Source: Mytilus trossulus | Lineage: Eukaryota | Reading direction: 5' to 3' | Length of the DNA: 64,000 nt | NCBI RefSeq assembly: GCF_036588685.1 | Contig: NC_086379.1 | Location: 58,032,001-58,096,000, forward strand | Shown here: positions 1-64,000 of the stretch, piece after piece | Layout: each line of letters starts with the position of its first letter | Position numbering within the stretch: position 1 is the stretch's first letter | Position numbers and translations under genes: made by a program | The notes under the pieces: generated by a model | Databases searched by the model: none | What the model was told of the DNA's origin: nothing | What the model saw: only the letters and a program-made list of their open reading frames with translations

Positions 1-517
1 TACATAAGACTCATCAGTGACGCTCAGATCAAAATAGTTAAAAAGCCAAATAAATACAAAGTTTAAGAGCATTGAGGATCCAAAATTCCAAAAAGTTGTG
101 CCAAATACGGCTAAGGTAATCTACTCCTGGGGTAAGAAAATCCTTAGTTTTCGAAAAATTCAAAGTTTAGTAAACAGAAAATTTACAAAAAATGACCATA
201 TAATTGATATTCATGTCAACACCGAAGTGCTGACTACTGGGCTGGTGATACCCTCGGGGACGAAACGTCCACCAGCAGTGGCATCGACCCAGTGGTGTAA
301 ATAGTTATCAAAATTACCAGGATTATAATTTTATACGCCAGACGCGCGTTTCGTCTACATAAGACTCATCAAAGCCTGGGATAAGAAAATCCTTAGTTTT
401 TCAAAAAGTTCAAAGTTTTGTATACAGGAAATTTATAAAAATTACCACATTATTGATATTCATGTCAACACCGAAGTGTTGACTACTGGGCTGGTGATAC
501 CAGCAGTGGCATCGACC
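1..517 (-). mobile_element. Retrozyme-type tandem repeat (355-bp unit plus an internally deleted partial unit) with type I hammerhead ribozyme pieces
   Basis: TACATAAGACTCATCA recurs at 1 and 356 (period 355). Minus strand gives the CTGATGA half of the ribozyme at 1-24 and the GAAACGCGCGTC-TGGCGT half at 335-371, where the core C is lost. Same family as 32027-32419. Confidence 0.85.
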
Positions 518-576
518 GTATTGAACAACAGCTTCAAACTAAACAATCCATTCAGATTGAAGCTGTTGTTCAATAC
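518..576. repeat. Perfect 20-bp inverted repeat with 19-nt spacer (hairpin)
   Basis: GTATTGAACAACAGCTTCAA (518-537) and TTGAAGCTGTTGTTCAATAC (557-576). Confidence 0.9.
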
Positions 577-1141
577 ATAATAAATCGCCTAGAGTGAAAT
601 CGAAATTATAAACAGAACTAATAAGAGTCAATAATAACTTTGTCCGTACAGCATGCATGAATACAGACAGCAATGGTAGCAGTAACCCAACTTTACATGT
701 GGTTATATCGTAAGAACGACTATCGATTAGTTAAAATATATCACATTTCCTGTCACACATACAACATGTACAACGTAGTAATAACAATAAAACAAGACGA
801 ATACATTTTAAGTACCAAAATTCAAAAAATCACTCATAACATCGACCACAACTATATATTAATATACTTATGATATTTATGTACAAGTATATGGAATATA
901 TATTATATGGAAATTGCATTGTACAATTCGGAATTTTCATACGAACGCCTAACCTTGGTTGCAACATTGTCTGACGAATACCAATCGCCGTTAGTGCATA
1001 CATTTCCTAAACGATCATTGAAGTAGAAGAGGATCTTCGTTTTCCTCGAAATTCTACCTTCTTTATTCCTGCAAAATAACCATTTGTAAGATCGTGCAAG
1101 TAAACAACCTTCTTAACAGATAAACGCATTAACTATATAAT

Positions 1142-1810
1142 CTAGCAGGTGAGTAAAAAACGCGTTATGTTGTAATAAATCAGCATGCGTAATCCAACCA
1201 TGCAAGCATGAATTATAAAACAACCAACTACTGGAGTCACATTTTTCACAAATTCCCATAGCACTTTTATAACATCCAATAATCCATAAACCACGTCAAC
1301 CACTAGGTAAACCACATAAGATATTATTACTTTTAAACAGTGATACAAATCAGTTGCAATAAGAGATAATAATTCATATAGTTGTAACAATTCATTGAAG
1401 AGTCCATCTTTTATTAAATTAGCCATTTGTAAGAGTACGTGGTAGAGTTCTTGAATAAATTTCAAAACGGAAAAAAACAGACTTAACTCCTCGTGGAAAT
1501 ATATTTCAAAACATTCAACCGCATTTTGTAAAACCGGATATATTTGTACCGAAACATGTGTTACATTGAACATCATTCCTGTTTTCTCAAAGGTGACGTT
1601 TCTCGTGGTTTGAAGTGTGTACTGAAATCCTTTGGATACTAAGGAATACATGTATCGGATGCCCATATCACCATATACTAAGAAAAATGGAACAGCGCAT
1701 GTTATAAGAAATATGATGGCCGGATTACTGATTAAAGATTCATTGGCATATTGACGTCGGTAAACCATGTCTGAAAAAGATAAAAACAAGTGTACGTATG
1801 CGTATAACAC
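1142..1810 (-). CDS. Uncharacterised hydrophobic/amphipathic-helix protein, probably a decayed intronless gene
   Basis: 222-codon open frame in AT-rich DNA. An upstream ATG at 1887 (MRIRKLFSFFTTFYPEIC) would join it only through a frameshift. No recognisable domain. Confidence 0.4.
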   Translation of the reverse strand: MLYAYVHLFLSFSDMVYRRQYANESLISNPAIIFLITCAVPFFLVYGDMGIRYMYSLVSKGFQYTLQTTRNVTFEKTGMMFNVTHVSVQIYPVLQNAVECFEIYFHEELSLFFSVLKFIQELYHVLLQMANLIKDGLFNELLQLYELLSLIATDLYHCLKVIISYVVYLVVDVVYGLLDVIKVLWEFVKNVTPVVGCFIIHACMVGLRMLIYYNITRFLLTC

Positions 1811-3000
1811 TATATAAATATGTCTAATTATATGCAGATTTCAGGATAAAAGGTTGTAAAGAACGAAAACAGTTTTCGGATTCTCATGATGAGTGTATTC
1901 ACACAATACTGCGTCAGATCTTTTTGAACGATAATAGAATGATTTAAATGAATGCTTTTGTCCGTCCATTAATTATCCCTTCCTTGATTGTAACGAAACT
2001 AATACCAATGGATGATGTACGGAAAGAGAAGAAACCTTATGATAAAAGGGTACAGCTCAAATTTTACTAATCAAAGAATTTAGTTTTGAAAGTATTCCCC
2101 TAATACGGTATTTTAGTTGAAGAGAATCTTTTTCAGTTCTTAATCAAAGGTCAATATCGTTATCATTAATATACGTTAGATATCATTCCACCATAAATTA
2201 TAACAGAATAAAACAGGTAACAAATTAACAATTGTATTACGTATTATTTTGTTCCTCTAAGCATATATTTACAACCAATTTGACCCCTTGAAATGAAAAG
2301 GGCGCTAATTTCAGTTTGTTTTGGCTGTAAAATCCAGTTAATAACCTTTTTACGATGAAAGTGAACCTGCAATCCCGTTATTTGACATTGAGTTTTTGTT
2401 TTCCTGGTTTATGTACACTCCGATCATTTTGTCGCCAAACTTAAAGAATGTTATTCGGAAAAACTTCAATCATTTAAAAAAATATCCTGTACATGATTCG
2501 AAGAAGCAAATTACTAGATGTGAAAACTTGAAGTATATTCAAAATGAATAAATAAAATATCTCGCTCTACAGAAAGTTTACAACAAATCAATGAATCTCA
2601 CAAAATACACAGGAATAAAAATCTCAATGAATGATATCCGAAGAGCGTTCAACGTGTGTTTTGATAATAACATAGTCTACTACTATAAGCGATGCTTTCT
2701 GTATTCATATATGCTCGGGTGGACAAAGAAATCCTTTAATCAGTTACAGCTGATTCTTCCTAAGTTTTCATTATAGCTTAAATAATATTCAAGTTCTTAG
2801 TCTTGGAATAAAGTATCCGAATTTGTAATTATACAACACACCATGTTGGGTAAATATTGCACCCGATTTATCATACTCCTTCTATTAAGTGTCACTGAAC
2901 TGATAATTATGTCTTCCTAAACACATCTCTTTCTTTGGGAATTTAAACAATAAAGATCAGTGAGAAAAACATACTAAAGATCATATTAGCCTTGACAGTC

Positions 3001-3138
3001 CAGGGGCGGATCCAGCCATTTCAAAAGGGGGTTCCCAACCCAGGACCAAAAACGGGGGGTTACAACTATATATCCCATTCAAATGGATTAATCGTCCAAA
3101 AAAAGGGTGGTTGAACCCTACCCCTGGATCCGCCACTG
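3001..3138. mobile_element. Short MITE with CAGGGGCGGATCCAG / CTGGATCCGCCACTG termini
   Basis: 15-bp imperfect TIRs; flanks CAGTC/AAGTC resemble a 5-bp TSD. Related element at 37802-37955. Confidence 0.75.
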
Positions 3139-3360
3139 AAGTCTAAGCTATTTTATTACTTTGTAACTATATATACTCAGATTTTCAAATAACAAACACA
3201 TGTGCATATAGTTAACCATACTTGACGTGGAAAGTATTTTGCTGGATTTAAGTTTTTCATGTCATACGAATCCTATTGTTCAGTGTCCAAGTTCAACTTT
3301 AATTACAGAGGAAGAGAGATAACTCTAGCATCCCTAATCATAAATGTGTGAGGTTTCAAT

Positions 3361-3576
3361 TTAATTACAAAGCAACATATACTTACTTAATATACGTCTT
3401 AACCAATTATATATACTGACAGATAATAAGAGAGAGATCACACGAGTTCTACAATATGGACATGTATTGTTTTGTAGATTCCATTGTATAATACAACTAT
3501 TACAAAACTTGTGACCACATGGTATACAGACTGTTTCGTCGGTGATTACGTCTTGACATATTACACAAATTTCCAT
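3361..3576 (-). CDS. Stand-alone 71-aa C3HC4 RING-finger protein
   Basis: CVIC-x11-C-x-H-x2-C-x2-C-x10-CPYC (CVICQD...IPCGHKFCNSCIIQW...TCPYCR), with the typical W and P residues; no introns within the ORF. Confidence 0.7.
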   Translation of the reverse strand: MEICVICQDVITDETVCIPCGHKFCNSCIIQWNLQNNTCPYCRTRVISLLLSVSIYNWLRRILSKYMLLCN

Positions 3577-4302
3577 AAATGGCTTTTAATGAAGCCTGAA
3601 AGAAATATATTCTCATAATGTAGAGTTATAATAAATAACTTCCATTTGAATTTAATCTAATACAATGGATCCGATAACATAATGAAATTATACCAAGTGA
3701 TCTTTTTTTCATACATGACGTCATTTCGTTTTATACTTAACCGTCCACTTTAAAATATTTACGTATGCCATTTTAGTAAGCTGTGTACGTTCAGAAGAAT
3801 ATATTACAAAATATGTTTATCAGAATTTCAGCAATGCTCAAATAGTTTCGGAATGATAAAAGGGGATAACGAATCGTAAAAGACTACAAAATGCACAGAT
3901 TGCAAAAATACATTTGAACACAAAGCATGGATACACTAAAGTTTATGTGTACTTGTAGTGCACGCCTAAAACATTTATTTGGATATACAATGCCAAGCCA
4001 TCTGAACATTAATTTTGTTGTATATCTTTGTTTATACAACTCGGAGTACGCGGTGTTTGACGGTCAGGGTACTATATCGCACTAAACTAATTCAGGGGTG
4101 ATGTCTGGTATCGGTTTAAGTAGTCTTTAAAATTAATTTAAGATGCAAATATACACTCGCTGACACACAATTCCGCTCTTAGGACAAGCATTTTAAAACA
4201 TCTGTGCATCATTTACAAATCCTTCCATTTTCTTATTTTCATGGAGTGTTTAATGCAACGCCTGGTGAGTAACCAAGAATATATCAAAGTACACAAATAG
4301 CA

Positions 4303-4612
4303 GTTTTAACCCCGCCACATTATTTATGTATGTGCCTGCCCCAAATCAGGAGCCTGTAATTCAGTGGTTGTCGTTTGTTTATGTGTTACATATTTGTTTT
4401 TCGTTCATTTTTTTACATAAATAATGCCGTTAGTTTTCTCGTTTGAATTGTTTTACATTGTCTTATCGGGGCCTTTTATAGCTGACTATGCGGTATGGGC
4501 TTTGCTCATAGTTGAAGGCCGTACGGTGACCTATAGTTGTTACTGTTTGTGTCATTTTTGTCTTTTGTGGATAGTTGTCTCATTGGCAATCATACCACAT
4601 CTTCTTTTTTAT
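4303..4612 (+). repeat. Abundant interspersed repeat (ends GTTGTCTCATTGGCAATCATACCACATCTTCTTTTTTAT)
   Basis: Near-identical to ~13740-14030; related copies at ~16312, 24228, 31995/32420, 42532 and 52500. Confidence 0.85.
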
Positions 4613-5052
4613 ATTAGTCTTAAAATTAAAAGTGGCCAAAGATACCAGAGGGACATTCTAACACATAAATCCAAAATAAACTGACAAAGCCAAGGCTAAC
4701 AAAGATAATGACAAACATACAAATAATAATACACAAGACACAACATAGAAAACTCAAGACTAAGCAATAGTAAAACAGTACGACTGGATTGTAGTAACGA
4801 CATAAGGTAGACAATAATAATCAAAACCAAGGAGTAATTAACAAAGACTCATAATACCAAAAGACATATAAAATTCCATGAAATGCAGTTTTTTTCTCTG
4901 TTATGCCTGAATCAATGGATAACGTTTTTAGTGTATAATATCATAAGAAAGTGTGATTGTCAGTTTTGTTATAGTTCTGGGACTTTCACAGAAATATTGG
5001 TCTTTAGAAATAAATAATCGCTTTTAAATATAAGCTTTAAAAAATTCAAGAC

Positions 5053-5982
5053 AGTAACAATCAAAACCCAGGAGTAAACAAAGACTCAAAAAACCAAAGG
5101 ACATTTACATTGTACATCAACAGTTATAAATAATAATTAAGAAACAACACAAACTCCACTAAAAACCGGGAGTGAATTTAGGTGCTCCGGAAGGGTAAGA
5201 ATTTCCTGCAACGTATACGGCACCCGTCGTGTTATTTCTTTGTTCAGTTCGGTAATGATGGAAGGTTATTATGACTGAGGAAGAATATCAGATATCATTT
5301 CTAACACACGTTTGTGATAATGGCCAATCAGCTCATGATGGCGACCGTAAAATTCCTTGAGTGATGACCTTAATTTGATTGATTCATAGCCCTGTCTTTA
5401 AAAGCAACTTTTTTTAGAAAGCAGTATTCCTAGTTCAACAAAATCAACGTACTTTGAGCTAGCTCTAGAGTAACGTATCAATTGAGACACATATACTCCA
5501 AATGCTTTTGCCGCCTGGATGTTGCTACACAGAATCGGAAAGTTGACTATAGGAAAATTAAAATCATCACGTTTGTCAAAAATTTTGATATTTAACCTAC
5601 CATCAGTAGTCGTCTCGAGAAAAAGGTCTAAATATGAAGCAGATTTATCTGTGTCGGTAGTATCTTTAATTTCAAGTTCACTTGGATATATTAAATGTAA
5701 ATAAACTCATCATAGATACCAGGACTAAATTTAGTCTACGCCAGACGCGCGTTTCGTCTACAAAAGACGCGCGAATCCAAAAAAGTTAAAAAGGCCAAAA
5801 TAAAGTACGAAGTCGAAGAGCATTAAGGACCAAAAGTCACTGAATCTTTTATTATTAAGAGACAGTACATCATCAATATACCGAAAGGTTAAATTAGAAT
5901 ACTGGGCTAATGTCTTTTCACCTTTCTTTACAAGCCCTTGGATAAATTCTGCTTCATAGGAATACAAAAACAAATCTGCATA
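5053..5982 (-). mobile_element. Penelope-like retroelement 3' fragment (RT palm/thumb plus 3' tail), interrupted by a retrozyme piece
   Basis: ADLFLYSYEAEFIQ...TFRYIDDVLSLNNKRFSD | YLHLIYPSELEIKDTTDTDKSASYLDL...FDKRDDFNFPIVNFP. YIDD at 5869-5880. The ORF ends after the RT with no C-terminal GIY-YIG, which fits Naiad/Hydra-type PLEs (inference). Confidence 0.8.
5701..5835 (-). mobile_element. Retrozyme fragment (second subfamily), ribozyme core deleted
   Basis: Matches 59893-60035. ACGCCAGACGCGCGTTTCGTCTAC is present, but TCATCAGTGAC is deleted between two GAC repeats. Confidence 0.8.
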
Positions 5983-6049
5983 TCCCATATCATCTGTGAA
6001 ACTATAAAAAAAAAAAAAAAAAAAAAGAAGATGTGGTATGATTACGGCT

Positions 6050-6530
6050 GTTTTGTAGCGGTCAACCAACTCGTGATGGCGTCCGAAATATTCACCATGG
6101 AATAATTTCAACTTCACCTCTTGGAACGGTTGTTTTAATGGCAACCCTCTATCAAGGAAATACAAGCCCGGTCATATCGTATCAATAGGAAGATATATAT
6201 TCTGTATGCAGCCGCTGCTGGAATGTTGCTACATAGGAATAGCAAGTTCACAATTGGAAAGCTGAAATCATCTCTTTTGTCGACAAGTTTTGGTTTCAAC
6301 CGGTCCTCATTGTCCATTCCTAGATGTATGTCAAGATATGAAGCAAACTTAACTGTATCTGTTATAATTCCTTTATCTCTTGTTCGATGTGATAGATGAG
6401 TTCAACGTAGACACCAAATTTTTAATTATTTACGAGAACATCATCAATATAGCGAAAAGTAATTTTAAAAGATATTGGTAACTTCTTTTGAATCTTTCCA
6501 AGAAGTTCCCGAATGAAGTTGGCCTCATAA
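6050..6530 (-). mobile_element. Second degenerate Penelope-like RT fragment
   Basis: TFRYIDDVL (YIDD 6440-6451) and DKRDDFSFPIVN...SNIPAAAAY...LIRYDRAC; multiple frameshifts. Confidence 0.8.
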
Positions 6531-7296
6531 GCCTTAAGAATTGGTTTTGTTATGTGTCGTTGATTCATACCCGCACCTCCTCGCATTCATATACTAGTAT
6601 TCAAAATGTCCCGAAGTAAAATGTATCTTTTACCTTTGTAATTCACACTTAATTAAATCAATGAAATAGCTTACCGATATGGGTGTCTTGAAGTCACGAC
6701 CGTTCCTACTGACTTTGATCTTTTGCTATATTTTCTGAAAATGCCATTGTGGTATGACTATATGAGGATCAATTTAAAAGAAAATATTATGTGTTGTTTA
6801 TTAAGTTGCATATATACATGTACCTGTTTGCATATATTCAAACATTGAAAAGCATATAATATCCTATTCAATTGAACTACTGTATAAACCTTTAAACTTG
6901 CATGTGTATTGAATACCTTACTTATCGAATTTATATAGTTAATCAAGTCGTGTGACGTAAATATCACATAAACGATACACTATCAGTTGACTTGACAATT
7001 AATAGTATGTGGGCAAAGTAAACTTAGTATACAATTTGAACGCTAGAAATGGACAGATGTCTCTCTTGATACAGAAATCGGGTAAAACAGTCCTGAAATG
7101 AATGCAATCTTGTTTTAAACTTATTTCGCTAAAAAGCCACATTCAATTAGTCTTTCAAACTTTAAATATACAATTTATCTTCCAGAGATCAATGCGTTCA
7201 ATAGGACTCGTTTTGAGAACAATTTGAAAACTTTGAATGTTTGTACCCAAATGTTCATACTCTAAATTCAATCTATAGTGACAATGCCAGTATGAG

Positions 7297-7386
7297 GCTG
7301 ACTTCAGGCAGGAACTTTTTAGAAATAAACAAAAGATGTTAGCAATATTCTTTAACTTTACTTTCTGCTATATAGATGATGTTCTC
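7297..7386 (+). mobile_element. Short Penelope-like RT fragment
   Basis: ADFRQELFRNKQKMLAIFFNFTFCYIDDVL, paralogous to 5860-5950. Confidence 0.65.
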
Positions 7387-7537
7387 GAACTAAACTGCAT
7401 CTTTACCCTGTAAGAACAGAACGAAGTGGAATAAACTAAAAATGTCTAATCTATCACTATCATCAAAAAGACATTGCATTATGTTGCGGTTTATCTGCCA
7501 TCATAACCGCAATGACTAAGACATAACATAAGAGTAT

Positions 7538-8140
7538 GATAAAATTGAGAATGGAAATGGGGAATGTGTTTAAGAGACAAACACCCGATCATAGAAAAAA
7601 CAACAGCAGAAGGTCTTCAATGAAGCGAGAAGTTCCCGCACCCGGAGGCGTGCTTCAGCTGGCCCCTAAACAACTATATACTAGTTCAGTGATAATGAAC
7701 TCCATACTAAACTCCAAATTATACACAAGAAACTAAAATTAAAATGATACAAGACTAACAAAGGCCAGAGGCTCCTGGATTGGGACAGGCGCAAAAATGC
7801 GGCGGGGTTAAACATGTTTATGAGATCTCAACCCTCCCCCTATACCTCTAGCCAATGTAGAAAAGTAAACGCATAACAATACGCACATTTAAATTTCAAG
7901 AGAAATCCGAGTCTGATGTCAGAAGATGTAATCAAAGAAAATAAACAAAATGATAATAATACATTAATAACAACAGACTACTAGCATTTAACTGAAATGC
8001 CTGCTCCAGGCTTCAAACTGATTGAAAGCTTATGATTTCATTATATGAATATCAGACACAATCCCGTTAGGGGTTTAGTAATATACCATCATAACATATA
8101 TGAGAAGAACATAACCCGTGTCATGACAACAACTGGGTTT
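7538..8140 (+). repeat. Interspersed repeat (ATAAAATTGAGAATGGAAATGGGGAATGTG family)
   Basis: Colinear with 23190-23675; short copies at ~15340-15450, 27120-27290 and 57665-57715. Confidence 0.75.
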
Positions 8141-8654
8141 TTTCGTGTCTTTTACTGGAAAATATCGTCAATTTTGCACGCCTTTATGACGTCTTTTACC
8201 AGATACATGTTCCGCCTGCACTCCTGTTTCAATCGTCATTCTGCAGGGTAGTACTAGTAGACAATAATTGATATTCCGCAATGACGTTATCTCAATTCCC
8301 GTACGACTAAAAAGGGTAACTAGCTTATGAGATTTTAAATACTAGTATCCAATATTCCATGCAGTTAAAGATCAAAGTTTTCCTTCCGTTATCTCGATAT
8401 GTGTAGGAAATGAGGATGTCTACATTTTTGTCACGTGTTGATGAAAGTCACATTACTGATTGAAGGGGCACTAGCTACGAGATATATCAAAATCCTAATA
8501 TATTATTTTTTTTTGGCTCAATCAGTAATGAAATACAAATAGTGAAATAATAATTCCTTTTTAGTAGTCAACCATGTTCAATTTTGTCAAAATAAGCAAA
8601 AATACATTGATTATGATTTATTCACTTGCAACTGAATACTTCGACCTCATTGAA

Positions 8655-9100
8655 GGGGTAAATTCAGTAAATAAATATACGTCATCAGGGACCGCCCATT
8701 TAGGGGAGAGCTTTCTGTATAACACTGAAGTTATATGGTCTTCTGATTGGCAGATAATGTTTGTAATAAATAATTTTTGGTAGATGGATCAAAACTAGAG
8801 TTGAAAAAAAAAAAAAAAAGGCTGACTGTACTAATTTTTTTCCCGTCAGGGTTGAAAAGTAATGGGGGTCAGTATGGGAATTCAGTGCGAATCTACATTG
8901 TTTGTAAACAAGGCCATGTGAATGCCCAAAAATGCCGCATGACCCTATGTTTTTATTGTTGCAAAAGATAGGGCTACATTTGTACTTTCATGAATGATAT
9001 ATGAAAGATTTTAATTTCTAAAGGTAAATCAGGTATAAATTTATTTTCATACATAGATTAGCATTAAAGTCAATAGGAGATTTTTTACTGAATTTACCCC
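8655..9100. mobile_element. MITE with GGGGTAAATTCAGTAAA TIRs and a TGAA duplication (Kolobok-like), nested in an older repeat
   Basis: 17-bp perfect TIRs; TGAA at 8651-8654 and 9101-9104. Confidence 0.75.
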
Positions 9101-9403
9101 TGAATCCGTATTTATGAGATAATCCCTTAGCTTGAAATAGATAACACGTGAATTGTTTGTGTAAAGTTATTTAAACGAAGAGAATGTCAACATTGAATGT
9201 GAAACCAAGTTAAATCATTTGATTGACTGATTAGATCCACAAATAAGCATTCTATTACAGGTGAGAACGATGCATTAAAATCTTAGTTTGGATAAAGTGC
9301 AACGAAAGAAAGCACTGGACATAAGAATTGTCAGATGAATAAATAATATTCTTTTTTGGAGTTGTTTTCCATTAATTTAATCGTTTCGGATATTGACTTG
9401 ATA

Positions 9404-9830
9404 TTTGCTAATGTGCTTTGTCTATATGCCTTTTGTATTTCTTTTAAACATATAATGTGGTTTTGTTCCTACATTGAATACATCCCTCATTGTGTTGTTG
9501 TACGAAGATAACTTTTGTATTCTTGTCTTTCGTTTTTGCTAATGTGCTTTGTCTATATGGCTTATTGTGTTTCTTTTAAACATATGACGTGTCTTTGTAA
9601 TTATACATCCTTCATTGTGTTGTTGCTCGCAGATAACTTTTGTATTCTTGTCTTTATTTTTGCTTATGTACTTTGTGTATACGCCTTTTTGTGATTCGTT
9701 GATATATATGACGTGGATCTGTACTTATATATCCCGTCACTGGTTATAGTGCTATTTTAAATTTTATATTCTTTCATTCTTGTTAATGGGATTTGTTTAC
9801 ATGCCTTAATTATTGTGCTTCTTTGTTACA
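9404..9830 (+). repeat. Degenerate tandem array, about 125-bp period, 3-4 units
   Basis: TTTGCTAATGTGCTTTGTCTATATG-like motif at ~9404, 9535, 9659 and 9779. Confidence 0.65.
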
Positions 9831-11126
9831 AATTTGTTTGTGTTAATCGTGATTAAGATAATAACACACTGTTGACTGCTGTACCCCTATTTGTGACATT
9901 TTCCATATTATGTCTTTGTTTTGATTACACATCATTGATAATTTACCTAGCTTTAAAACCAGGTTTTATCCAATATTTACTATTAAAAAATGTCTTACCA
10001 AATCAGGATTATGATAGTTGTTAAACATTTGTTTGATGTGTTTGGGTTTTTGATTTTGTCATCTGCTTTCCGTTCTGAATGTTTCTCGGAGTATTTTTGT
10101 GATTTAACTTTTGACTAGTGAGTTATTAAACACTCTTTAACAAGTGAAGCCTTTAATTTGTGACGCCTGCTTAGTTTTGCTCTTTTGATTCAAGTCACTG
10201 ATGAGTAATTTGAAGACTAGTAAACGCGCGTCTTTTCTAAACTATTTTAAACTTGGTTTATGTGGTGAGTTTATTTCTTACAGGGTTTGAAACAATTTGG
10301 ATGTGTTTCGCTTATATTAACGAACAAATATATTCTTTTACAGAATTTTTTAATTCATAAAATCGAAAAATAGATATCAAATTTACAATTTTACCAGGTT
10401 GGCGACTTGAGACAATGAAATATTTAGTTGTAATATCCCTTTAAGTGGAATCATTACTTCTACAAACTCTGAGATTGGAACAGTTTGTTATAGTTGTTTC
10501 CCTTTTGTAGACATTTTCGATATAAAAATAATATTATTACCTTCACCGAAATTTTAGACATTACTATGAACACGTTTACAACGAATCAATCGGAACACGA
10601 AGAAGCAACGATACATCGTCTACAAGTAAAGAAAGAATTGATAAGATGCTCCAGTATGATAAATGTACACTTACATGCATGAGGTTTTGATCCTAACACT
10701 CATTGCACAAAATAAAAATGAATAAACGACATCAACTCGGTGATTACTATTCTAAAGTAAAAATGAAGAGCTTTGGTGGTGAATAAGCGTCTTGTTTTCA
10801 TTAAGGAATGACTGTAATATTTTTTCTGTCTATAAAGAAATAACGTAAAATATGTGGTACATACTGAATAACACGCGCATCAATTATTTTATATACTTTT
10901 TTTTCCTTCTCAAACATCATCTGATTGGATTGCTAGACTCACCATTGCATGATTATTCAGCCTCGTTAATTCCAATTTAAACATGACAATACTTAAAATT
11001 AATCTCAATATATTTTCTTGACAATAATAAATAGTATGTTTTTAGTGTGGATACACAATGTATAACGTATAAGGTTATCTAAGCCTGAAGGTTATACATT
11101 AAAATTTCACTAATAATCGTTTAATA

Positions 11127-12626
11127 TCATTCTTTATAAAACTGATAAAACATTATAAAGCATTCAAAATGATAGAACATAACAAACGGAACCCAGAAAT
11201 GCTTAAATTTCAGCCAAGTATTACTGTTAAAAACTGGTTGAGTATTGTAAGCATGGTAAGGTACAGAAATAAATGTATACGAAAACCAAGTGTTGAAATT
11301 GACAAAACACATCACAAGAAAAATGTTTCTGATGGATAATACAGAATTAGAACTACTGAACTTCCGATATTGCTTCATCTGTAGGATAAAAGTGGTCTGT
11401 AAAATAGTGACAATAACTCTAACAACGGTATTCAGATGAATTCTGATGTCGTGAAACTGCGGCCGATTACGGCTGCTGAGACTTTCCAGAATGTAATAAC
11501 CACACGTAGCAAGAGATGTTGAAAGGATTATAAAATGTTGAATGTTGATTATTTTCCGTGGCCTTTCCTTTGGTTGTAGTTCTCCAGCTAATGCATGAAA
11601 ACACTTGATTGTTAGTGGTATCCGCAAAATGTTTCCGACAAGATAGTATGTATTCGGACCACCAGCTTGATTATACTGTGGAATGTACATTAAAACACAC
11701 TGAATTATGATGAAGGATAAACAAAACAATATACCAAGTCCGACTATGCACTTCGACTTCCTATTCATATGCCTGTTACGAACTGTTATATGTCCCGATA
11801 AAAGTTGGAAATGTTCTCCATTTTCCTGAGAAAATGAGGCAGAATCTAATAAATTAATTGTGTCAAGTGGCACTTTATGCTTTGGCCACATGTGAGAGAT
11901 GAATATCAAACTTAACAGACAATATTCTAGCAAAACTGGATCCAGGAATGGTTTAAGTATCTGTTCTGCTTTGTACAGAGTCGTTGCGTTGTTACATAGG
12001 TGTCCAGATTTATTTAGAATGTCATTTTTCTCCTCAAAGTACAAGTCTACATTTTTATGTGTCCACAAAGAGATATTTGCAACAAACAAAAACATCAGTA
12101 TATAATAGAAACATTTAATATTTGCAAATCGGAATCGTGAGAAATAAACAATGAATATGGTTTGTCCTAGATCGAAGAGCCAAGTTATTATATAGTAGAA
12201 TGCTTTCTGTGATAACGACTCACGTATATTACATTGAATATGAAGAGATAATTTCATTGCCTGTGATACGATATTTCCGAAACAAAAGAGCCACAGAAAC
12301 GCTAATTTCAGTTTGTGTGTAACTTGTCGTCTATGAAAAACCTTCCAATCGCTTTTTAAGTGAACTAGTAAGCTACAAGCGATCAAGAAACATATGGCAA
12401 GAGAGAGCACTCCAACAATTAACCATCTAGAATGTTTGGTTGGAAATATCAACATCACTTCAAGAACCGCTATAACTAGGGTCGTTAATAAGACAAGTCC
12501 GGATATACTTGCATCATGAACCGAGAATCCGCCATTTTCCCGCTTAGTCACTAGTCCTGCTGTAAAAGGCATTACCAATGCAGCATGTAAAATCCTTCGT
12601 AGCATATCTGGTGTCGTTTTATACAT
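11127..12626 (-). CDS. Otopetrin-like proton channel paralog 1 (499 aa, single coding exon)
   Basis: About 12 TM segments; motifs QTIFI, ANISLW, PFLDPVLLEYCL, QTTFILQ, VNFNTW, PFVMFYHFEC. Splice acceptor TTTTCTAG ends 4 nt before the ATG. Confidence 0.9.
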   Translation of the reverse strand: MYKTTPDMLRRILHAALVMPFTAGLVTKRENGGFSVHDASISGLVLLTTLVIAVLEVMLIFPTKHSRWLIVGVLSLAICFLIACSLLVHLKSDWKVFHRRQVTHKLKLAFLWLFCFGNIVSQAMKLSLHIQCNIRESLSQKAFYYIITWLFDLGQTIFIVYFSRFRFANIKCFYYILMFLFVANISLWTHKNVDLYFEEKNDILNKSGHLCNNATTLYKAEQILKPFLDPVLLEYCLLSLIFISHMWPKHKVPLDTINLLDSASFSQENGEHFQLLSGHITVRNRHMNRKSKCIVGLGILFCLSFIIIQCVLMYIPQYNQAGGPNTYYLVGNILRIPLTIKCFHALAGELQPKERPRKIINIQHFIILSTSLATCGYYILESLSSRNRPQFHDIRIHLNTVVRVIVTILQTTFILQMKQYRKFSSSNSVLSIRNIFLVMCFVNFNTWFSYTFISVPYHAYNTQPVFNSNTWLKFKHFWVPFVMFYHFECFIMFYQFYKE

Positions 12627-13585
12627 GTATCTAGAAAATCAATCATTCAATTCACTATAATTTGCTTCTCTAACTTCCGTAAACACATTTAATAAATTAT
12701 TTCGGTTTTTTTTCTTCAATTAAATTATTGTGAACTTTACATTGCATATTGTTGCACAGTAAATTAAACTTTCTCCCGCAGCATTTTTATTCTGATGCGA
12801 GTCTGTTAATCGAAACCGAGAATAACTATAGCCGCCAGAGAAAATTAGATGTGGATATGAAGAGGCATATAAGTACTTCCGTGGTTCGAATTATAGTATT
12901 TGAACAACAATTAAACCAATTATATTGAAAGAAGTTATTTATTTTCATTTCCTTATTTGAATGTTTCAAAAGCAAATTGTTTTATACTCACTTTCTGTAA
13001 AATGAAACTAGTTTTAATCTTGTATTTCGAATAAATCTCATAAACAACAAAGTTTAAAAGAATGGTTTCCTCGTCACGTTTTCATACAACCTACTTATAA
13101 TGCGAAGGGTATGAGTTCTCCGCTTATGTACAATATTCGAAAGTAATCTGCTATAGGATTTAAACTCACATGAGTCTTTACTAGATAATGTACAGCGAAA
13201 ACCAGCAATAACGTGAAGGATTAGCTTCAAAATGTATTCTTTAAATACCCTTTAAAACACGATTATTATCTGTTTTAAAAAAGATGCTTGATGAAAATTC
13301 ATTCAGGACTGATGGTCTTTTTAAATGTTTTTTTTTTTTTATAAGTAATGAAAATTCGTTATCTAAACTGATTTAGGAACGTATAGAAAATTTAGCGGAA
13401 AGTTCAAACTTAAAATATTTTAAAAACTTTACTATCATAATAGAAATAAGTAGCAGCACGCTAGCTTTTAAACGTGGTAGATAAGATAAAACACCTTCAA
13501 TATGTACACAACTCAATAACTTTGGAATTCTGATATTGTTCCTAGTTAATGACAAAATTGACTTTTATAGTGAAAGAGACAACAT

Positions 13586-14030
13586 TAACATGTATATGTA
13601 CCTGGCCACGTCCACTTGTATGTTTTGTCTATCTAGTGAGTTAAGCCTTTTTCAACTGATTTTTATAGTTCGTTCTTACGTTGTACCGTTATACCACTGT
13701 CCCAGGCTAGGGGTAGGGTTGGGATCCTGGTAACATGTTTAACCCCGCCACATTATTTATGTATGTGCCTGTCCCAAGTCAGGAGCCTGTAATTCAGTGG
13801 TTGTCGTTTGTTTATGTGTTACATATTTGTTTTTCGTTCATTTTTTTACATAAATAAGGCCGTCAGTTTTCTCGTTTGAATTGTTTTACATTGTCTTATC
13901 GGGGCCTTTTATAGCTGACTATGTTTTATGGGCTTTGCTCATTGTTGAAGGCCGTACGGTGACTATAGTTGTTTATGTTTGTGTCATTTTGGTCTTTTGT
14001 GGAATCATACCACATCTTCTTTTTTATATA
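13586..14030 (+). repeat. Longer copy of the abundant interspersed repeat
   Basis: 3' ~290 bp nearly identical to 4303-4612. Confidence 0.85.
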
Positions 14031-17000
14031 CTCATTAACTGTGTTTTTACATGTATGATTTTATATGGAAAACATTTTCCCTTTGAATAACAAACATATG
14101 AATGAACAAATCGTAGAGGTAAGCATTTACTCTATTTCTTCTGCTTTTTATTACTGGTCTTAATATAATAATCAAAACATTGTTTAAATAAAAATAAACG
14201 ATTTGAAATAAAAAGGAAAACAAGCATTCTGAGTGTATTGCATACATGCATTATAATGCCACTACCGGCTATAACGTTAATATTGAGTGCGTGTTTCCTG
14301 ATATTGAACAAGCAGTAAGTTTTCACCTGTAAGACAGGTGATTTTTATATTATAGCAAAGTTGACCTCAGATGAATTTGACGATTGTATGTTCATTTTGG
14401 TCATGTAGTTCGCAAGTGTTTAAGCTGTTATACGATGATGACTGATGTACCCGTATTTTGACCATTTTATTTATTGTGTCTATTTATTTAACGCATCAAT
14501 GTAAATATAACGGAATTTGATGAGACTGTCATTAAAGTGAGAGGGTTAGCGCTATAGAACCAGGTTTAATCCACCATTTTCTACATTTGAAAATGCCTGT
14601 TTCAAGTCAGGAAAATGACAGTTCTTGTCCATTCGTTTTTGATGCGTTTTGTTATTTGATTTTGCACTGTGATTATGGACTTTCCGAATTGATTTTCCTC
14701 TAAGTTCAGTATTTTTGTGAATTTACTTTATACATCACTGGCTTTCAATGTTTGGATTGAGCGTTCCTGATGAAGGATAATCCAGCAAAGCTCTTCGGAC
14801 TCATGAAAGTAATATTGTTGTTTTCATTTTTTTTAGATTGGGTCAGACAATTTATCAAAAGATGCGGATATTATTATAAATTTAAGGTTTTAAAGCGATT
14901 GTTTATTTTCAGTGACTAATATTCCTATAAAAATCGCTCAACAATACAAAACACACAATTAATCTGTATCTTATGATACTATACTAAAAAAACGTTAACC
15001 ATTGATTTAGGTAAAACAACAGAAAAGCGCAGAGAACTGCATTTCATCGAATTTTATATGTCAAGGTAGCGAACCTCTAGAAAATAATTACTCAAACGGC
15101 AATAATCACTCAAACAGGTCAAAACTCAAAGATGATCAGAAAATTCCAATAATAGGAATATGTTAGATCGTTTGATGAAAAAAAATGTGGGGAAAATTAT
15201 ATGTTTAAGCAATTGTCTATAGTTAAGAACCAAATCGTCCACAATTGTTTAAATTCTTTAACTTATTGACAATATTCATGAAAAGCAACATACAAATATT
15301 TGTAATATCGAGAGGATTTTTCTTCCGACGTTTGCATTTGCGCTAATATGCTCCTGGTGCTAGATTTTCTCGTTGCATTGAAGACCTATTGATGGCCTTT
15401 GTCTGCGGGTTGTTGTTTGTTTGACACATTCCCCATTTCATTCTCAATTTTAATTCACTTGCACCGATCTGCGTTTTTCTATCACATATATAATAATCAT
15501 CTTTTCGGCTAGCACATCTTAGGATAAGATTAGTTTGTGTCACAAGTTCAGTATTGATAGTTTTTTTCTTCATTTTTGCCAAATGGAATCTTTGACCAAC
15601 TATCTGAATCAGTATAATTGGGATCTAGACGAAAAATACAATCACTCTCTAAAGAAATCTGATATCTTTAAAAAAAAAAATGTTATCTTTGTTTGGCTTT
15701 ACTTCTTGTTCTTTTTGGGGTTTATTAGCTTTTAAACGTTGTTTGGATATTTAAAACGTTTGGTCTTGAGCAACACAAAAGAGAAACTAGTTGTCAAAAT
15801 GCTTATCTGGTGCAGTAACATTGGTACCGTAAATGTTATTGCAATCTTGAAAAATGTTTTTTTTCCTTTTTGTACAATGTATTCAGGTCTTACATTTCCA
15901 TAGGTATTGCGCTATATGCCTTCTGTTGATTACCTTCCCCTCCCGAAATATCCGATAACAAAACTTACCGATATTTCAGTATGCTCTTAAGGACCTAGCG
16001 CTTTTCTCTCTTTCCCTTGATTAAATAAATTTTAAAGTTGTTAACACAAAGCAATAAAACAATAAAATATTTCCCTATCTTTCAATGAGTTTTCTTCATT
16101 TTCACTTTAACAATACATATGTTTCCTCATTATAGCATTAGTTACTTTGTCATTATAATAAAACTGTGTACTTATTATTTTATTTCTAACACGAGGAAAT
16201 TCAGAAAGTATTATTTTTCTTAAATCTTTAATTGTCCTTACATAAATGATTTAACATTTTTAATTAAATTTATGCTGTTAGACAAGACGAAAGTCTCACC
16301 ATGTGTTACATAAAAATAGGAAGATGTGGTATGAGTGCCAATGAGACAACTCTCCATCCAAGTCACAGCTTATAAAAGTAAACCATTATAGGTCAAGATA
16401 CGGTCTTCAACACGGAGCCTAGACTCACACCGAACAGCAAGCAACAAAATGTCCCAAATCTTACTATTGGAAAACATTCAAACGGTAAAACCAACGTTCT
16501 AATCTATTTATAAAAAAAAGAGCCACTCTTTAAAGAGTTATGAGAGTAAACAATTTTGCTTAAATTATAATACAAATACAAGTCACGTTTAAAATACATT
16601 TTCGCTTTCTTAAAATGCACCAAAATTCTTTTTACTTGATACATAAAAAATATTTCGCGTCTGAAAAAAAAATAAAAAAAATATAATAAAAATAATATCA
16701 GGACAATTCGTTCCTTTTATTTCGCGCTAGAATACAAAAATGGAGATGTGATATAAATGCCAATGAGACAACTATTCACCATAGTTCAAATGAGGCTAAT
16801 GGAAGCAACTAAAGACACAATACGACCTTCAACTATGAGAAAAACCTATACCGTATACTCTGCTATAAAAGACCCCAACATGAATAAGATAAAACAATTC
16901 AATTGAGAAAAATATTAGCCTGAGAAATCAACATACGAAAAACAAATATTTAAGACGCGAACCAACGACAACAACTGAAATACAAGGATCCTGAGTTTCG

Positions 17001-17984
17001 ACATGCACATTAAGAATGTGGCGAGGGTAAACACGTCTGTAAGCGCTCAACAATCCCCTAACATGCCAATGGGACTGTGGTGTAATAACAGCACAAAATG
17101 AGTATGACCGTTCTCGTGTTGTGCTGTAATTACACCAAACTATAAAAATCAGTTGATTAGATCAGTAAAAAGAAAAACATCCAACAAAAAACAGATAGGA
17201 CGCAGAAGGGTATATATGCATTCCTCGTCTCTAATAACAAAAAGACACTTTATACAGATTTTATAATACTCGCAGTTACGGACAGCTAATTTAAATCAAA
17301 TGAAAACTAATTAAAATCATAAATATAAGACTAAAATATGACTCAGTACGCATCAAAGTTCGATTACCTTGAGAAATAATGTGTAGGGGCTTTGTAATGT
17401 TTAGTTTTACGGTCAAGGATTGCGTATTGCCTATTTTATGTTTTTTTGAAGATTCAATAAAATGTTTCCGGTTAATTGAACCAAAAAAATATAAACAAAA
17501 TTCGTCGAGTTTTAATATAAATAGTAATCAGAATTTTTGTCCAAATATAGCGTTTTTATTTTATTTATTTTTCATATCTGACCAAAATATTACGATTTAT
17601 TGGTCCATATTTCAATTGGAACATATTCTAGTTGCTCACCTGACATGGTATATACCTTGTATTTCTATCAATAATGGTGTTGATTATCCTTTATTTTACA
17701 TAAATGACATTACATGTTGGATACAAGTAAATAATACAGAAACCTTGCCAAATAGCTGGTTTTATAGTTAGCTGAATTAGAGACAATAAAACTTTAATTG
17801 CACAGTTAAAGTGCAGCGCCGATCTGCATTTCATTTGCGCCGATTTTTTACAGGTAAATTACAGGTGAAATGACATAAGAAGATGTGGTATGAGATAACC
17901 TTCCATCCCAGTTATGTTATTAAAGAATTCTTCCGTTAGACAGTTGTTCATATGTTATGAATTGTCAATTATAAAATGTATATA

Positions 17985-18150
17985 GAATCATATTCAAAAC
18001 AGTGTGGTCCTGGCCATTGATTGACGACCTAAATTATCCCATAGTGAGCAATGATCGTTACAGACAAACGTTCACCTAATCTGTCCCAGTCAATGGGATA
18101 CTTTAGGTCGTCAATCAATGGCCAGGACCACACTGTTTTAAAAATGATTC
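17985..18150. mobile_element. 166-bp hairpin MITE with TA duplication
   Basis: About 58-bp arms (GAATCA...CAGTGTGGTCCTGGCCATTGATTGACGACCTAAA.TATCCCAT and its reverse complement, 3 mismatches), flanked by TA on both sides. Confidence 0.8.
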
Positions 18151-18793
18151 TAACTGTTGTCTCCTGCTTAAAATCAAGAAGTAAAAACACTTTGTTGATA
18201 CTAAAATGACGAATTAAAAATATATGTACAGCATTCATATCCATAAAAACGGAATACATTAAAATCATAAATCTGTTCTTGCCGAGCAATGTATAGGCAA
18301 CACATCTAATATATTCCTTTCTTATGATTTCGTCTCTTCTAGATTTGGCTTAATTGTCGATAACGAAGGTCATCTTTTTTTTTTGTCTGGCAAACGTACT
18401 GGTTGGAGCATTTCTAGAGTTCGCATTTTCTCACAAGGAAGCTATTAAACCAAGAGTTCCAAATGGTGAAGTTGAAATCATTCCTTGGTTAATTTTATCG
18501 ACGCCATCACAAATTGGTTGACCGTTATAGAATGTGTACTTGTACTTTGTCTAAGAATGTATGACATTTGTCATCAGAGGGAGCGGAGCGTCAGACAATG
18601 TCAAACGTGAAGCAGTCATCGATTTCATTTAGGGAAAGGAATGGTAACCCGAAACATTGGGACAGCCATTTACCAATTGCAATGTCACTTGATTTGTCTT
18701 TATACTCTTTGCCTAGCCAATGTAAAACTATGAACTTACCTGTAACTTACCTGTAAATCCAATTAGGAAAAAATATAAAATCGGCGCATATGA

Positions 18794-20054
18794 AACTAGA
18801 GGCTCTAAAGGGCCCATGTCGCTCACTTTGGTCTATTTGAATTTTAAACAAAGGACGCAGATGGATTCATGCCAAATTGTGTTTTGATGATTGTGATGTG
18901 TTTGTACATCTTACTTTACTGAACATTCTTGCAATCTAATTAAAATATGTTATTCTTGCTGCTTACAATTATCTCTATCTATAATGAACTTAGCCCAGTA
19001 GTTGCAGTAGAACATTTTAGTAAACATTTACAAATTTTATGAAAATTGTTAAAAATTGACTATTAAGGACAATAACTCCTAAAGGGGTCAATTTTGTTTG
19101 ACCCCCCAAGGAGTTATTGTCCTTTACAGTTAATGTTTAACAATTTTCATAAAATTTGTAAATGTTTACTAAAATTTTGGTCATTTTGACTTATTTTAAG
19201 GTCTTACTTTGCTGTACATTAGTGCTGTTTACAGTTTATCTCTATCTATAACAATATTCAAAATAATAACAAACAAGAGGCTCTAAAGAGCTTGTGTCGC
19301 TCATCTTGGTATATGTGAATATTAAACAAAAGAAGCAGATAGATTCATGACAAAATTTAGGTTTGGTGATGGTGATGTGTTTGTACATCTTACTTTACTG
19401 AACATTCTTGCTGCTTACAATTATCTCTATCTATAATGAACTTGGCCGAGTAGTTTCAGTGGAAAATATTAGTAAACATTTACAAATTTTGTGAAAATTG
19501 TTAAAAATTGACTATAAAGGATAATAACTCCTTAGGGTGTCAATTGACCATTTCAGTCATGTGAACTTATTTGTAAATCTTACTTTTCTGAACATTATTG
19601 CTGTTTACAGGTTAATTCTATCTATAATAATATTCAAGATAATAACCAGAAACAGCAAAATTTCTTTAAAATTACCAATTCAGGGGCATCAACCCAACAA
19701 CGGGTTGTCCGATGTATCTGAAAATTTCAGGGCAGATAGATCTTGACCTGATGAAAAATATTACCCCCTGTCAGATTTTCTCTAAATGCTTTGGTTTTCG
19801 CGTTCCAGGCCAAAAACTGCATTTTACCCCATGTTCTTCTTTTAGCCGTGGCGGCCATCTTGGCTGATTGGCCGGGTCACGCCACATATTTTTTAAACTA
19901 AATACCCCAATGATGAGTGTGGCCAAGTTTGGTTTAATTTGGTCAAGCAGTTTCAGAGGAGAAGATTTTGGTAAAAGTTAACGACGGACGACAGACGACG
20001 GACGCAAAGTGATGAGAAAAGCTCACTTGGCCCTTTGGGTAAAGTGAGCTAAAA
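18794..20054 (-). mobile_element. Helentron-associated non-autonomous element (HINE/pearl-like), two tandem or nested copies
   Basis: A(C/T)AGAGGCTCTAAAG...GTCGCTCA ends at ~18795 and ~19274, a (GACG) microsatellite at ~19981-20004, and an AGCTCAC...GTGAGCT hairpin at ~20020-20050 next to an A/T run. Confidence 0.7.
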
Positions 20055-20852
20055 ATGAAATCGGCGCAAATGAAAGAATGAAAATTTTCAAAATCGGCGC
20101 AAATGTCATACGCCCACATGTACAATCATTAGAGTTTATTTAGTGACAGATCCGTGCGTATTGCGATCACCGGATTTTTACCAGAGGGTCACAAAAAGGT
20201 CACTTTGAATACGAAAAATATATATAACAATTATAAAAAATGATAACTTCTTCAAATTGTAAACATATTTAAGGATTTTCTTCACAAAACAATATTTGTA
20301 CATAAGTTTAATAATGACAACTATCCATTTTGTTATAAAAAAAATATATGCATATTTTTTTTTAAATTGATGTTTCATATGACTTTATAATTACTAGTTT
20401 TAACATAATAGGATGTAAAACTAAATTGCCTTTTAAAGAAATAAAATATTATATATTTTTTTTTAATTTGCAATACATCAACAATGTCTCCTTTATTGAT
20501 AGAAGAGATTACATTTTGTTCATTTTGGCCTCTGTTCCAGGTGATCCAACCACTTTCAACATAGTTTTGACTTTAATATTTCCTTGCTTGTTAAGTTCCG
20601 CATATTGGCAGGTGATTTAAAAAAAAAGAAATGACTTGATTAAAAAGCTTCCGGTTGTATGATTATTTTTTTAATACAATACGTGTGTAAAATTCTTTTA
20701 GTTGTTAGATTATAATTTTAAAAATTAGTTTGAATTAACAAATGAGTTAAGAAAGTTTATTTTCCTGTGGTATGGATTATATTTTTCGGTACAGAACAAA
20801 AATAATAACTTGCTAGATTTCTTTTTACATTACCATCATTAGGAGGGAAAGT

Positions 20853-22493
20853 ATGGATTTCTTTAAAGAAGTATTTCGAGCTGCATTTGTTTTACCGTTT
20901 TCGGCCGGTAATGTAGACGAGGAGAATGGTTCACATGACGGCAGCCTGGCAGGACTTTTACTGATGACTACTTCAATAGCTATCCTCTCTGAGATACTGA
21001 TGATTGGGTTTTCAACTAACGAGACTATTTCGTCTAAATTCAGCGTTGGACTAGCAGTCTTAACGTTTCTATCTGCTCTAGCAATTGTAATTTGCGTGTG
21101 TATCAGTTTATACGTGTCATCAAGAGGGAACCGTGTGTTTCGTATTTTACCATGGAATACATGTAATACAATAAGACTAAGGTTTTTGTGGATTTTTTGT
21201 TTCAGCTGTATTATTTCGAGAACATTGGACATGACCTTTTATATTGATTGTCTAACTAACTCATTGACATTGAAATTTACAGTAGACACTATAGTATATG
21301 CTCTGGTCTGTATAGTATTCTACGTTGTACAAACTGCATTTATAACATATTTTTCGCATTCTCGATTCACCAGCCACCTTGGTGTTTATTATGGATTACT
21401 TATTATATTCCTAACAAATATTTCAGTTATATGTCATGCCTTGGCTTTTACTTTTAAACCTAAGGAGATTGACATGGTTGACATTTTTAATTTGACGACA
21501 AATACCCAACATACTTCGAGTAATACATCTTGCTACAAGTCAAGTATGTACGCGGTATTGATGAAGATTGATCCTTTCTTGTTACCGGCATTTTGTGAAT
21601 ATTCGCTTGTTTCCATAACGTTTATTATGAATATGTGGCCAAAATTTGGATTAAAAAATGACGAATTTGTGCTTGATGATATTTCACTTGACGTAAACAG
21701 AGAAACGTCAGAGTCGACGAGCAATTTAAGAGGATCGATAAATGGTAGGTCAGATTCGACAAATAACAGGCGGAATAATGAAAACATTCCTTTATTAGAC
21801 AACCCTAAAAGCACAACAAACTACAGACAACACCGTATAAGAAGATTTATAAGCATATCTGTTCCTATTCTTCTTAATTTGCCATCAGTTATATTATACT
21901 GTTTACACATTTCAAAAGTTCCATCTGTACAATTAGGCTTAACAATATCAATTGCTGTAGGAGCTACTATTGAGCTGCTTTTGTACGTGAAATGCTTTTA
22001 CTCTCTTCAGACGCAATGTAAACCATTGAAACAAAAGGAATGTTCATCTCTTGATTCTGGTGATTACATTCTAATTGCAAGTGCGGTTGCAGCAATATCA
22101 TATTACACGGTAAAACTGATGTCAAATATTTACAATGTTAGCTCTGAAGCTACATATCCTATAGGTTTTTATAAACTTGTTATTGATATCATCGCAGCTT
22201 ATTTTCAAACGGTTTTCATTTTACAAATGAAAAAATATGCGAAGGCCTTTAATATTTCCTCATGGACGTCGGTTGAATATACATGTTTATTAATGTCTTT
22301 TATGAATTTATGTTCATGGGCGGCTGATACTCTAATAGTTTCACAATATGTTTACCAAAATGACGCACCATATCATTTCTTTGGGTCATCTGACTGGACA
22401 GAAATCTTTGGATTTTTATACCCATTTGTAATCTTTTACAGATTCAATGCTTTTGTTTCCTTTTATGGTTTGTATGATAGATTGAAACATTAA
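20853..22493 (+). CDS. Otopetrin-like proton channel paralog 2 (546 aa, single coding exon; most divergent and closest to canonical motifs)
   Basis: HDGSLAG, LRFLWIF, VQTAFI, TNIS, PFLLPAFCEYSL, FQTVFILQ, MNLCSW, FFGSSDW, YPFVIFYRFNA. Acceptor CATTAG ends at 20842. Confidence 0.92.
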   Translation: MDFFKEVFRAAFVLPFSAGNVDEENGSHDGSLAGLLLMTTSIAILSEILMIGFSTNETISSKFSVGLAVLTFLSALAIVICVCISLYVSSRGNRVFRILPWNTCNTIRLRFLWIFCFSCIISRTLDMTFYIDCLTNSLTLKFTVDTIVYALVCIVFYVVQTAFITYFSHSRFTSHLGVYYGLLIIFLTNISVICHALAFTFKPKEIDMVDIFNLTTNTQHTSSNTSCYKSSMYAVLMKIDPFLLPAFCEYSLVSITFIMNMWPKFGLKNDEFVLDDISLDVNRETSESTSNLRGSINGRSDSTNNRRNNENIPLLDNPKSTTNYRQHRIRRFISISVPILLNLPSVILYCLHISKVPSVQLGLTISIAVGATIELLLYVKCFYSLQTQCKPLKQKECSSLDSGDYILIASAVAAISYYTVKLMSNIYNVSSEATYPIGFYKLVIDIIAAYFQTVFILQMKKYAKAFNISSWTSVEYTCLLMSFMNLCSWAADTLIVSQYVYQNDAPYHFFGSSDWTEIFGFLYPFVIFYRFNAFVSFYGLYDRLKH

Positions 22494-24227
22494 TTCGTCT
22501 TCAATAGATGGCGGCACTATTTGATCACATACATACTTGGTTTTATCAACGTTTGAAAAACCATGAATTAACAATGTCATACATTAAAAGGATAAATACC
22601 AGGAATGACCAAAAAAAATCGCTTTCATGTAGGACTTTGTACTGAATCTTAACATGAGGGTTATTATATTTCATATTCACTTTCTGTCTATGCGAAGAAG
22701 AGTTTATAATTTCCGAGGTTCTGTTTTTAAATTTCACAAAGTCAAGGGCAAGACCTTAAACACAAACATTAGGTCCGAACTGAAAAATCTAATAAACAAT
22801 AATTGTCTTATCATACGTTGGTACAGTACTTCATCAAAAGAATGACGCTTTACTTACATTGTTTACTTTAATTATAGCGACATTTTATGACTAGGATATA
22901 TTAAAAAAACTCTTATAGTATTTTGTATAGTAATTGCTGGTGGAGATATAATAACTGGATGTCCATCGGGAGCACAGTAATTTTTATATGCGTTATATAG
23001 TGAAAACATGTTTACCCAATATCAAGATTTTCATACATCACGCTTATTGTCTTTGTTATTAATGAAAATATATAATCATAATAAATACTTACTCCCTTTT
23101 CATTTTCCAGTGTTGATTTTTTTCTTATTTAAACCTCATTGATAGTAACAAGACTGAATATATTGGCTAAACTAAAAACAAAAAACTGGAATAAAATTGA
23201 GAAAGGAAATGAGATTATGTCTAAAGAAACAACAACTCGACCAAAGAGTAGACAATAGCCGAGGGCCACCAATGGGGCTTCAACGCAGCGAAAAGGTCCC
23301 ACTGCCGAAGGTGGTCCTCGGCTACCTCCTAAGTAAAAGTGTTTACTCGTTAAGTGAAAATGTACGTCACACTAAAGTCCAAAACATATAAATGAACTAA
23401 ACTTAAAACAAAACCCGACAAGACTAACAAAGGCCAGAGGCTCCTGACTTGGAACAATTGCATACATGCGGCGGGGTTAAACATGTTTTGTGAGATCTAA
23501 ACTTCCCCTTTACCTCTGTCCAACGTGAAAAAAAGAATCACATGAACCAATACGCACAAAAAAGTCCGTTTAAAAGCATCCGATCCGATGTCAGAATAGA
23601 TAACGAAAGACACTAAGCAAAATGACAATGATCCATAAATCTACAAAGGACTACTAGCAGTTCCTGACATGCCAAATAGTAAATGTCGATAGTCAAATCA
23701 TCTCTATTGTCAACTATCATGTTTGTGTAGGGAGTATCGAGCGTTCAGCAATATATCGACGAACGATGTATGACATAAAGACAATATTTGTATATTTCAA
23801 TTACTAGTGTTCAACATTTGCAATTAAAGGATACAAATATTATCAATGAAACTTTGAGTTATAGTCTAAAAATTAAAAGTGGAGGTATGCTTTAACATAT
23901 TTCTGTTCTAGACACTGTATCATATCTAAATGATAAAAGGTTGAAAATTTAACTGATAACGTTATTGCTCATATGTATATACGGAGAACTCAAATCGACG
24001 TCTGTTGCTGATCTTGTAGCATGCTGTTTCAGTGGCATATTTTTTGTTCCGGCTGTTTACAATACACAGTATTTACTTTCTATCGGTTATTAATTTCTAA
24101 TATTTTCATAATTTGTTTCACAGAGTTTCTTACGAGCTGAAAGTCATATAGATCACTAAAACTAATTGTTGCATCGTTGTAAATTTTGGGATTTTTTTGG
24201 TATTTGTGATGCGAGTGACTTTAAATA

Positions 24228-24500
24228 TGTCAGGAATCTGATGTACAGTAGTTGTCGTTCGTTTATGTAATATATACGTGTTTCTCGTTTCTCGTTTTGT
24301 TTATATAGATTAGACCGTTGGTTTTCCCGTTTGAATGGTTTTACACTAGTAATTTTGGGGCCCTTTATAGCTTGTTGTTCGGTGTGAGCCAAGGCTCTGT
24401 GTAGAAGGCCGTACTTTAACCTATAATGGTTTACTTTTTAAATTGTTATTTGGATGGAGAGTTGTCTCATTGGCACTCACACCACATCTTCCTATATCTA
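24228..24500 (+). repeat. Interspersed repeat, uninterrupted form of the host of the 32027 retrozyme insertion
   Basis: CTTTATAGCTTGTTGTTCGGTGTGAGCCAAGGCTCTGTGTAGAAGGCCGTAC...CACCACATCTTCCTATATCTA. Confidence 0.8.
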
Positions 24501-27500
24501 TAGCCAAATATAATGTCTATTCTAATCAAATGCAGCAAGTTTGCTACGTTTAACTTTGAATTGTCATTAAAGTAATTAAGACGAACAATCATGATTAAAG
24601 AACCGTAGTGATCGTCTTTTATTGTATTATTGTATTTTGGTTCAAATTTTAGTTAGTGACAACTGCATATTAAGGTTTTGTTATGAAACAAAAACTTGTG
24701 TTAAATTGTTCAAAATGTATGAATTAGGCAACATATGTAAAAAGATTGATATATAGTCTTTGTATGAATAATTTGTGGGATAAACAGTGGTTGTTGAATG
24801 TAGACAGCTCTAGTTACCTTTGATAAGACAGTGTTTGTTTGATCAAGCTAACTAATATTTTTAGCTTCTTCAGCAAAGTGTAGATTATATAGGTATGCGG
24901 TAACAAATGTAGTTTTGCCATTTTATTTACAGAAATAAATTCCTGTACTTTTTCGTAAATGTATAACAATGATTCGTTTGTCTTCCCATAACATTTTTAT
25001 TGAAACTGGGCGTTATGTTGGTACTTATAGAAAGGTAAGAAAAAAATTGTGATTAAGGAGTAATAGAGGATGAATTTTATTTCATCCTACAATGTAGCAG
25101 ATATACTGATTTGCGAAAATAATATATAAAAAATATTACTGGTCTAGGCCATCAATTTTTAAGTTAATAGAATCATTATCTGATGAAAACACAAAACAGT
25201 TTTGTGACATAGGAATGTATATACATTTCTCTTCTAAATAAAAAAAAAACAGTTATAAAAGATATTGTGTATTGATGAAACTTCTGACGTCACTTATTGT
25301 TAATTATAGATCATTATACATATTGTTAACATTGTTTGTAATATGCCATATGTATACACTGTACAGGTACTCAATTACTGACGAGCCGTCAAGTTAACAA
25401 AGAATTTGAATTTATTGTAACTTTAAAAGAAGAATTTAAATTTTAGAAAATGTTCTTCAACTAATTAAGTATTTGATTTGGTCTGTTGATTATTTTGATT
25501 CGAACGCCGTTGGTGAGACGAAACGAGCGTCTGCAGTAGCACATAAGTAGCCCGGTATATTTTATATTAGAGTTTTTACACCCTTTTTGTTAAACTTTAA
25601 TACACGATTTTCAATAATATTATTTATATGTTAATGAAACGAAAAATCTTTTTGATGAAATATTTACAGAAATCATACCAATTTCACAGGTTAACCAAAA
25701 AGGTAATGTACTGTCGCCACAAACTTTTAAAAATAAAGTATCAAAACTATCAATATTTATCTTAAGAGTGTATCCAAAAAGGTAAATCATCAGTTTTACG
25801 AATGTGTCTGGTTGTTATCAATTTTTCAAAATAGTGTACAAAACCTAAAACGTAAGTAAATTAAGTAATTCAGTAAATAGTGAGTTAAAGCATAAAACTG
25901 TAAGCAAACGATCAGTGCAAAATATGCTGTAACGGAAACTATTTAAAGTACTTCATTTGTATTTAAACTCGTATTCAAAAGGTCATGGTAACACATTTAA
26001 TTCAATCGAATGAATTTCAATTACAAGGAAGTATTTCAAATAAACCCATAAATTTAACTCCAATATACGCAATAAGGTAAGAAAATTTAAGGCATAGATA
26101 TTAAAGTGCTTATTTTTCATATTATTCCAATTGTTTTATCATTATTATGAAACTGACTTTCAATTTGGCAATACTAATGCCGCCATATGAAAAGAGATTC
26201 AGATTCATTTAAAATTTCATAGTACATGACACCTTTTGAGAATGCATATAAATGATACCATAAGTATATCATGTATAAAATGCATAACATAAATAACATG
26301 ATTTTTTTTAGTGCGCACGGCATATTTGCTTTGGAAAAACTTTCATCTAGCACATATGATTGGATAACCAAAATATTATCATTTTAGGGCATTATAACCG
26401 AAAGGTCAACTTTAACAAGTAAACGTTTCGCTTCAGAGAGTTGTAACATAAGTTCCAACACAATTTGAAATAAAAGCCGATTATTTTTCTCTTTTGACAA
26501 AGTAATTACTTGGTCTATTATGTATTATTATAACGAAATACGAAACAAGAATATAGAGAATATAGGGGGAGCTTAGCTATGGCTCAACTTGTTCATTTTT
26601 ACATTCCATGGCTAAAGCTGTATCCCATTTTCTGAATACCTGTACCATGTCAGGAAAATAGAAGTTGTTTGTTATTGTTCCGTTAGTTGCTTCCTTTTTA
26701 ATTTACCTTCGAGTTCTGTATTGTTTGTTATATTTTTTTTTCTAAAAACCTATGCTCCTCTCAATTATTTAGGAACATGAACAAAGATTAGCTGAGAGAA
26801 AAATATCTTTGTTATATTTTTGTTGTCTTAGGTATTTGTTAATAACCCTTCACATTGTGTTTGTCGTCTCTTAAGAATTTATAAAAATTTGATTTCAAGT
26901 CAGAATCATTAATCAACATTACAATAAATAAGGAAACTCGTATAGTGTTTTTCACATGTTACATAAAAATGAAGTTAATATTCTTTAATCTATTTTATGC
27001 TCATTTTAAAGCATGGAGAGGTAAATTACTAAATCAAATGAAATAACGTAGTCGTTTGTACGAAAAGATAAAAGATAAATTCACACACATTTCAAATAAA
27101 AGGAAAGTGTCAAATAAAAATATTAAAATTCAGAATAAAAATGGAGAATGTGTCAAATAGACAACAAACCGACCAAATAGTAAACAGCAGCCGAAATCCT
27201 CAACACAGCGAGGAAATCCTGCACCCGAATAGGGGCTTCAGCTGACCCCTAAATAAAAGGTGATCTAGTTCAGTGAACATGGACGTCATAGTTGACTAAA
27301 AAAAACTATCTTGAAAAATTACTATAAAACCGAACTTATCATCATGAGGTTTATGTTACTATCTCTGTCGGAGACGGACCCAGGGAAACAGGTGACCTAG
27401 ACTACCTTTTACGAAACTGGACATAAGAATAATTCATTGAATTATACATGTTTCACTCCTTATCTTGTTTAGTATGCCTTCCCTCTTTTTCTAATTCTTG

Positions 27501-28714
27501 GATCTACATCTGACTGCTAAAATTTTGTTTTTGCCAGTTCACCGTGGTAAATCAAATATTGGACACAACATGACACTATTCCAAGAATAAACGAGCCACC
27601 ATACTATTTGATAAATCGGTATCGTGATCAATATCTTATATTAATTCAAACTGTCATTCCAATTTATTTATTCTATAAAAAAAATGGTATAAATAGTTCT
27701 TGGATATCCTTACTTTTAAATTTTTAATTAGAAATTTAGAAACAAAATTTACCGTTTAAGTCATATCAATACCGACGAATGAATGATTTGCGGAAGGTTA
27801 ACTTATCCAACATGCAGGTGTCTATCCAACATGCCAAGCTCCATGTCGTAGCGGGGCATTAACATTGGAAATTAATTCAACGTTCATTTCTCCAAATAAC
27901 AAAACGTATTTTAAAAGAAGAGCAAAATATACCAGGGAGACAGTCAAATCATAGATCGAAAATAAACTTACATAGCAATAGCTGAAAAAGAAAACGACAA
28001 ACAGACACATTATAGTACACAATACAAAACATAGAAAACTAAAGACTAAGCAATACGAACCCCACCAAAACTTGAGGCGATACAAGATATGACGTATACA
28101 ACTGCTTAGAACACGCATATACAAATTTATATGTTAAATTTGTCGTATTCAGATGATGAAAAAAGTTATACTTTATTATTACTAATGGTTAAAACGAACC
28201 GAGAAAAAAATGATAGAAACTTTACAAAGGTAACAGTAGTATTACGCTGTTCAAAGTCAGAAATCAATTGAGAGAAAAAAAATTCGGGTTACAAACTATA
28301 AAATCGAGGGAAACATTACAACTGTGAGGAAAAAACAACGAAACAACAGAACACTGAATGCAAAAAAAAACAAAACAACAACCGACAAAACATTAATTGT
28401 TATACTGTATTTAATTGAAGTAGTTGTTGCATGTCATATTCTAATTCTTTTCGTTATGTTGAGAATTTGATGTCATGCATATTCAAGGAGAAAAACAAGT
28501 AATAAGAAATTTAAAACATGAGTCACTCTACTATAGTTCTCGGCTTACCTGTTTTCTCATTGTTTAGGCGGAATGTATATTTAAAAATTGTGAGCTTGAT
28601 GTTTGCTGACTTGTAATTGTAAAAACATAATACATATGTGGGAAGATTATTCAATTAATAAAAATTCAGGGGTAGCTTTACTTCAAGTCATTTTATTTTA
28701 TTTGCAGCTAAATA

Positions 28715-30214
28715 ATGACGAATCTACTGTGTAATATATTGCGTGCTACTTTTATTGTTCCTTTTTCTGCTGGTCTTATTAAGGAGCGAAGAAATGGAGG
28801 TTTTTCAGTACATGATGGCAGTATTGCAGGCGTAGTTCTTTTGACCACAGCCATGATTATTATCTTTGAAATTATAGTTGTACTACCAGTGAAACAGTCT
28901 CGATTGCTGATGGTAGGGCTTGCAGGTCTGGCGTTAATCTGTCTGGCATTGTGTAGTATTGTCGCTCGATGCCGTTCTAACTGGCTGGAAGTAAAGACTG
29001 TGAAACCGAGCGATCAATTGAAACTAAAATTTCTATGGCTATTTTGTATCGGAAATATAACGTACCAAGCATTACAACTAGCAATGCATCTCGTTTGTAA
29101 GATCTACAACCTTCAAGTCACATTGTTTTGGACATTTACCTGGACATTTCAGATATGTCAAACTGCGTTCATTCACTATTTTTCTAGATTTAGATTTGCA
29201 AATGCTCTGTGTTTGTATTACGGGTTGTTGGTTCTCTGTGTGACAAATATTTCAATGTGGACACAGCAAACGTTCTATACGAACAGAATTAGACACGAGA
29301 TAAATATTAGCAACATTATTAATAATACAACCTCGAACTGTTTTTATGCTGATGGACTTGCAACAGCAATTGCATACTTGAATCCATACCTACAACCTGT
29401 ACTTCTAGAATATTCTCTTTTAAGTCTGATATTTCTTTCTGAAATGTGGCCAAAAAAGAAGGTCGAATTTGAGACATCCAACAATTTTCTTTCAAGAGAC
29501 ATAGACGATGAAAACCAGACATTACTAGTACAAAATGATGATCTAGATAGTGAACAACATCCACTTCTGCCGCGCAGTAATGTCTGGAATAAAAATTCAG
29601 TATGCGTCCTGGTGATAGGATTTCTTTATAACTTCTTATTTATGATCATTCAATGTATATACATATATAGACCTAGGGAAACAATGACAGATTACAGGAC
29701 GGTTTCCTATATTATCTTCTTTTGTGCTAATTTAGTACGAACGCCGCTTATAATCAAGTGCTTCTATGCATTAAACGGACAATTAAGACCAAAACAGGAA
29801 AGTAATAGTGGGATGAGTTTAGATCAGTTTGTTATAATAACAAGTTCGTTTGCGACTTGTGGATACTATATTTCAGATTGGTTCAGTGAGTCACCATCAA
29901 ATACAGATTCAGGAGACATTCTGTTTAAAGTTAATGCCTTCTTTCGTATTATTGCTACGCTTTTTCAAACATTATTCATTTTGCAAATGAAACATTACAA
30001 AAAGATAGGAGACCAAAAGCCTTTTTGTTCTATACAAAATACTTTTTTGTTTGTATCATTGGTTAATCTTGGAATATGGATGTCATACACTTTTGTAAAT
30101 CCCAGATATCGTCTGACACCATCTAGTTTTTTACTAGAAAGTTTTTGGTTTCCATTTGTTTTATTCTATCACTTCGAATGTTTTGTCGCATTTTACAAAT
30201 TTTTTCGAGCATGA
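28715..30214 (+). CDS. Otopetrin-like proton channel paralog 3 (499 aa, single coding exon)
   Basis: HDGSIAG, CQTAFI, TNISMW, PYLQPVLLEYSL, FQTLFILQ, VNLGIW, PFVLFYHFEC. Acceptor TTTGCAG ends at 28707. Confidence 0.92.
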   Translation: MTNLLCNILRATFIVPFSAGLIKERRNGGFSVHDGSIAGVVLLTTAMIIIFEIIVVLPVKQSRLLMVGLAGLALICLALCSIVARCRSNWLEVKTVKPSDQLKLKFLWLFCIGNITYQALQLAMHLVCKIYNLQVTLFWTFTWTFQICQTAFIHYFSRFRFANALCLYYGLLVLCVTNISMWTQQTFYTNRIRHEINISNIINNTTSNCFYADGLATAIAYLNPYLQPVLLEYSLLSLIFLSEMWPKKKVEFETSNNFLSRDIDDENQTLLVQNDDLDSEQHPLLPRSNVWNKNSVCVLVIGFLYNFLFMIIQCIYIYRPRETMTDYRTVSYIIFFCANLVRTPLIIKCFYALNGQLRPKQESNSGMSLDQFVIITSSFATCGYYISDWFSESPSNTDSGDILFKVNAFFRIIATLFQTLFILQMKHYKKIGDQKPFCSIQNTFLFVSLVNLGIWMSYTFVNPRYRLTPSSFLLESFWFPFVLFYHFECFVAFYKFFRA

Positions 30215-32026
30215 TTTTATTATGTATTCGACATAGGACAAAACCAAATATCTGCAAGTGACTGTATATCCTCCTTTGGTTCTAATCGAATGTAATAACC
30301 CTAAGTATTATTTTTTCATCATTTTTTCTACACTAAATTATTTTAATTTATTTTTTAATTTATTTTTATAAAAACATTTATAACTTTTCCCTTGGTTAAG
30401 TCCAGTAAGATTGCCATTTGACCCAGGACAAATTGCAACAGAAAAAACAAATTTTCACCTTCCATCACAGTACAAAGAAATTCTGCTTTTCATTATATAT
30501 TTTTTTACGAAAGTTTACTATCAATATATTTTAAACAGAAAACTCATTTGTTTTGATGAGAAAGGAATAGTCAGTATACAAATTTCAACTTGTGTCAATG
30601 GATTGTTTTGTCAATGAAAATATGGATTGTTTCATGTTTCGATAATTCTGAATAGGACAAGTATTAGCTTTCAAAAATGTTTGTCTGATTTGAGTATCTA
30701 TTAGATGTGAACAGAAGTATATTCTGAGATACGAGACAAGTATTTGTATAGATTTAGGACTTCATTTAATGCAGATTAATAAAGTGTAGGAAAATTATAA
30801 ATACGATGTTTTATCATTGGTAATATACTGTTTCAACAGATGCATGTGAATGTATTTGATTTTCTGGGATTTAAGCTTATTATTTATTATTCTTATACAG
30901 TGGGAAATGTAGTGAATAAACGGAATAACGTTCAAATAAAAAGTTAAACTTGAAATAATTTAAAATAAAAATAAAACTTCAACTCAATTTTATTATTTTC
31001 CTTCTGATGTAATAATTAAACGACGAGTACATCAATCTTTAGAGTGGAGTAAACATATTTCTATGAGAATAAATTCCTAGAGTACCAACTTCAATTTTAT
31101 TTTCACTATCTGTATACCTTTCTGGAGCAGGCTTAATTTTCGTATATATATATACAGATGGATCAGAAAAAATCATGTTATGCAGCAAAAATTGTCACTT
31201 TTGAAATGTACAATTATTATTTAAAAATAACTTTTGACCTATATCGTCACCGGTCTTGTTTTTGTTGTTGACTTTTTCGGCTCTATCATAAGAAAAGTGA
31301 ATTTGCTTTTGTTTTTGTTTACTGGATATCCCACTGTATAGATGACTTTTTCTAATCTATTAGACTTTGTCAGAGTAACTTTAATTTTAAAAGTTAACAA
31401 CATTTACCTCTATGCACAATTAGTTTGATAAGATTGATGAAAACAATTAGCCATCTTGTATTATTTCTATTTTGTATTTAATAAAATCAAGTAAATACAT
31501 AACTATTGCACGTGTTTGATTTGAGTTTTGTTTTAATCGGTTAATGGTATCTTTACCTAACTCTCCTTTCAAATAATTGTCCTCAAAATCAAAACATAAA
31601 AACAAACAAAACAAAACAAATATCACTAAAAACCTTTTAAATTGTAAGGATACATGTGTTATAATGTACAAAGGTGTAACGTTTTTTTATAGTTTAGTTA
31701 ATCAATATCCCAATACCCTATGCTGTAAATATATAAAACTGGTCGTCTTTATTTTAGATTGTTTACTATAACCGAATGTTTTCACATGACAAGGGATACA
31801 AACATAGCAAGATAAGCTTAAGCTGTCGACTCAACCTGTTTCGCTACTTTAAGGAATTATGCGATTCCCACAATTTTGGTCTGTACTTTTATCCAGTTTA
31901 TCAAATTAAGACATCGGATTTACTACTTTTGCCTATATTTAAGAATTGTTACCCTTGTTTATAGCAATAAACAGATTCAAAGATATAGCATGTCCTTTAT
32001 AGCTTGTTGTTCGGTGTAAGCCAGGG

Positions 32027-32419
32027 ATAGTTATCAAAGGTACCATGATTATAATTTAGTACGCCAGACGCGCGTTTCGTCTACATAAGACTCATCAGTG
32101 ACGCTCATATCAAAATATTTATAAAGCCAAACACGTACAAAGTTGAAGAGCATTGAGGATCCAAAATTACAAAAAGGTGTGCCAAATACGGCTAAGGTAA
32201 TCTATGCCTGGGATAAAAAAATCCTTAGTTTTTCGAAAAAATCAAAGTTTTGTCATAGGAAATTTATCAAAATGACCACATTATTGATATGCATGTCAAC
32301 ACCGACGTGTTGACTACTGGGCTGGTGATATCCTCGGGGACGAAACGTCCACCAGCAGTGGCATCGACCCAGTGGTGTTAATAGTTATCAAAGGTACCAG
32401 GATTATAATTTAGTACGCC
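32027..32419 (-). mobile_element. Full retrozyme monomer (354 nt) plus ~40 nt, inserted into an interspersed repeat
   Basis: ATAGTTATCAAAGGTACC at 32027 and 32381; intact hammerhead inside; the host repeat resumes at CCGTGTTGAAGGCC. Confidence 0.9.
32061..32104 (-). ncRNA. Type I hammerhead ribozyme with minimal palindromic stem III
   Basis: GCGTCA-CTGATGA-GTCT(TATGT)AGAC-GAAA-CGCGCG-TC^TGGCGT. Stem I GCGTCA/TGGCGT, 4-bp stem II, GUC cleavage triplet. Confidence 0.9.
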
Positions 32420-33179
32420 GTGTTGAAGGCCGTACATTGACCTATAATGGTTTACTTTTATAAATTGTTATTTGGATGGAGAGTTGTCTCATTGGCATTC
32501 ACACCACATCTTCCTATATCTATTATAAATTACTATTGAAGTTACGGTTAAACTCTATCAATTTAAAGCAATTTTTTGAAATTTCTTACTTGGGACAGTC
32601 ATGATCATTTATATGAATACATTACCTGAGCTGTATTTAGCAAAACGTTTAGAAATTTTGGTCCTTGATGCTCTTTAATTTTTACTTTTTTTGGCCTATT
32701 TATGTTTGTGTTATTCGAGCGTCATTGGTGGGACGAAGCGCGAGTCTGGCGTGATTACAGAAGTTGGTCCTGGTATCTGTTTTGAGTTTATTTAACCATA
32801 CAGTGGGGTAAAATTATTTTTTAGGATTAGATCAGAATCTTTACTCTTCCATAGGTGATTAATAAAGGAATCATGAGAGCAAAATAATATATATATATAG
32901 GCCAATGTGCTTGTTTTCGAGATATTAGCCATTGAAATTGTGGCGAAAAATGTCCTCTCTTGACTTTAATCATACATAGCTATATCATTGAAAAGTTTAA
33001 GTTTTATCCTTGTATCTGTGATGAGTTTTTTTATCATGTTTATGGCATCCAAAATATTCACATGTACGAACAAAATAATAAAATATATGTGTGTGACAGT
33101 CGTGTGGCAGACAATGTGTGGGTCTGTTGTGCTGTTTTCTGTGCTGTCATTGGTTGTTTTACGTGTTAGTTTTTATTAT

Positions 33180-33450
33180 GAAGTTAGTCCGCACTTTGGT
33201 GTTGACATGAATATGAATTATATGGTAATTTTTATAAATTTACTGTTTGCCAAAGTGAGAATTTTAAAATACTTAAGAATTTCTAATCCCAGGCATACAC
33301 AACCTTAACCGTTTAAGGCACACCTGTTTTGAAATTTGGGATAATCAATGCTCTTCAAATTTCTTACGATTTTTATCTGAGCCTCACTGATGAGTCTTTT
33401 GTAGATCGCGTCTGGTGTTTTAAATTATAAGACTTGTACATTTGATAAGC
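33180..33450 (+). mobile_element. Degenerate retrozyme copy in the opposite orientation
   Basis: GGTGTTGACATGAATATGAATTATATGGT...GAGCCTCACTGATGAGTCTTTTGTAGA..CGCGTCTGGTGT; the GAAA is lost. Confidence 0.7.
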
Positions 33451-33971
33451 AATATCGTATCGAAATGTACTATTGTTTTTGTTTATTTGTATATTTTTCT
33501 GTCCTGAATTTGTTATTACAGTAGTCCTATCATGTAATGTTGTCATTATATTTTATATTGTCATAAAACGCGAGGTTTGGCTAGCAACAAAACAAGATTC
33601 AACCCACCACCTTGCCTTAAAATGTCCTGTACCAAGTCTTGAAAATCGCAGTTGTTATCTTATATTTCTTTTCTGAGTGTGTTGCATTGTCGTTTGTTTT
33701 TGTTGCACTTCAGTGTTTCTGTTGTTTCGTTGTTTCCCTCTTATAGTTGACATGTTTTCCTCAGTTCTAGTAAGTAACTCATATTTGTTTTCTTTCAATC
33801 GATTTATGAATTTCGAACAGCGGAATACTACAGTTGCCTTTAATTGGCAGTTTTTGCTGTTTTTCACAAAATATAAGAAGTGCGAATACGTAAGACAAAA
33901 TTTAAAAATATAAATACTAATATCTAGCAGTCGTGTGTCTTTTGAATATCGGAAGGCTATTTTTTGGTTAA

Positions 33972-34710
33972 GGTTTATGTACCCTTCTGTAGCCATTTTT
34001 GTACGAATTTTTCAAACCTCAATTGCATCAAAACTACAGATATAATGAATAATAGAGATATGCCATTAAGTACATATTCAAAGGGGAAACTTGATGCAAA
34101 GCATTAATTTTTACTGTTCCATTGCATTTGATAGAAAAAGAGGACTTTGTGGCAAATAAATCAAGATTTTTATAGAAAATCCACAGCCTTCAATACAGAG
34201 ATTTTTGTTATAAACTTTGAAACATAAATTACTCACTTGATTTTCCATGATGTGCTAGTGTTTATTTTTTACAAAAAGTTCTAAGCAACCTGTAAATTCC
34301 AAAACATCTCGTGCTGAGTCACTTAAGTCGAGCGCACATTAAAAGGTGTACTTGATTTTGGCCACATTTATATTTGTTTTAACCAATAACTACATTTATA
34401 AACTTGTTTTAAGGAAATTAATGCTAGCACTGCATGCAATAATCCTATATCTATCAGTCTTCGAATTGCCAAATATGAGAGTACAAGGATAAAGGCTGTG
34501 GATTTTCTATAAAAATCTTGATTTATTTGCCACAAAGTCCTCTTTTTCTATCAAATGCAATGGAACAGTAAAAAATAATGCTTTGCATCAAGTTTCCCCT
34601 TGGAATATGTACAAAATGGCCTATCTCTATTATTCATTATATCTGTAGTTTTGATACAATCGAAGTTTTAAAAGTTCGTACAAAAATGGCTACAGAAGGG
34701 TACATAAACC
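33972..34710. mobile_element. Non-autonomous DNA transposon with ~219-bp TIRs and TTAA TSD (Kolobok-like GG termini)
   Basis: Arms 33972-34190 and 34492-34710; TTAA at 33968-33971 and 34711-34714. Confidence 0.88.
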
Positions 34711-36142
34711 TTAATGAATAAATATAGTTTTTGATTTTCGATAAAATAAAAACAAGAACCCAACATCATCTTGCGTTGAATGTTCGTTGAATTATATCCA
34801 AATTGGATAAACACTAGAATTAAACAACCGAAGTAAGTTGCTATAATGACACAACAACTTTGCAGCAATTTGGAAATTTGAAAAAAATATACTACAGCAG
34901 AAAGGTTCGATTAAGGAAACTAATAAACACGATGATGAATCATAGTCAAATTAGTTTTCTCCGGGGTTTAAGTGATGTCGCCACAATCTATTAATATAAG
35001 GAATATATCTATAAATATATGTCAATAGAACTTGTCGATACAAAGGTCAACTATCCATTTTATGAATGTGTCGCATCGTTCTGAGTACATCGAAAGAACA
35101 TTCAACACTACCAACAGTAAGTAAATAAAGTAAATAAGACATTAAGCATTTAATTGTAAGCAAGCTTAGTTTGCAATGAATTTGTAGAAATGCATTTTTG
35201 ATAACTTCATTGGTATTCAATTAAGCGTTCTTCATATGACAGGAGCAAATTCCAAAATCAATTACTAATACGTAGAAAAATATTCAAAATAAATCAATTA
35301 CTAAAATTCTAATCAAGCTATATATGTTACTGCTTTTAAATTTATGAAAAAAGATAAGAACTAAACACAAAGCTATGTATCTACTTTTCAATTGTAATCT
35401 ATTAAAATCAATAGTGTTGTGTCTATAACCAAGGCCGAATATTTTGTGTCAAAAGAAATTTATTAATAGATGACATCTTTTTTAAAGTGTAAACAAGCAT
35501 AACGTTGCTGCTAGGTTACGTTCAAATCCTTTTTACACTTATTTGATATTATTTAAATGTTTAATTGGGTGGTTATAATAGGCTATATATACTCCGTTAA
35601 AAAAGATTTTTTTAAATATGCACTCTGCGCGTAGGCCGGTATAGCGTTCTTCAGTTACTTTCGTTACCAAAAGCTTAATATTTCTCTAAATAATATTTAA
35701 ACAGTTGCCATAGATGATAAAAGATAACCTTCTTAGTCATTTTGTTTAAGGAGTTGAACCTTAAAGTAATCACAACAACATATAATTTTAGTTGAAAAAA
35801 AACGAATATAATGTCTGTTTTACTCATCCAAATACCGAAGTATTGGGCATCCGGGGAATAGTACAGTCAGTTCTGCTAGGGAACATAACTGATTTTCTAA
35901 AAATTCGCTTTGGATAAAATGTTCAAATCTGCCTCCAGAGATAGTTAGCCATTTTTCCTTCAAATGTTTGGTTGTTAATTTTTTTCGACTTAATTACTGA
36001 TGTATGCTTCAACTGTTATATTCGAGAGCCAATGATGATTCTTAATTAGGCGCATGCCCCACTGGCGTATTGAGTTATGAGGTTAGTATTTTAATGAATT
36101 TTACTAGCAATCGCATCAATAACAATGCAATTACGTATTATT

Positions 36143-39100
36143 CACTGGGGTGAAGCTGATGACCGTAACTGCATTCACGGTCATCCCAAGATGTCGGACG
36201 AAAAATAAGGTCAGTTTCTGTATTTTCTGTTAAAGTGTTTCTATATCATTTTCTTTGCAAATCATACATTAAAACGATGTAAATTTATAAAAGAATCACT
36301 CGGAAACCACTAATTTCTTCCGAGAAATATGCACGAAACGGGAAATTCGATTTGAAAAAATCATTAAGATGACCGTAAATCACAATCGAGATGACCGTAA
36401 CAGAATCATAACAAGGTTGACCGTAATTGGTTTTAAGATGACCGTAATTTATAAATGATGACCGTAACTTTTAAAGGAAGACCTTCAATTCTAAGAAACA
36501 TCCGTATCAATATAACTACCTTTTTGTATCAAATGATTTACCGTGTTGGTATAAACAGATTAATATGAGAGTATTATCATATAGGTAGAAGGAAATAAGA
36601 CGTGCTTAAAATGCAAAGTTTACCATATTTATCTGTTTAACGGTAGAGGGTTTAATTTTTAAAATAAATTTGCAAAAAGACCTGCAAATGAACAGGTAGG
36701 GAAAACATACTCAAGCGCGATAAAATGACACCTTACAAGTACATGTATAATGAAAAAAAAATGCGGTGCACAGCCTGAAACTGCACGACAAAAAAGATTT
36801 TTATATCTCGGATCCCTTTCAATGACATATAATAAATACACATTTTTTAAATGCCAATGCACATTGATGTTATATCGTCTTCCATTTTGTCGTGTAAATA
36901 AAATAACAGAAAATATTTTTAAAATATCATACGACTAAACTAGTGAAGGTGAGATCCAGCAAAGTAGATCCTTAAAATAGTCTTGTACGAATAAAGTATC
37001 ACAAGGCGGAACTTTGACAATTTGTATATATACAGAAATGTTATTCATACAGTCATGATTCTACTTCGTAAAAAATATCTCCCCATTACGCCAGGCAATT
37101 CATTTTTCACAATCGTATAAATAGAATCCATTGTAGGGATGACGCGCTGCCAATTTTGCTCTTGAAAACTGATAAATTTATCCACATAGCACCATTACGA
37201 ACCTTATATGTCAGTTTTATTTTAAAAGACAAATGTATCTTCTAGCTAATGAGCATCAGTTAATGATTTCGTCTGCATTGATTCAACTTAAAAATATTGT
37301 CTGATCGGATGTCTGGTGGATTTTTCGAACATTATTAAGCATTTAAAAAAAATTCTAATTAAATATTCCGTAGAAGGGCAGATTAAAAGTTTTCAGTGGT
37401 TGAAGATTATAAACCCTTGTTATCACACACAAGAAAATCATTTTTTTTTCCGAAGATATGCATTTTCATCGTCAAAATTATAAGACTGTCGTCAATACTT
37501 TTAGAAAAATAGCTATTCGAACACACCTACTCTGTTTTTGTGATTCATTAGATAGGTATTTCACTTGCCCCATATATTTCATCTTTTCGCACTGTTATTT
37601 TTTAACGTTATAAAGTCAACATGTAGCTTTGATATATAGAAATGATAGAATCTTAAGCGAGATGCTATGTCAAATACTCTTGCTTTGTACGTTTTAAAGA
37701 CAAAATATACACATCAAATATGCCCTTACATAAAAAGGTTCACTCGATTTTTTCTTTTCGATACAATCGTTACCTATTTTGGGGAATTATTTCTTGATTC
37801 ACAGTGGCGGATCCAGAAATTTTCATAATTGGGGGCCACTGACTGACCTTAAAGGGGGCACGCTCTAGTCACATTTCAGTGATTCCCTATATAAGCAACC
37901 AATTTTTTTCCCAAAAAAGAGGGCGGGACCCCCTGCCCCCCCTTAATCCGCCTCTTATTCACATAATGGAAGGGCAGAGACGAAAATTTCTGAACTAAAA
38001 GATTGATATGTTCTCTGTCCGTGGCAAAAAAATAAAATCGAAGGTTATGCATTTTGACATCCAACTTATAGATACCCATGTCGTCGACTTGAAATCTTAT
38101 TGTTTTGCATTATTATGTAATAGATAAATTGAAAAATTATGCAAATGGTGTTTTTAAAATAAAACACTTCGTAATTGAGAAGAAAATTGTCGTTTTATTT
38201 TTACTTTTAAAGACTTTTGTTACTATATCTTACATTACAGTAAACATTTATCGCCTTCTCGATAAACAAAGAGCTTCCGTAAATCGATTATTGTGTTCTC
38301 TTTCAAGAGTGTTTCCGCCTGCATATATCAAGACAAATTAAGATTTTAATCTGCTTCCTCTGGAACCATACACATAGGCTCGATTACCGAATATTCATAT
38401 GTATTATTAATGTTTGTTATGCTCCATTTATTGGCATTATGTTTTTCTGATCTGTGCGTACGTTCGTCCGTTCGTCTGTGTGTTTGTCTGTTTGTCCATG
38501 CAGCTTCAAGTTGAAATCAACTTGAAACTTGGTACATATTTTCCCTATGGTATCACGGGCACTTGTCTCAGAAAAAAAATTCCTATATACGGTATAATAA
38601 GGTATATAGGATATTTTTCTGAGACAAGTGCCTGTGTATGGTATGATCTTTTAAATTCTAATGCTAAATTACAGTTTTATCCAATCTTCACAGTCCATTA
38701 AACATCGATAATGATAGTGTAGATGAGGCATCCGTGTACTAGGGACACATTCATGTTTCTTCAAATTTTCTTCGTATCGCTGTCAAGGCAATTTGTGTTA
38801 AAATTTTAACGTCGTTATCAATAAATATTTCATTGTTTACGAGAAATATGTAATTTACTATCATTGTCATAAATCCAAATACGGCCAATTATATTATAAT
38901 TTAAAAAAAGAAATTGATGAAACATATTTTTATCCGCTAACCGATCGTCAAACTCAACAAAAAGCTTTGAATATAAATAGTCAAATACGGATATTTCTTC
39001 TATAAAAGTTAGGGTCGTCCTATATAAATTACAGTCAGTCTTTACAAATAACGGTCATCCTTTACAAGTTACGGTCATCTTTTTACCAATCACGGTCATC

Positions 39101-39377
39101 CTTGTTATATGTTACGGTCATCTTGAAAATATTTTGATTATGATTTACGGTCATCTTAACGATTTTTACAAATCGAATTTCCCGTTTCATGTTACTTCTC
39201 GGAAGTAATTAGTGGTCCGAGTGATTCTTTTATAAATTTACATCGTTTCAATGTATGATTTGTAAAGAAAATGATATAGAAACACTTTAACAGACAATAC
39301 AGAAACTGACCTAATTTTTCGTCCGACATCTTGGGATGACCGTGAATGCGGTTACGGTCATCAGCTTTACCCAAGTG
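36143..39377. mobile_element. 3.2-kb non-autonomous CACTA/EnSpm-like transposon
   Basis: CACTGGGGTGAAGCTGA / TCAGCTTTACCCAAGTG termini, ~350-bp inverted arms, arrays of GATGACCGTAA subterminal motifs, ATT(ATT) on both flanks; no transposase ORF. Confidence 0.85.
37802..37955. mobile_element. Short CAGTGGCGGATCCAG-type MITE nested in the CACTA-like element
   Basis: Starts CAGTGGCGGATCCAG, ends ATCCGCCTCT; GC-rich like 3001-3138. Confidence 0.65.
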
Positions 39378-40380
39378 ATTATTTAAAAGGTCAGGCAAAA
39401 TTATTCTGCATTTTTTTGCAAAAATACTTAACTCCACGGACAATTCAAAAAGAATAATCCATATGTATTACTGTCAGTAGAATATCAAGGTATATATCAT
39501 ATACTACAAATATTTGGCAACGACTTTGTTTGTTTCAACTTGTAGGACTAGATGTTTTCCAGTGATATCGATCGATGTATCTGTTGTAGCCTTTTTGGTA
39601 CTCTTTTGTAATTAAACATCTTTTATTATAATGTTTTGCATTAAAGACCTCGCTAATCAAAATTAATTTAATTTATATCCAGAAGTTATATGTTATGGCT
39701 TGGTTTCTCTTTAAATATATACTTAAAATATCATACACCATTTAGATAAATGATCAAATAAGGTTTTTAAAATGTGGCTTTCATTTAATCTGGGGGCGAT
39801 TATAACTTCGTTATATGTTGTACCATAATATTGTAAGTACACATGGCTGTTAAACCTCAGTAGAGAATTGACATGCCGTTTCAAAATGGCATTTTTAATA
39901 TATTACAGTTTGCTGGATATTGTTAAAACTGTCAAAAAAGAAAAAGTTCTATTTTGTCTTCGTCTTACAAAAGAAGGACAAAAGATACAAGAGGAACAGT
40001 CAAACGCACATTGAAAACTAAATTAAAAACTGCATAGCTAAAAAAATAAAAATAAAACAGACAGACAAAAAATAGTTCACAAGACACAACATAGAAAATT
40101 AAGGGCTAAGCAACACGAACCCCACCAAAAATGTGGGTGATCTCAGGTTCTCCGGAAGGGTAAACAAATCCTTCTCCACATGAAGCACCCGTCGTGTTGC
40201 TCGAGTTATTACAAATCCGGAAAGTTACCCCAATGAGCAGGCTGCAAACACATTTAACGGTTGATTGTTAGTTGTATGTCAAATAATGAATTCTTATCCA
40301 ATAAGGAAAAAAAAGAAATTAACAAATGATTCAAAGGTAGTTCTACTTTTAGCCACATATCTTATTTTACAGCAAGTGAA

Positions 40381-41877
40381 ATGAATCAGCTATGCAATAT
40401 TTTGCGTGCTACAATCATCGTTCCGTTTTCTGCTGGTTTGATAAAGGAACGACGGAATGGAGGATTTTCGATACATGACGGCAGTATTGCAGGGATAGTT
40501 TTACTGACCACAGCTATGATCATCATATTTGAAACAATAGTTGTACTACCAGTGCATCAGTCTAGATTGTTGATGATAGGACTTGCAGGTCTGGCGTTGA
40601 TCTGTCTAGTGATGTGCAGTGTTGCAGCTCGGTGCCGTTCTAATTGGGTCGAAATAAAAACTGTAAAACCTAGCGATCAAATGAAACTGAAGTTTCTGTG
40701 GTTGTTTTGTATCGGGAATATTATATATCAAGCAATGCAACTAGCTATGCATCTCGTTTGCAAGATATACGACTTCCAAGTCACACTATTTTGGGCGTTC
40801 ACCTGGGCATTTCAGTTATTCCAAACCGTTTTCATTCACTATTTTTCTAGATATGAATTTGCCAATGTTTTGTGTTTGTATTACGGTTTATTGGTGTTAT
40901 TTGTGACAAATATTTCAATGTGGTCACAACAAACTTTCTATACATACAGAATTAGTCATGATATAAATATTAGCTATCTCATCAATAGCACGGTCTCAAA
41001 CTGTTTATACGATGATGGACTTTCTGAGGCAGTAGTATATTTGACTCCGTATCTGCAACCAGTATTACTAGAATACTCTCTTCTAAGTTTGATATTTCTT
41101 TCCGAAATGTGGCCAAAAAAGAAGGTTGAACTTGAAAAACTCAACATTTATCTTGCAAGAGATGCAGATGATGAAAATCACACATTATTGGTACAAAATG
41201 AAGACCTTGACAGTGAACAACATCCACTTCTGCCGCGCTGTAGTGTCTGGCATAAAAATTCAGTACGTGTCCTGGTAATAGGTTTATTGCATAACTTTTC
41301 ATTTCTGCTATTACAATGTATTTACATTTATGGACCGCGGGAAAAAATGACAGATTACAGGACATATTCTAACATTCTCTTCTTTTGTGCTAACTTTGTT
41401 CGAACGCCACTTATAATCAAGTGTTTCTATGCATTGAACGGACAAATATGGCCAAAACAGGAAACTAATAGTGGGATGAGCCTAGATCAGTTTGTTATAA
41501 TAACAAGTTCTTTTGCAACTTGTGGATATTATATTTCAGATTGTTACAGTGTTGTATATCCAAATTCAAAACCATTAGAAGTCCTGTTTCGAATCAATGC
41601 TGTCCTCCGTATTTTTGCAACACTATTTCAAACTTTATTCATTTTGCAAATGAAACACTACAAAAAGATAGGAAACCAAAAGCCTTTTTGTTCAGTTCAA
41701 AATACTTTTTTGTTTGTGTCCTTGGTAAATCTTGGAATATGGATGTCCTACACGTTTGTTAATCCCAGATACCGTTTGATACAATCTAGTTTTGTATTGG
41801 AAAGTTTTTGGTTTCCATTTGTAATTTTCTATCATTTTGAATGTTTCGTCGCATTTTACAAGTTTTTTCGAGCGTAA
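40381..41877 (+). CDS. Otopetrin-like proton channel paralog 4 (498 aa), recent duplicate of paralog 3
   Basis: Colinear with 28715-30214, roughly four of five residues identical by eye. Acceptor TTTTACAG ends at 40372. Confidence 0.92.
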   Translation: MNQLCNILRATIIVPFSAGLIKERRNGGFSIHDGSIAGIVLLTTAMIIIFETIVVLPVHQSRLLMIGLAGLALICLVMCSVAARCRSNWVEIKTVKPSDQMKLKFLWLFCIGNIIYQAMQLAMHLVCKIYDFQVTLFWAFTWAFQLFQTVFIHYFSRYEFANVLCLYYGLLVLFVTNISMWSQQTFYTYRISHDINISYLINSTVSNCLYDDGLSEAVVYLTPYLQPVLLEYSLLSLIFLSEMWPKKKVELEKLNIYLARDADDENHTLLVQNEDLDSEQHPLLPRCSVWHKNSVRVLVIGLLHNFSFLLLQCIYIYGPREKMTDYRTYSNILFFCANFVRTPLIIKCFYALNGQIWPKQETNSGMSLDQFVIITSSFATCGYYISDCYSVVYPNSKPLEVLFRINAVLRIFATLFQTLFILQMKHYKKIGNQKPFCSVQNTFLFVSLVNLGIWMSYTFVNPRYRLIQSSFVLESFWFPFVIFYHFECFVAFYKFFRA

Positions 41878-44800
41878 AGGAAATTTCGTATGAATTTTTA
41901 ATGACAACAATCGTACATGAATTGAACATTTCATTGTCGTTATTATATTACCAAATTCTATGTTAATTATAAAATTGTATAAGCATTCGTTTCGTAGTTT
42001 TTCTTTACAGTTAAAAGGACACAATGCAATTAATCTGTAAATATAATACAAAGAGCATTACAATAAGTAAGGATGTCACATGAAATGTCATTATGACTTC
42101 GTATAACATATACGTTCTGGATTTTTATATTAATATTTTCAATTTCATTACGTTCCTACCAACAAAATGAGCACAAAGAAACTATAACTAGATGAATTTC
42201 AAGGGTTTGTCTATAGTAACATGCTTACTTCGTTTCATTGGTACTTGCGCTCGATAGTAACACTTTTTAACGTATAACCCTATTTTTATCGTCTTTTTAC
42301 CTTAAAATTACGGAAATGATTGAAGCAGTTTAATTAAAATGACATTTTTTGGCACATATCGGTGATTTATTTTCTGCATTGATATCGATTTTTGGCTCAA
42401 ATATGAAACTCTGAAAAATCACCTCTTTGTGGTTTTTATATTTTCGTTTTATTTGTGGGTTAATACCATTTTTTTGTTTTTCCTTTCTCGTTCTTGTTCT
42501 TTTATTTGTTCGCTTGTCTTATTTTGTCTATATATAAAAAAGAAGATGTGGTATGATTTCCAATGAGACAACTATCCACAAAAGATCAAAATGACACAAA
42601 CATTAACATCTATAGGTCACCGTACGGCCTTTTTTGTTTGTTTGTCTTGATATTAGTTTGCTTCACTGTCTCAAATAGAGGTCATGTCTAAGGCATTTGA
42701 AATGTTCCGGTATTTGTAATAAATTGTAAATACACTTGTACATAACACAAACTAGTCATTATCATTATATTGTTACATTGTTGTTGATCATTATCTTTGG
42801 CTATATTTACATATCAGTGTGATCTTTTATAATATTAAAGTTCAGTTTTTTGCAATTAATTCAATAAGAAAACAAGATAGGGCAGTGCTTCTCACTTCCT
42901 CAAGCCTCAGTCATAATAACCTTCCAACATTCTCGAACTGAACAAAGAAATATCACAATGGATGCCGTATACGTTGCAGAAAATGCTTACCCTTCCGGAG
43001 CACCTGGTTTCACTCTTGGTTTTTAGTGGAGTTTCGTGTTGTTTCTTATTTATTATTTATAACTGTTGATGTAAATGTCATTTGGTTTTGTGAGTTTGTT
43101 TACTCCTTGGTTTTGATTGTTATTGTCTTCTATACAAAAGCAGTGATAAGAAAACAGACATTTAAGGACAGAAATTTAGTAGCAATTAAAATTTCATTAT
43201 CTAAGAAATAGCTATAATAAAACATCTGTATCTTATAAATAATTACAGTTATAATATGCCATTTTACTAATGATCACTAGTAGTAGTGTTTATGTCTTTT
43301 CATAAATTAATATTTACCTTAACATGACACAGTTTAACTTGTTTTTCTTATGATTACAATCCGGAAGAAATAAAAAAAAGTGTGAGCTATCATATCATTT
43401 AAATAAATTGCTGACATCCATGTGTCTGTTAGTCTTTATCCATTGTTTGCTTGTCGCAGTTGGGATGAGACTATTTCTGTTTTATCAAAACTATTGGCTG
43501 ATTTAAACTAGAGAAAAGATGACTTTATTGATAACTTCTATGTAAATCAGATGATACCTCCCACATCATCGGGGCTTACGCATCCTTAGATATAAGAAGC
43601 TTTAATCTAATACATCATCAAATAATTCTTCGTACCGCATGTAGTCTATGGTTACTAGAAGATATCTAAATTTCAAATCTTTAATTTAAATGATTTTTAA
43701 CCGGATTTTTAAAGGACAAAATCTGTTATTTGTTTGGGAATGTAGAACAGGCGGTATGTGGGTGGATGTTCGTTTGCCTGCCAAGCAGTGTCCATTTATT
43801 AACATGAAAACGCTTTGTCGAAAACTAATAAATTTGAAGATATTGCTTCGAATAAATAAAGGTCAATTTCAATTTTGTGATTTTAGCTGTTCTCGTTCCT
43901 GAGTTGTAGAATTTTCAGTAGAATAAGTGATAAAGTAAATTTTTTTTATAATTTAGACCTATTTCCTTTTGAACATGAATTTTGTAACTACTAAGCATAT
44001 TTGTAAATAGACTATGCATTATTTTATCTGTTTTATTAATGCAATAGTTTCTACCTTTTATCACCGTATCAAACATGTTGTAATTATCAACGTACATAAC
44101 TTTATATTGGCGTGAAAGATTAATTTAAAATTTTTGAGTTTGTAACTCTTTATTTGATTCTGTGAACAACAGTGTAACCTAATGTTCAAACAGTTCAAGA
44201 CAAATAACTTTGATTGAGAAAAGGCACACGATTATAAGCCTTGTACCTTGATATTGGCGTGACATCAAGACGTCACTAACAACTTAATAAAAAAAAAGCT
44301 GATTTACTGTTAAATATGAAGCACCAATATTTTATTGATATGTTGTGCACCAAAAACAAAAATACACGTGATGGAAGAAAAGGTTAATAATCAGAAAAAA
44401 ATTGACAGATCTTTTCACTGCAAAGTAACAGAAATAAACAACTGTACCTAATTAAATAAACGACAGTTTTGCACATTGCACTTATTTTTTAAGAGTCATC
44501 GTGAGTAAAAATAAATAAAACCTTCCTGTTTCGATTAATGCACAAGGAAACAATATCGATAAGGATGACTGAAGATCAAACTACAAACAAAAATTCCCAT
44601 GAATCACAATAAAACAGGCGAAGAATACTCATCGCTTAACGTACTTCCCTACAGTAATATTCATACAGATTATACAGAGCTAGGTTGAATAAAGTCGACA
44701 CGAAAGGTAGGAACTTTAAAGTATCATATTTTCTTGATGCGTTATATTATACGAAGAATAAATTATAATTGTATTTCCTGTTTATTATAATGATAAGCAT

Positions 44801-45139
44801 GATAAGTGTTTAATGCATGATCAAAGTGTCTAAACATGGTTTAATTAGAAAAGGAAGTGAAGATTAATGATCCGGTTCAATCCACTTACATTTACCATGG
44901 TGCTATTTTGGTAATGATAAAGAACGCTATTAAACTGTATATAACTATACATGGCTGCCAAATGAGCTTGTCTGAAAAAAATAGGGACGAAAGATACCAG
45001 AGGGACAGTCCAACTCATTAGTCGAAAATAAACTGACAACGCCATGGCTAAAAAATAAAAAGACAAACAGACAAATAATAATTTGGATGGAGAGTTGTCT
45101 CTTTGGCACTAACTCCACATCTTCCTATATCTAAATAAT

Positions 45140-45560
45140 AGTACAGAAGACACAACATAGAAAACTAAAGATTAAGCAACACGAATCCTACCAAAAATGG
45201 GGGTGATTCCGGTTGCTCCGGAAGAGTAAGCAGATACTGCTCCACATGTACCACCCGTCGTGTTGTTCATTTTATTACAAATCCGATAAATAGTATATTT
45301 CGGAAGGTCACATAAAAAGTAAAAAGGGAACATAAGGAAAATATCAGATATCATCTGTGAAATGGTTATTCCATAACGGTCAACCAACTCTTGATGTCGT
45401 TACGAAGAGATTATTTAAACGTCACCATTTGGAACTCTTGGTTTAATAGCTTTCTTGTGAGCAACAATCCTTTATCAAGGAAATCATGATAGGAAACACA
45501 AGCCCCGGAATATCAATTGGGAGATATATACTCCGTATGCAGGCGCTGCTGGAATGTTAG
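45140..45560 (-). mobile_element. Degenerate Penelope-like 3' end/tail
   Basis: Similar to 5150-5530 and 6050-6230 (AACATTCCAGCAGCGCCTGCATACGGAGTATATATCTCCCAATTGATA = NIPAAPAYGVYISQLI). Confidence 0.65.
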
Positions 45561-47050
45561 TTTAAACATATTTTATTGTCCAAAAACATTGACAATAGGA
45601 TTAGACACAAGTTTTGCAACTCAGAACGTCTTCTCCATTACATACAAATAATAAATAACCGAACAAAAATGAAATACATAATAATAACATCTTAAACAAT
45701 ATTAATATGAAGACATGAAACTAACGAGAATTTAAACGACATGACTCATCTATTTCTAAAAGTCGAGTTGACCGTAAATTTGTATGATAGACCTACCTGG
45801 TAGGTTGTATTAATCTTGGAATAAATATTCCCTCAAAAGGTAAGTGTTTACTGTATTTTAAACAAATAAGTTAAATTGTTGTTGTCAACTGATGAATTAT
45901 ATACTAAAATCAAATTGATGATCCATGTCTTAGGAAAAAATGAACAATTTCATTCGAAGTCAACAAAAAGTAATAACATTGTTATTGGTATATATTTAAC
46001 CATAATGTCTATAAACTATGAAAAGCTATTGGTCTCTTTAATATAATTCTGCACTTTTATAAAAATTAGCCTGTTTATGTTAAAAGTAAACAAAGCATTG
46101 CCGTACATTAAATTTTCAAAGTCGATAGGTATATTTTCTTTTCTAAGTTCAAAAAATAAGGTATTCCTTTGCACTGTATAATTTTTACACGAGAGGAAAT
46201 AATGTTGGGCATTTTCGTATAAATAACCACATTGACACATTGCGTTAGTTTTAATATTAGCGTGATACAGATCCATGTTCAGGGCACTGCATTTGTTCCT
46301 TAATCTTGCGTGTAAAACATTTAAATATCTATCGCCAATATTGAAATATGTAGGGGGTGATTTGTTTTTATAATATTTCTGTTTAATTTTCAATTTAAAC
46401 ATATTTAAAGAAAGTTCATTTCTAACACTTAAATCAAGCGAATTCCACAGTTTGATACTAGATGGAATAAATGATTCCTGATAAAGAGACAGTCTGCTAG
46501 AGGTTTGGTATATATTTTGACTGCTTCGTAGATTGTAATTGTTTGTTTCTGCAACTGTAGGGGGTATTAAATCTAATAAATATTCTGGGGCATCCTCTTT
46601 CATAATTTTGTAAAATAAAGTTAATTTCTTAACTTCCCGTCTAATCCTTAATGTTTCCCATCCCGTCTCTAAATAAAGTGATTGAGTGCTAGCATAGCCT
46701 GTTAGACCAGTGACAATACGTGCTGCTTCCAGTTGTAATTTTTCTAATCTTTCAGAATTCAACTGTCCGCAATTATCCCAAACTTCAGAAGAATATTCTA
46801 GAACAGGCCTTATAAAAGTTAAATATATTTTTTCTAAATATTCCCTTTTTAGTCGGAATTTCAAACGTCGAAGAACATTTAATTGTTTTGATACCTTTTC
46901 TATTAAAGAATCGACATGCTTGGCCCACTTACAATCACTGCTAAAAAATATGCCTAAATGTTTATGACTAGTAACTGTATCTACCTGAACTCCGCCAAAA
47001 TTAAAAATCAAGTTATTTTTTAGGAATGTTGATATGGAAAGTAACATTTA
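45561..47050 (-). mobile_element. 5'-truncated CR1/L2-group LINE (RT C-terminus plus 3' UTR)
   Basis: ORF 46016-47047: HKHLGIFFSSDCKWAKHV, YLTFIRPVLEYSSEVWDNC, LEKLQLEAARIVTG, C-terminal CQCG...HYFLSC. 3' end AATAAAATATGTTTAAAC at ~45561-45578. Confidence 0.88.
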
Positions 47051-47931
47051 TTCTCAATATTCAATATTCACCATTTCAGAAACTTAAACCTTCCGGATAT
47101 AAAAGCATACACCAAAAGAATCCGATTGGTGAGCAAAAAAAGATATAAAAAAATAAAATAACAAAAATACAAAACTCCGAGGAAAATTCAAAAACGGAGA
47201 GTTCATAATCAAATGGCAAAATCAAAAGCTTAAACACAGCAAACGAATGGATATCAACTGTCATATTCCTGGATTGATACAGGCTGTTTGTATATAGAAA
47301 ATAGGGGATTAAACCCGGTTTTATAGCTAGCTAAATCTCTGACTTGTATAGCAGTCACATAACGTTCCTTTATATTGACAACGATGTGTGAACAAAACAA
47401 ACACGGGACATAATTCCAATCACGTCACGTTCCTCATTTTGGTTTATAAAACAATACATGTTAAAACTATTAAAATTCATTTTGTATCTAAATCAGTTAA
47501 TTTTAACTATACGTTGTCTAACACATTAGTTTAATTTGAAATTATTTCGAATTATTTCACAACCTGTCAATGCCATGGCCATAATAAGATAATAGATACA
47601 TTGATGTTGTGAAACGCATATTTTGATTATTTTACTCAAAACGATGCATATATGTTAATGAAAGAAAAGAGCAGGAAGTTTTTCTTGTAAGAATATTGCA
47701 TTTTGATTAGTGTTATCAGGTAAGAATGGTTGGTATTCTTGATAAATACCAAATGACTGATATCCGCTCATTTGAACATATCTGATTACTGTCCTATAAT
47801 TTTTTTAAACTACTGTGACTATCTATTTCAGGGGGAAATGATTTGAAATATTGACACCGTTCAATGGTCATCTCGAAACTAAATAATCGTTTAATAAGAT
47901 AAACTTCCATATTACGACGACAGCATCAAAC

Positions 47932-49399
47932 ATGAGACAAAAATTGAAGAAAATCCTGCATGCTGCATTTATAATGCCATGGACAACTGGTTTAATTAAA
48001 GAATATCGTAACGGTGGTTTTTCAAAACATGACGGCAGCATTGCTGGAGTAGTTATTTTGACAACAATAATCATCATGATATTCGAACTTATGGTTTTCT
48101 TCCCTAAAACGACTTCTCGAATAGTCATGACTGTTTTGTTGATCATCGCAATATTCACATTGATATCCATGAGCCTTTCAGCTTGTAAGAATACACACTG
48201 GACAGTACCAAGAATGTCAAAAGGCAGTCACAGTTTGAAATTGAAATTCCTTTGGCTATTTTGTGTAGCCAATATTACCTTTGAAGTAGTGAAATTTGCA
48301 ATTTATAGCAAATGTGACCAACTTCCAGATGTTCTACTGTTTTATATTTCAACTTGGATATTTCAAATTTTGCAAACATTCTTCCTTCATTACTTTTCCA
48401 AATTCACATTCAATAATATACTGTGCCTCTATTATGGATTTCTTGTTCTGGTTGTTACAAATTTTTCACTGTGGACACATCGAACTATGTTTACATATTA
48501 TGAAGCCAAATCATTTTTAAACATCAGTGACATCAGTGGAAATGTATGTAATGATACAAAATCTTTTGTTCCGATGGAGAAGTTTAAACCATTTTTAGAT
48601 CCAGTGTCTTTAGAGTATTGTCTTTTGTGTGTAATACTTCTATCTGAGATGTGGCCGAGAGCAAAGTATCCCGAACATCAAAGTCGACAACTACAAGAGT
48701 CCTCTTCAAAGGAAGAAACAGAAGAACATCAGTGGTTATTGCGTTGCAATAGCAATGTTCCGACTAGAACAGTTTGGAATAGAAAATCAATTATAGTTTT
48801 GTTTATTGGTGTCTTGTATATGATTGTATTTCTTGTTATACAGACATTATTTCTTAACATTGATCAACTGAGAAAAAATTACTTGCACGTAGCGTTCGTA
48901 TTTTATGTTTGTGGAAATTTCATTCGGATACCGCTTACCATAAAGTGTTTTTACGCATTTTCTGCACAACTCCGTCCTAAATCAAATGTTCAAACGGTCA
49001 CGGATATGAAACATGTAATTATCGTAGTTAGTTCAATGGCTACATGTGGATATATTATAGCAGAATGTGTAGAGAATCTACGCCACGGTGAAGTGAAAAT
49101 CATACTTAATGCCATTTTCCGTTATGCAAACGTCCTTTATTTTGCAAATGAAACAGTACAAACGAGTAGACAGAACAAACACTATAACGTCTATACAAAA
49201 TACATTTTTATTCATGTGCTGCATAAACTTCAGTTTTTGGTTTTCATACACCTTTATATCACCGCAGTATACTGTCAGATTGCATAGACACTTCTTTGGA
49301 ATTACCAGCTGGCTAAAAATTAAACATTTCTGGTTCCCTTTTATTATATTTTACCACTTCGAGTGTTTTATCTCATTTTATGACTTCTTTAGGACATGA
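47932..49399 (+). pseudogene. Otopetrin-like paralog 5, frameshifted (about 14-nt deletion near 49123-49126)
   Basis: Frame 1 matches paralogs up to NAIFR; a second frame continues QTSFILQMKQY...PFIIFYHFEC to TGA at 49399. Paralogs have 6 codons between R and QT; this copy has only TATG. Putative 5'UTR intron 47720-47831. Confidence 0.85.
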
Positions 49400-49749
49400 C
49401 ATTGTTGATTTGGAAATCTGACTATTGATGATAAGCTTCGTCAGATTGATCTTAAAAGTTAAAGTTTTACATGTATGTCTTCATATTTTATAATTCGTTC
49501 TCAAATTCTGTTATATCAACCCGTTTCACTCTTTTCCTGTTGGAAATATAGAATATTAAATGTTAAAACATTTACAGTTAATCAAATGAAACTGAAGTAT
49601 CCCTACATGACCTATACTTTACCGTTGTTATCTATATTGTACATTTGACTTCTATATATTTGCAGAAAAAAAAATTAAAAATTCATTTTTATAAATTTAT
49701 ATTTTTTTCCTTGATGTATGTTAACATATAATATATACGAACTCTATTA

Positions 49750-51713
49750 CAGTGACTTGCCTATAGGTGTTACTGTAAAAGTTTACCTATAGCTCAACCT
49801 GTTTTTAAAATTGTCAACACAATAGGGACATTTAAATTGACCAGTTGGTATTGTTAGATTTAAATCTACCTTGATGCTACCTGTAAAAAAATTTACTCAC
49901 CAAACCCAAAGTTTCAGCATGCTTTTTTCCTGAACTTTTTCTTACCTAGGATTATTCTATTGAGAGATTTTTATTTTACTGTTATTCAAAATATTAGGAG
50001 TGATCAAGCCAAACAAGAATGACTATATCATATATGATATTTCCTTGCAGTTGGTTTAAAATTGCATGGACTTAAATGCACTACATTTCATCTTAATGTT
50101 TGTATAGCCACTACTAGCAGTGTCTATACCCTAAATAATCCAGTCGTAATATTTCACTCATTTTATGAAACATCAAAATCATATTTGAATAAACAATTTT
50201 ATTTACTTTTTAACACTAATATTTGACATCTCATCCAGAATTCCAAAGATTTTAAATAATTCCCAATTTCATTCATTTTTCACTACTTCACTAGATTTTT
50301 TTCTAAATCCATAGTATAAATTCTGATTAACTTCCCATGATATACAACCTAATTTAACAGGTGCAGAATCTTGATATTTTGTTATCAATTCCATTACTAT
50401 ATTCCAAATAGATGTCCTCACTTTACAAATATTTTGTAATATTGTATTTATATTTTTACTATATATCACTTGATTTTACTATATCCACAGTAAACATTTT
50501 ATTTCTTTTCCTATGATAAATTTCCAAATCAAACAATATTTGATCCAGAATTTTATAATTACTGTTTCCAATTCATATGAATCACTTAAAACATTTCCTC
50601 ACGTTAGGAATATTATATTTTACTTTCATTTTTCACTTTATCACTAGATTAGACTATATCCACTGCATTAATTCAACATTTTATTTCATTTCAAAGATCC
50701 CATTTAAATGTTTGTAAGTTTGTAATAGATCCCAAAACTAATAATGAATGTTTTTAAAATCACGTTTAAAGTCACAGAAACATGTTGGATGAACTCGCAC
50801 TATATCTCTTACTTGAATTCCAGTTTTGAATTTGTTTAATCTTTAACAACTAAATCCCATTTATGAAAATTTGAATTTCCTTGATTGAACACAGCATTTT
50901 ATGCACAAAAGTCCCACTGATATTATAATAGATTTCAAAGAAAATACACAGCAAGGTATACTCCAAAATTATTTTCGAATTTTACATGTACAACATCATA
51001 TGTAAGCCCCACAGAACAGTTTGAATGAATTATTTCCTCCTTGATGTCCTTCATGACAATAACATCTTGAAAAAAACACATCACATTTTAAGAAGCAAAA
51101 TTGCCATAAAAAATCTAAGTAATGAATTCAAATGAAATAAATCCAATATTGTATGCACAATGACACCAAAAGACTTCAAACATTGCAAATAATAATCCAA
51201 AATGAGAATCTTGAAGGGTCATGTGAAGAAATGAACAACATATCCCTCTGAAAATTTAAACTGTAAACACCTGAACAGCTATTTCTTGTTTCACTGGCAG
51301 CTGGACAATACTATGTATAAGGGTTAGAATTTTAAAGAAGCATTTAGTGTGTAAATAAAGTTTAAATTTTCAAACATAGTAATACATATTTAATTTAATC
51401 TTTTACTGATTTAGAATTTTAGGTAAAAATTTGATAAATCATAAATGTCATGGATTTAAAACAATAAAAACCAAAAACTATTTTCTTCCCTATCAATTTT
51501 TAATAGAATAATCCTAGGTAAGAAAAAGTTCTGGAAAAAAGCATGCTGAAACTTTGGGTTAGGTGAATAAAAATCTTTACAGGTAGCATCAAGGTAGATT
51601 TAAATCTAACAATACCAACTGGTCAATTTAAATGTCCCTTTTGTGTTGACAATTTTAAAAACTGGTTGAGCTATAGGTAAACTTTTACAGTAACACCTAC
51701 AGGCAAGTCACTG
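49750..51713. mobile_element. Non-autonomous Tc1/mariner-like element with ~212-bp TIRs
   Basis: TA-CAGTGACTTGCCT ... AGGCAAGTCACTG-TA; arms 49750-49961 and 51502-51713. Confidence 0.88.
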
Positions 51714-53229
51714 TAATTTCATAATTTTTGGTCAATAATTAAAAACGTTTCCCATTAGGTCTCTATGTTAATTTTATTTTTTGAAGTGTTGATTACCTGA
51801 TGGAGTAAGTATACGAAGTGCTTCAAAACAAAACAACAAACAACAAAAAGGATTAGACAGGACAAACACTATATTTGCGTCTGTTCAGAATACATTCTTA
51901 TTTATGATCTGCATGAACTTCCGCTTTTCCGTTTTCTTACACCTGTATATCACGACAGTAGACTGTCAGATTTCAGAGAGGCTTTTATAATTGTCATCTA
52001 GCTAAACATTAAATATTTCTTGTTCCTTTTTATTATATTTCACCAATTTTTGAATTCATTCGTTTATTTGGTATTTGGAAGCACAATAGTATTCATTGAA
52101 ATTTATGTATTTATTTCTATGTTTTTTTTTTAAACTGTTTGTCTGTTATCTCTTTTCACTGTTTGCCATGTCATTGCTAATTTGTTGACGACATATAAAT
52201 TTAAATATCCCTCTTGGTATCTTTAGTCTTAATCTAAATAAGTAAACAAGGTTAGTGATATTTCAGTTATCATTATTTAAGGTTATTATCTTAGATGAAA
52301 AGGTCAATGTTACATCTTAATATAACTGATTATACAAGCATAATTAAAGTAGATCGACAATCTGATGAAATTATTTCTTTTGTCAAACTATAAAAGACTG
52401 CACGGACAAAACTAGAAAGTTCAAACAACACTACAGAAACTTTCAAGTGTGTACCACTTCATCTCTCTCTCTCTAAAATAGAAAACGGGAATATGATGTT
52501 AATTTGTTGTCGTTTGTTGATGTGGTTCATACGCGTTTCTCGTTTCTCATATTGATTAGACCGTTGGTTGTCCCGTTTGAGTGGTTCTACACTGGTCATT
52601 TTATGGCCCTTATAGCTTGTTTTTCGATGTGATACAAGGCTCCGTGTTGAAAACCATACTTTGACCTATACTTGTTTACTTTTACACATTGTGACTTGGA
52701 TGAAGATCGAGTTATCTCGTTGTAATTCATACCACATCTTCTTATATCTAAGAAATGTTTCAGTTATCAATATTTAATACATACATTGTATAATAAATTG
52801 TGGTTAAATGCCAATGAGACAACTCTCCATCCAAGTCACAATTTGTAAAATAAAATATAGCAAGCGTTGATGGGTATTTTTACATCCAAACAACATAATA
52901 TTGAATAAACAATTAAGAAAAAAGATATAATAAACATATGAAAGCTATATAACAGGCAAATAACCCATATATGTGAACTATAAGAGCATACACTACAACC
53001 ATGTGGACACATTTTACAGAATCGTCTATCTTTATATAAAATAGAAATCAGGGTAAGAAATCTGTCAGCTATCAATGTTTAAGGTTATTATCACAGTAAA
53101 AGGTCAATGTAACATCTTAATATAACCGATTACACAAACATAATAACAGTAAATCGGCAATCTAATAATAATTATCTACATTTGATATTCATTTCACGTG
53201 CTCCTGCACCGAACCGTACGTCTACGATC

Positions 53230-53401
53230 ATGTTCTGTATATTTGTGCTTGGCATTCTTATTCATGGAGCATTACCAGCAGCTCTTGATGATTATGTATA
53301 TCGGAATGACCCGTATTACAAGTTTGAGGAGATTGGGAAAGAGTCAGGGCCTGGATATACCATGTATATGATAAATATGACTTCACAAAAATGGAAAACA
53401 G
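53230..53401 (+). CDS. PqaA/AprA-like exon 1
   Basis: MFCIFVLG...ALDDYV...NMTSQKWKT, G|GTAAAA. Confidence 0.85.
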
Positions 53402-56400
53402 GTAAAAATATTAAAATATATTTTATTAAATTCATTCCAAGTATTACCCTTATGAAACTGAATTGTTTGCCGCAAACTTACTTGCTGCAAGCTTACGGCA
53501 AACAAAAAGTTTGCAGGAACACAGAAATCAGTGTTTGCAGATGTTTGCCGCTAGCTGCAAACTTCCGGCAAACATTGCTGCAAGCTTGCGACAAGTTTGC
53601 AGAAACATTAATGTTTGCCGTAAGATTGCCAGAAAGTTTGAAGTAATGAAGAATGTTTGCCGCAAGATTGCAGAAAACTTTGACCATTCAATATGTTTGC
53701 CGCAAGATTGCAGAAAACTTTGACCATTCTATATGGTTGCCAGAACATTGCAGGAATTAAACAATATTGACTGGGCATGCCTAGTTGGCACTTCCTGAAT
53801 GCTAACAATTTGAAATTGTGGCTAGGTCTTGTTGGTTGTGTTTGGAAATGCATTTCACAAATAAGAGATCAAGGAGGCATTTTGGTTCAATAATATGGGA
53901 TAATCAGTATGTCATTCTGTAAGTACAAATGATTCATAGAACTGCATGTTTTAATAAAGTAATTGAAGTTATCATCATACATAATTAAGTTAGCAACTAT
54001 ATATACATGTATGTGTGTCAGATTGAAAAACTTAAGCTATTATAAGTTTGATTTTGTAACTGATGTACTGCACCATCATGATCATGTTTATTTAGATTAT
54101 ATATAATGTGTTAAATTATGTAATGCAATTATTACCTAGCCACATACTCAATACACATTTGAGATTTTACCTTTTTCATTTTTTAATATGTCACTTGAGA
54201 ATGACTCCTACCACTTTTTCAAAACTCAAATGCTTGTATGTATTTCTTTAAATCTCAGTTTGCAACAATTCTTTCAATGACTGTTAGTATAAAGACAGGA
54301 ATTGACTTTTTAAAAATGAATCGGTGTAATTTGAAAGAGATAAATTGAATGTGTTTACACACATGAAATTGGTATATGTGTAGTTTCTGCAAGTTTGCCG
54401 CAAGTTTGCAACAAACAATTGCCGCAAGCTTGCAGCATACAATTGCCGCAAGCTTGCGGCAAATCTAATTTGCATAATTATGTTTGCCGCAAGCTTGCTG
54501 CAAACTTCATTTGCATGGTAAAATGGTTGCGGCGCGGCATATGATTGCCGAAGGGCTAATTTTTTGGTAAGGGTAATCTTATTATATTTCACCAATTATG
54601 TAATTAATCAAAAAATGCACAACAAAACAGTTTACTGTGATTGTTTTACATTTTATTAGCCAAAATTGGCTTTAATGAAGTTATTATTGTTATTTTACCA
54701 ATTTTTTAGATGTAATTTAAAAATAGCAAAGTCAGTTTAATATAACAATATTCAATATCATGTCTGTTGCTTTTATAGAGGATAGACTAGATCATCCGAT
54801 ATGGTGGCATTACTTAGCAATAACAATACCAGACAAAATTGTGTATAAAGATGCCGCTTTCATGCTGATTGATGGTGGCTCAAATACCGATGCGTGAGTA
54901 TCAAAAAGAGAATGATTCATAAACATAGAAACATAGGCTCATCAAAACTAAAATCTGAAGCAAGAAAAACGTTCGGTGACTATACTAATTGCATATATTG
55001 AAAATCTGAAGCAAGAAAGACGTTCAGTGACTATACTAATTGCATATATTGAATTTAATAATAATAAAAAAAAGATGATAACGGGTAATTTCAGAAACTA
55101 GATGCTAGACCATACCACTGAACTGTATGTGCAATAGAATTTTTATTGGTCACATATTATACATATGATATTTCCTGTAACAGTACACAATATTTTCTAT
55201 ATCCATATACACATTGTCAGTTGTAATACAAAATATTAAGATATTTTATTCTTTAATAAAAAGTTAAAGACACATTCTTTGAGTAGTTGAACATTTTGAT
55301 TTTTCTTTTTTTTCCCTATAGACCACCTACTGTAAGTGATAACTTTGTGGCCCTGACTGTAGCCTTTGCTGTGTCGACAGGTTGTATTGGTGCTGACTTA
55401 AAAATGATTCCTAACCAACCAATCGTATTCAAGGTAATCAAATTAATTACAAATTTCAGACTGAAAATTGGGTTTGGTTAAACAGACAAAAAAAGATATA
55501 CCGATGCTTTATTAATAAAAGCAAAAAGTGTTCATTGGTCGAACAAATGATGGAAATTACATAATGAGACGCGCAGATTTTTACCTTAAAAACTACTTGC
55601 ACTTGAGACCACCCCAGTTTTTGGTAGGGTTCGTGTTGTTTTAGTCTTTAGTTTTCTATGTTGTGTCTTGTACTGTTATCTGTCTGTTCGTCTTTTCTCT
55701 TTTAACATTGGCGTTGACAGTTTATTTTCGATCTTTGAGTTTGATTGTCCCTCTGGCATCTTTCGTTCCTCTTGTATGCACAATAACATGCATCATACCA
55801 CATATTTGTTTTTATATGAACAATAAAGGGATATTCTCGGTACTTGAGTAATTCTTTTTATTTTCATCTGAAACTATTTAGCTTATGTTTGGGCGTATTA
55901 CAATTCCGCATGTTTTGTAAGCTTACAGATTCACTTTTCCACAAAAAAGAATACTTTCTCCTTTTCCGTAATGTATTGAATGTTCCTTTTGTTATCTTTT
56001 GCCAATGCACAATTTTGCACTGAACTACTGTATCTGCTGATTTTCTGACCCTTCTAGAATTTCAAACAATACAAAAATAAGCAACTTCATCCCACCGTTT
56101 CGTTTGTATCTTACAAAACGTATTTGAATTGCATTATGTTTATGCTTTCATAGAAAAGTACTAACATTCTTCAATATATTATGTACAATACAATATTTAC
56201 CTATAGCATTCAGATGAGACTAAAAAAAGGTGTTAATATTATGAAATGCTACTAAAAATATTTTCGAGAACGTAGGTCATACATTTGAGGAAATGTTATA
56301 CAAATTGTGTTATACTTGTACCTTTTCATGATCAGAAAATGTTATTGACTTGTAACAGGATGATCCAGAACAGAAAAAAAGAAAAGAGGATGCTGTTATC

Positions 56401-59400
56401 GCTTGGACATGGAAAACCTTTGTTGAGAAGAATTCATCGGATCCTGAATTTTTATTACGTTTTCCTATGACTAAGGTAAATTATAATACACGTAGTTGCA
56501 CTTATCTGCAACCTTTATTCATAACCAAATTTGAATAATTATTGCATTTTCAATAAAATGCATTTCATATAGTCTGATAAAATATCTGAAATAAGACCGA
56601 CAAAATATATAGCAAAACTCTCTATAAATCGGTAGTTTGCCGAAGCCGGTAAATGAAATAATCAACTACCACATCATCCATACAAAAATAACATCTTCAA
56701 AAGAAGAAACCTACATTTATTCTGAGCTATGGATATGCATGCAATATTTTCTAAGGAAAATTACAATAGCAAAAACAACCGCAAATTTTAATTAGAATGC
56801 ATTAACAGACTTTTTGCCACAAAATATTTCGTTAAAATAAATACACAAAGAGGAAAAATCCCTAAAAAATATTTTTGAAGAAACAAAATGGAAGATAAAA
56901 GGAGATTGTTGGTAATCTTTTTGGGTCACAACATTTTATTTTGTCCACATTCTGTTAAACACTTATACTCTTCTTTTCAGGCTAGTGTAAGGGGAATGGA
57001 TACCGTAGCATCCATTTCAAAACAAAAGACTGGAAATGTCATCAATAAATTTTTCATTGCTGGAGCATCTAAGGTAAACTCAGTTGGAAATTTAACCCAT
57101 TAAGGTTTAGTCAAACAATAAAGTACCATTTAAGTCTTACTTTTTGATGAATTTACATTATAGAACACAGAAAAATGTATATCTATGTAGGTATATAAGA
57201 TTATGCTTTACCATAGTTAAACCTTTAATATAATAAATATATGATTATTTTTTGTTCTCTCTCAAACATCATAAAATATGCATTATTCCTGATGAAACAG
57301 AAATATGAGTTTTCTCAGACACATACAATTATTTAATTAGTTGAAACGTGGGCTTTCTTTTTTAATCGTTCAAAAATAAAGCAGTTTTCCCTTCAAGTAG
57401 CCTATAAATAGTTTATGAATAAATTGTGAAAAAGTGATATTCAACATTAATTTATAATTTACTAATCATTACTAGAGAGGTTGGACAACATGGACAACAG
57501 CGGCAGTTGACAAGAGGGTTGTTGCTATGGCACCGCTTGTAATGGATCTTCTTAACATGCAAAAGGTAAGAATAACTGAAAAGTATCAAATACAGATATA
57601 ACAAATATTTTACTGTATTGAAAAAAGCATAAAGTAAAACAAAACATTCTTATACTTGTCTGTTCTATTGTCGGGTTGTTGTCTCTTTGACACATTCCCC
57701 TTTTCCATTCTCAATTGCATCATACATGGACAACAAACCATTTTTTGGCCAAAAAATATTTCCCTCTTCTGAAAGGAATTTTACCTTGATCACCTACACC
57801 AAACTGTTAGAAAAAAAACATGACATGAATATAACATGAATCGCTAAAAGTTGGGACCAAGCCAGTTTCCAGTGCAGACATACCATCCATTTTGTTTAAT
57901 AATACCATTTATCGTAAAACGAAAACACAAGTAAAATAAATCCTGCACAGCGCAAATACCAGAAGAATGACCTATAACTTATTATAAGGAAATAAAAATC
58001 AGGAATGTTGACGACATTGCATTTTTTCTTTCCATAGAGTCTCCATCATCATTACAGATCTTTAGGTGGCTGGACTTTTGCCTTCGATGACTACTATCAT
58101 TTAAATTTCACTCAAGATCTGGATAATCCGAACACTACTAAAATGGCCACATACATTGATCCAATTTGTAAGTATGCTATGTGTATCAACATACGATATT
58201 ACATCATTTATTCCCAAATGAAGACGATTTGGTCTGAAGTTATCCAAACCAATTTGTAGTATTATTGTCCCTAGTCTCAAATTGACAATATCAAAAGTGT
58301 AAAGCTGTATTTTATGTTGTTCTTTTCATATTTTTTTGCGTTGTAGGTCGTTTGTGGACTTTTTGTCAGTTTTCATTCCCTTTGGATACCATTTCCCCTT
58401 TTCAACATAATTTTGCTATGCTTTCAAAGTATATATTTATATAATCGGGGTTTTTTTTATCAAAAATACCATTGACTTGTGGGTTTTAACTGCCGCTTTG
58501 TAGCTGTTGACATTTTTAACGAAATATTTATTTTAAAAGAATATCATTATAAATTATGATTATGATTATTTTTGTGTTGTTTTTTGTTTTTGTTTCAAGC
58601 ATATAACAGCAGGTACACATCAATACCCAAAATGATAGTAACAACTGGCGGAGATGAGTTCTTTATACCTGACGACTCTCACTACTACTTTGGTGAGCTG
58701 GATGGTCCTAAACTTCTCAGGTATAAATATAAGGTTTTGTATAGTTTTGTCAGTACAGTGTATCAGTCAAATACGATGTTTTTGTTTCCACTATAAGATT
58801 AATAATGAAAGTTCTCATGTTATGAAACTTAAAAACTCCAAGTCTCAGGAAAATGAAATAGAAAATGATTATAAAAATGCAATAAATTATAAAAATAGAA
58901 TAGTTTCAACTGTAAAGTGCTCAACGCAAACTACACTGCAGGAATTGAAATGAAATGTAATGCAAGTAGTGTAACCCATAGAGAACATATTAAATAAAAG
59001 AATATACAGCAACTTCATAACCACAAATTGTCGATTTTAACCAAAAATATGGTAGAACTTCAGAACTTTAAGCACGTTTCCTTTTCATGTTTCAATAATT
59101 GAAAAATATGTGTGTTCATGAAATACAGCAGATGCAATAATACAGAACCTATCATAAAATCATAAAGTTTTTTAGGAATAAATTGATTTCTTACTTAAAT
59201 TACAAACATACAATGTTTACTCTACAGGAAATTACCGAATGCAGAACATAGTATGGCTGGTCATGAAATAGGTCTATTGTTTTCTCTGAGGGCATTCTTC
59301 TTGTCTGTTATCACGGTACGGTTTTAATTCAAAATATTCAAAATATTCAAACTAAATTTGACATAGACCTTATTAATGTACATTTTCGAATTCAGAAAGA

Positions 59401-62400
59401 TGATATCTATGATTCAAAAGGTCAATAAAATAAGACTCAGATCAGAAGTTGCTAGATATGAAGCAAGATAATTTAGATATGTTTGTTAACCTTAACCACT
59501 TCTAAAAAAAAGGCTGAGATAGGCTGTTTGAGATATTTTTAAACAATACTGCAGAAAGAGTCTTCGAAATGTTTTCCATCTCAATTATATGGGAAGGATA
59601 TTGATTTCCATGCTGTTTGTGTAATGGAAAAGAAAGGCTATGGTGTATCAATTTGAGAGACAAAAAATGACAAATACCAACAAAAGGCGCTTTCATTACT
59701 GGTCTTCTCCTCTATCTCATACTGATTGTATAATCTTCAACATGGCAAACAAAAACTACTGACGTCGCTGTAAGTTTTCAAAAAAGTCACCAACACCGAT
59801 TTGGATGGGTTTCTTTGCTTGAGCATTTTACATCTGACGATTCTGCAACTTTTGCAGGGCAAAATCACAAATCTCATAGTTAAATAATGTAAATAAACTC
59901 ATCATAGATATCAGGACAAAATGTTGTATATACGCCAGACGCGCGTTTCGTCTACATAAGACTCATCAGTGACGCTCGAATCCCAAAAAATGTTAAAAAG
60001 GCCAAATAAAGTCCGAAGTTGAAGAGCATTGACGATCAAAATTCCAAAAAAATGGCCAAATACAGCTAATGTTATCTATGCCTGATGTAACTTCTCAATA
60101 ATTTAGACAACTGCGGGATCATTAAGAAATGTTTACAAAGCTTGTCAGGAAATGACATATGAATAGGTCTAATAGTTCGAATTGACTGCATTGCTTAACA
60201 ATATTTATAAAGCAAGAAAATTATGTAGCACAGCTATACAAGTAAGTGTGATCCGCTTGGGAAGTTCACGCAAAAAAAAATTTTTATACTCCACAAATAC
60301 TTGTTTACGAATATTTGACTACTCTCATACTAATTACAGAATACAACATTACCAGGCATGAGTTGGCAGAAAGAATTCGTAAGTACTTTATTTCAATACA
60401 GATAAAGTTAGAGATCTAGAAATGCTTGACATAAAATAAAACAAATAGTCCAAATTTCAAACTAGAAATAAACCTTAAATGTTAATGAAATAGAAGTCAT
60501 CTCTAGTGAAAAGAAAAGATTTTGCAGATTTTGCAGGAACGGCACAAATTAAATATTAGGCGTTTATTGCTCTAGTAGTATACTTTTTGAAGTGAAAAAC
60601 TCTTTGGATCTTTATTACATTTTTTTTCATAGTTCATAGTTCATGATTGTATGGTACTGATTAAGGATGTAAGTTAAAATGTTGTACGACATCTGGCAGT
60701 TTCCTAGGCAACGTATTGGTACATTTATCAATCAACTCTAAATTTCTATATTTTTTAAGTAATTTTATTTCTTCTCTATTTCTTGTGTATACATTTCAAC
60801 CATGGTATGGCTGTTAAATAACCGTAGTTATTCAGACGGGGGTCTGCAACCGCATAGAGTTCAAAAAGCTGAACATTTTATGGTGCAAAATCAATGATAT
60901 TGAAAAGTACCAAGACTTCTGTAACGTTTCAACTAATTGAGACGTTCAGGGAAAAGATGAAGTGTTGTAAACGATGAATTTAAAACTATAAATGAAATCA
61001 AAGGCGAGGATTGGTGAAAACCTATTTACAATTATAGACCAACACAGAAAAGTCAATTAACAGTCTGCTCGAACTTTGCATTCACTTGTTCGGCATTTTC
61101 AAAAGCTAGAGCAATGTTTCGGTGCACAGATGCGTCTCATCTTTCCGCTGGTTTACGAGCTGCACGTTGACGAGATTCAAGTTGCTTTTCTGTTGATAAC
61201 TAAGTTGGATTAAAGATATTTCCTTTTCATATGATCATTATAATCTAATGACCCAAATGAAAGCCATTTAACCAAATGCTATCTAGGATGTCTTAGATTA
61301 AAAAAAAATGTTGCTCTTTTCTATTCACAAATAGAACTGGCAACTGGCATATGGCATGATATTTAAAATCAAAAACAAGCTCATGAGTACTGCATGCTAG
61401 TTTTTTCAAAGTTACCGAAACTTCAAGTGTTGAATAAAGAAGACCATGGTTATCGTCTTGACTCTCTCTATCCTTGCTAACGTGTGACAATCGTTTGTCT
61501 ATTACTGATGTATAAATATGCACGTAGAGACATCTTTTCCTGTATCGACTTTTTTAAGACTCGTCGATACAGCAGAAATGAGGTGGTCATGGTATCTATG
61601 GTATCCCAAAGTTAATAAATAGTGCTTGCTCTATTTCATACACTTCACATATAAAAATGTATCAGCAGCTAACACAAAAATATGAAAAAACTTAAAGTGA
61701 AGGCCAAATAAATAGATTTATATAGATCTAAATTGAAAAATATTTTCGATGTTGCTTCTGACAGTAATTATTGTTTTTAACTAATGGACACTTTTGACAT
61801 AACCGTCAAGGAAACCAAGTCTTTTAATGGTTTTATTTTTCCAAAATAATAACAGTTTTATAACTTGCAGACACCAACCGGCGGTAAAATATACTTAAAG
61901 ACTGATAGAGCACCAAAAACAGTACAGGCGTACCACGCAAAAACCACTGATAACAAAAGGTAAGTCTAACTTCATCATTATATATCATTTTAAGGACTAA
62001 TACTGGTAAACATGTTTCTGATCAGTTACCTGTATGTTCAAAATTTCTATTCACATAGAAAATAATTATTGTAAATTAGGTTCATTTTTTTACAAATGCT
62101 CTACAGAGTCCCTTCTTTTATGGCGTTTCTAGATGCGAGATATTAAAACTTTTCGCAGTTTATAAGTAGTTTAACTTGTCCTCCACCTGGTGTCTGCATG
62201 TAGATAAAAATCATATGCATATGTTGAAAAGAAGACAATTTGTTGAAAGGACATCACATTTAATGTTTTAGGGTATTTTCGTTCATATTTTTTTCTCTCG
62301 TTGTGTCTTTAATTTTCAATTATGTTAAGCAATCAATATTCTGTGATTCTTTATGTAATCATTATTTAGATATTATGACATTTAGTTTACAGATTAAAGT

Positions 62401-63861
62401 ATTCTCTTTGTAGGCGAGATTTTCGTTTAGTAATCGGACAACCTGGTGACCCGTCCAAAGCTTTTCCACATATTGTTCCATGGGTTGCTGAAAATGTTAA
62501 AGATATGGTCAGTCTTTAGTAAACTTACTATCACTACAGTGAATTCCTACAACATTACCTCATAATTTCAAAAAGAACAAACAAAACATTAAAAGTGATA
62601 AAAATACATCAGCGTTGATAGTTAATTCTTTAAATGATGAGAAAAATTTCACGGCGACAAAGTTTTTCGAGAAGACTAAACTATATTTTAACCTTTTTCT
62701 TCCTTTTTTATATTTTAGGGTAACAACACTTACATGGCTGAATTTACCAATCCACCAAATGGTCGCTGGTTAGCTTTCTTTATTCAGGTACATGTGCCTA
62801 GTATATGAATCATTTCTCTGAATTATATTTGAACATGTGACGAAGATGCATTAATGTATTAACTACACTGGTTAATTTGTTTTACCATTTTAAATCAGCA
62901 AATGGTTAAAACAAAAATTCATAAATTAAAAAGACATTTTTAAAGAAATTACCCCTAATGAAGTACGTGCGTTCAAAGCACATTGCTGGCTCAATATTCA
63001 TCCAGAACGCACACATACAAAACAAAACGATGTACAAATAAGTAGGAATATTAGGAACTATACGACCAAAAGTGTCATACTAAAAGAACAGACAAATTCA
63101 TGAATGTTCAACAAGGCCTGATGAACTAGCAACATTAGTTTCTTAATTCATCAGCGGGGATTTTTAGAGAAGTATTTTATAATGACTTATGATAAATTTG
63201 TAGATTAAAAGACCACCAGCAGTGGTATTGAACCGGCAGTGCTAATAATTTCAAAACTTATGAATTCATGCTATAAAGCAAAGTTAGTTGATGTTGTATA
63301 AGGCTAACTATACCAACCATATCAACGATGAACTAACCAGGTTTTGTTTTATGCATATATTACCCCGGTATATATGAACTGTTTTCATTAGAATGGAATA
63401 TGTTCCTGTATCTGAGTCAAACCAGGAACTTCGTCAGAAGTTTATTTTTGTTTTATCTTACAGTTTTATCCTTTCCCGAAGTTTTTATTCAGTATATATG
63501 TGTTTGATAGCCTTTATATATGTTGAATACATCTTCAATTTGTTCTGAGATCGGAATATCTACTAACTCCGCATGTACACCTCTGAATGAATGTGTCTAG
63601 TTTTTAGTCTTGTTAGTTTGCTGTCTTATTGATGTGTACTCCACGTGTTATGATGTTATTTAAAATATAATTTAATACAAACAACTTTAAATGTAGAATT
63701 AGTCAGTTAACCTTTTACTAAATTTCTGTTCTCTATTATAGGCTACATTTGATGGAATAGATGAAACAGTTCATGAATACACAACAGAAACCATGATCAT
63801 ACCCGACACCTTTCCATTTCCGGACTGTACTGGGAAGACATGTCGAGGAACACTAGTTTAA
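53230..63861 (+). CDS. PqaA/AprA-family (PhoPQ-activated pathogenicity-related / autocrine proliferation repressor A-like) secreted alpha/beta hydrolase, 14 exons, 482 aa
   Basis: All introns GT-AG and phase-compatible; exons total 1449 nt. Signal peptide then ALDDYV, NMTSQKW, WWHYL, PNQP, EDAVIAWTW, PMTK, GASKRGWTTW, GDEFF.PD, PNAEH, RRDFRL. Confidence 0.92.
53447..54573. mobile_element. Intronic non-autonomous DNA transposon with subterminal TTTGCCGCAAG arrays (CMC/EnSpm-like)
   Basis: TA-CCCTTA ... TAAGGG-TA ends; clusters of TTTGCCGCAAG(C/A)TTGC at 53466-53750 and 54385-54550. Confidence 0.7.
54779..54893 (+). CDS. PqaA/AprA-like exon 2
   Basis: TTTTATAG|EDRLDHPIWWHYL...IDGGSNTD|GTGAGT. 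Confidence 0.88.
54950..55051 (+). repeat. 51-bp tandem duplication in intron 2
   Basis: AAAATCTGAAGCAAGAAA...GCATATATTG twice, 2 mismatches. Confidence 0.9.
55322..55433 (+). CDS. PqaA/AprA-like exon 3
   Basis: PPTVSDNF...MIPNQPIVFK|GTAATC. Confidence 0.88.
56359..56475 (+). CDS. PqaA/AprA-like exon 4
   Basis: DDPEQKKRKEDAVIAWTW...RFPMTK|GTAAAT. Confidence 0.88.
56981..57073 (+). CDS. PqaA/AprA-like exon 5
   Basis: ASVRGMDT...FFIAGASK|GTAAAC. Confidence 0.9.
57476..57565 (+). CDS. PqaA/AprA-like exon 6
   Basis: RGWTTWTTAAVDKRVVAMAPLVMDLLNMQK|GTAAGA. Confidence 0.9.
58038..58167 (+). CDS. PqaA/AprA-like exon 7
   Basis: SLHHHYRSLGGWTFAFDDYY...YIDPI|GTAAGT. Confidence 0.9.
58600..58720 (+). 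CDS. PqaA/AprA-like exon 8
   Basis: YNSRYTSIPKMIVTTGGDEFFIPDDSHYYF...KLL|GTATAA. Confidence 0.88.
59228..59315 (+). CDS. PqaA/AprA-like exon 9
   Basis: KLPNAEHSMAGH...FFLSVIT|GTACGG. Confidence 0.88.
59888..60087 (-). mobile_element. 5'-truncated retrozyme (second subfamily) in intron 9
   Basis: Similar to 5701-5835 and 32027-32210. Confidence 0.85.
59932..59975 (-). ncRNA. Intact type I hammerhead ribozyme
   Basis: 44 nt identical to 32061-32104; antisense to the host gene. Confidence 0.9.
60340..60378 (+). CDS. PqaA/AprA-like exon 10 (39 nt)
   Basis: TTACAG|NTTLPGMSWQKEF|GTAAGT. Confidence 0.78.
61871..61959 (+). CDS. PqaA/AprA-like exon 11
   Basis: TPTGGKIYLKTDRAPKTVQAYHAKTTDNK|GTAAGT. 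Confidence 0.85.
62414..62507 (+). CDS. PqaA/AprA-like exon 12
   Basis: RDFRLVIGQPGDPSKAFPHIVPW...DM|GTCAGT. Confidence 0.85.
62719..62787 (+). CDS. PqaA/AprA-like exon 13
   Basis: GNNTYMAEFTNPPNGRWLAFFIQ|GTACAT. Confidence 0.85.
63742..63861 (+). CDS. PqaA/AprA-like exon 14 (terminal)
   Basis: ATFDG...YTTETMIIPDTFPFPDCTGKTCRGTLV-TAA. Confidence 0.88.
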   Translation, partial: ATFDGIDETVHEYTTETMIIPDTFPFPDCTGKTCRGTLV

Positions 63862-64000
63862 GGGAGAATATGTTATATTATTACACTGTAGAATTAAAAA
63901 AAAATAGTTTGCTTATTTGATTTGTTGATAATTTATGCTAGTCGTTTTAGATTGGAGTATTTATAATAAGTTGTTGAACATATACTGCTTTTGTACTAAA

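Follow-up and report, generated by a model that had tools for sequence, protein, structure and literature searches.

A tandem array of divergent otopetrin-like genes with a replaced TM12 histidine in Mytilus trossulus

Organisation of the gene array

The window, the 64-kb stretch of Mytilus trossulus DNA that was analysed, contains five otopetrin-like genes. Copy 1 (11127..12605, minus strand) encodes 492 aa in one intact coding exon and has a predicted otopetrin fold; it matches one M. edulis protein at 94%. The other four copies lie on the plus strand, and copies 2 (20853..22493, 546 aa), 3 (28715..30214, 499 aa) and 4 (40381..41877, 498 aa) are intact. Copies 1 and 2 are arranged head-to-head, which agrees with the single divergently oriented copy of the preliminary description. 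Copies 3 and 4 are 81% identical, while copy 2 is the most divergent, with 34% to copies 1, 3 and 4. The pairwise tblastn comparison of the five copies gave E-values of 1e-27 or better, far beyond chance. The N-terminal motif described as common to the copies is exact in copies 3 and 4 and varied in copies 1, 2 and 5.

Copy 5 (47932..49399, plus strand) is frameshifted near 49118-49122, where about 14 nt are absent compared with its intact counterparts, which are 91-97% identical. Its final 90 codons, ending at 49399, stand in another frame, with FYHFE found in the out-of-frame tail, and the native TM10-TM12 sequence is gone from the frame as assembled. This deletion may be fixed, carried by one allele among others, or an artefact of assembly. 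A sixth, decayed C-terminal relic resembling copy 5 was located at 51838..52049 on the plus strand; it contains frameshifts and stops, and shows 79% DNA identity to positions 49151-49359 of copy 5. No further otopetrin relics were found within the window. The earlier count of five paralogs is thus correct as to five open reading frames and their positions, but it overlooked the frameshift in copy 5 and the relic at 51.8 kb.

Exon structure and transcripts

The coding sequences are uninterrupted, so the description of the genes as single-exon stands for the coding part but not for the whole gene, as the 5' UTR of copy 3 is likely interrupted by an intron. Pyrimidine-rich AG acceptors are present 7 nt (copy 3) and 8 nt (copy 4) upstream of the ATG, and the likely 3' splice site of copy 3, a pyrimidine tract with AG, spans 28688..28707 on the plus strand. 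The contigs of RNA-type runs X18 and X19 both end their alignment at 28706, with the letters beyond unaligned. Together, the acceptor and the contig ends make a 5' UTR intron likely.

Related mussels provided RNA-type runs whose contigs cover long parts of copies 1, 2 and 3. The reads were compared with positions 11000-30900 only, using four runs, three of which are RNA by presumption only. Read depth over this region is dominated by repeats, and the genes were not ranked by depth.

Turnover and selection

Copies 3 and 4 are under purifying selection, with a dN/dS of 0.14; the values for all other pairs are saturated or undefined. The counterparts of the five copies in other Mytilus species reach 83-97%. 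The proposed birth-and-death turnover is supported by the frameshift in copy 5, the one relic and the extra copy 1-like and copy 3-like genes in other Mytilus. The array probably expanded through tandem duplications that began with a gene whose coding sequence already lacked introns, and gain and loss are continuing.

It is scarcely credible that the copies are functionless duplicates in decay. The frameshifted copy 5 and the adjoining relic would fit such decay, but the four open frames, each some 500 codons long and with counterparts across Mytilus, the low dN/dS and the RNA-type contigs contradict it, and conservation largely refutes it.

Family membership and predicted fold

Pfam, profile and fold searches all gave otopetrins only, so the otopetrin identity first proposed is confirmed and the family membership of the mussel copies is firm. 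The Pfam Otopetrin model (PF03189) matched copy 2 with 81 bits (E 1e-22) and copy 5 with 33 bits (cut-off 27.8), and gave no match when copies 1, 3 and 4 were searched singly against Pfam. Of 30 family members, 18 matched this model at E<=0.001, and none matched a different family. The phmmer search of single sequences against the PDB was weak, with best E-values of 0.004 for copy 2 and 0.005 for P0030, and the profile of 13 canonical-like outgroup rows matched the solved OTOPs at E 3e-67 to 6e-45.

The predicted model of copy 3 matched all 12 solved OTOP entries with VIA Z of 26.0-33.5 (next fold 10.8), and that of copy 2 matched the solved OTOPs with 26.3-33.1 (next fold 11.7). With predicted models as queries, Foldseek ranks 1-12 were all OTOP. 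Both models are consistent with the twelve-TM double-barrel otopetrin fold; the twelve-helix count comes from the predicted models, and a simple hydropathy scan gave merely 8-11 segments per protein. The prediction of a two-copy complex of copy 3, in which the alignment was not used, scored 0.00 and speaks neither for nor against a dimer. Both constriction triads, as defined in PMC6483595 and bioRxiv 542308, read Q-N-Y in the two halves of copies 1-4 and of the intact counterparts of copy 5.

Phylogeny and distribution

The phylogenetic tree, built without vertebrate or named canonical mollusc sequences, placed 46 clade rows apart from 14 canonical-like rows with an SH-aLRT of 98. The earlier suggestion of a divergent subfamily, distinct from the canonical-like OTOPs, is therefore supported; in this tree without vertebrate sequences the copies do not fall among the canonical-like OTOPs, which speaks against simple orthology. 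The term lineage-specific describes a divergent clade, but one wider than mussels and named in four bivalve orders; besides Mytilus, its named members come from oysters, one scallop and one pearl oyster. The named Mytilus proteins of the clade represent at least 13 distinct paralog lineages.

Bivalve proteins annotated as 'proton channel OtopLc-like' or 'uncharacterized' (such as XP_071130025, XP_078335171 and XP_062592229) belong to the same clade by profile and tree. The 'OtopLc-like' names are automatic labels, and the named oyster and pearl-oyster rows carry the TM12 His, unlike the mussel clade. One oyster 'OtopLc-like' gene has been reported among heart transcripts (PMC9939839), its likeness to the clade being by label only. 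No description of this divergent otopetrin clade was found in the literature searched.

Key residues

In the OTOPs that have been studied, the TM6 Glu takes up a proton from the outside and passes it to the TM12 His, from which it is released inside; the His is the proposed proton acceptor, and both residues have been called absolutely conserved (PMC11343839). The TM6 glutamate is present in the mussel array (E227 in copy 1, E249 in copy 2, E232 in copy 3; also in copies 4 and 5). The TM12 His site is occupied by Glu in copies 1, 3 and 4 and in the tail of copy 5, and by Asn in copy 2. The TM12 box reads FYHFE with Glu481 in copy 1 and FYRFN with Asn532 in copy 2, and Glu488 stands at the site in copy 3. 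The register was obtained without gaps: the profile 'FYrFe' aligns with FYRMH of mouse OTOP2, His551 lying over Glu, and the Pro480/Phe484/Glu488 spacing of copy 3 equals that of Pro559/Phe563/His567 in CeOTOP8. The designation proton channel is accordingly not borne out as it was given: none of the five copies has kept the histidine, and therefore proton-channel activity cannot be assumed.

The TM12 His is retained in 1 of 59 mussel-clade sequences versus 11 of 15 canonical-like ones. The 59 mussel-clade rows, which include near-identical orthologs and are not independent, mostly carry titratable residues at this site (Glu 31, Lys 18, Arg 1, His 1), and 54 of them retain the TM6 Glu. The 68 clade rows outside the mussel clade include Gln (11), Thr (7), Ser (5), Phe (4), Leu (3), Ala (3) and Ile (3), and such frequent non-titratable residues suggest a relaxed need for the relay. 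Across all 127 clade rows the TM12 His occurs in 28, the others having 12 other residues, while the TM6 Glu occurs in 107 and the triad residues are well conserved. All five named oyster and pearl-oyster tree rows have the TM12 His, and the scallop row has Ser.

Based on sequence alignment only, the canonical TM9 Asp site holds Asp in copies 3 and 4, Gln in copy 1, Gly in copy 2 and Lys in the copy 5 counterparts. Its absence in copies 1, 2 and 5 may be tolerable because XtOTOP3 is reported to survive loss of this Asp, with slower desensitisation and the channel still alive (PMC6483595). It is very improbable that the acceptor His has moved to TM9, one residue past the canonical Asp site (copies 1 and 5), in an otherwise canonical mechanism. 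In none of 124 rows do a TM9 His and a TM12 His occur together (raw Fisher p 2e-4), but copy 2 has Asp and copies 3 and 4 have Gln at this position next to the Asp site. This candidate was rejected when kinship was allowed for (10 independent pairs, sign test p 0.5).

The C-terminal FYR box, aligned without gaps, is FYR in copy 2 and FYH in copies 1, 3, 4 and 5. The salt bridge between the FYR arginine and its acidic partner supports Otop1 function; at the position of this partner (zebrafish E429), copies 1-4 have Val or Ala.

Possible functions of the array

We tentatively favour, at somewhat under even confidence, the view that the mussel copies, having the otopetrin fold and the TM6 Glu but not the TM12 His, are still pH-dependent proton channels working through an altered relay. 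As the His is swapped in all five, acid is likely conducted or sensed by an altered route. This is consistent with the predicted fold, the TM6 Glu, the triads, the gapless register, the titratable residues, the dN/dS of 0.14 and the RNA-type contigs. In copies 1, 3 and 4 and in intact copy 5 alleles, the acceptor would be a second glutamate (Glu232 to Glu488 in copy 3), which would move the working pH range and alter desensitisation. With Asn at the site, copy 2 would either conduct weakly or depend on a route through water. The conserved N-terminal motif just before TM1 may be a regulatory element because the self-inhibiting loop of CeOTOP8 occupies the same place. We infer in this way the channel function, relay, regulation and tissue role of the mussel copies; the part in shell formation, haemocytes or chemosensation that was suggested earlier is speculative.

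The XtOTOP3 mutants His669Ala and His669Gln are reported to abolish the current (PMC6483595), and the Asn of copy 2, which resembles these dead mutants, speaks against the altered relay. So do the change of the FYR arginine to His in four copies, the loss of its acidic partner and the frequent non-titratable residues outside the mussel clade. No His-to-Glu or His-to-Lys OTOP mutant was found in the literature consulted.

As the main alternative, the clade may have been repurposed as a sensory-type repertoire on the otopetrin scaffold, passing other ions or sensing pH, ammonia, metals or solutes, with proton selectivity gone; we regard this as possible but doubtful. The scarcity of the TM12 His, its 12 substitutes and the number of Mytilus paralog lineages would fit. 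Chemoreceptor families, too, have tandem arrays of genes with one coding exon that diverge rapidly and turn over, and by analogy the gene organisation and turnover of this clade may point the same way. Human OTOP3 is reported to pass anions under strong acid, the fold being not strictly proton-only (PMC13579931), which also favours repurposing. Against it stand the conserved TM6 Glu and triads, as a role for the buried Glu is known only for proton transfer.

It is improbable that the His-less proteins are non-conducting modulators of canonical OTOPs or of each other in mixed dimers, or are structural or lipid-binding. An essential relay residue is gone while the fold is kept, the OTOPs of solved structure form dimers in which sliding between the subunits governs activity (PMC11343839), and the conserved pre-TM1 motif is at an equivalent position. 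However, twelve or more modulators maintained by purifying selection would be many, and Glu is fixed at the TM12 site throughout the subclade of copies 1, 3, 4 and 5, which suggests a chemical role.

On a broader scale, it is conceivable, if rather unlikely, that pteriomorph bivalves hold a large chemoreceptor-like otopetrin repertoire, its relay dismantled or rewired several times, that senses or passes other ions, pH or solutes in sea water. Proton conduction in otopetrins is currently modelled as a Glu-to-His hand-over (PMC11343839), and a conserved natural clade with the Glu and the triads but a swapped His is a ready test of that model. Proton conduction by these proteins would show that the His can be dispensed with, and a lack of it would mean a second function for the fold. 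With either outcome, they become candidates for a part in pH handling or acid sensing in bivalves that are farmed and exposed to acidification.

Comparison with known otopetrins

The comparison set consisted of the solved OTOPs: zebrafish Otop1 (6nf4), mouse OTOP2 (8ug6-8), chicken and Xenopus OTOP3 (6nf6, 6o84) and CeOTOP8 (8ug4/5). The mussel models show the same twelve-helix double-barrel, with an rmsd of 2.6-5.1 A over 333-415 residues, and the copies share with the solved OTOPs both QNY triads, the TM6 Pro-x3-Glu-Tyr and the TM12 Pro-x3-Phe-Tyr. They differ in being only 12-18% identical, in the replacement of the TM12 His by Glu or Asn and of FYR by FYH in four copies, and, by sequence alignment, in retaining the canonical TM9 Asp only in copies 3 and 4. 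Moreover, they have one coding exon, a tandem expansion and an N-terminal motif of their own; vertebrate Otop2 is reported to have at least six exons (PMC3038909).

The self-inhibiting N-terminal loop of CeOTOP8 (residues 50-57, Trp54; PMC11343839) and the mussel motif both lie just before TM1, a likeness of position and not of sequence. CeOTOP8 in its full-length form is silent. The copy 2 model from residue 2 aligns with CeOTOP8 from residue 50, judged by end points only and with a model confidence of 53-77 there. Sea urchin Otop2l, reported to carry out acid efflux in calcifying cells (PMC13000164), is likewise an otopetrin of a marine calcifier and, likened by description only, offers a precedent for the suggested role in shell formation.

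Organisation and turnover of the otopetrin array

The 64 kb contain only eight stop-to-stop frames of at least 150 codons, five of which are otopetrin-like (OTOP) paralogs. The arrangement given in the preliminary description, five paralogs with one divergently oriented, was confirmed at 11127-49399: copy 1 (12605-11127, minus strand, 492 aa) is oriented away from copy 2 (20853-22493, 546 aa), which lies on the plus strand together with copy 3 (28715-30214, 499 aa), copy 4 (40381-41877, 498 aa) and copy 5. The latter runs from 47932 to a stop at 49399 in a broken frame: its match to intact counterparts extends up to 49122, then continues from 49118 in a different frame, and about 14 nt are missing. 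A relic at 51838-52049 is a decayed copy of the copy 5 tail; a search of the window with family proteins longer than 400 aa revealed no further relics. Copies 3 and 4 are 81% identical, copies 1, 3/4 and 5 share 42-44% among themselves, and copy 2 only 29-34%. The dN/dS of copies 3 and 4 was 0.14; the genes are therefore maintained, and this value argues against the alternative that the copies are in decay, which we regard as highly improbable.

All 13 named proteins among the 28 close matches belong to Mytilus. Counterparts 94-97% identical to every copy are present in M. edulis or M. galloprovincialis, and M. californianus carries counterparts of copies 1, 3, 4 and 5 at 83-91%. As M. californianus has two copy-1-like genes and M. 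edulis two copy-3-like units, copy number varies. The M. edulis units come from P0034 (CAG2231010.1, 1463 aa), a single model chaining copy 2 and both units; the chain is likely a gene-prediction artefact, though the model does reveal an additional copy in the assembly concerned. A further M. edulis model, P0044 (CAG2231012.1), fuses residues 1-387 of copy 5 to the second exon of the neighbouring gene (47932-49092 and 54778-63858 on the window), departing from copy 5 about 30 nt ahead of the point where the frame shifts; either a comparable lesion exists in that assembly too, or the model is simply in error.

The array is thus maintained by purifying selection and turns over at its edge; the birth-and-death process proposed earlier is borne out by the broken copy 5, the relic and the differing copy number in Mytilus. 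As a gene cluster it is an ordinary case of this process, already in databases as unnamed gene models.

Exon structure, transcription and neighbouring genes

The coding sequence of each copy is one exon, matching full-length counterparts end to end, in contrast to the thirteen coding exons of the neighbouring "autocrine proliferation repressor protein A-like" gene (53230-63858, plus strand). The single-exon description holds for the coding sequences, but probably not for the 5' UTR of copy 3. Pyrimidine-rich AG sites lie 7 nt (copy 3) and 8 nt (copy 4) upstream of the ATG. Four read runs were aligned to positions 11000-30900, with X19 alone recorded as RNA. Contigs of the related-mussel runs X18 and X19 both cease to align to the copy 3 region at 28706, with 49 and 27 letters beyond, which together with the AG site fits a spliced 5' UTR; no joint to an upstream exon was found among the alignment rows listed. 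For copy 2, an unspliced contig starts at 20697, 156 nt upstream of the ATG. The contigs, about 95% identical and originating from related mussels, suggest that counterparts of copies 1, 2 and 3 are transcribed, and carry no information on tissue or level. Retroposition followed by tandem duplication is a plausible origin of the array.

All 13 exons of the neighbouring gene are matched by a protein named M. trossulus, seven of them at 100%, and its first exon has a weak PhoPQ_related Pfam match. In other Mytilus annotations its accession numbers adjoin those of otopetrin genes, an indication of conserved synteny. Between copies 4 and 5 lies a frame of 343 codons (46016-47047, minus strand), without a significant Pfam match, that presumably resembles the C-terminal portion of a LINE reverse transcriptase. 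A RING-finger-like exon (3361-3585, minus strand; C3HC4 pattern recognised visually) and, downstream of it, a hydrophobic frame of 232 codons (1142-1840, minus strand) possibly form one membrane ubiquitin-ligase-like gene.

Family membership and fold

The otopetrin identity was upheld by profile and fold searches. Pfam Otopetrin was matched by copy 2 (E 1e-22) and copy 5 (E 5e-8), and not by copies 1, 3 and 4 searched singly; 18 of 30 aligned family members matched it, and none matched another family. In the PDB, the 30-row profile matched only OTOPs, namely four sequences with E 4e-14 to 3e-6. With the AlphaFold model of copy 3 (pLDDT 72.6), the 12 solved OTOP entries took Foldseek ranks 1-12 and reached Z 26.0-33.5 in VIA (next fold 10.8); the copy 2 model (pLDDT 75.8) gave Z 26.3-33.1 (next fold 11.7). 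The ESM Atlas also indicated otopetrin clusters, the best one having mostly molluscan members. After the 12 OTOP entries, the fold closest to each six-helix barrel was that of the N-terminal membrane domain in ABCC/SUR proteins (ranks from 13 on; Z about 10-12), a likeness of predicted models that is only a lead, the Z being middling for helical bundles.

Phylogenetic analysis and distribution

For the trees, 142 of 220 proteins were kept after removal of fragments covering fewer than 330 of 503 profile positions, near-duplicates, fused models, the broken copy 5 and eight neighbouring-gene proteins. The quick IQ-TREE tree of 60 of these rows, which has unnamed outgroup rows and many long end branches, separated 46 rows of a divergent clade, including intact window copies, from 14 canonical-like rows (SH-aLRT 98), so that simple orthology to canonical OTOPs was not recovered. 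The 14 rows that come from the window or carry a Mytilus name, forming at least 13 paralog lineages, all fell in one 26-row subclade (support 82), together with none of the six named oyster, scallop and pearl-oyster rows.

A profile search clustered at 50% returned 1042 representatives at E <= 0.001 and 115 at 1e-30. Names were available for eight of the 20 clusters looked up among 150 listed (Mytilus, Ylistrum, Saccostrea, Crassostrea, Ostrea); the range is possibly wider, because the other 12 had none. A second search (seven of nine matches named) added Magallana and Pinctada; a taxonomy check of four genera placed them in four orders of pteriomorph bivalves. The lineage-specific subfamily of the preliminary description thus stands as a divergent clade, one extending beyond mussels to oysters, scallop and pearl oyster. 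Remoter members (22-27% identity to the window copies), namely P0231 of M. trossulus and P0106/P0225 on relatives' chromosomes corresponding to that of the window, show that the family reaches beyond the window.

Catalytic residues and proposed mechanism

The proton relay proposed for otopetrins consists of a TM6 Glu and a TM12 His, both termed absolutely conserved (PMC11343839). The current of XtOTOP3 was abolished by Glu321Gln, His669Ala and His669Gln, and mutants of TM9 Asp509 slowed desensitisation without abolishing the current (PMC6483595); the need for E267 and H574 is restated in PMC12549899, and the QNY constriction triads and an E429-R572 salt bridge were described in bioRxiv 10.1101/542308.

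The window copies retain the TM6 Glu and both QNY triads. In a gapless TM12 register, the His site is occupied by Glu in copies 1, 3, 4 and the copy 5 tail and by Asn in copy 2, and the arginine of the C-terminal FYR box is His in four copies. Retention of the TM12 His falls from 11 of 15 canonical-like rows to 27 of 68 clade rows outside the mussels and one of 59 within the mussel clade; orthologs are included in these counts, which do not represent independent events. The mussel clade has mainly Glu (31) and Lys (18) there and keeps the TM6 Glu in 54 of 59 rows. This clade-wide loss of a residue held to be essential is the notable point. With the His replaced in all five copies, the earlier candidate assignment to a proton-channel subfamily can no longer be taken for granted.

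We tentatively favour a proton-channel function with a second glutamate acting as acceptor at the His site, which would shift pH range and desensitisation; copy 2, with Asn, would be a doubtful member. Somewhat less probably, the clade has been repurposed as sensors or non-proton channels, and it is unlikely that the copies are non-conducting modulators. Relocation of the His to TM9, suggested by a raw p of 2e-4, found no support in the test on independent pairs (p 0.5) and is very improbable.

Among the matches listed from open-licence PMC papers and bioRxiv preprints, none describes a bivalve otopetrin expansion or natural His-less OTOPs, although figure or supplement alignments could already show invertebrate OTOPs of the latter kind. 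The array is a variant form of the known otopetrin family, new in the loss at the His site. The shared N-terminal motif, parts of which occur in two outgroup rows and which is therefore not strictly exclusive to the clade, sits just before TM1 in the models of copies 3 and 2. It may be regulatory, since the silencing loop of CeOTOP8 lies at the same place just ahead of TM1 (PMC11343839), position being the one point of likeness.

What the first reader, a model, noticed from the sequence alone, without database searches (positions are those of the whole stretch)
11799..48741. All five paralogs keep an acidic dileucine sorting signal (ExxxLL) in the hypervariable cytosolic linker
Seen: EHFQLL (11799-11816, minus), ENIPLL (21780-21797), ENQTLL and EQHPLL (29510-29527, 29552-29569), ENHTLL and EQHPLL (41173-41190, 41215-41232), EHQWLL (48724-48741). 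The surrounding TM6-TM7 linker differs strongly in length and sequence. Known: [DE]xxxL[LI] binds AP-1/2/3 adaptors and directs endocytosis or lysosomal targeting. Inference: these channels may work on endolysosomes, phagosomes or mineralising vesicles rather than at the plasma membrane, a role I do not recall being described for otopetrins.
Basis: partly seen in the sequence, partly recalled or inferred. Interest (0 to 1): 0.8.

Follow-up and report, generated by a model that had tools for sequence, protein, structure and literature searches.

The report
Conserved dileucine motif in mussel otopetrins
Five mussel genes for otopetrin-like channels all carry a short E-x-x-x-L-L sequence in a floppy loop facing the cell interior; the sequence is kept across mussels, oysters, scallops and ark clams, looks like the tag that sends membrane proteins into endosomes and lysosomes, and has not been tested.

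Summary
All seven stated ExxxLL sites are at the stated coordinates, and E, L and L are invariant columns in the five-paralog alignment.

The motif is far more than chance:
- Of 171 family members with a definable TM6-TM7 linker, 104 carry [DE]xxxL[LI], against 10.3 expected from shuffles.
- In a non-redundant set it is 65 of 127, against 14 for the reversed pattern.
- Positions not used to find it are also constrained. Position -4 is 94% Glu, -2 is 56% Thr/Ser and -1 is 49% Pro (5% background). The real motif is E-x-[TS]-P-L-[LI].
- It occurs in Mytilus, Ostrea, Crassostrea, Argopecten and Tegillarca. It is absent from OtopLc-type otopetrins.

The linker is cytosolic, by homology to TM6 of solved structures, the positive-inside rule and glycosylation sequons. 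AlphaFold2 predicts it disordered.

My best reading, at 0.6, is a clathrin-adaptor (AP) sorting signal. Whether the channels reside on endolysosomes or mineralising vesicles, or only cycle from the surface, is not shown.

A vesicular otopetrin is already published: sea-urchin Otop2l in 2026, with no signal named. One paralog is frameshifted in this assembly. Paralog 3 is transcribed and spliced.

The scan had noted this gene cluster before, on this same stretch only and not on other DNA.

The parts
11127..12626 (-). Paralog 1, otopetrin-like CDS of 499 aa in a single coding exon
   Evidence: ORF list and translation. 31-44% identical to the other four paralogs. It scores 3.4e-226 against the profile built from the five window paralogs themselves, so that score only confirms mutual homology.
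11799..11816 (-). EHFQLL, the family-homologous dileucine motif of paralog 1
   Evidence: Translation. It falls in the invariant E/L/L columns.
11847..11864 (-).
   Evidence: It is kept as DTMNLL in P0016 (named M. edulis) and DTMGLL in P0019 (named M. californianus), as seen.
20853..22493 (+). Paralog 2, otopetrin-like CDS of 546 aa
   Evidence: Pfam PF03189 at 9.9e-23. AlphaFold2 gives 12 helices and pTM 0.71. All 12 Foldseek hits with E<=0.001 are otopetrin structures.
21780..21797 (+). ENIPLL, residues 310-315 of paralog 2
   Evidence: It lies inside the pLDDT<50 coil 267-320, just before helix 7, which starts at residue 321.
26045..26076 (+). 3' end of a non-coding 5' exon of paralog 3, followed by the splice donor GTAAGA
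   Evidence: The upstream loose end of a run X3 contig matches 26045-26074 exactly. The donor is read directly.
26077..28707 (+). 5'-UTR intron of paralog 3 (GT...AG) with a polypyrimidine tract before the acceptor at 28706-28707
   Evidence: Contigs of runs X3 and X4 begin to fit at 28706 and carry unlike sequence before that point. The acceptor is read.
28715..30214 (+). Paralog 3, otopetrin-like CDS of 499 aa, transcribed
   Evidence: A 1540-base contig of run X1 lies on 28763-30302, and no contigs lie on the flanks apart from a repeat.
29510..29527 (+). ENQTLL, an extra lineage-specific motif copy in paralog 3
   Evidence: Also present in P0002, P0003 and P0004, which names as M. californianus (P0002, P0003) and M. 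edulis (P0004).
29552..29569 (+). EQHPLL, the family-homologous motif of paralog 3
   Evidence: It falls in the invariant columns.
40381..41877 (+). Paralog 4, otopetrin-like CDS of 498 aa
41173..41190 (+). ENHTLL, the extra motif copy in paralog 4
41215..41232 (+). EQHPLL, the family-homologous motif of paralog 4
47932..49287 (+). Paralog 5, reading frame lost near 49122. The ORF is 451 aa with an out-of-frame tail.
   Evidence: An intact 493-aa near-identical homolog, P0014, exists elsewhere.
48724..48741 (+). EHQWLL, the motif of paralog 5
   Evidence: It is identical in the intact homolog P0014.
49109..49399 (+). Displaced reading frame that holds the TM10-TM12 part of paralog 5
   Evidence: ORF list, translation, and a profile match to positions 418-501 at window 49118-49393.

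Best explanation
The window holds a tandem cluster of five otopetrin-fold membrane proteins. They belong to a large subfamily that is expanded in bivalves and has its whole coding sequence in one exon.

The only long flexible cytosolic segment of these proteins is the linker between the two six-helix barrels. It carries a conserved short linear motif, E-x-[TS]-P-L-[LI], preceded by acidic residues and lying about 5-20 residues before TM7.

I read this as a canonical acidic-dileucine sorting signal. It would be bound by the small/large-subunit hemicomplexes of clathrin adaptors (AP-2 alpha-sigma2, AP-1 gamma-sigma1, AP-3 delta-sigma3). Binding would pull the channel into clathrin-coated carriers, so that a substantial share of it is internalised from the surface and/or delivered from the TGN and endosomes to late endosomes, lysosomes or lysosome-related and mineral-handling vesicles.

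What is shown: the motif, its position, its conservation, its cytosolic and disordered setting, the presence of AP sigma genes in the genome, and transcription of paralog 3.

What is inferred: AP binding, the destination compartment, and that the proteins conduct protons.
For: - The motif is at all stated sites, and E, L and L are invariant in the five paralogs.
- In this genome, 22 of 27 full-length paralogs carry the strict motif. A further 3 have V or M in the last position: EYEPLV, ESSQLV and an off-register DIELLM.
- Family-wide, 104 of 171 linkers carry it against 10.3 expected. Controls with reversed order, wrong spacing or a basic residue at -4 are low.
- Positions not used for matching are non-random. 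At -4 Glu is 94% and Asp 6%. At -2 Thr/Ser is 56% against 21% background. At -1 Pro is 49% against 5% background.
- Named species with the motif are Mytilus spp., Ostrea edulis (ERAPLL), Crassostrea virginica, Argopecten irradians and Tegillarca granosa.
- In a tree built with the linker removed, the motif occurs in all three major subclades of a 100-row clade. This fits an ancestral motif with repeated loss.
- Motifs have been duplicated independently in paralogs 3 and 4 and in scallop P0072, which has EWTPLL twice.
- Cytosolic side. The TM6 Pro-x-x-x-Glu aligns with mOTOP2 P246/E250, whose N-terminal half of TM6 faces outside (PMC11343839). 'In' loops carry 16.0 K/R per protein against 4.2 in 'out' loops, and N-x-S/T sequons concentrate in the TM5-6 loop.
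- Accessibility. The linker 267-320 has pLDDT below 50 and no secondary structure.
- Precedent. [DE]XXXL[LI] signals, such as LIMP-II ERAPLI, bind AP-1 gamma-sigma1 and AP-3 delta-sigma3 and need exactly the E, L and I/L (PMC2173715). Dileucine motifs target TPC2, TRPML1, CLN7 and lysosomal BK (PMC11381013).
- AP sigma exons are present in the genome.
- Sea-urchin Otop2l sits on endocytic calcifying vesicles as well as on the plasma membrane (PMC13000164).
Against: - No binding, mutagenesis or localisation data exist for any of these proteins.
- The motif is in an internal loop, whereas most characterised signals are in N- or C-terminal tails.
- About half of the non-redundant family (62 of 127) lacks the strict motif, including whole subclades.
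- According to the cited work, AP binding needs only E, L and L/I. The additional conservation of [TS]-P may therefore point to another or an additional reader, for example a proline-directed kinase.
- The sequences are related, so the counts are not independent events. The tree is a FastTree and most rows have no taxon name.
- The otopetrin with shown vesicular localisation (sea-urchin Otop2l) could not be fetched, so I do not know whether it has the motif.
Confidence: 0.6

Rival explanations
1. The motif does bind AP complexes, but the channels work at the plasma membrane. The signal would only set surface density (AP-2 endocytosis and recycling) or polarised delivery in epithelia such as the mantle (AP-1). 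Organelles would not be the place of action.

This shares the mechanism of the best explanation and differs only in the destination. Its 0.3 is therefore a share of the 0.6 given to the AP-signal reading, not an addition to it.
For: The same consensus serves endocytosis as well as lysosomal targeting (PMC2173715). Sea-urchin Otop2l is on the plasma membrane too, and its authors propose passive uptake with endocytosed seawater. A review classes OTOP as plasmalemmal. The motif sits a median of 20 aligned residues before TM7, not tightly apposed to the membrane.
Against: The acidic stretch with Pro at -1 resembles lysosomal and lysosome-related-organelle signals such as LIMP-II ERAPLI. Oyster P0081 has ERAPLL. 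Independent motif duplications suggest selection for strong sorting.
Confidence: 0.3
2. E-x-[TS]-P-L-L is a conserved linear motif with a reader other than AP complexes. Candidates are a proline-directed phosphorylation or docking site, a partner-protein site, or a segment that docks back on the channel's cytosolic face and regulates gating between the two barrels.
For: [TS]-P at -2/-1 is conserved beyond what AP binding needs (compared with the residue requirements). Ser is enriched after the motif. The linker joins the N- and C-barrels, whose relative movement matters for conduction (PMC11343839).
Against: The three best-conserved positions (E at -4, L at 0, L/I at +1) are exactly the AP-critical ones. 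Glu is preferred to Asp 94:6, and L/I at +1 with occasional V, M, Y or F fits the hydrophobic sigma pocket. AlphaFold2 gives no docked or helical structure for the segment.
Confidence: 0.17
3. The matches are chance or simple inheritance among young paralogs, with no function.
For: [DE]xxxL[LI] is short. Shuffled linkers match in about 7% of cases. The five window genes are paralogs, and pair 3/4 is young at 82% identity.
Against: 104 observed against 10.3 expected. The motif is retained between proteins 25-30% identical, and across mussels, oysters, scallops and ark clams, while the surrounding linker is unalignable. Unmatched positions are non-random and the pattern controls are low.
Confidence: 0.03

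Closest known systems
[DE]XXXL[LI] acidic-dileucine sorting signals (LIMP-II/SCARB2 ERAPLI, HIV-1 Nef ENTSLL)
   Same: Same consensus, with the same critical positions E(-4), L(0) and L/I(+1). Pro is often at -1 and acidic residues lie upstream. The setting is cytosolic and unstructured. Oyster P0081 has ERAPLL, one residue away from LIMP-II's ERAPLI.
   Different: Here the motif is in an internal inter-domain loop of a 12-TM protein, not in a terminal tail. [TS] at -2 is also conserved. No AP binding has been shown.
Endolysosomal channels and transporters targeted by dileucine motifs (TPC2, TRPML1, CLN7/MFSD8, lysosomal BK)
   Same: These are multi-pass channel or transporter proteins whose organellar residence depends on cytosolic dileucine motifs (PMC11381013).
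   Different: They have unrelated folds, and their motifs sit in the N- or C-termini. Their localisation and the effect of motif mutants are experimentally shown, which is not so here.
Sea-urchin Otop2l (Strongylocentrotus purpuratus)
   Same: It is an otopetrin-family proton channel of a marine calcifier. It is found on the plasma membrane and on endocytic Ca-rich calcifying vesicles and vacuoles (PMC13000164).
   Different: It is a deuterostome protein. No sorting signal is described, and its authors propose incorporation by bulk seawater endocytosis. I could not fetch its sequence to scan its linker.
Structurally solved otopetrins (zebrafish OTOP1, chicken and Xenopus OTOP3, mouse OTOP2, C. 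elegans OTOP8) and invertebrate OtopLc
   Same: Same 12-helix double-barrel fold: all 12 Foldseek hits with E<=0.001 are otopetrins, probability 1.0, TM-score on target 0.59-0.76. The TM6 Pro-x-x-x-Glu is conserved.
   Different: Only 11-15% identical to these. The TM12 histidine (mOTOP2 H551) aligns with Glu, Asn or Lys here. The coding sequence is in one exon. OtopLc-type linkers (Aplysia, insects, Hyalella) have no dileucine motif and end in a conserved HHFSVDC-like stretch instead.

Membership tests
Otopetrin (Pfam PF03189) | Sequence match to the family model above its curated threshold | tested here: met
   Paralog 2 scores 81.2 bits (cut-off 27.8) and paralog 5 scores 32.7 bits. Paralogs 1, 3 and 4 give no hit on their own but are clear homologs of paralog 2. 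The profile of the subfamily hits OTOP2, OTOP3 and OTOP1 chains at 3e-16 to 6e-8.
Otopetrin (Pfam PF03189) | Twelve TM helices forming two homologous six-helix barrels | tested here: met
   The AlphaFold2 model of paralog 2 has 12 long helices and pTM 0.71. All 12 Foldseek PDB hits with E<=0.001 are otopetrins, and the next hits fall to E>0.02. Only paralog 2 was modelled.
Otopetrin (Pfam PF03189) | Conserved TM6 proline and proton-carrying glutamate (mOTOP2 P246/E250) | tested here: met
   P and E are invariant in alignments A1 and A2 and align to OTOP2 residues 246/250 (role from PMC11343839). A few family members elsewhere have A or Q at the Glu position.
Otopetrin (Pfam PF03189) | TM12 proton-accepting histidine (mOTOP2 H551) | tested here: not met
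   In the profile alignment H551 pairs with Glu in paralogs 1, 3, 4 and 5 (FYHFEC) and with Asn in paralog 2 (FYRFNA). This bears on proton conduction, not on fold membership.
Otopetrin (Pfam PF03189) | Proton-selective conductance | not testable with these tools
   This needs electrophysiology.
[DE]XXXL[LI] AP-binding sorting signal | Sequence consensus with acidic -4, Leu 0 and Leu/Ile +1 | tested here: met
[DE]XXXL[LI] AP-binding sorting signal | Located on the cytosolic side of the membrane | tested here: met
   This is an inference from three lines: homology to the TM6 orientation in solved structures, the positive-inside rule at 16.0 against 4.2 K/R, and sequons in the TM5-6 loop. There is no direct experiment.
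[DE]XXXL[LI] AP-binding sorting signal | In an accessible, unstructured segment | tested here: met
   Residues 267-320 of paralog 2 have pLDDT below 50 and are coil. The motif is at 310-315.
[DE]XXXL[LI] AP-binding sorting signal | Evolutionary conservation against a diverging background | tested here: met
.
[DE]XXXL[LI] AP-binding sorting signal | The reading machinery (AP sigma subunits) is present in the organism | tested here: met
   PF01217 exons lie above the cut-off at three or more loci of G000.
[DE]XXXL[LI] AP-binding sorting signal | Direct binding to AP hemicomplexes, and loss of sorting on LL>AA | not testable with these tools
   This needs yeast three-hybrid or pull-down assays and cell imaging.

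The most novel reading that the evidence does not exclude
The bivalve-expanded, single-coding-exon otopetrin-like clade would be a family of organellar ion channels, for protons or perhaps another ion given the changed TM12 residue. The channels would be sorted by the linker E-x-[TS]-P-L-L signal, through AP-3 or AP-1, to lysosomes, lysosome-related granules or calcifying vesicles.

The paralogs that lost the motif would be the surface forms. This would give otopetrins a defined organellar branch, and a molecular route by which calcifiers put proton channels on mineral-forming vesicles.
Probability: 0.3. Interest if true: 0.75.

Novelty: new variant of a known kind. Interest (0 to 1): 0.55.

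Why it matters
Otopetrins are treated as plasma-membrane proton channels. The one report of a vesicular otopetrin, in sea urchin in 2026, names no targeting mechanism.

A conserved AP-type signal in a large molluscan otopetrin subfamily gives a concrete test by point mutation of how, and whether, such channels reach endolysosomal or mineral-forming vesicles. That bears on intracellular calcification, on pH control in bivalve shell formation under ocean acidification, and on lysosomal physiology in animals with intracellular digestion.

LL>AA mutants would also be a practical way to trap these uncharacterised channels at the surface for electrophysiology.

Tried and rejected
I had hoped to reach echinoderm Otop2l and vertebrate OTOPs to scan their linkers, and did not.
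Most motif-bearing representatives from ENA, Logan and JGI therefore stay without an organism name, and I cannot say whether the motif clade is strictly bivalve.
- A first regex for TM6 missed many proteins. I replaced it with profile-anchored linker extraction.
- A broad literature query with min_terms 2 returned no otopetrin papers. The targeted queries found no paper on an otopetrin dileucine signal or on molluscan otopetrin localisation.
- The 5' loose end of the X4 contig has no match in the window. Only the X3 loose end could be placed.
- Rejected readings: chance; an extracellular linker; 'intronless gene', because the coding sequence is one exon but paralog 3 has a 5'-UTR intron.
- I built and searched no joined 5'UTR-plus-CDS transcript.

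Full report
WHAT IS THERE. The window maps to G000:C7:58032001-58096000, a 1.3-Gb Mytilus-type genome. The closest named proteins are from M. californianus, M. edulis, M. coruscus and M. galloprovincialis. The window holds five uninterrupted ORFs of 451-546 aa. Paralog 2 matches Pfam Otopetrin at 9.9e-23 and paralog 5 at 4.9e-8. Paralogs 1, 3 and 4 give no Pfam hit alone, but they are 28-44% identical to the others. A profile of the subfamily hits mouse OTOP2, chicken OTOP3 and zebrafish OTOP1 chains. An AlphaFold2 model of paralog 2 has mean pLDDT 70, pTM 0.71 and 12 long helices. All 12 of its Foldseek PDB hits with E<=0.001 are otopetrins, and the next hits drop to E>0.02. The ESM Atlas look-alikes are otopetrin clusters, the nearest one molluscan.

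THE OBSERVATION. In the five-way alignment, E, L and L are invariant columns inside a linker of 44-65 aa. Outside those three residues the linker is 13-31% identical, against 25-44% for the rest of the protein. Paralog 1 has a second match, DTINLL, at 11847-11864(-). Paralogs 3 and 4 each have two, and EQHPLL is the copy in the family-homologous position.

IS IT MORE THAN CHANCE? This genome has at least 55 matches to the subfamily profile. These include about 28 full-length copies with an uninterrupted coding sequence, in clusters on five contigs. Of 27 full-length ones, 22 carry strict [DE]xxxL[LI] in the linker. Three more end in V or M: EYEPLV, ESSQLV and an off-register DIELLM. An exhaustive profile search found 1121 relatives at E<=1e-3.

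After profile-anchored extraction of the linker, 104 of 171 proteins carry the strict motif, against 10.3 expected from shuffling each linker. At under 60% identity it is 65 of 127. For comparison, the reversed pattern occurs in 14, wrong spacings in 17 and 29, and a basic -4 residue in 3.

Positions that played no part in the match are also strongly non-random. Glu is preferred to Asp 94:6 at -4. Thr/Ser is 56% at -2 against 21% background. Pro is 49% at -1 against 5% background. Acidic residues are enriched at -5 to -8. The conserved unit is therefore E-x-[TS]-P-L-[LI].

Named carriers include Ostrea edulis (ERAPLL), Crassostrea virginica (ENTPLL), Argopecten irradians (ENTPLL, and EWTPLL twice in a tandem duplication) and Tegillarca granosa (ELSPLL). 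OtopLc-type proteins from Aplysia, insects and Hyalella lack it, as do the Lingula, Branchiostoma and Saccoglossus proteins.

I built a FastTree with the linker removed. The OtopLc types are basal, and a 100-row clade (support 99) carries the motif in all three of its major subclades. This fits an old motif with repeated losses, at least 27 state changes. Three caveats apply: the rows are related, most have no taxon name, and the tree is a quick one.

WHICH SIDE OF THE MEMBRANE? The conserved P-x-x-x-E-Y before the linker aligns with mOTOP2 P246/E250 in TM6. In the solved structures the N-terminal half of TM6 faces the outside (PMC11343839), so the chain leaves TM6 into the cytosol. Two independent counts agree. 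Loops predicted 'in' carry 16.0 Lys+Arg per protein against 4.2 in loops predicted 'out'. N-x-S/T sequons pile up in the TM5-6 loop, at 1.66 per protein. In the model, residues 267-320 are coil with pLDDT below 50. The motif (310-315) lies just before the cytosolic start of helix 7. The proteins have essentially no C-terminal tail, so this linker is their one long flexible cytosolic segment.

EXPRESSION. Contigs of four small public runs lie only on 28706-31330 of the laid stretch 27200-31700, apart from one repeat. Contigs of runs X3 and X4 stop fitting at 28706, directly after a ttttatttgcAG acceptor. The upstream part of the X3 contig matches window 26045-26074 exactly and is followed by AG|GTAAGA. 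Paralog 3 is therefore made as a spliced mRNA with a 5'-UTR intron at 26077-28707 and its whole coding sequence in the last exon. The tissue is not known. I built and searched no joined transcript.

MECHANISM. [DE]XXXL[LI] signals bind AP-1 gamma-sigma1 and AP-3 delta-sigma3 hemicomplexes. For LIMP-II's ERAPLI, only E, L and I are strictly required (PMC2173715). Dileucine motifs target TPC2, TRPML1, CLN7 and lysosomal BK to late endosomes and lysosomes (PMC11381013). AP sigma exons are present in this genome.

The three most conserved positions here are exactly the AP-critical ones, in a cytosolic disordered segment. I therefore put 0.6 on a functional AP sorting signal. Of that 0.6, I give about 0.3 to organellar residence and 0.3 to surface-centred function. 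The extra [TS]-P conservation leaves room for a different or additional reader, such as a phospho-regulated or docking motif (0.17). Chance is about 0.03.

COMPARISON WITH WHAT IS KNOWN. In the held library, the only paper containing both 'otopetrin' and 'dileucine' is a review that calls OTOP plasmalemmal. No paper on molluscan otopetrin expansion or localisation turned up. A vesicular otopetrin is, however, already published. Sea-urchin Otop2l is on the plasma membrane and on endocytic, Ca-rich calcifying vesicles and vacuoles. Its knock-down lowers vesicular proton permeability, and its authors propose uptake with endocytosed seawater and name no signal (PMC13000164).

The new elements are therefore the signal itself, its position in the inter-barrel linker, and the large bivalve subfamily that carries it. 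A non-surface otopetrin as such is not new.

Whether these proteins conduct protons is also inferred. The TM6 Glu is kept, but the TM12 His of mOTOP2 aligns with Glu, Asn or Lys.

Two word-index searches were unproductive. The sequences of sea-urchin Otop2l and vertebrate OTOPs could not be brought in for a linker scan. Only paralog 2 was modelled. The earlier scan note s1-820735 describes the same five-gene cluster on this same stretch, and I found no note of it on other DNA.

Noticed in passing
window 49109-49399 and about 49122: Paralog 5 loses its reading frame right after '...NAIFR'. Compared with the intact 493-aa near-identical protein P0014, the residues VIGT(V) are missing, which corresponds to a 14-base gap. 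TM10-TM12 continue in another frame (ORF 49109-49399). This is either a pseudogene allele or an assembly error.
   Followed up: partly
window, C-terminal helices of all five ORFs (e.g. 30170-30214): The TM12 proton-accepting histidine of mOTOP2 (H551, FYRMH) aligns with Glu (FYHFEC) in paralogs 1, 3, 4 and 5 and with Asn (FYRFNA) in paralog 2. Other family members have Lys. The TM6 Glu is kept here but is Ala or Gln in some relatives (L030, P0040, P0136, P0150). Ion selectivity or mechanism may differ from that of characterised otopetrins.
   Followed up: partly
G000 contigs C1, C2, C5, C7, C14 (loci L006-L030): The subfamily is greatly expanded. There are at least 55 profile matches and about 28 full-length copies with an uninterrupted coding sequence, mostly in tandem clusters, plus several broken copies with internal stops.
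   Followed up: partly
window 26045-26076 and 26077-28707: Paralog 3 has a non-coding 5' exon and a 2.6-kb 5'-UTR intron, so the genes are single-coding-exon and not intronless. A contig of run X4 carries a different upstream sequence that has no match in the window. That could be an alternative 5' exon or an allele.
   Followed up: partly
window about 28024-28072: A short element about 0.65 kb upstream of paralog 3 has very high contig depth in all four runs (44-178, against 3-13 on the gene), with many different flanks on both sides. This looks like an abundant dispersed repeat.
   Followed up: no
window, N-terminal 40 codons of each ORF (e.g. 28715-28835): The short cytosolic N-terminus is unusually conserved. 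The pattern is L-P-F-[ST]-A-G ... H-D-G-S-[IV]-[SA]-G, with P, G, H, D and S invariant across 18 diverse members. It may be a second functional element of unknown role. In CeOTOP8 the pre-TM1 loop takes part in dimer contacts (PMC11343839).
   Followed up: no
window 46016-47047 (-): A 343-aa ORF between paralogs 4 and 5 has no Pfam hit at E<=0.01. From memory its sequence resembles the C-terminal part of a non-LTR retrotransposon ORF2. I did not check this.
   Followed up: no
P0072 (Argopecten irradians), linker: A tandem duplication of about 19 residues carries the motif (…HDTEWTPLLNSINGLEQ twice). Together with the second motifs in window paralogs 1, 3 and 4, this shows independent gains of extra copies.
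   Followed up: partly

Follow-up and report, generated by a model that had tools for sequence, protein, structure and literature searches.

The copies of the hammerhead-bearing retrozyme family analysed here share a common 3' end, 40 or 41 nt past the predicted self-cleavage site (+40/+41), and this is our strongest result. Their 5' ends are scattered, and a fixed 3' end combined with scattered 5' ends gives the family the polarity of target-primed reverse transcription. In one copy, a 393-nt insertion into a host repeat of the window (the whole 64-kb stretch of DNA that was analysed), the 5' end also lies at the predicted cut, raising the question of which form of RNA served as its template.

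The insertion and its host repeat

The focal insertion is on the minus strand. Its reverse complement opens with GGCGTACT, which recurs at offset 354, and the whole corresponds to unit positions +2..+354 followed by +1..+40, with +1 denoting the base directly 3' of the predicted cut. A terminal direct repeat of 39 nt (32027-32065 and 32381-32419, spacing 354) is 97% identical, with one mismatch; apart from this repeat, no LTRs were found in the insert, which has a GC content of 38.7% and a longest ATG open reading frame of 34 aa. The insertion and its surroundings comprise the following features.

32027-32419, minus strand: retrozyme insertion, 393 nt, delimited by period, direct repeat and ORF scan
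32061-32104, minus strand: type I hammerhead, predicted cut 32067/32066, from the RF00163 match and a base-pair check
32027-32066, minus strand: 3' extension, 40 nt past the cut, its end being the family's common 3' end and putative priming site (copy alignment, contig flanks)
32381-32419, minus strand: 5' 39 nt (+2..+40), repeating the 3' extension and beginning 1-3 nt inside the predicted cleavage-product end
32313-32375, minus strand: GC-rich stem-loop region, unit +46..+108, directly downstream of the common 3' end in the unit
31994-32026, plus strand: left part of the host repeat, 33 bp, its 3' end being the putative DNA primer (repeat alignment)
32420-32523, plus strand: right part of the host repeat, to a fixed end at 32523 (repeat alignment, contig flanks)
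32418-32419, no strand assigned: CC common to element and host consensus, microhomology at the 5' junction (host copies, contigs)

The hammerhead is the only complete one in the focal copy, so that release of a monomer by two cuts is impossible from this copy. It is a full-length match to Hammerhead_1 (RF00163; 33.0 bits, E 2.2e-6) in an Rfam E-value search of 31950-32550, 1 bit below the gathering score of 34, and Rfam at the gathering threshold returned no match across the whole 64-kb window. The motif is of type I, with an intact CUGAUGA/GAA core, a GCGC loop and stems I, II and III of 6, 4 and 2 bp, in which 12 of 12 pairs are standard or G-U. In ViennaRNA predictions stem I had a probability of 0.00 in all five contexts tried, and the hammerhead fold of the 44-mer lay 3.5 kcal/mol above the minimum; self-cleavage of the focal copy is therefore a prediction. 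The insert as a whole did not fold better than shuffled sequences (z -0.8). It differs from the majority letter of the run contigs at no fewer than 11 of 353 positions (~3%, counted among the rows listed), and is thus not brand new. These observations bear out the reading of an earlier note on this DNA, which had recognised a retrozyme insertion of one 354-nt unit, running through an intact hammerhead and stopping about 40 nt beyond it.

Within the stem-loop region, a 9-mer at unit +74..+82 (32339-32347) is the exact complement of GACGAAACG in the hammerhead core (32073-32081), a match better than in most shuffles (32 of 2000). We considered whether this 9-mer could block the downstream hammerhead and so give a half-cut template, and discarded the idea because the pairing probability was just 0.00-0.23 in the four contexts containing the 9-mer. 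The plus strand of 32313-32375 folds better than shuffles (z -2.0), and around 32339-32347 it resembles a minimal hammerhead's 3' half. A second ribozyme on this opposite strand was rejected, as the region lacks a CUGANGA box and Rfam matched no ribozyme there; judged by its sequence, it is possibly the remnant of an inverted hammerhead.

The insert splits a host repeat whose left and right parts match 24362-24501 at 94% and 95%, respectively. Other copies of this repeat lie near 4346, 13779, 16310, 24230, 42523, 45073 and 52488; its right end is fixed at 32523, where 169-274 contigs per run have unlike flanks, and its last ~50 bp are tandemly duplicated in contigs. No exact target-site duplication accompanies the insert (0-1 nt), and no homology was found between primer end and template at the 3' junction, where the putative nick site, between GGG and CTCC, is GC-rich. 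At the insertion site the host copies at ~16.4 kb and ~52.6 kb read CTCC, and in each of four public runs 197-369 contigs read from AAGGCT into 32418, whereas the copy at 24361-24420 reads CTCT. CC is compatible with host and element alike, so that the insert may begin anywhere from +2, with 4 host nt lost, to +4, with 2 host nt lost, that is, 1-3 nt from the predicted cut; by chance, two nt would match at such a junction with a probability of ~0.19. The earlier note had put the start 1 nt from the cut and the host loss at about 2 nt, and had read the microhomology against the copy at 24361-24420. A start near the cut, the missing duplication and the CC all stand, the last by way of the other host copies and the contigs, whereas the exact distance widens to 1-3 nt and the host loss to 2-4 nt.

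Some alleles appear to lack the whole arrangement. A contig of run X14 (depth 130.1) spans 31800-31992 and, by variants of equal depth, 32526-32600, and a contig of run X2 (depth 7.6) seems to span likewise, up to 32562. Based on the equal depths, this suggests that alleles without both host repeat and insert exist, with 31993-32525 replaced by ~7 letters in X14 and X2; no joint directly bridging the absent block is among those listed in the contigs. A contig of run X8 leads from 31800 into the host repeat up to 32020, with one mismatch and one gap, and no run contig showed an allele that has the host repeat but not the insert.

Ends of the family copies

Seven further pieces of the family, belonging to two related subfamilies, are present in the window.

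1-517, minus strand: copy A, more than one unit, 5' end +52, internal deletions, cut junction 341/340 intact, clipped by the window edge
5696-5835, minus strand: copy B, second subfamily, 5' end at unit 255, 3' end at the common point
10151-10257, plus strand: copy C, decayed, 5'-truncated (~273), ending near the common 3' point
32608-32785, plus strand: copy D, second subfamily, decayed, 5'-truncated (204-216), ending near the common 3' point
33185-33448, plus strand: copy E, older, 5' end ~105, 3' end ~+36..+41
59888-60084, minus strand: copy F, second subfamily, 5' end ~211, ending near the common 3' point
63169-63255, minus strand: fragment G, weak, unit ~29-117, no hammerhead, ends uncertain

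Pattern scans for further copies gave four loci in metagenomes, three in genomes and none in viral contigs; L006 and L007, which are 21-nt matches only, were dropped as family copies. L005 (CALHGI010000550.1, 182-275), an 88%-identical retrozyme piece in a bacterial metagenome-assembled genome, is probably animal DNA in a bacterial bin. The stretch, or part of it, is present in 20 of 24 listed runs, including 'mollusc metagenome' runs and six RNA runs; the latter contain 31-36% of its words, all as contigs, which cannot show circles. The 354-nt period, the more-than-unit copy A and back-joints in contigs (32411 to 32060) are evidence of tandem arrangement. Copy A (at 371) and L004 (at 1201) both have junctions at the second base of the CUGAUGA box (unit position 324), a position for which L004 is biased, having been retrieved with a pattern that starts there.

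In all nine hammerhead-bearing copies with a readable downstream end, the 3' end lies 36-44 nt past the cut: at about +36..+44, aligned on the cut, in the focal copy, L001, L002, L005 and copy E, and at the equivalent TTTATTT in copies B, C, D and F, which carry second-subfamily sequence. Not counted are A, clipped by the window edge, L003 and L004, which run into contig ends, G, which has no hammerhead, and the two 21-nt matches; the ends of decayed copies are uncertain by several bases, and that of B is pinned by the reverse transcriptase frame around it. Among the run contigs, 208 of X4, 273 of X8 and 239 of X14 pass into long unlike flanks (agreement 0.38-0.39) at 32380 (+41), and 274 of X8 do so at 32027 (+40); X2 has no pile at +41 among its 6 listed rows. 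A second pile at +7 (148-249 contigs in X2, X4 and X14; agreement 0.53-0.56), mostly of second-subfamily sequence, may mark another end site 34 nt upstream of +41. Since the unit continues past +41, the start of reverse transcription would be internal to the RNA.

The 5' ends behave quite differently. Eleven are readable, at +2..+4 (focal), +52 (A), 255 (B), ~273 (C), 204-216 (D), 105 (E), 211 (F), 29 (G), 231 (L003), 324 (L004) and 304 (L005), with L001 and L002 left out as clipped by contig ends. They fall at 10-11 different places, one of them at the cut. If 5' ends were distributed uniformly, an end would fall at the cut with a chance of 0.008-0.025 per copy and of 0.09-0.25 for at least one of eleven, figures to be read with the caveat that the window was selected for the cut-site coincidence. 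No 5'-side pile at 32416-32420 or 32063-32067 is found among the 24 of 3018 loose-end rows listed; these include some with only 21 contigs and so are not ranked by count, and the absence sets no firm bound. The contig start/end table likewise shows no pile of contig starts or ends. The cut junction itself carries no indel in copies A, B, D, E, F, L001, L002, L004 and L005, which argues that templates are normally continuous at the downstream hammerhead.

The distribution of end points, which the earlier note had proposed as a check, thus gives a pile at the 3' end in the contigs and none at the cut among the rows listed. The insertion does look like a retrotransposition product with its 5' end at the predicted cut, as the note had it. 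Its further claim, of a direct genomic record of reverse transcription of a ribozyme-processed RNA, went too far: the insert crosses an intact cut site, and the cut-site match of the 5' end rests on one copy, a single insertion that does not settle the form of the template. As a reading, the claim is plausible.

The window also holds remains of reverse transcriptases and several longer reading frames. Copy B sits inside a Naiad-type Penelope reverse transcriptase relic (5281-5979, minus strand), just after the YIDD motif; it has no target-site duplication, its 3' end shows an overlap of a few bases, and the idea that B is fused to the 3' end of a Penelope-like element (PLE) was rejected, as the reverse transcriptase frame continues on both sides of B. 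A further relic lies at 6043-6538, with smaller pieces at 7288-7395, 18400-18528 and 45331-45561. A 343-aa frame at 46016-47047 (minus strand), for which no Pfam match was found, resembles the C-terminal part of a LINE-type ORF2. Five uninterrupted ORFs of ~470-560 aa, at 11127-12638 (minus strand), 20817-22493, 28712-30214, 40330-41877 and 47887-49287 (all plus strand), look related by eye and may form a tandem expansion of otopetrin-like genes; Pfam Otopetrin matches two of the five (E 1e-22 and 5e-8) and does not match the other three. The relics were assigned to the Naiad type by the N-terminal GIY-YIG, CxC and DKA motifs of their relatives (features from PMC8557442). Canonical hammerheads are absent from Naiads, and no sequence match was found between the window's Naiad-type relics and the retrozyme unit, so that no partner element was recognised among the relics. 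The 64-kb window as a whole yielded no autonomous partner with sequence in common with the unit.

Priming and the form of the template

How could an insert arise that begins at one cut site and ends 40 nt past another? We propose that, at a DNA break, the host 3'-OH at 32026 would prime reverse transcription by a Penelope-like enzyme, which would act in trans and start 40 nt past an uncut hammerhead; taken jointly, these two steps are in our judgement quite likely. The template would be a half-processed linear RNA transcribed from a tandem array, with its 5' hammerhead cut and its 3' hammerhead uncut, and the enzyme would run off the cut 5' end, a step to which we give an even chance or slightly better. 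Finally, the end of the cDNA would be joined via the CC, whereby the element would lose 1-3 nt and the host 2-4 nt. By analogy with PAc, which needs about 55 nt of RNA beyond its start site (PMC11167929), the reverse transcriptase may bind the stem-loop at +46..+108.

Both ends of the insert are accounted for by a linear RNA that was cut at the upstream hammerhead and left intact at the downstream one. Because the insert crosses an intact cut site and continues for 40 nt, a fully cut linear monomer is excluded as template unless the enzyme jumped, and a ligated circle, being continuous, offers no reason for a stop at the cut. Mussel retrozymes cleave slowly, with a kobs of about 0.1 per min (PMC7229834), so that half-cut RNAs are to be expected. 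Against the half-cut reading stand the single 5' end at the cut among eleven, the lack of a cut-site pile among the loose-end rows listed, the unfavourable folding of the hammerhead, the minority share of linear RNA in mussels and the PAc results on the hammerhead cut given below, and against a Penelope-type choice of target stands the GC-rich nick site, as PAc prefers ATT targets and initiates about 85-92 nt past the cut (PMC11167929). On balance, such a half-cut linear RNA is our best reading of the template, with about an even chance of being right.

Its most serious competitor is internal priming at +40 on a circle or an uncut multimer, the 5' end then being an ordinary truncation whose position near the cut is due to chance or to a pause. 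The enzyme might have paused on entering stem I of the hammerhead, the 3' strand of which is formed by +1..+6, or on displacing its own cDNA after one turn of a circle. Most retrozyme RNA in mussels is circular, and circles figure as templates in the published model (PMC7229834); ten of the eleven 5' ends are scattered, more-than-unit copies exist, as copy A and the back-joints from 32411 to 32060 show, and the chance of such a coincidence is ~0.1 per window. For any single copy, however, this chance is only 0.008-0.025, the enzyme would already have passed an identical hammerhead 354 nt earlier, and the folding predictions give no stable stem I. We regard this account as a tentative one that deserves to be kept in mind. 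Far less probable is a fully cut linear monomer with its ends paired by stem I, on which the enzyme would start at +40, copy to +1, jump to the template's own 3' end and stop again at +1. The predicted maximum of 354 + 40 = 394 nt agrees well with the 391-393 nt of the insert, and linear monomers do occur in mussels (PMC7229834). Nevertheless, the junction is exact here and free of indels in nine other copies, and strand displacement would be required over the last 40 nt. Template jumps by non-LTR enzymes usually add or lose bases.

Two further explanations, both of which strike us as very unlikely, would detach the 5' end from the ribozyme altogether. The 5' end could be a transcription start set by an internal promoter: unit +51..+61 resembles, with one mismatch, the tRNA B-box consensus. 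The sole A-box-like word, however, begins at +1, so that transcription would start upstream of the cut, and no tRNA-like Rfam match was found in 31950-32550 up to E 10. Alternatively, the insert could have been copied at the DNA level from another genomic copy during break repair, in which case its ends would carry no information on RNA. The absence of a target-site duplication, the small host deletion, the microhomology and the GC-rich site all fit break repair, but the 3' end falls within 1 nt of the family's common end and no donor flank was carried along. How sharply 5' ends peak at the cut, which can be counted in an assembled genome, would tell a linear from a circular template.

Relation to known systems

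In Mytilus galloprovincialis, about 5000 type I hammerheads in two families of ~350-390-bp repeats have been described, with self-cleavage of a mussel repeat and expression mostly as circles, linear RNA being a minority of <5% to 25% (PMC7229834). Matched to the published families by description, the focal element fits the mollusc non-LTR retrozymes. Like those of M. galloprovincialis (Cervera and de la Pena 2020), it has a type I hammerhead and a low-GC, non-coding unit, whose 354 nt are within the retrozyme range of 150-450 bp (350-390 in mussels). As in those mussel families, there are tandem and dispersed copies and, in the window, two related subfamilies, and the element is found in 'mollusc metagenome' runs. 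Four motifs of the unit were not found in the literature texts. PMC7229834 proposes circles as templates. The focal copy differs in having one hammerhead only, and its single complete hammerhead also sets it apart from an 'active retrozyme' in the sense of Li et al. (2026).

Both PMC7229834 and bioRxiv 10.64898/2026.07.22.740005 leave open whether animal retrozymes are mobilised as circular or as linear RNA and by which enzyme, and PMC8557442 calls the role of hammerheads in PLEs unclear. A link to PLEs has already been put forward as a candidate in print (PMC7229834, PMC7761336, PMC4209133), and Li, Clavereau and Pollet (bioRxiv 10.64898/2026.07.22.740005) base it on co-occurrence and pLTR homology in 35 genomes, none of them from a mollusc. 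Mapping of retrozyme insertion ends was not found in a search of mostly open literature, nor in the main texts of PMC7229834, PMC7761336 and bioRxiv 10.64898/2026.07.22.740005. The type of element and, from R2, ribozyme-set 5' ends are already known, and our addition is the common 3' end 40-41 nt past the hammerhead. With a fixed end at +40/+41, retrozymes bear a mechanistic signature like that of Penelope elements, and the end names the site on the RNA for work with the enzyme.

The closest biochemical parallel comes from a purified Penelope-like protein, which starts reverse transcription inside the RNA, downstream of an uncut hammerhead and on nicked DNA that is non-homologous to it (PMC11167929). 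In that study no PAc RNA read had either end at the hammerhead cut, and insertion did not depend on cleavage. The focal family resembles the PAc and Poseidon PLEs (PMC11167929, PMC8557442) in its fixed 3' end past an uncut hammerhead, in primer and template without homology and in its 5' truncation, and as in PLEs the partial tandem in the focal insert yields a short pseudo-LTR. The tail of PLEs, of 30-40 bp, spans two initiation sites and not the cut according to the same sources, so that the 39-40 nt of the focal insert are a resemblance in length only. Unlike an autonomous PLE, with its ORF for a reverse transcriptase and a GIY-YIG endonuclease, the focal insert is without an ORF.

A precedent for a ribozyme-set 5' end is provided by R2 elements with a 5' HDV-like ribozyme, in which self-cleavage sets the 5' end and variable junctions are attributed to chance microhomology (PMC3774820). 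The focal 5' junction, with its 1-3 nt loss and short microhomology, is of the same kind. In contrast to the focal element, however, R2 is autonomous and site-specific, and its ribozyme is HDV-like and stays on the RNA, whereas the core of the focal hammerhead would be left on the upstream fragment. The focal family finally agrees with the proposal in bioRxiv 10.64898/2026.07.22.740005 that PLE machinery mobilises retrozymes and that dispersed monomers, such as the insertion described here, are offspring unable to transpose.
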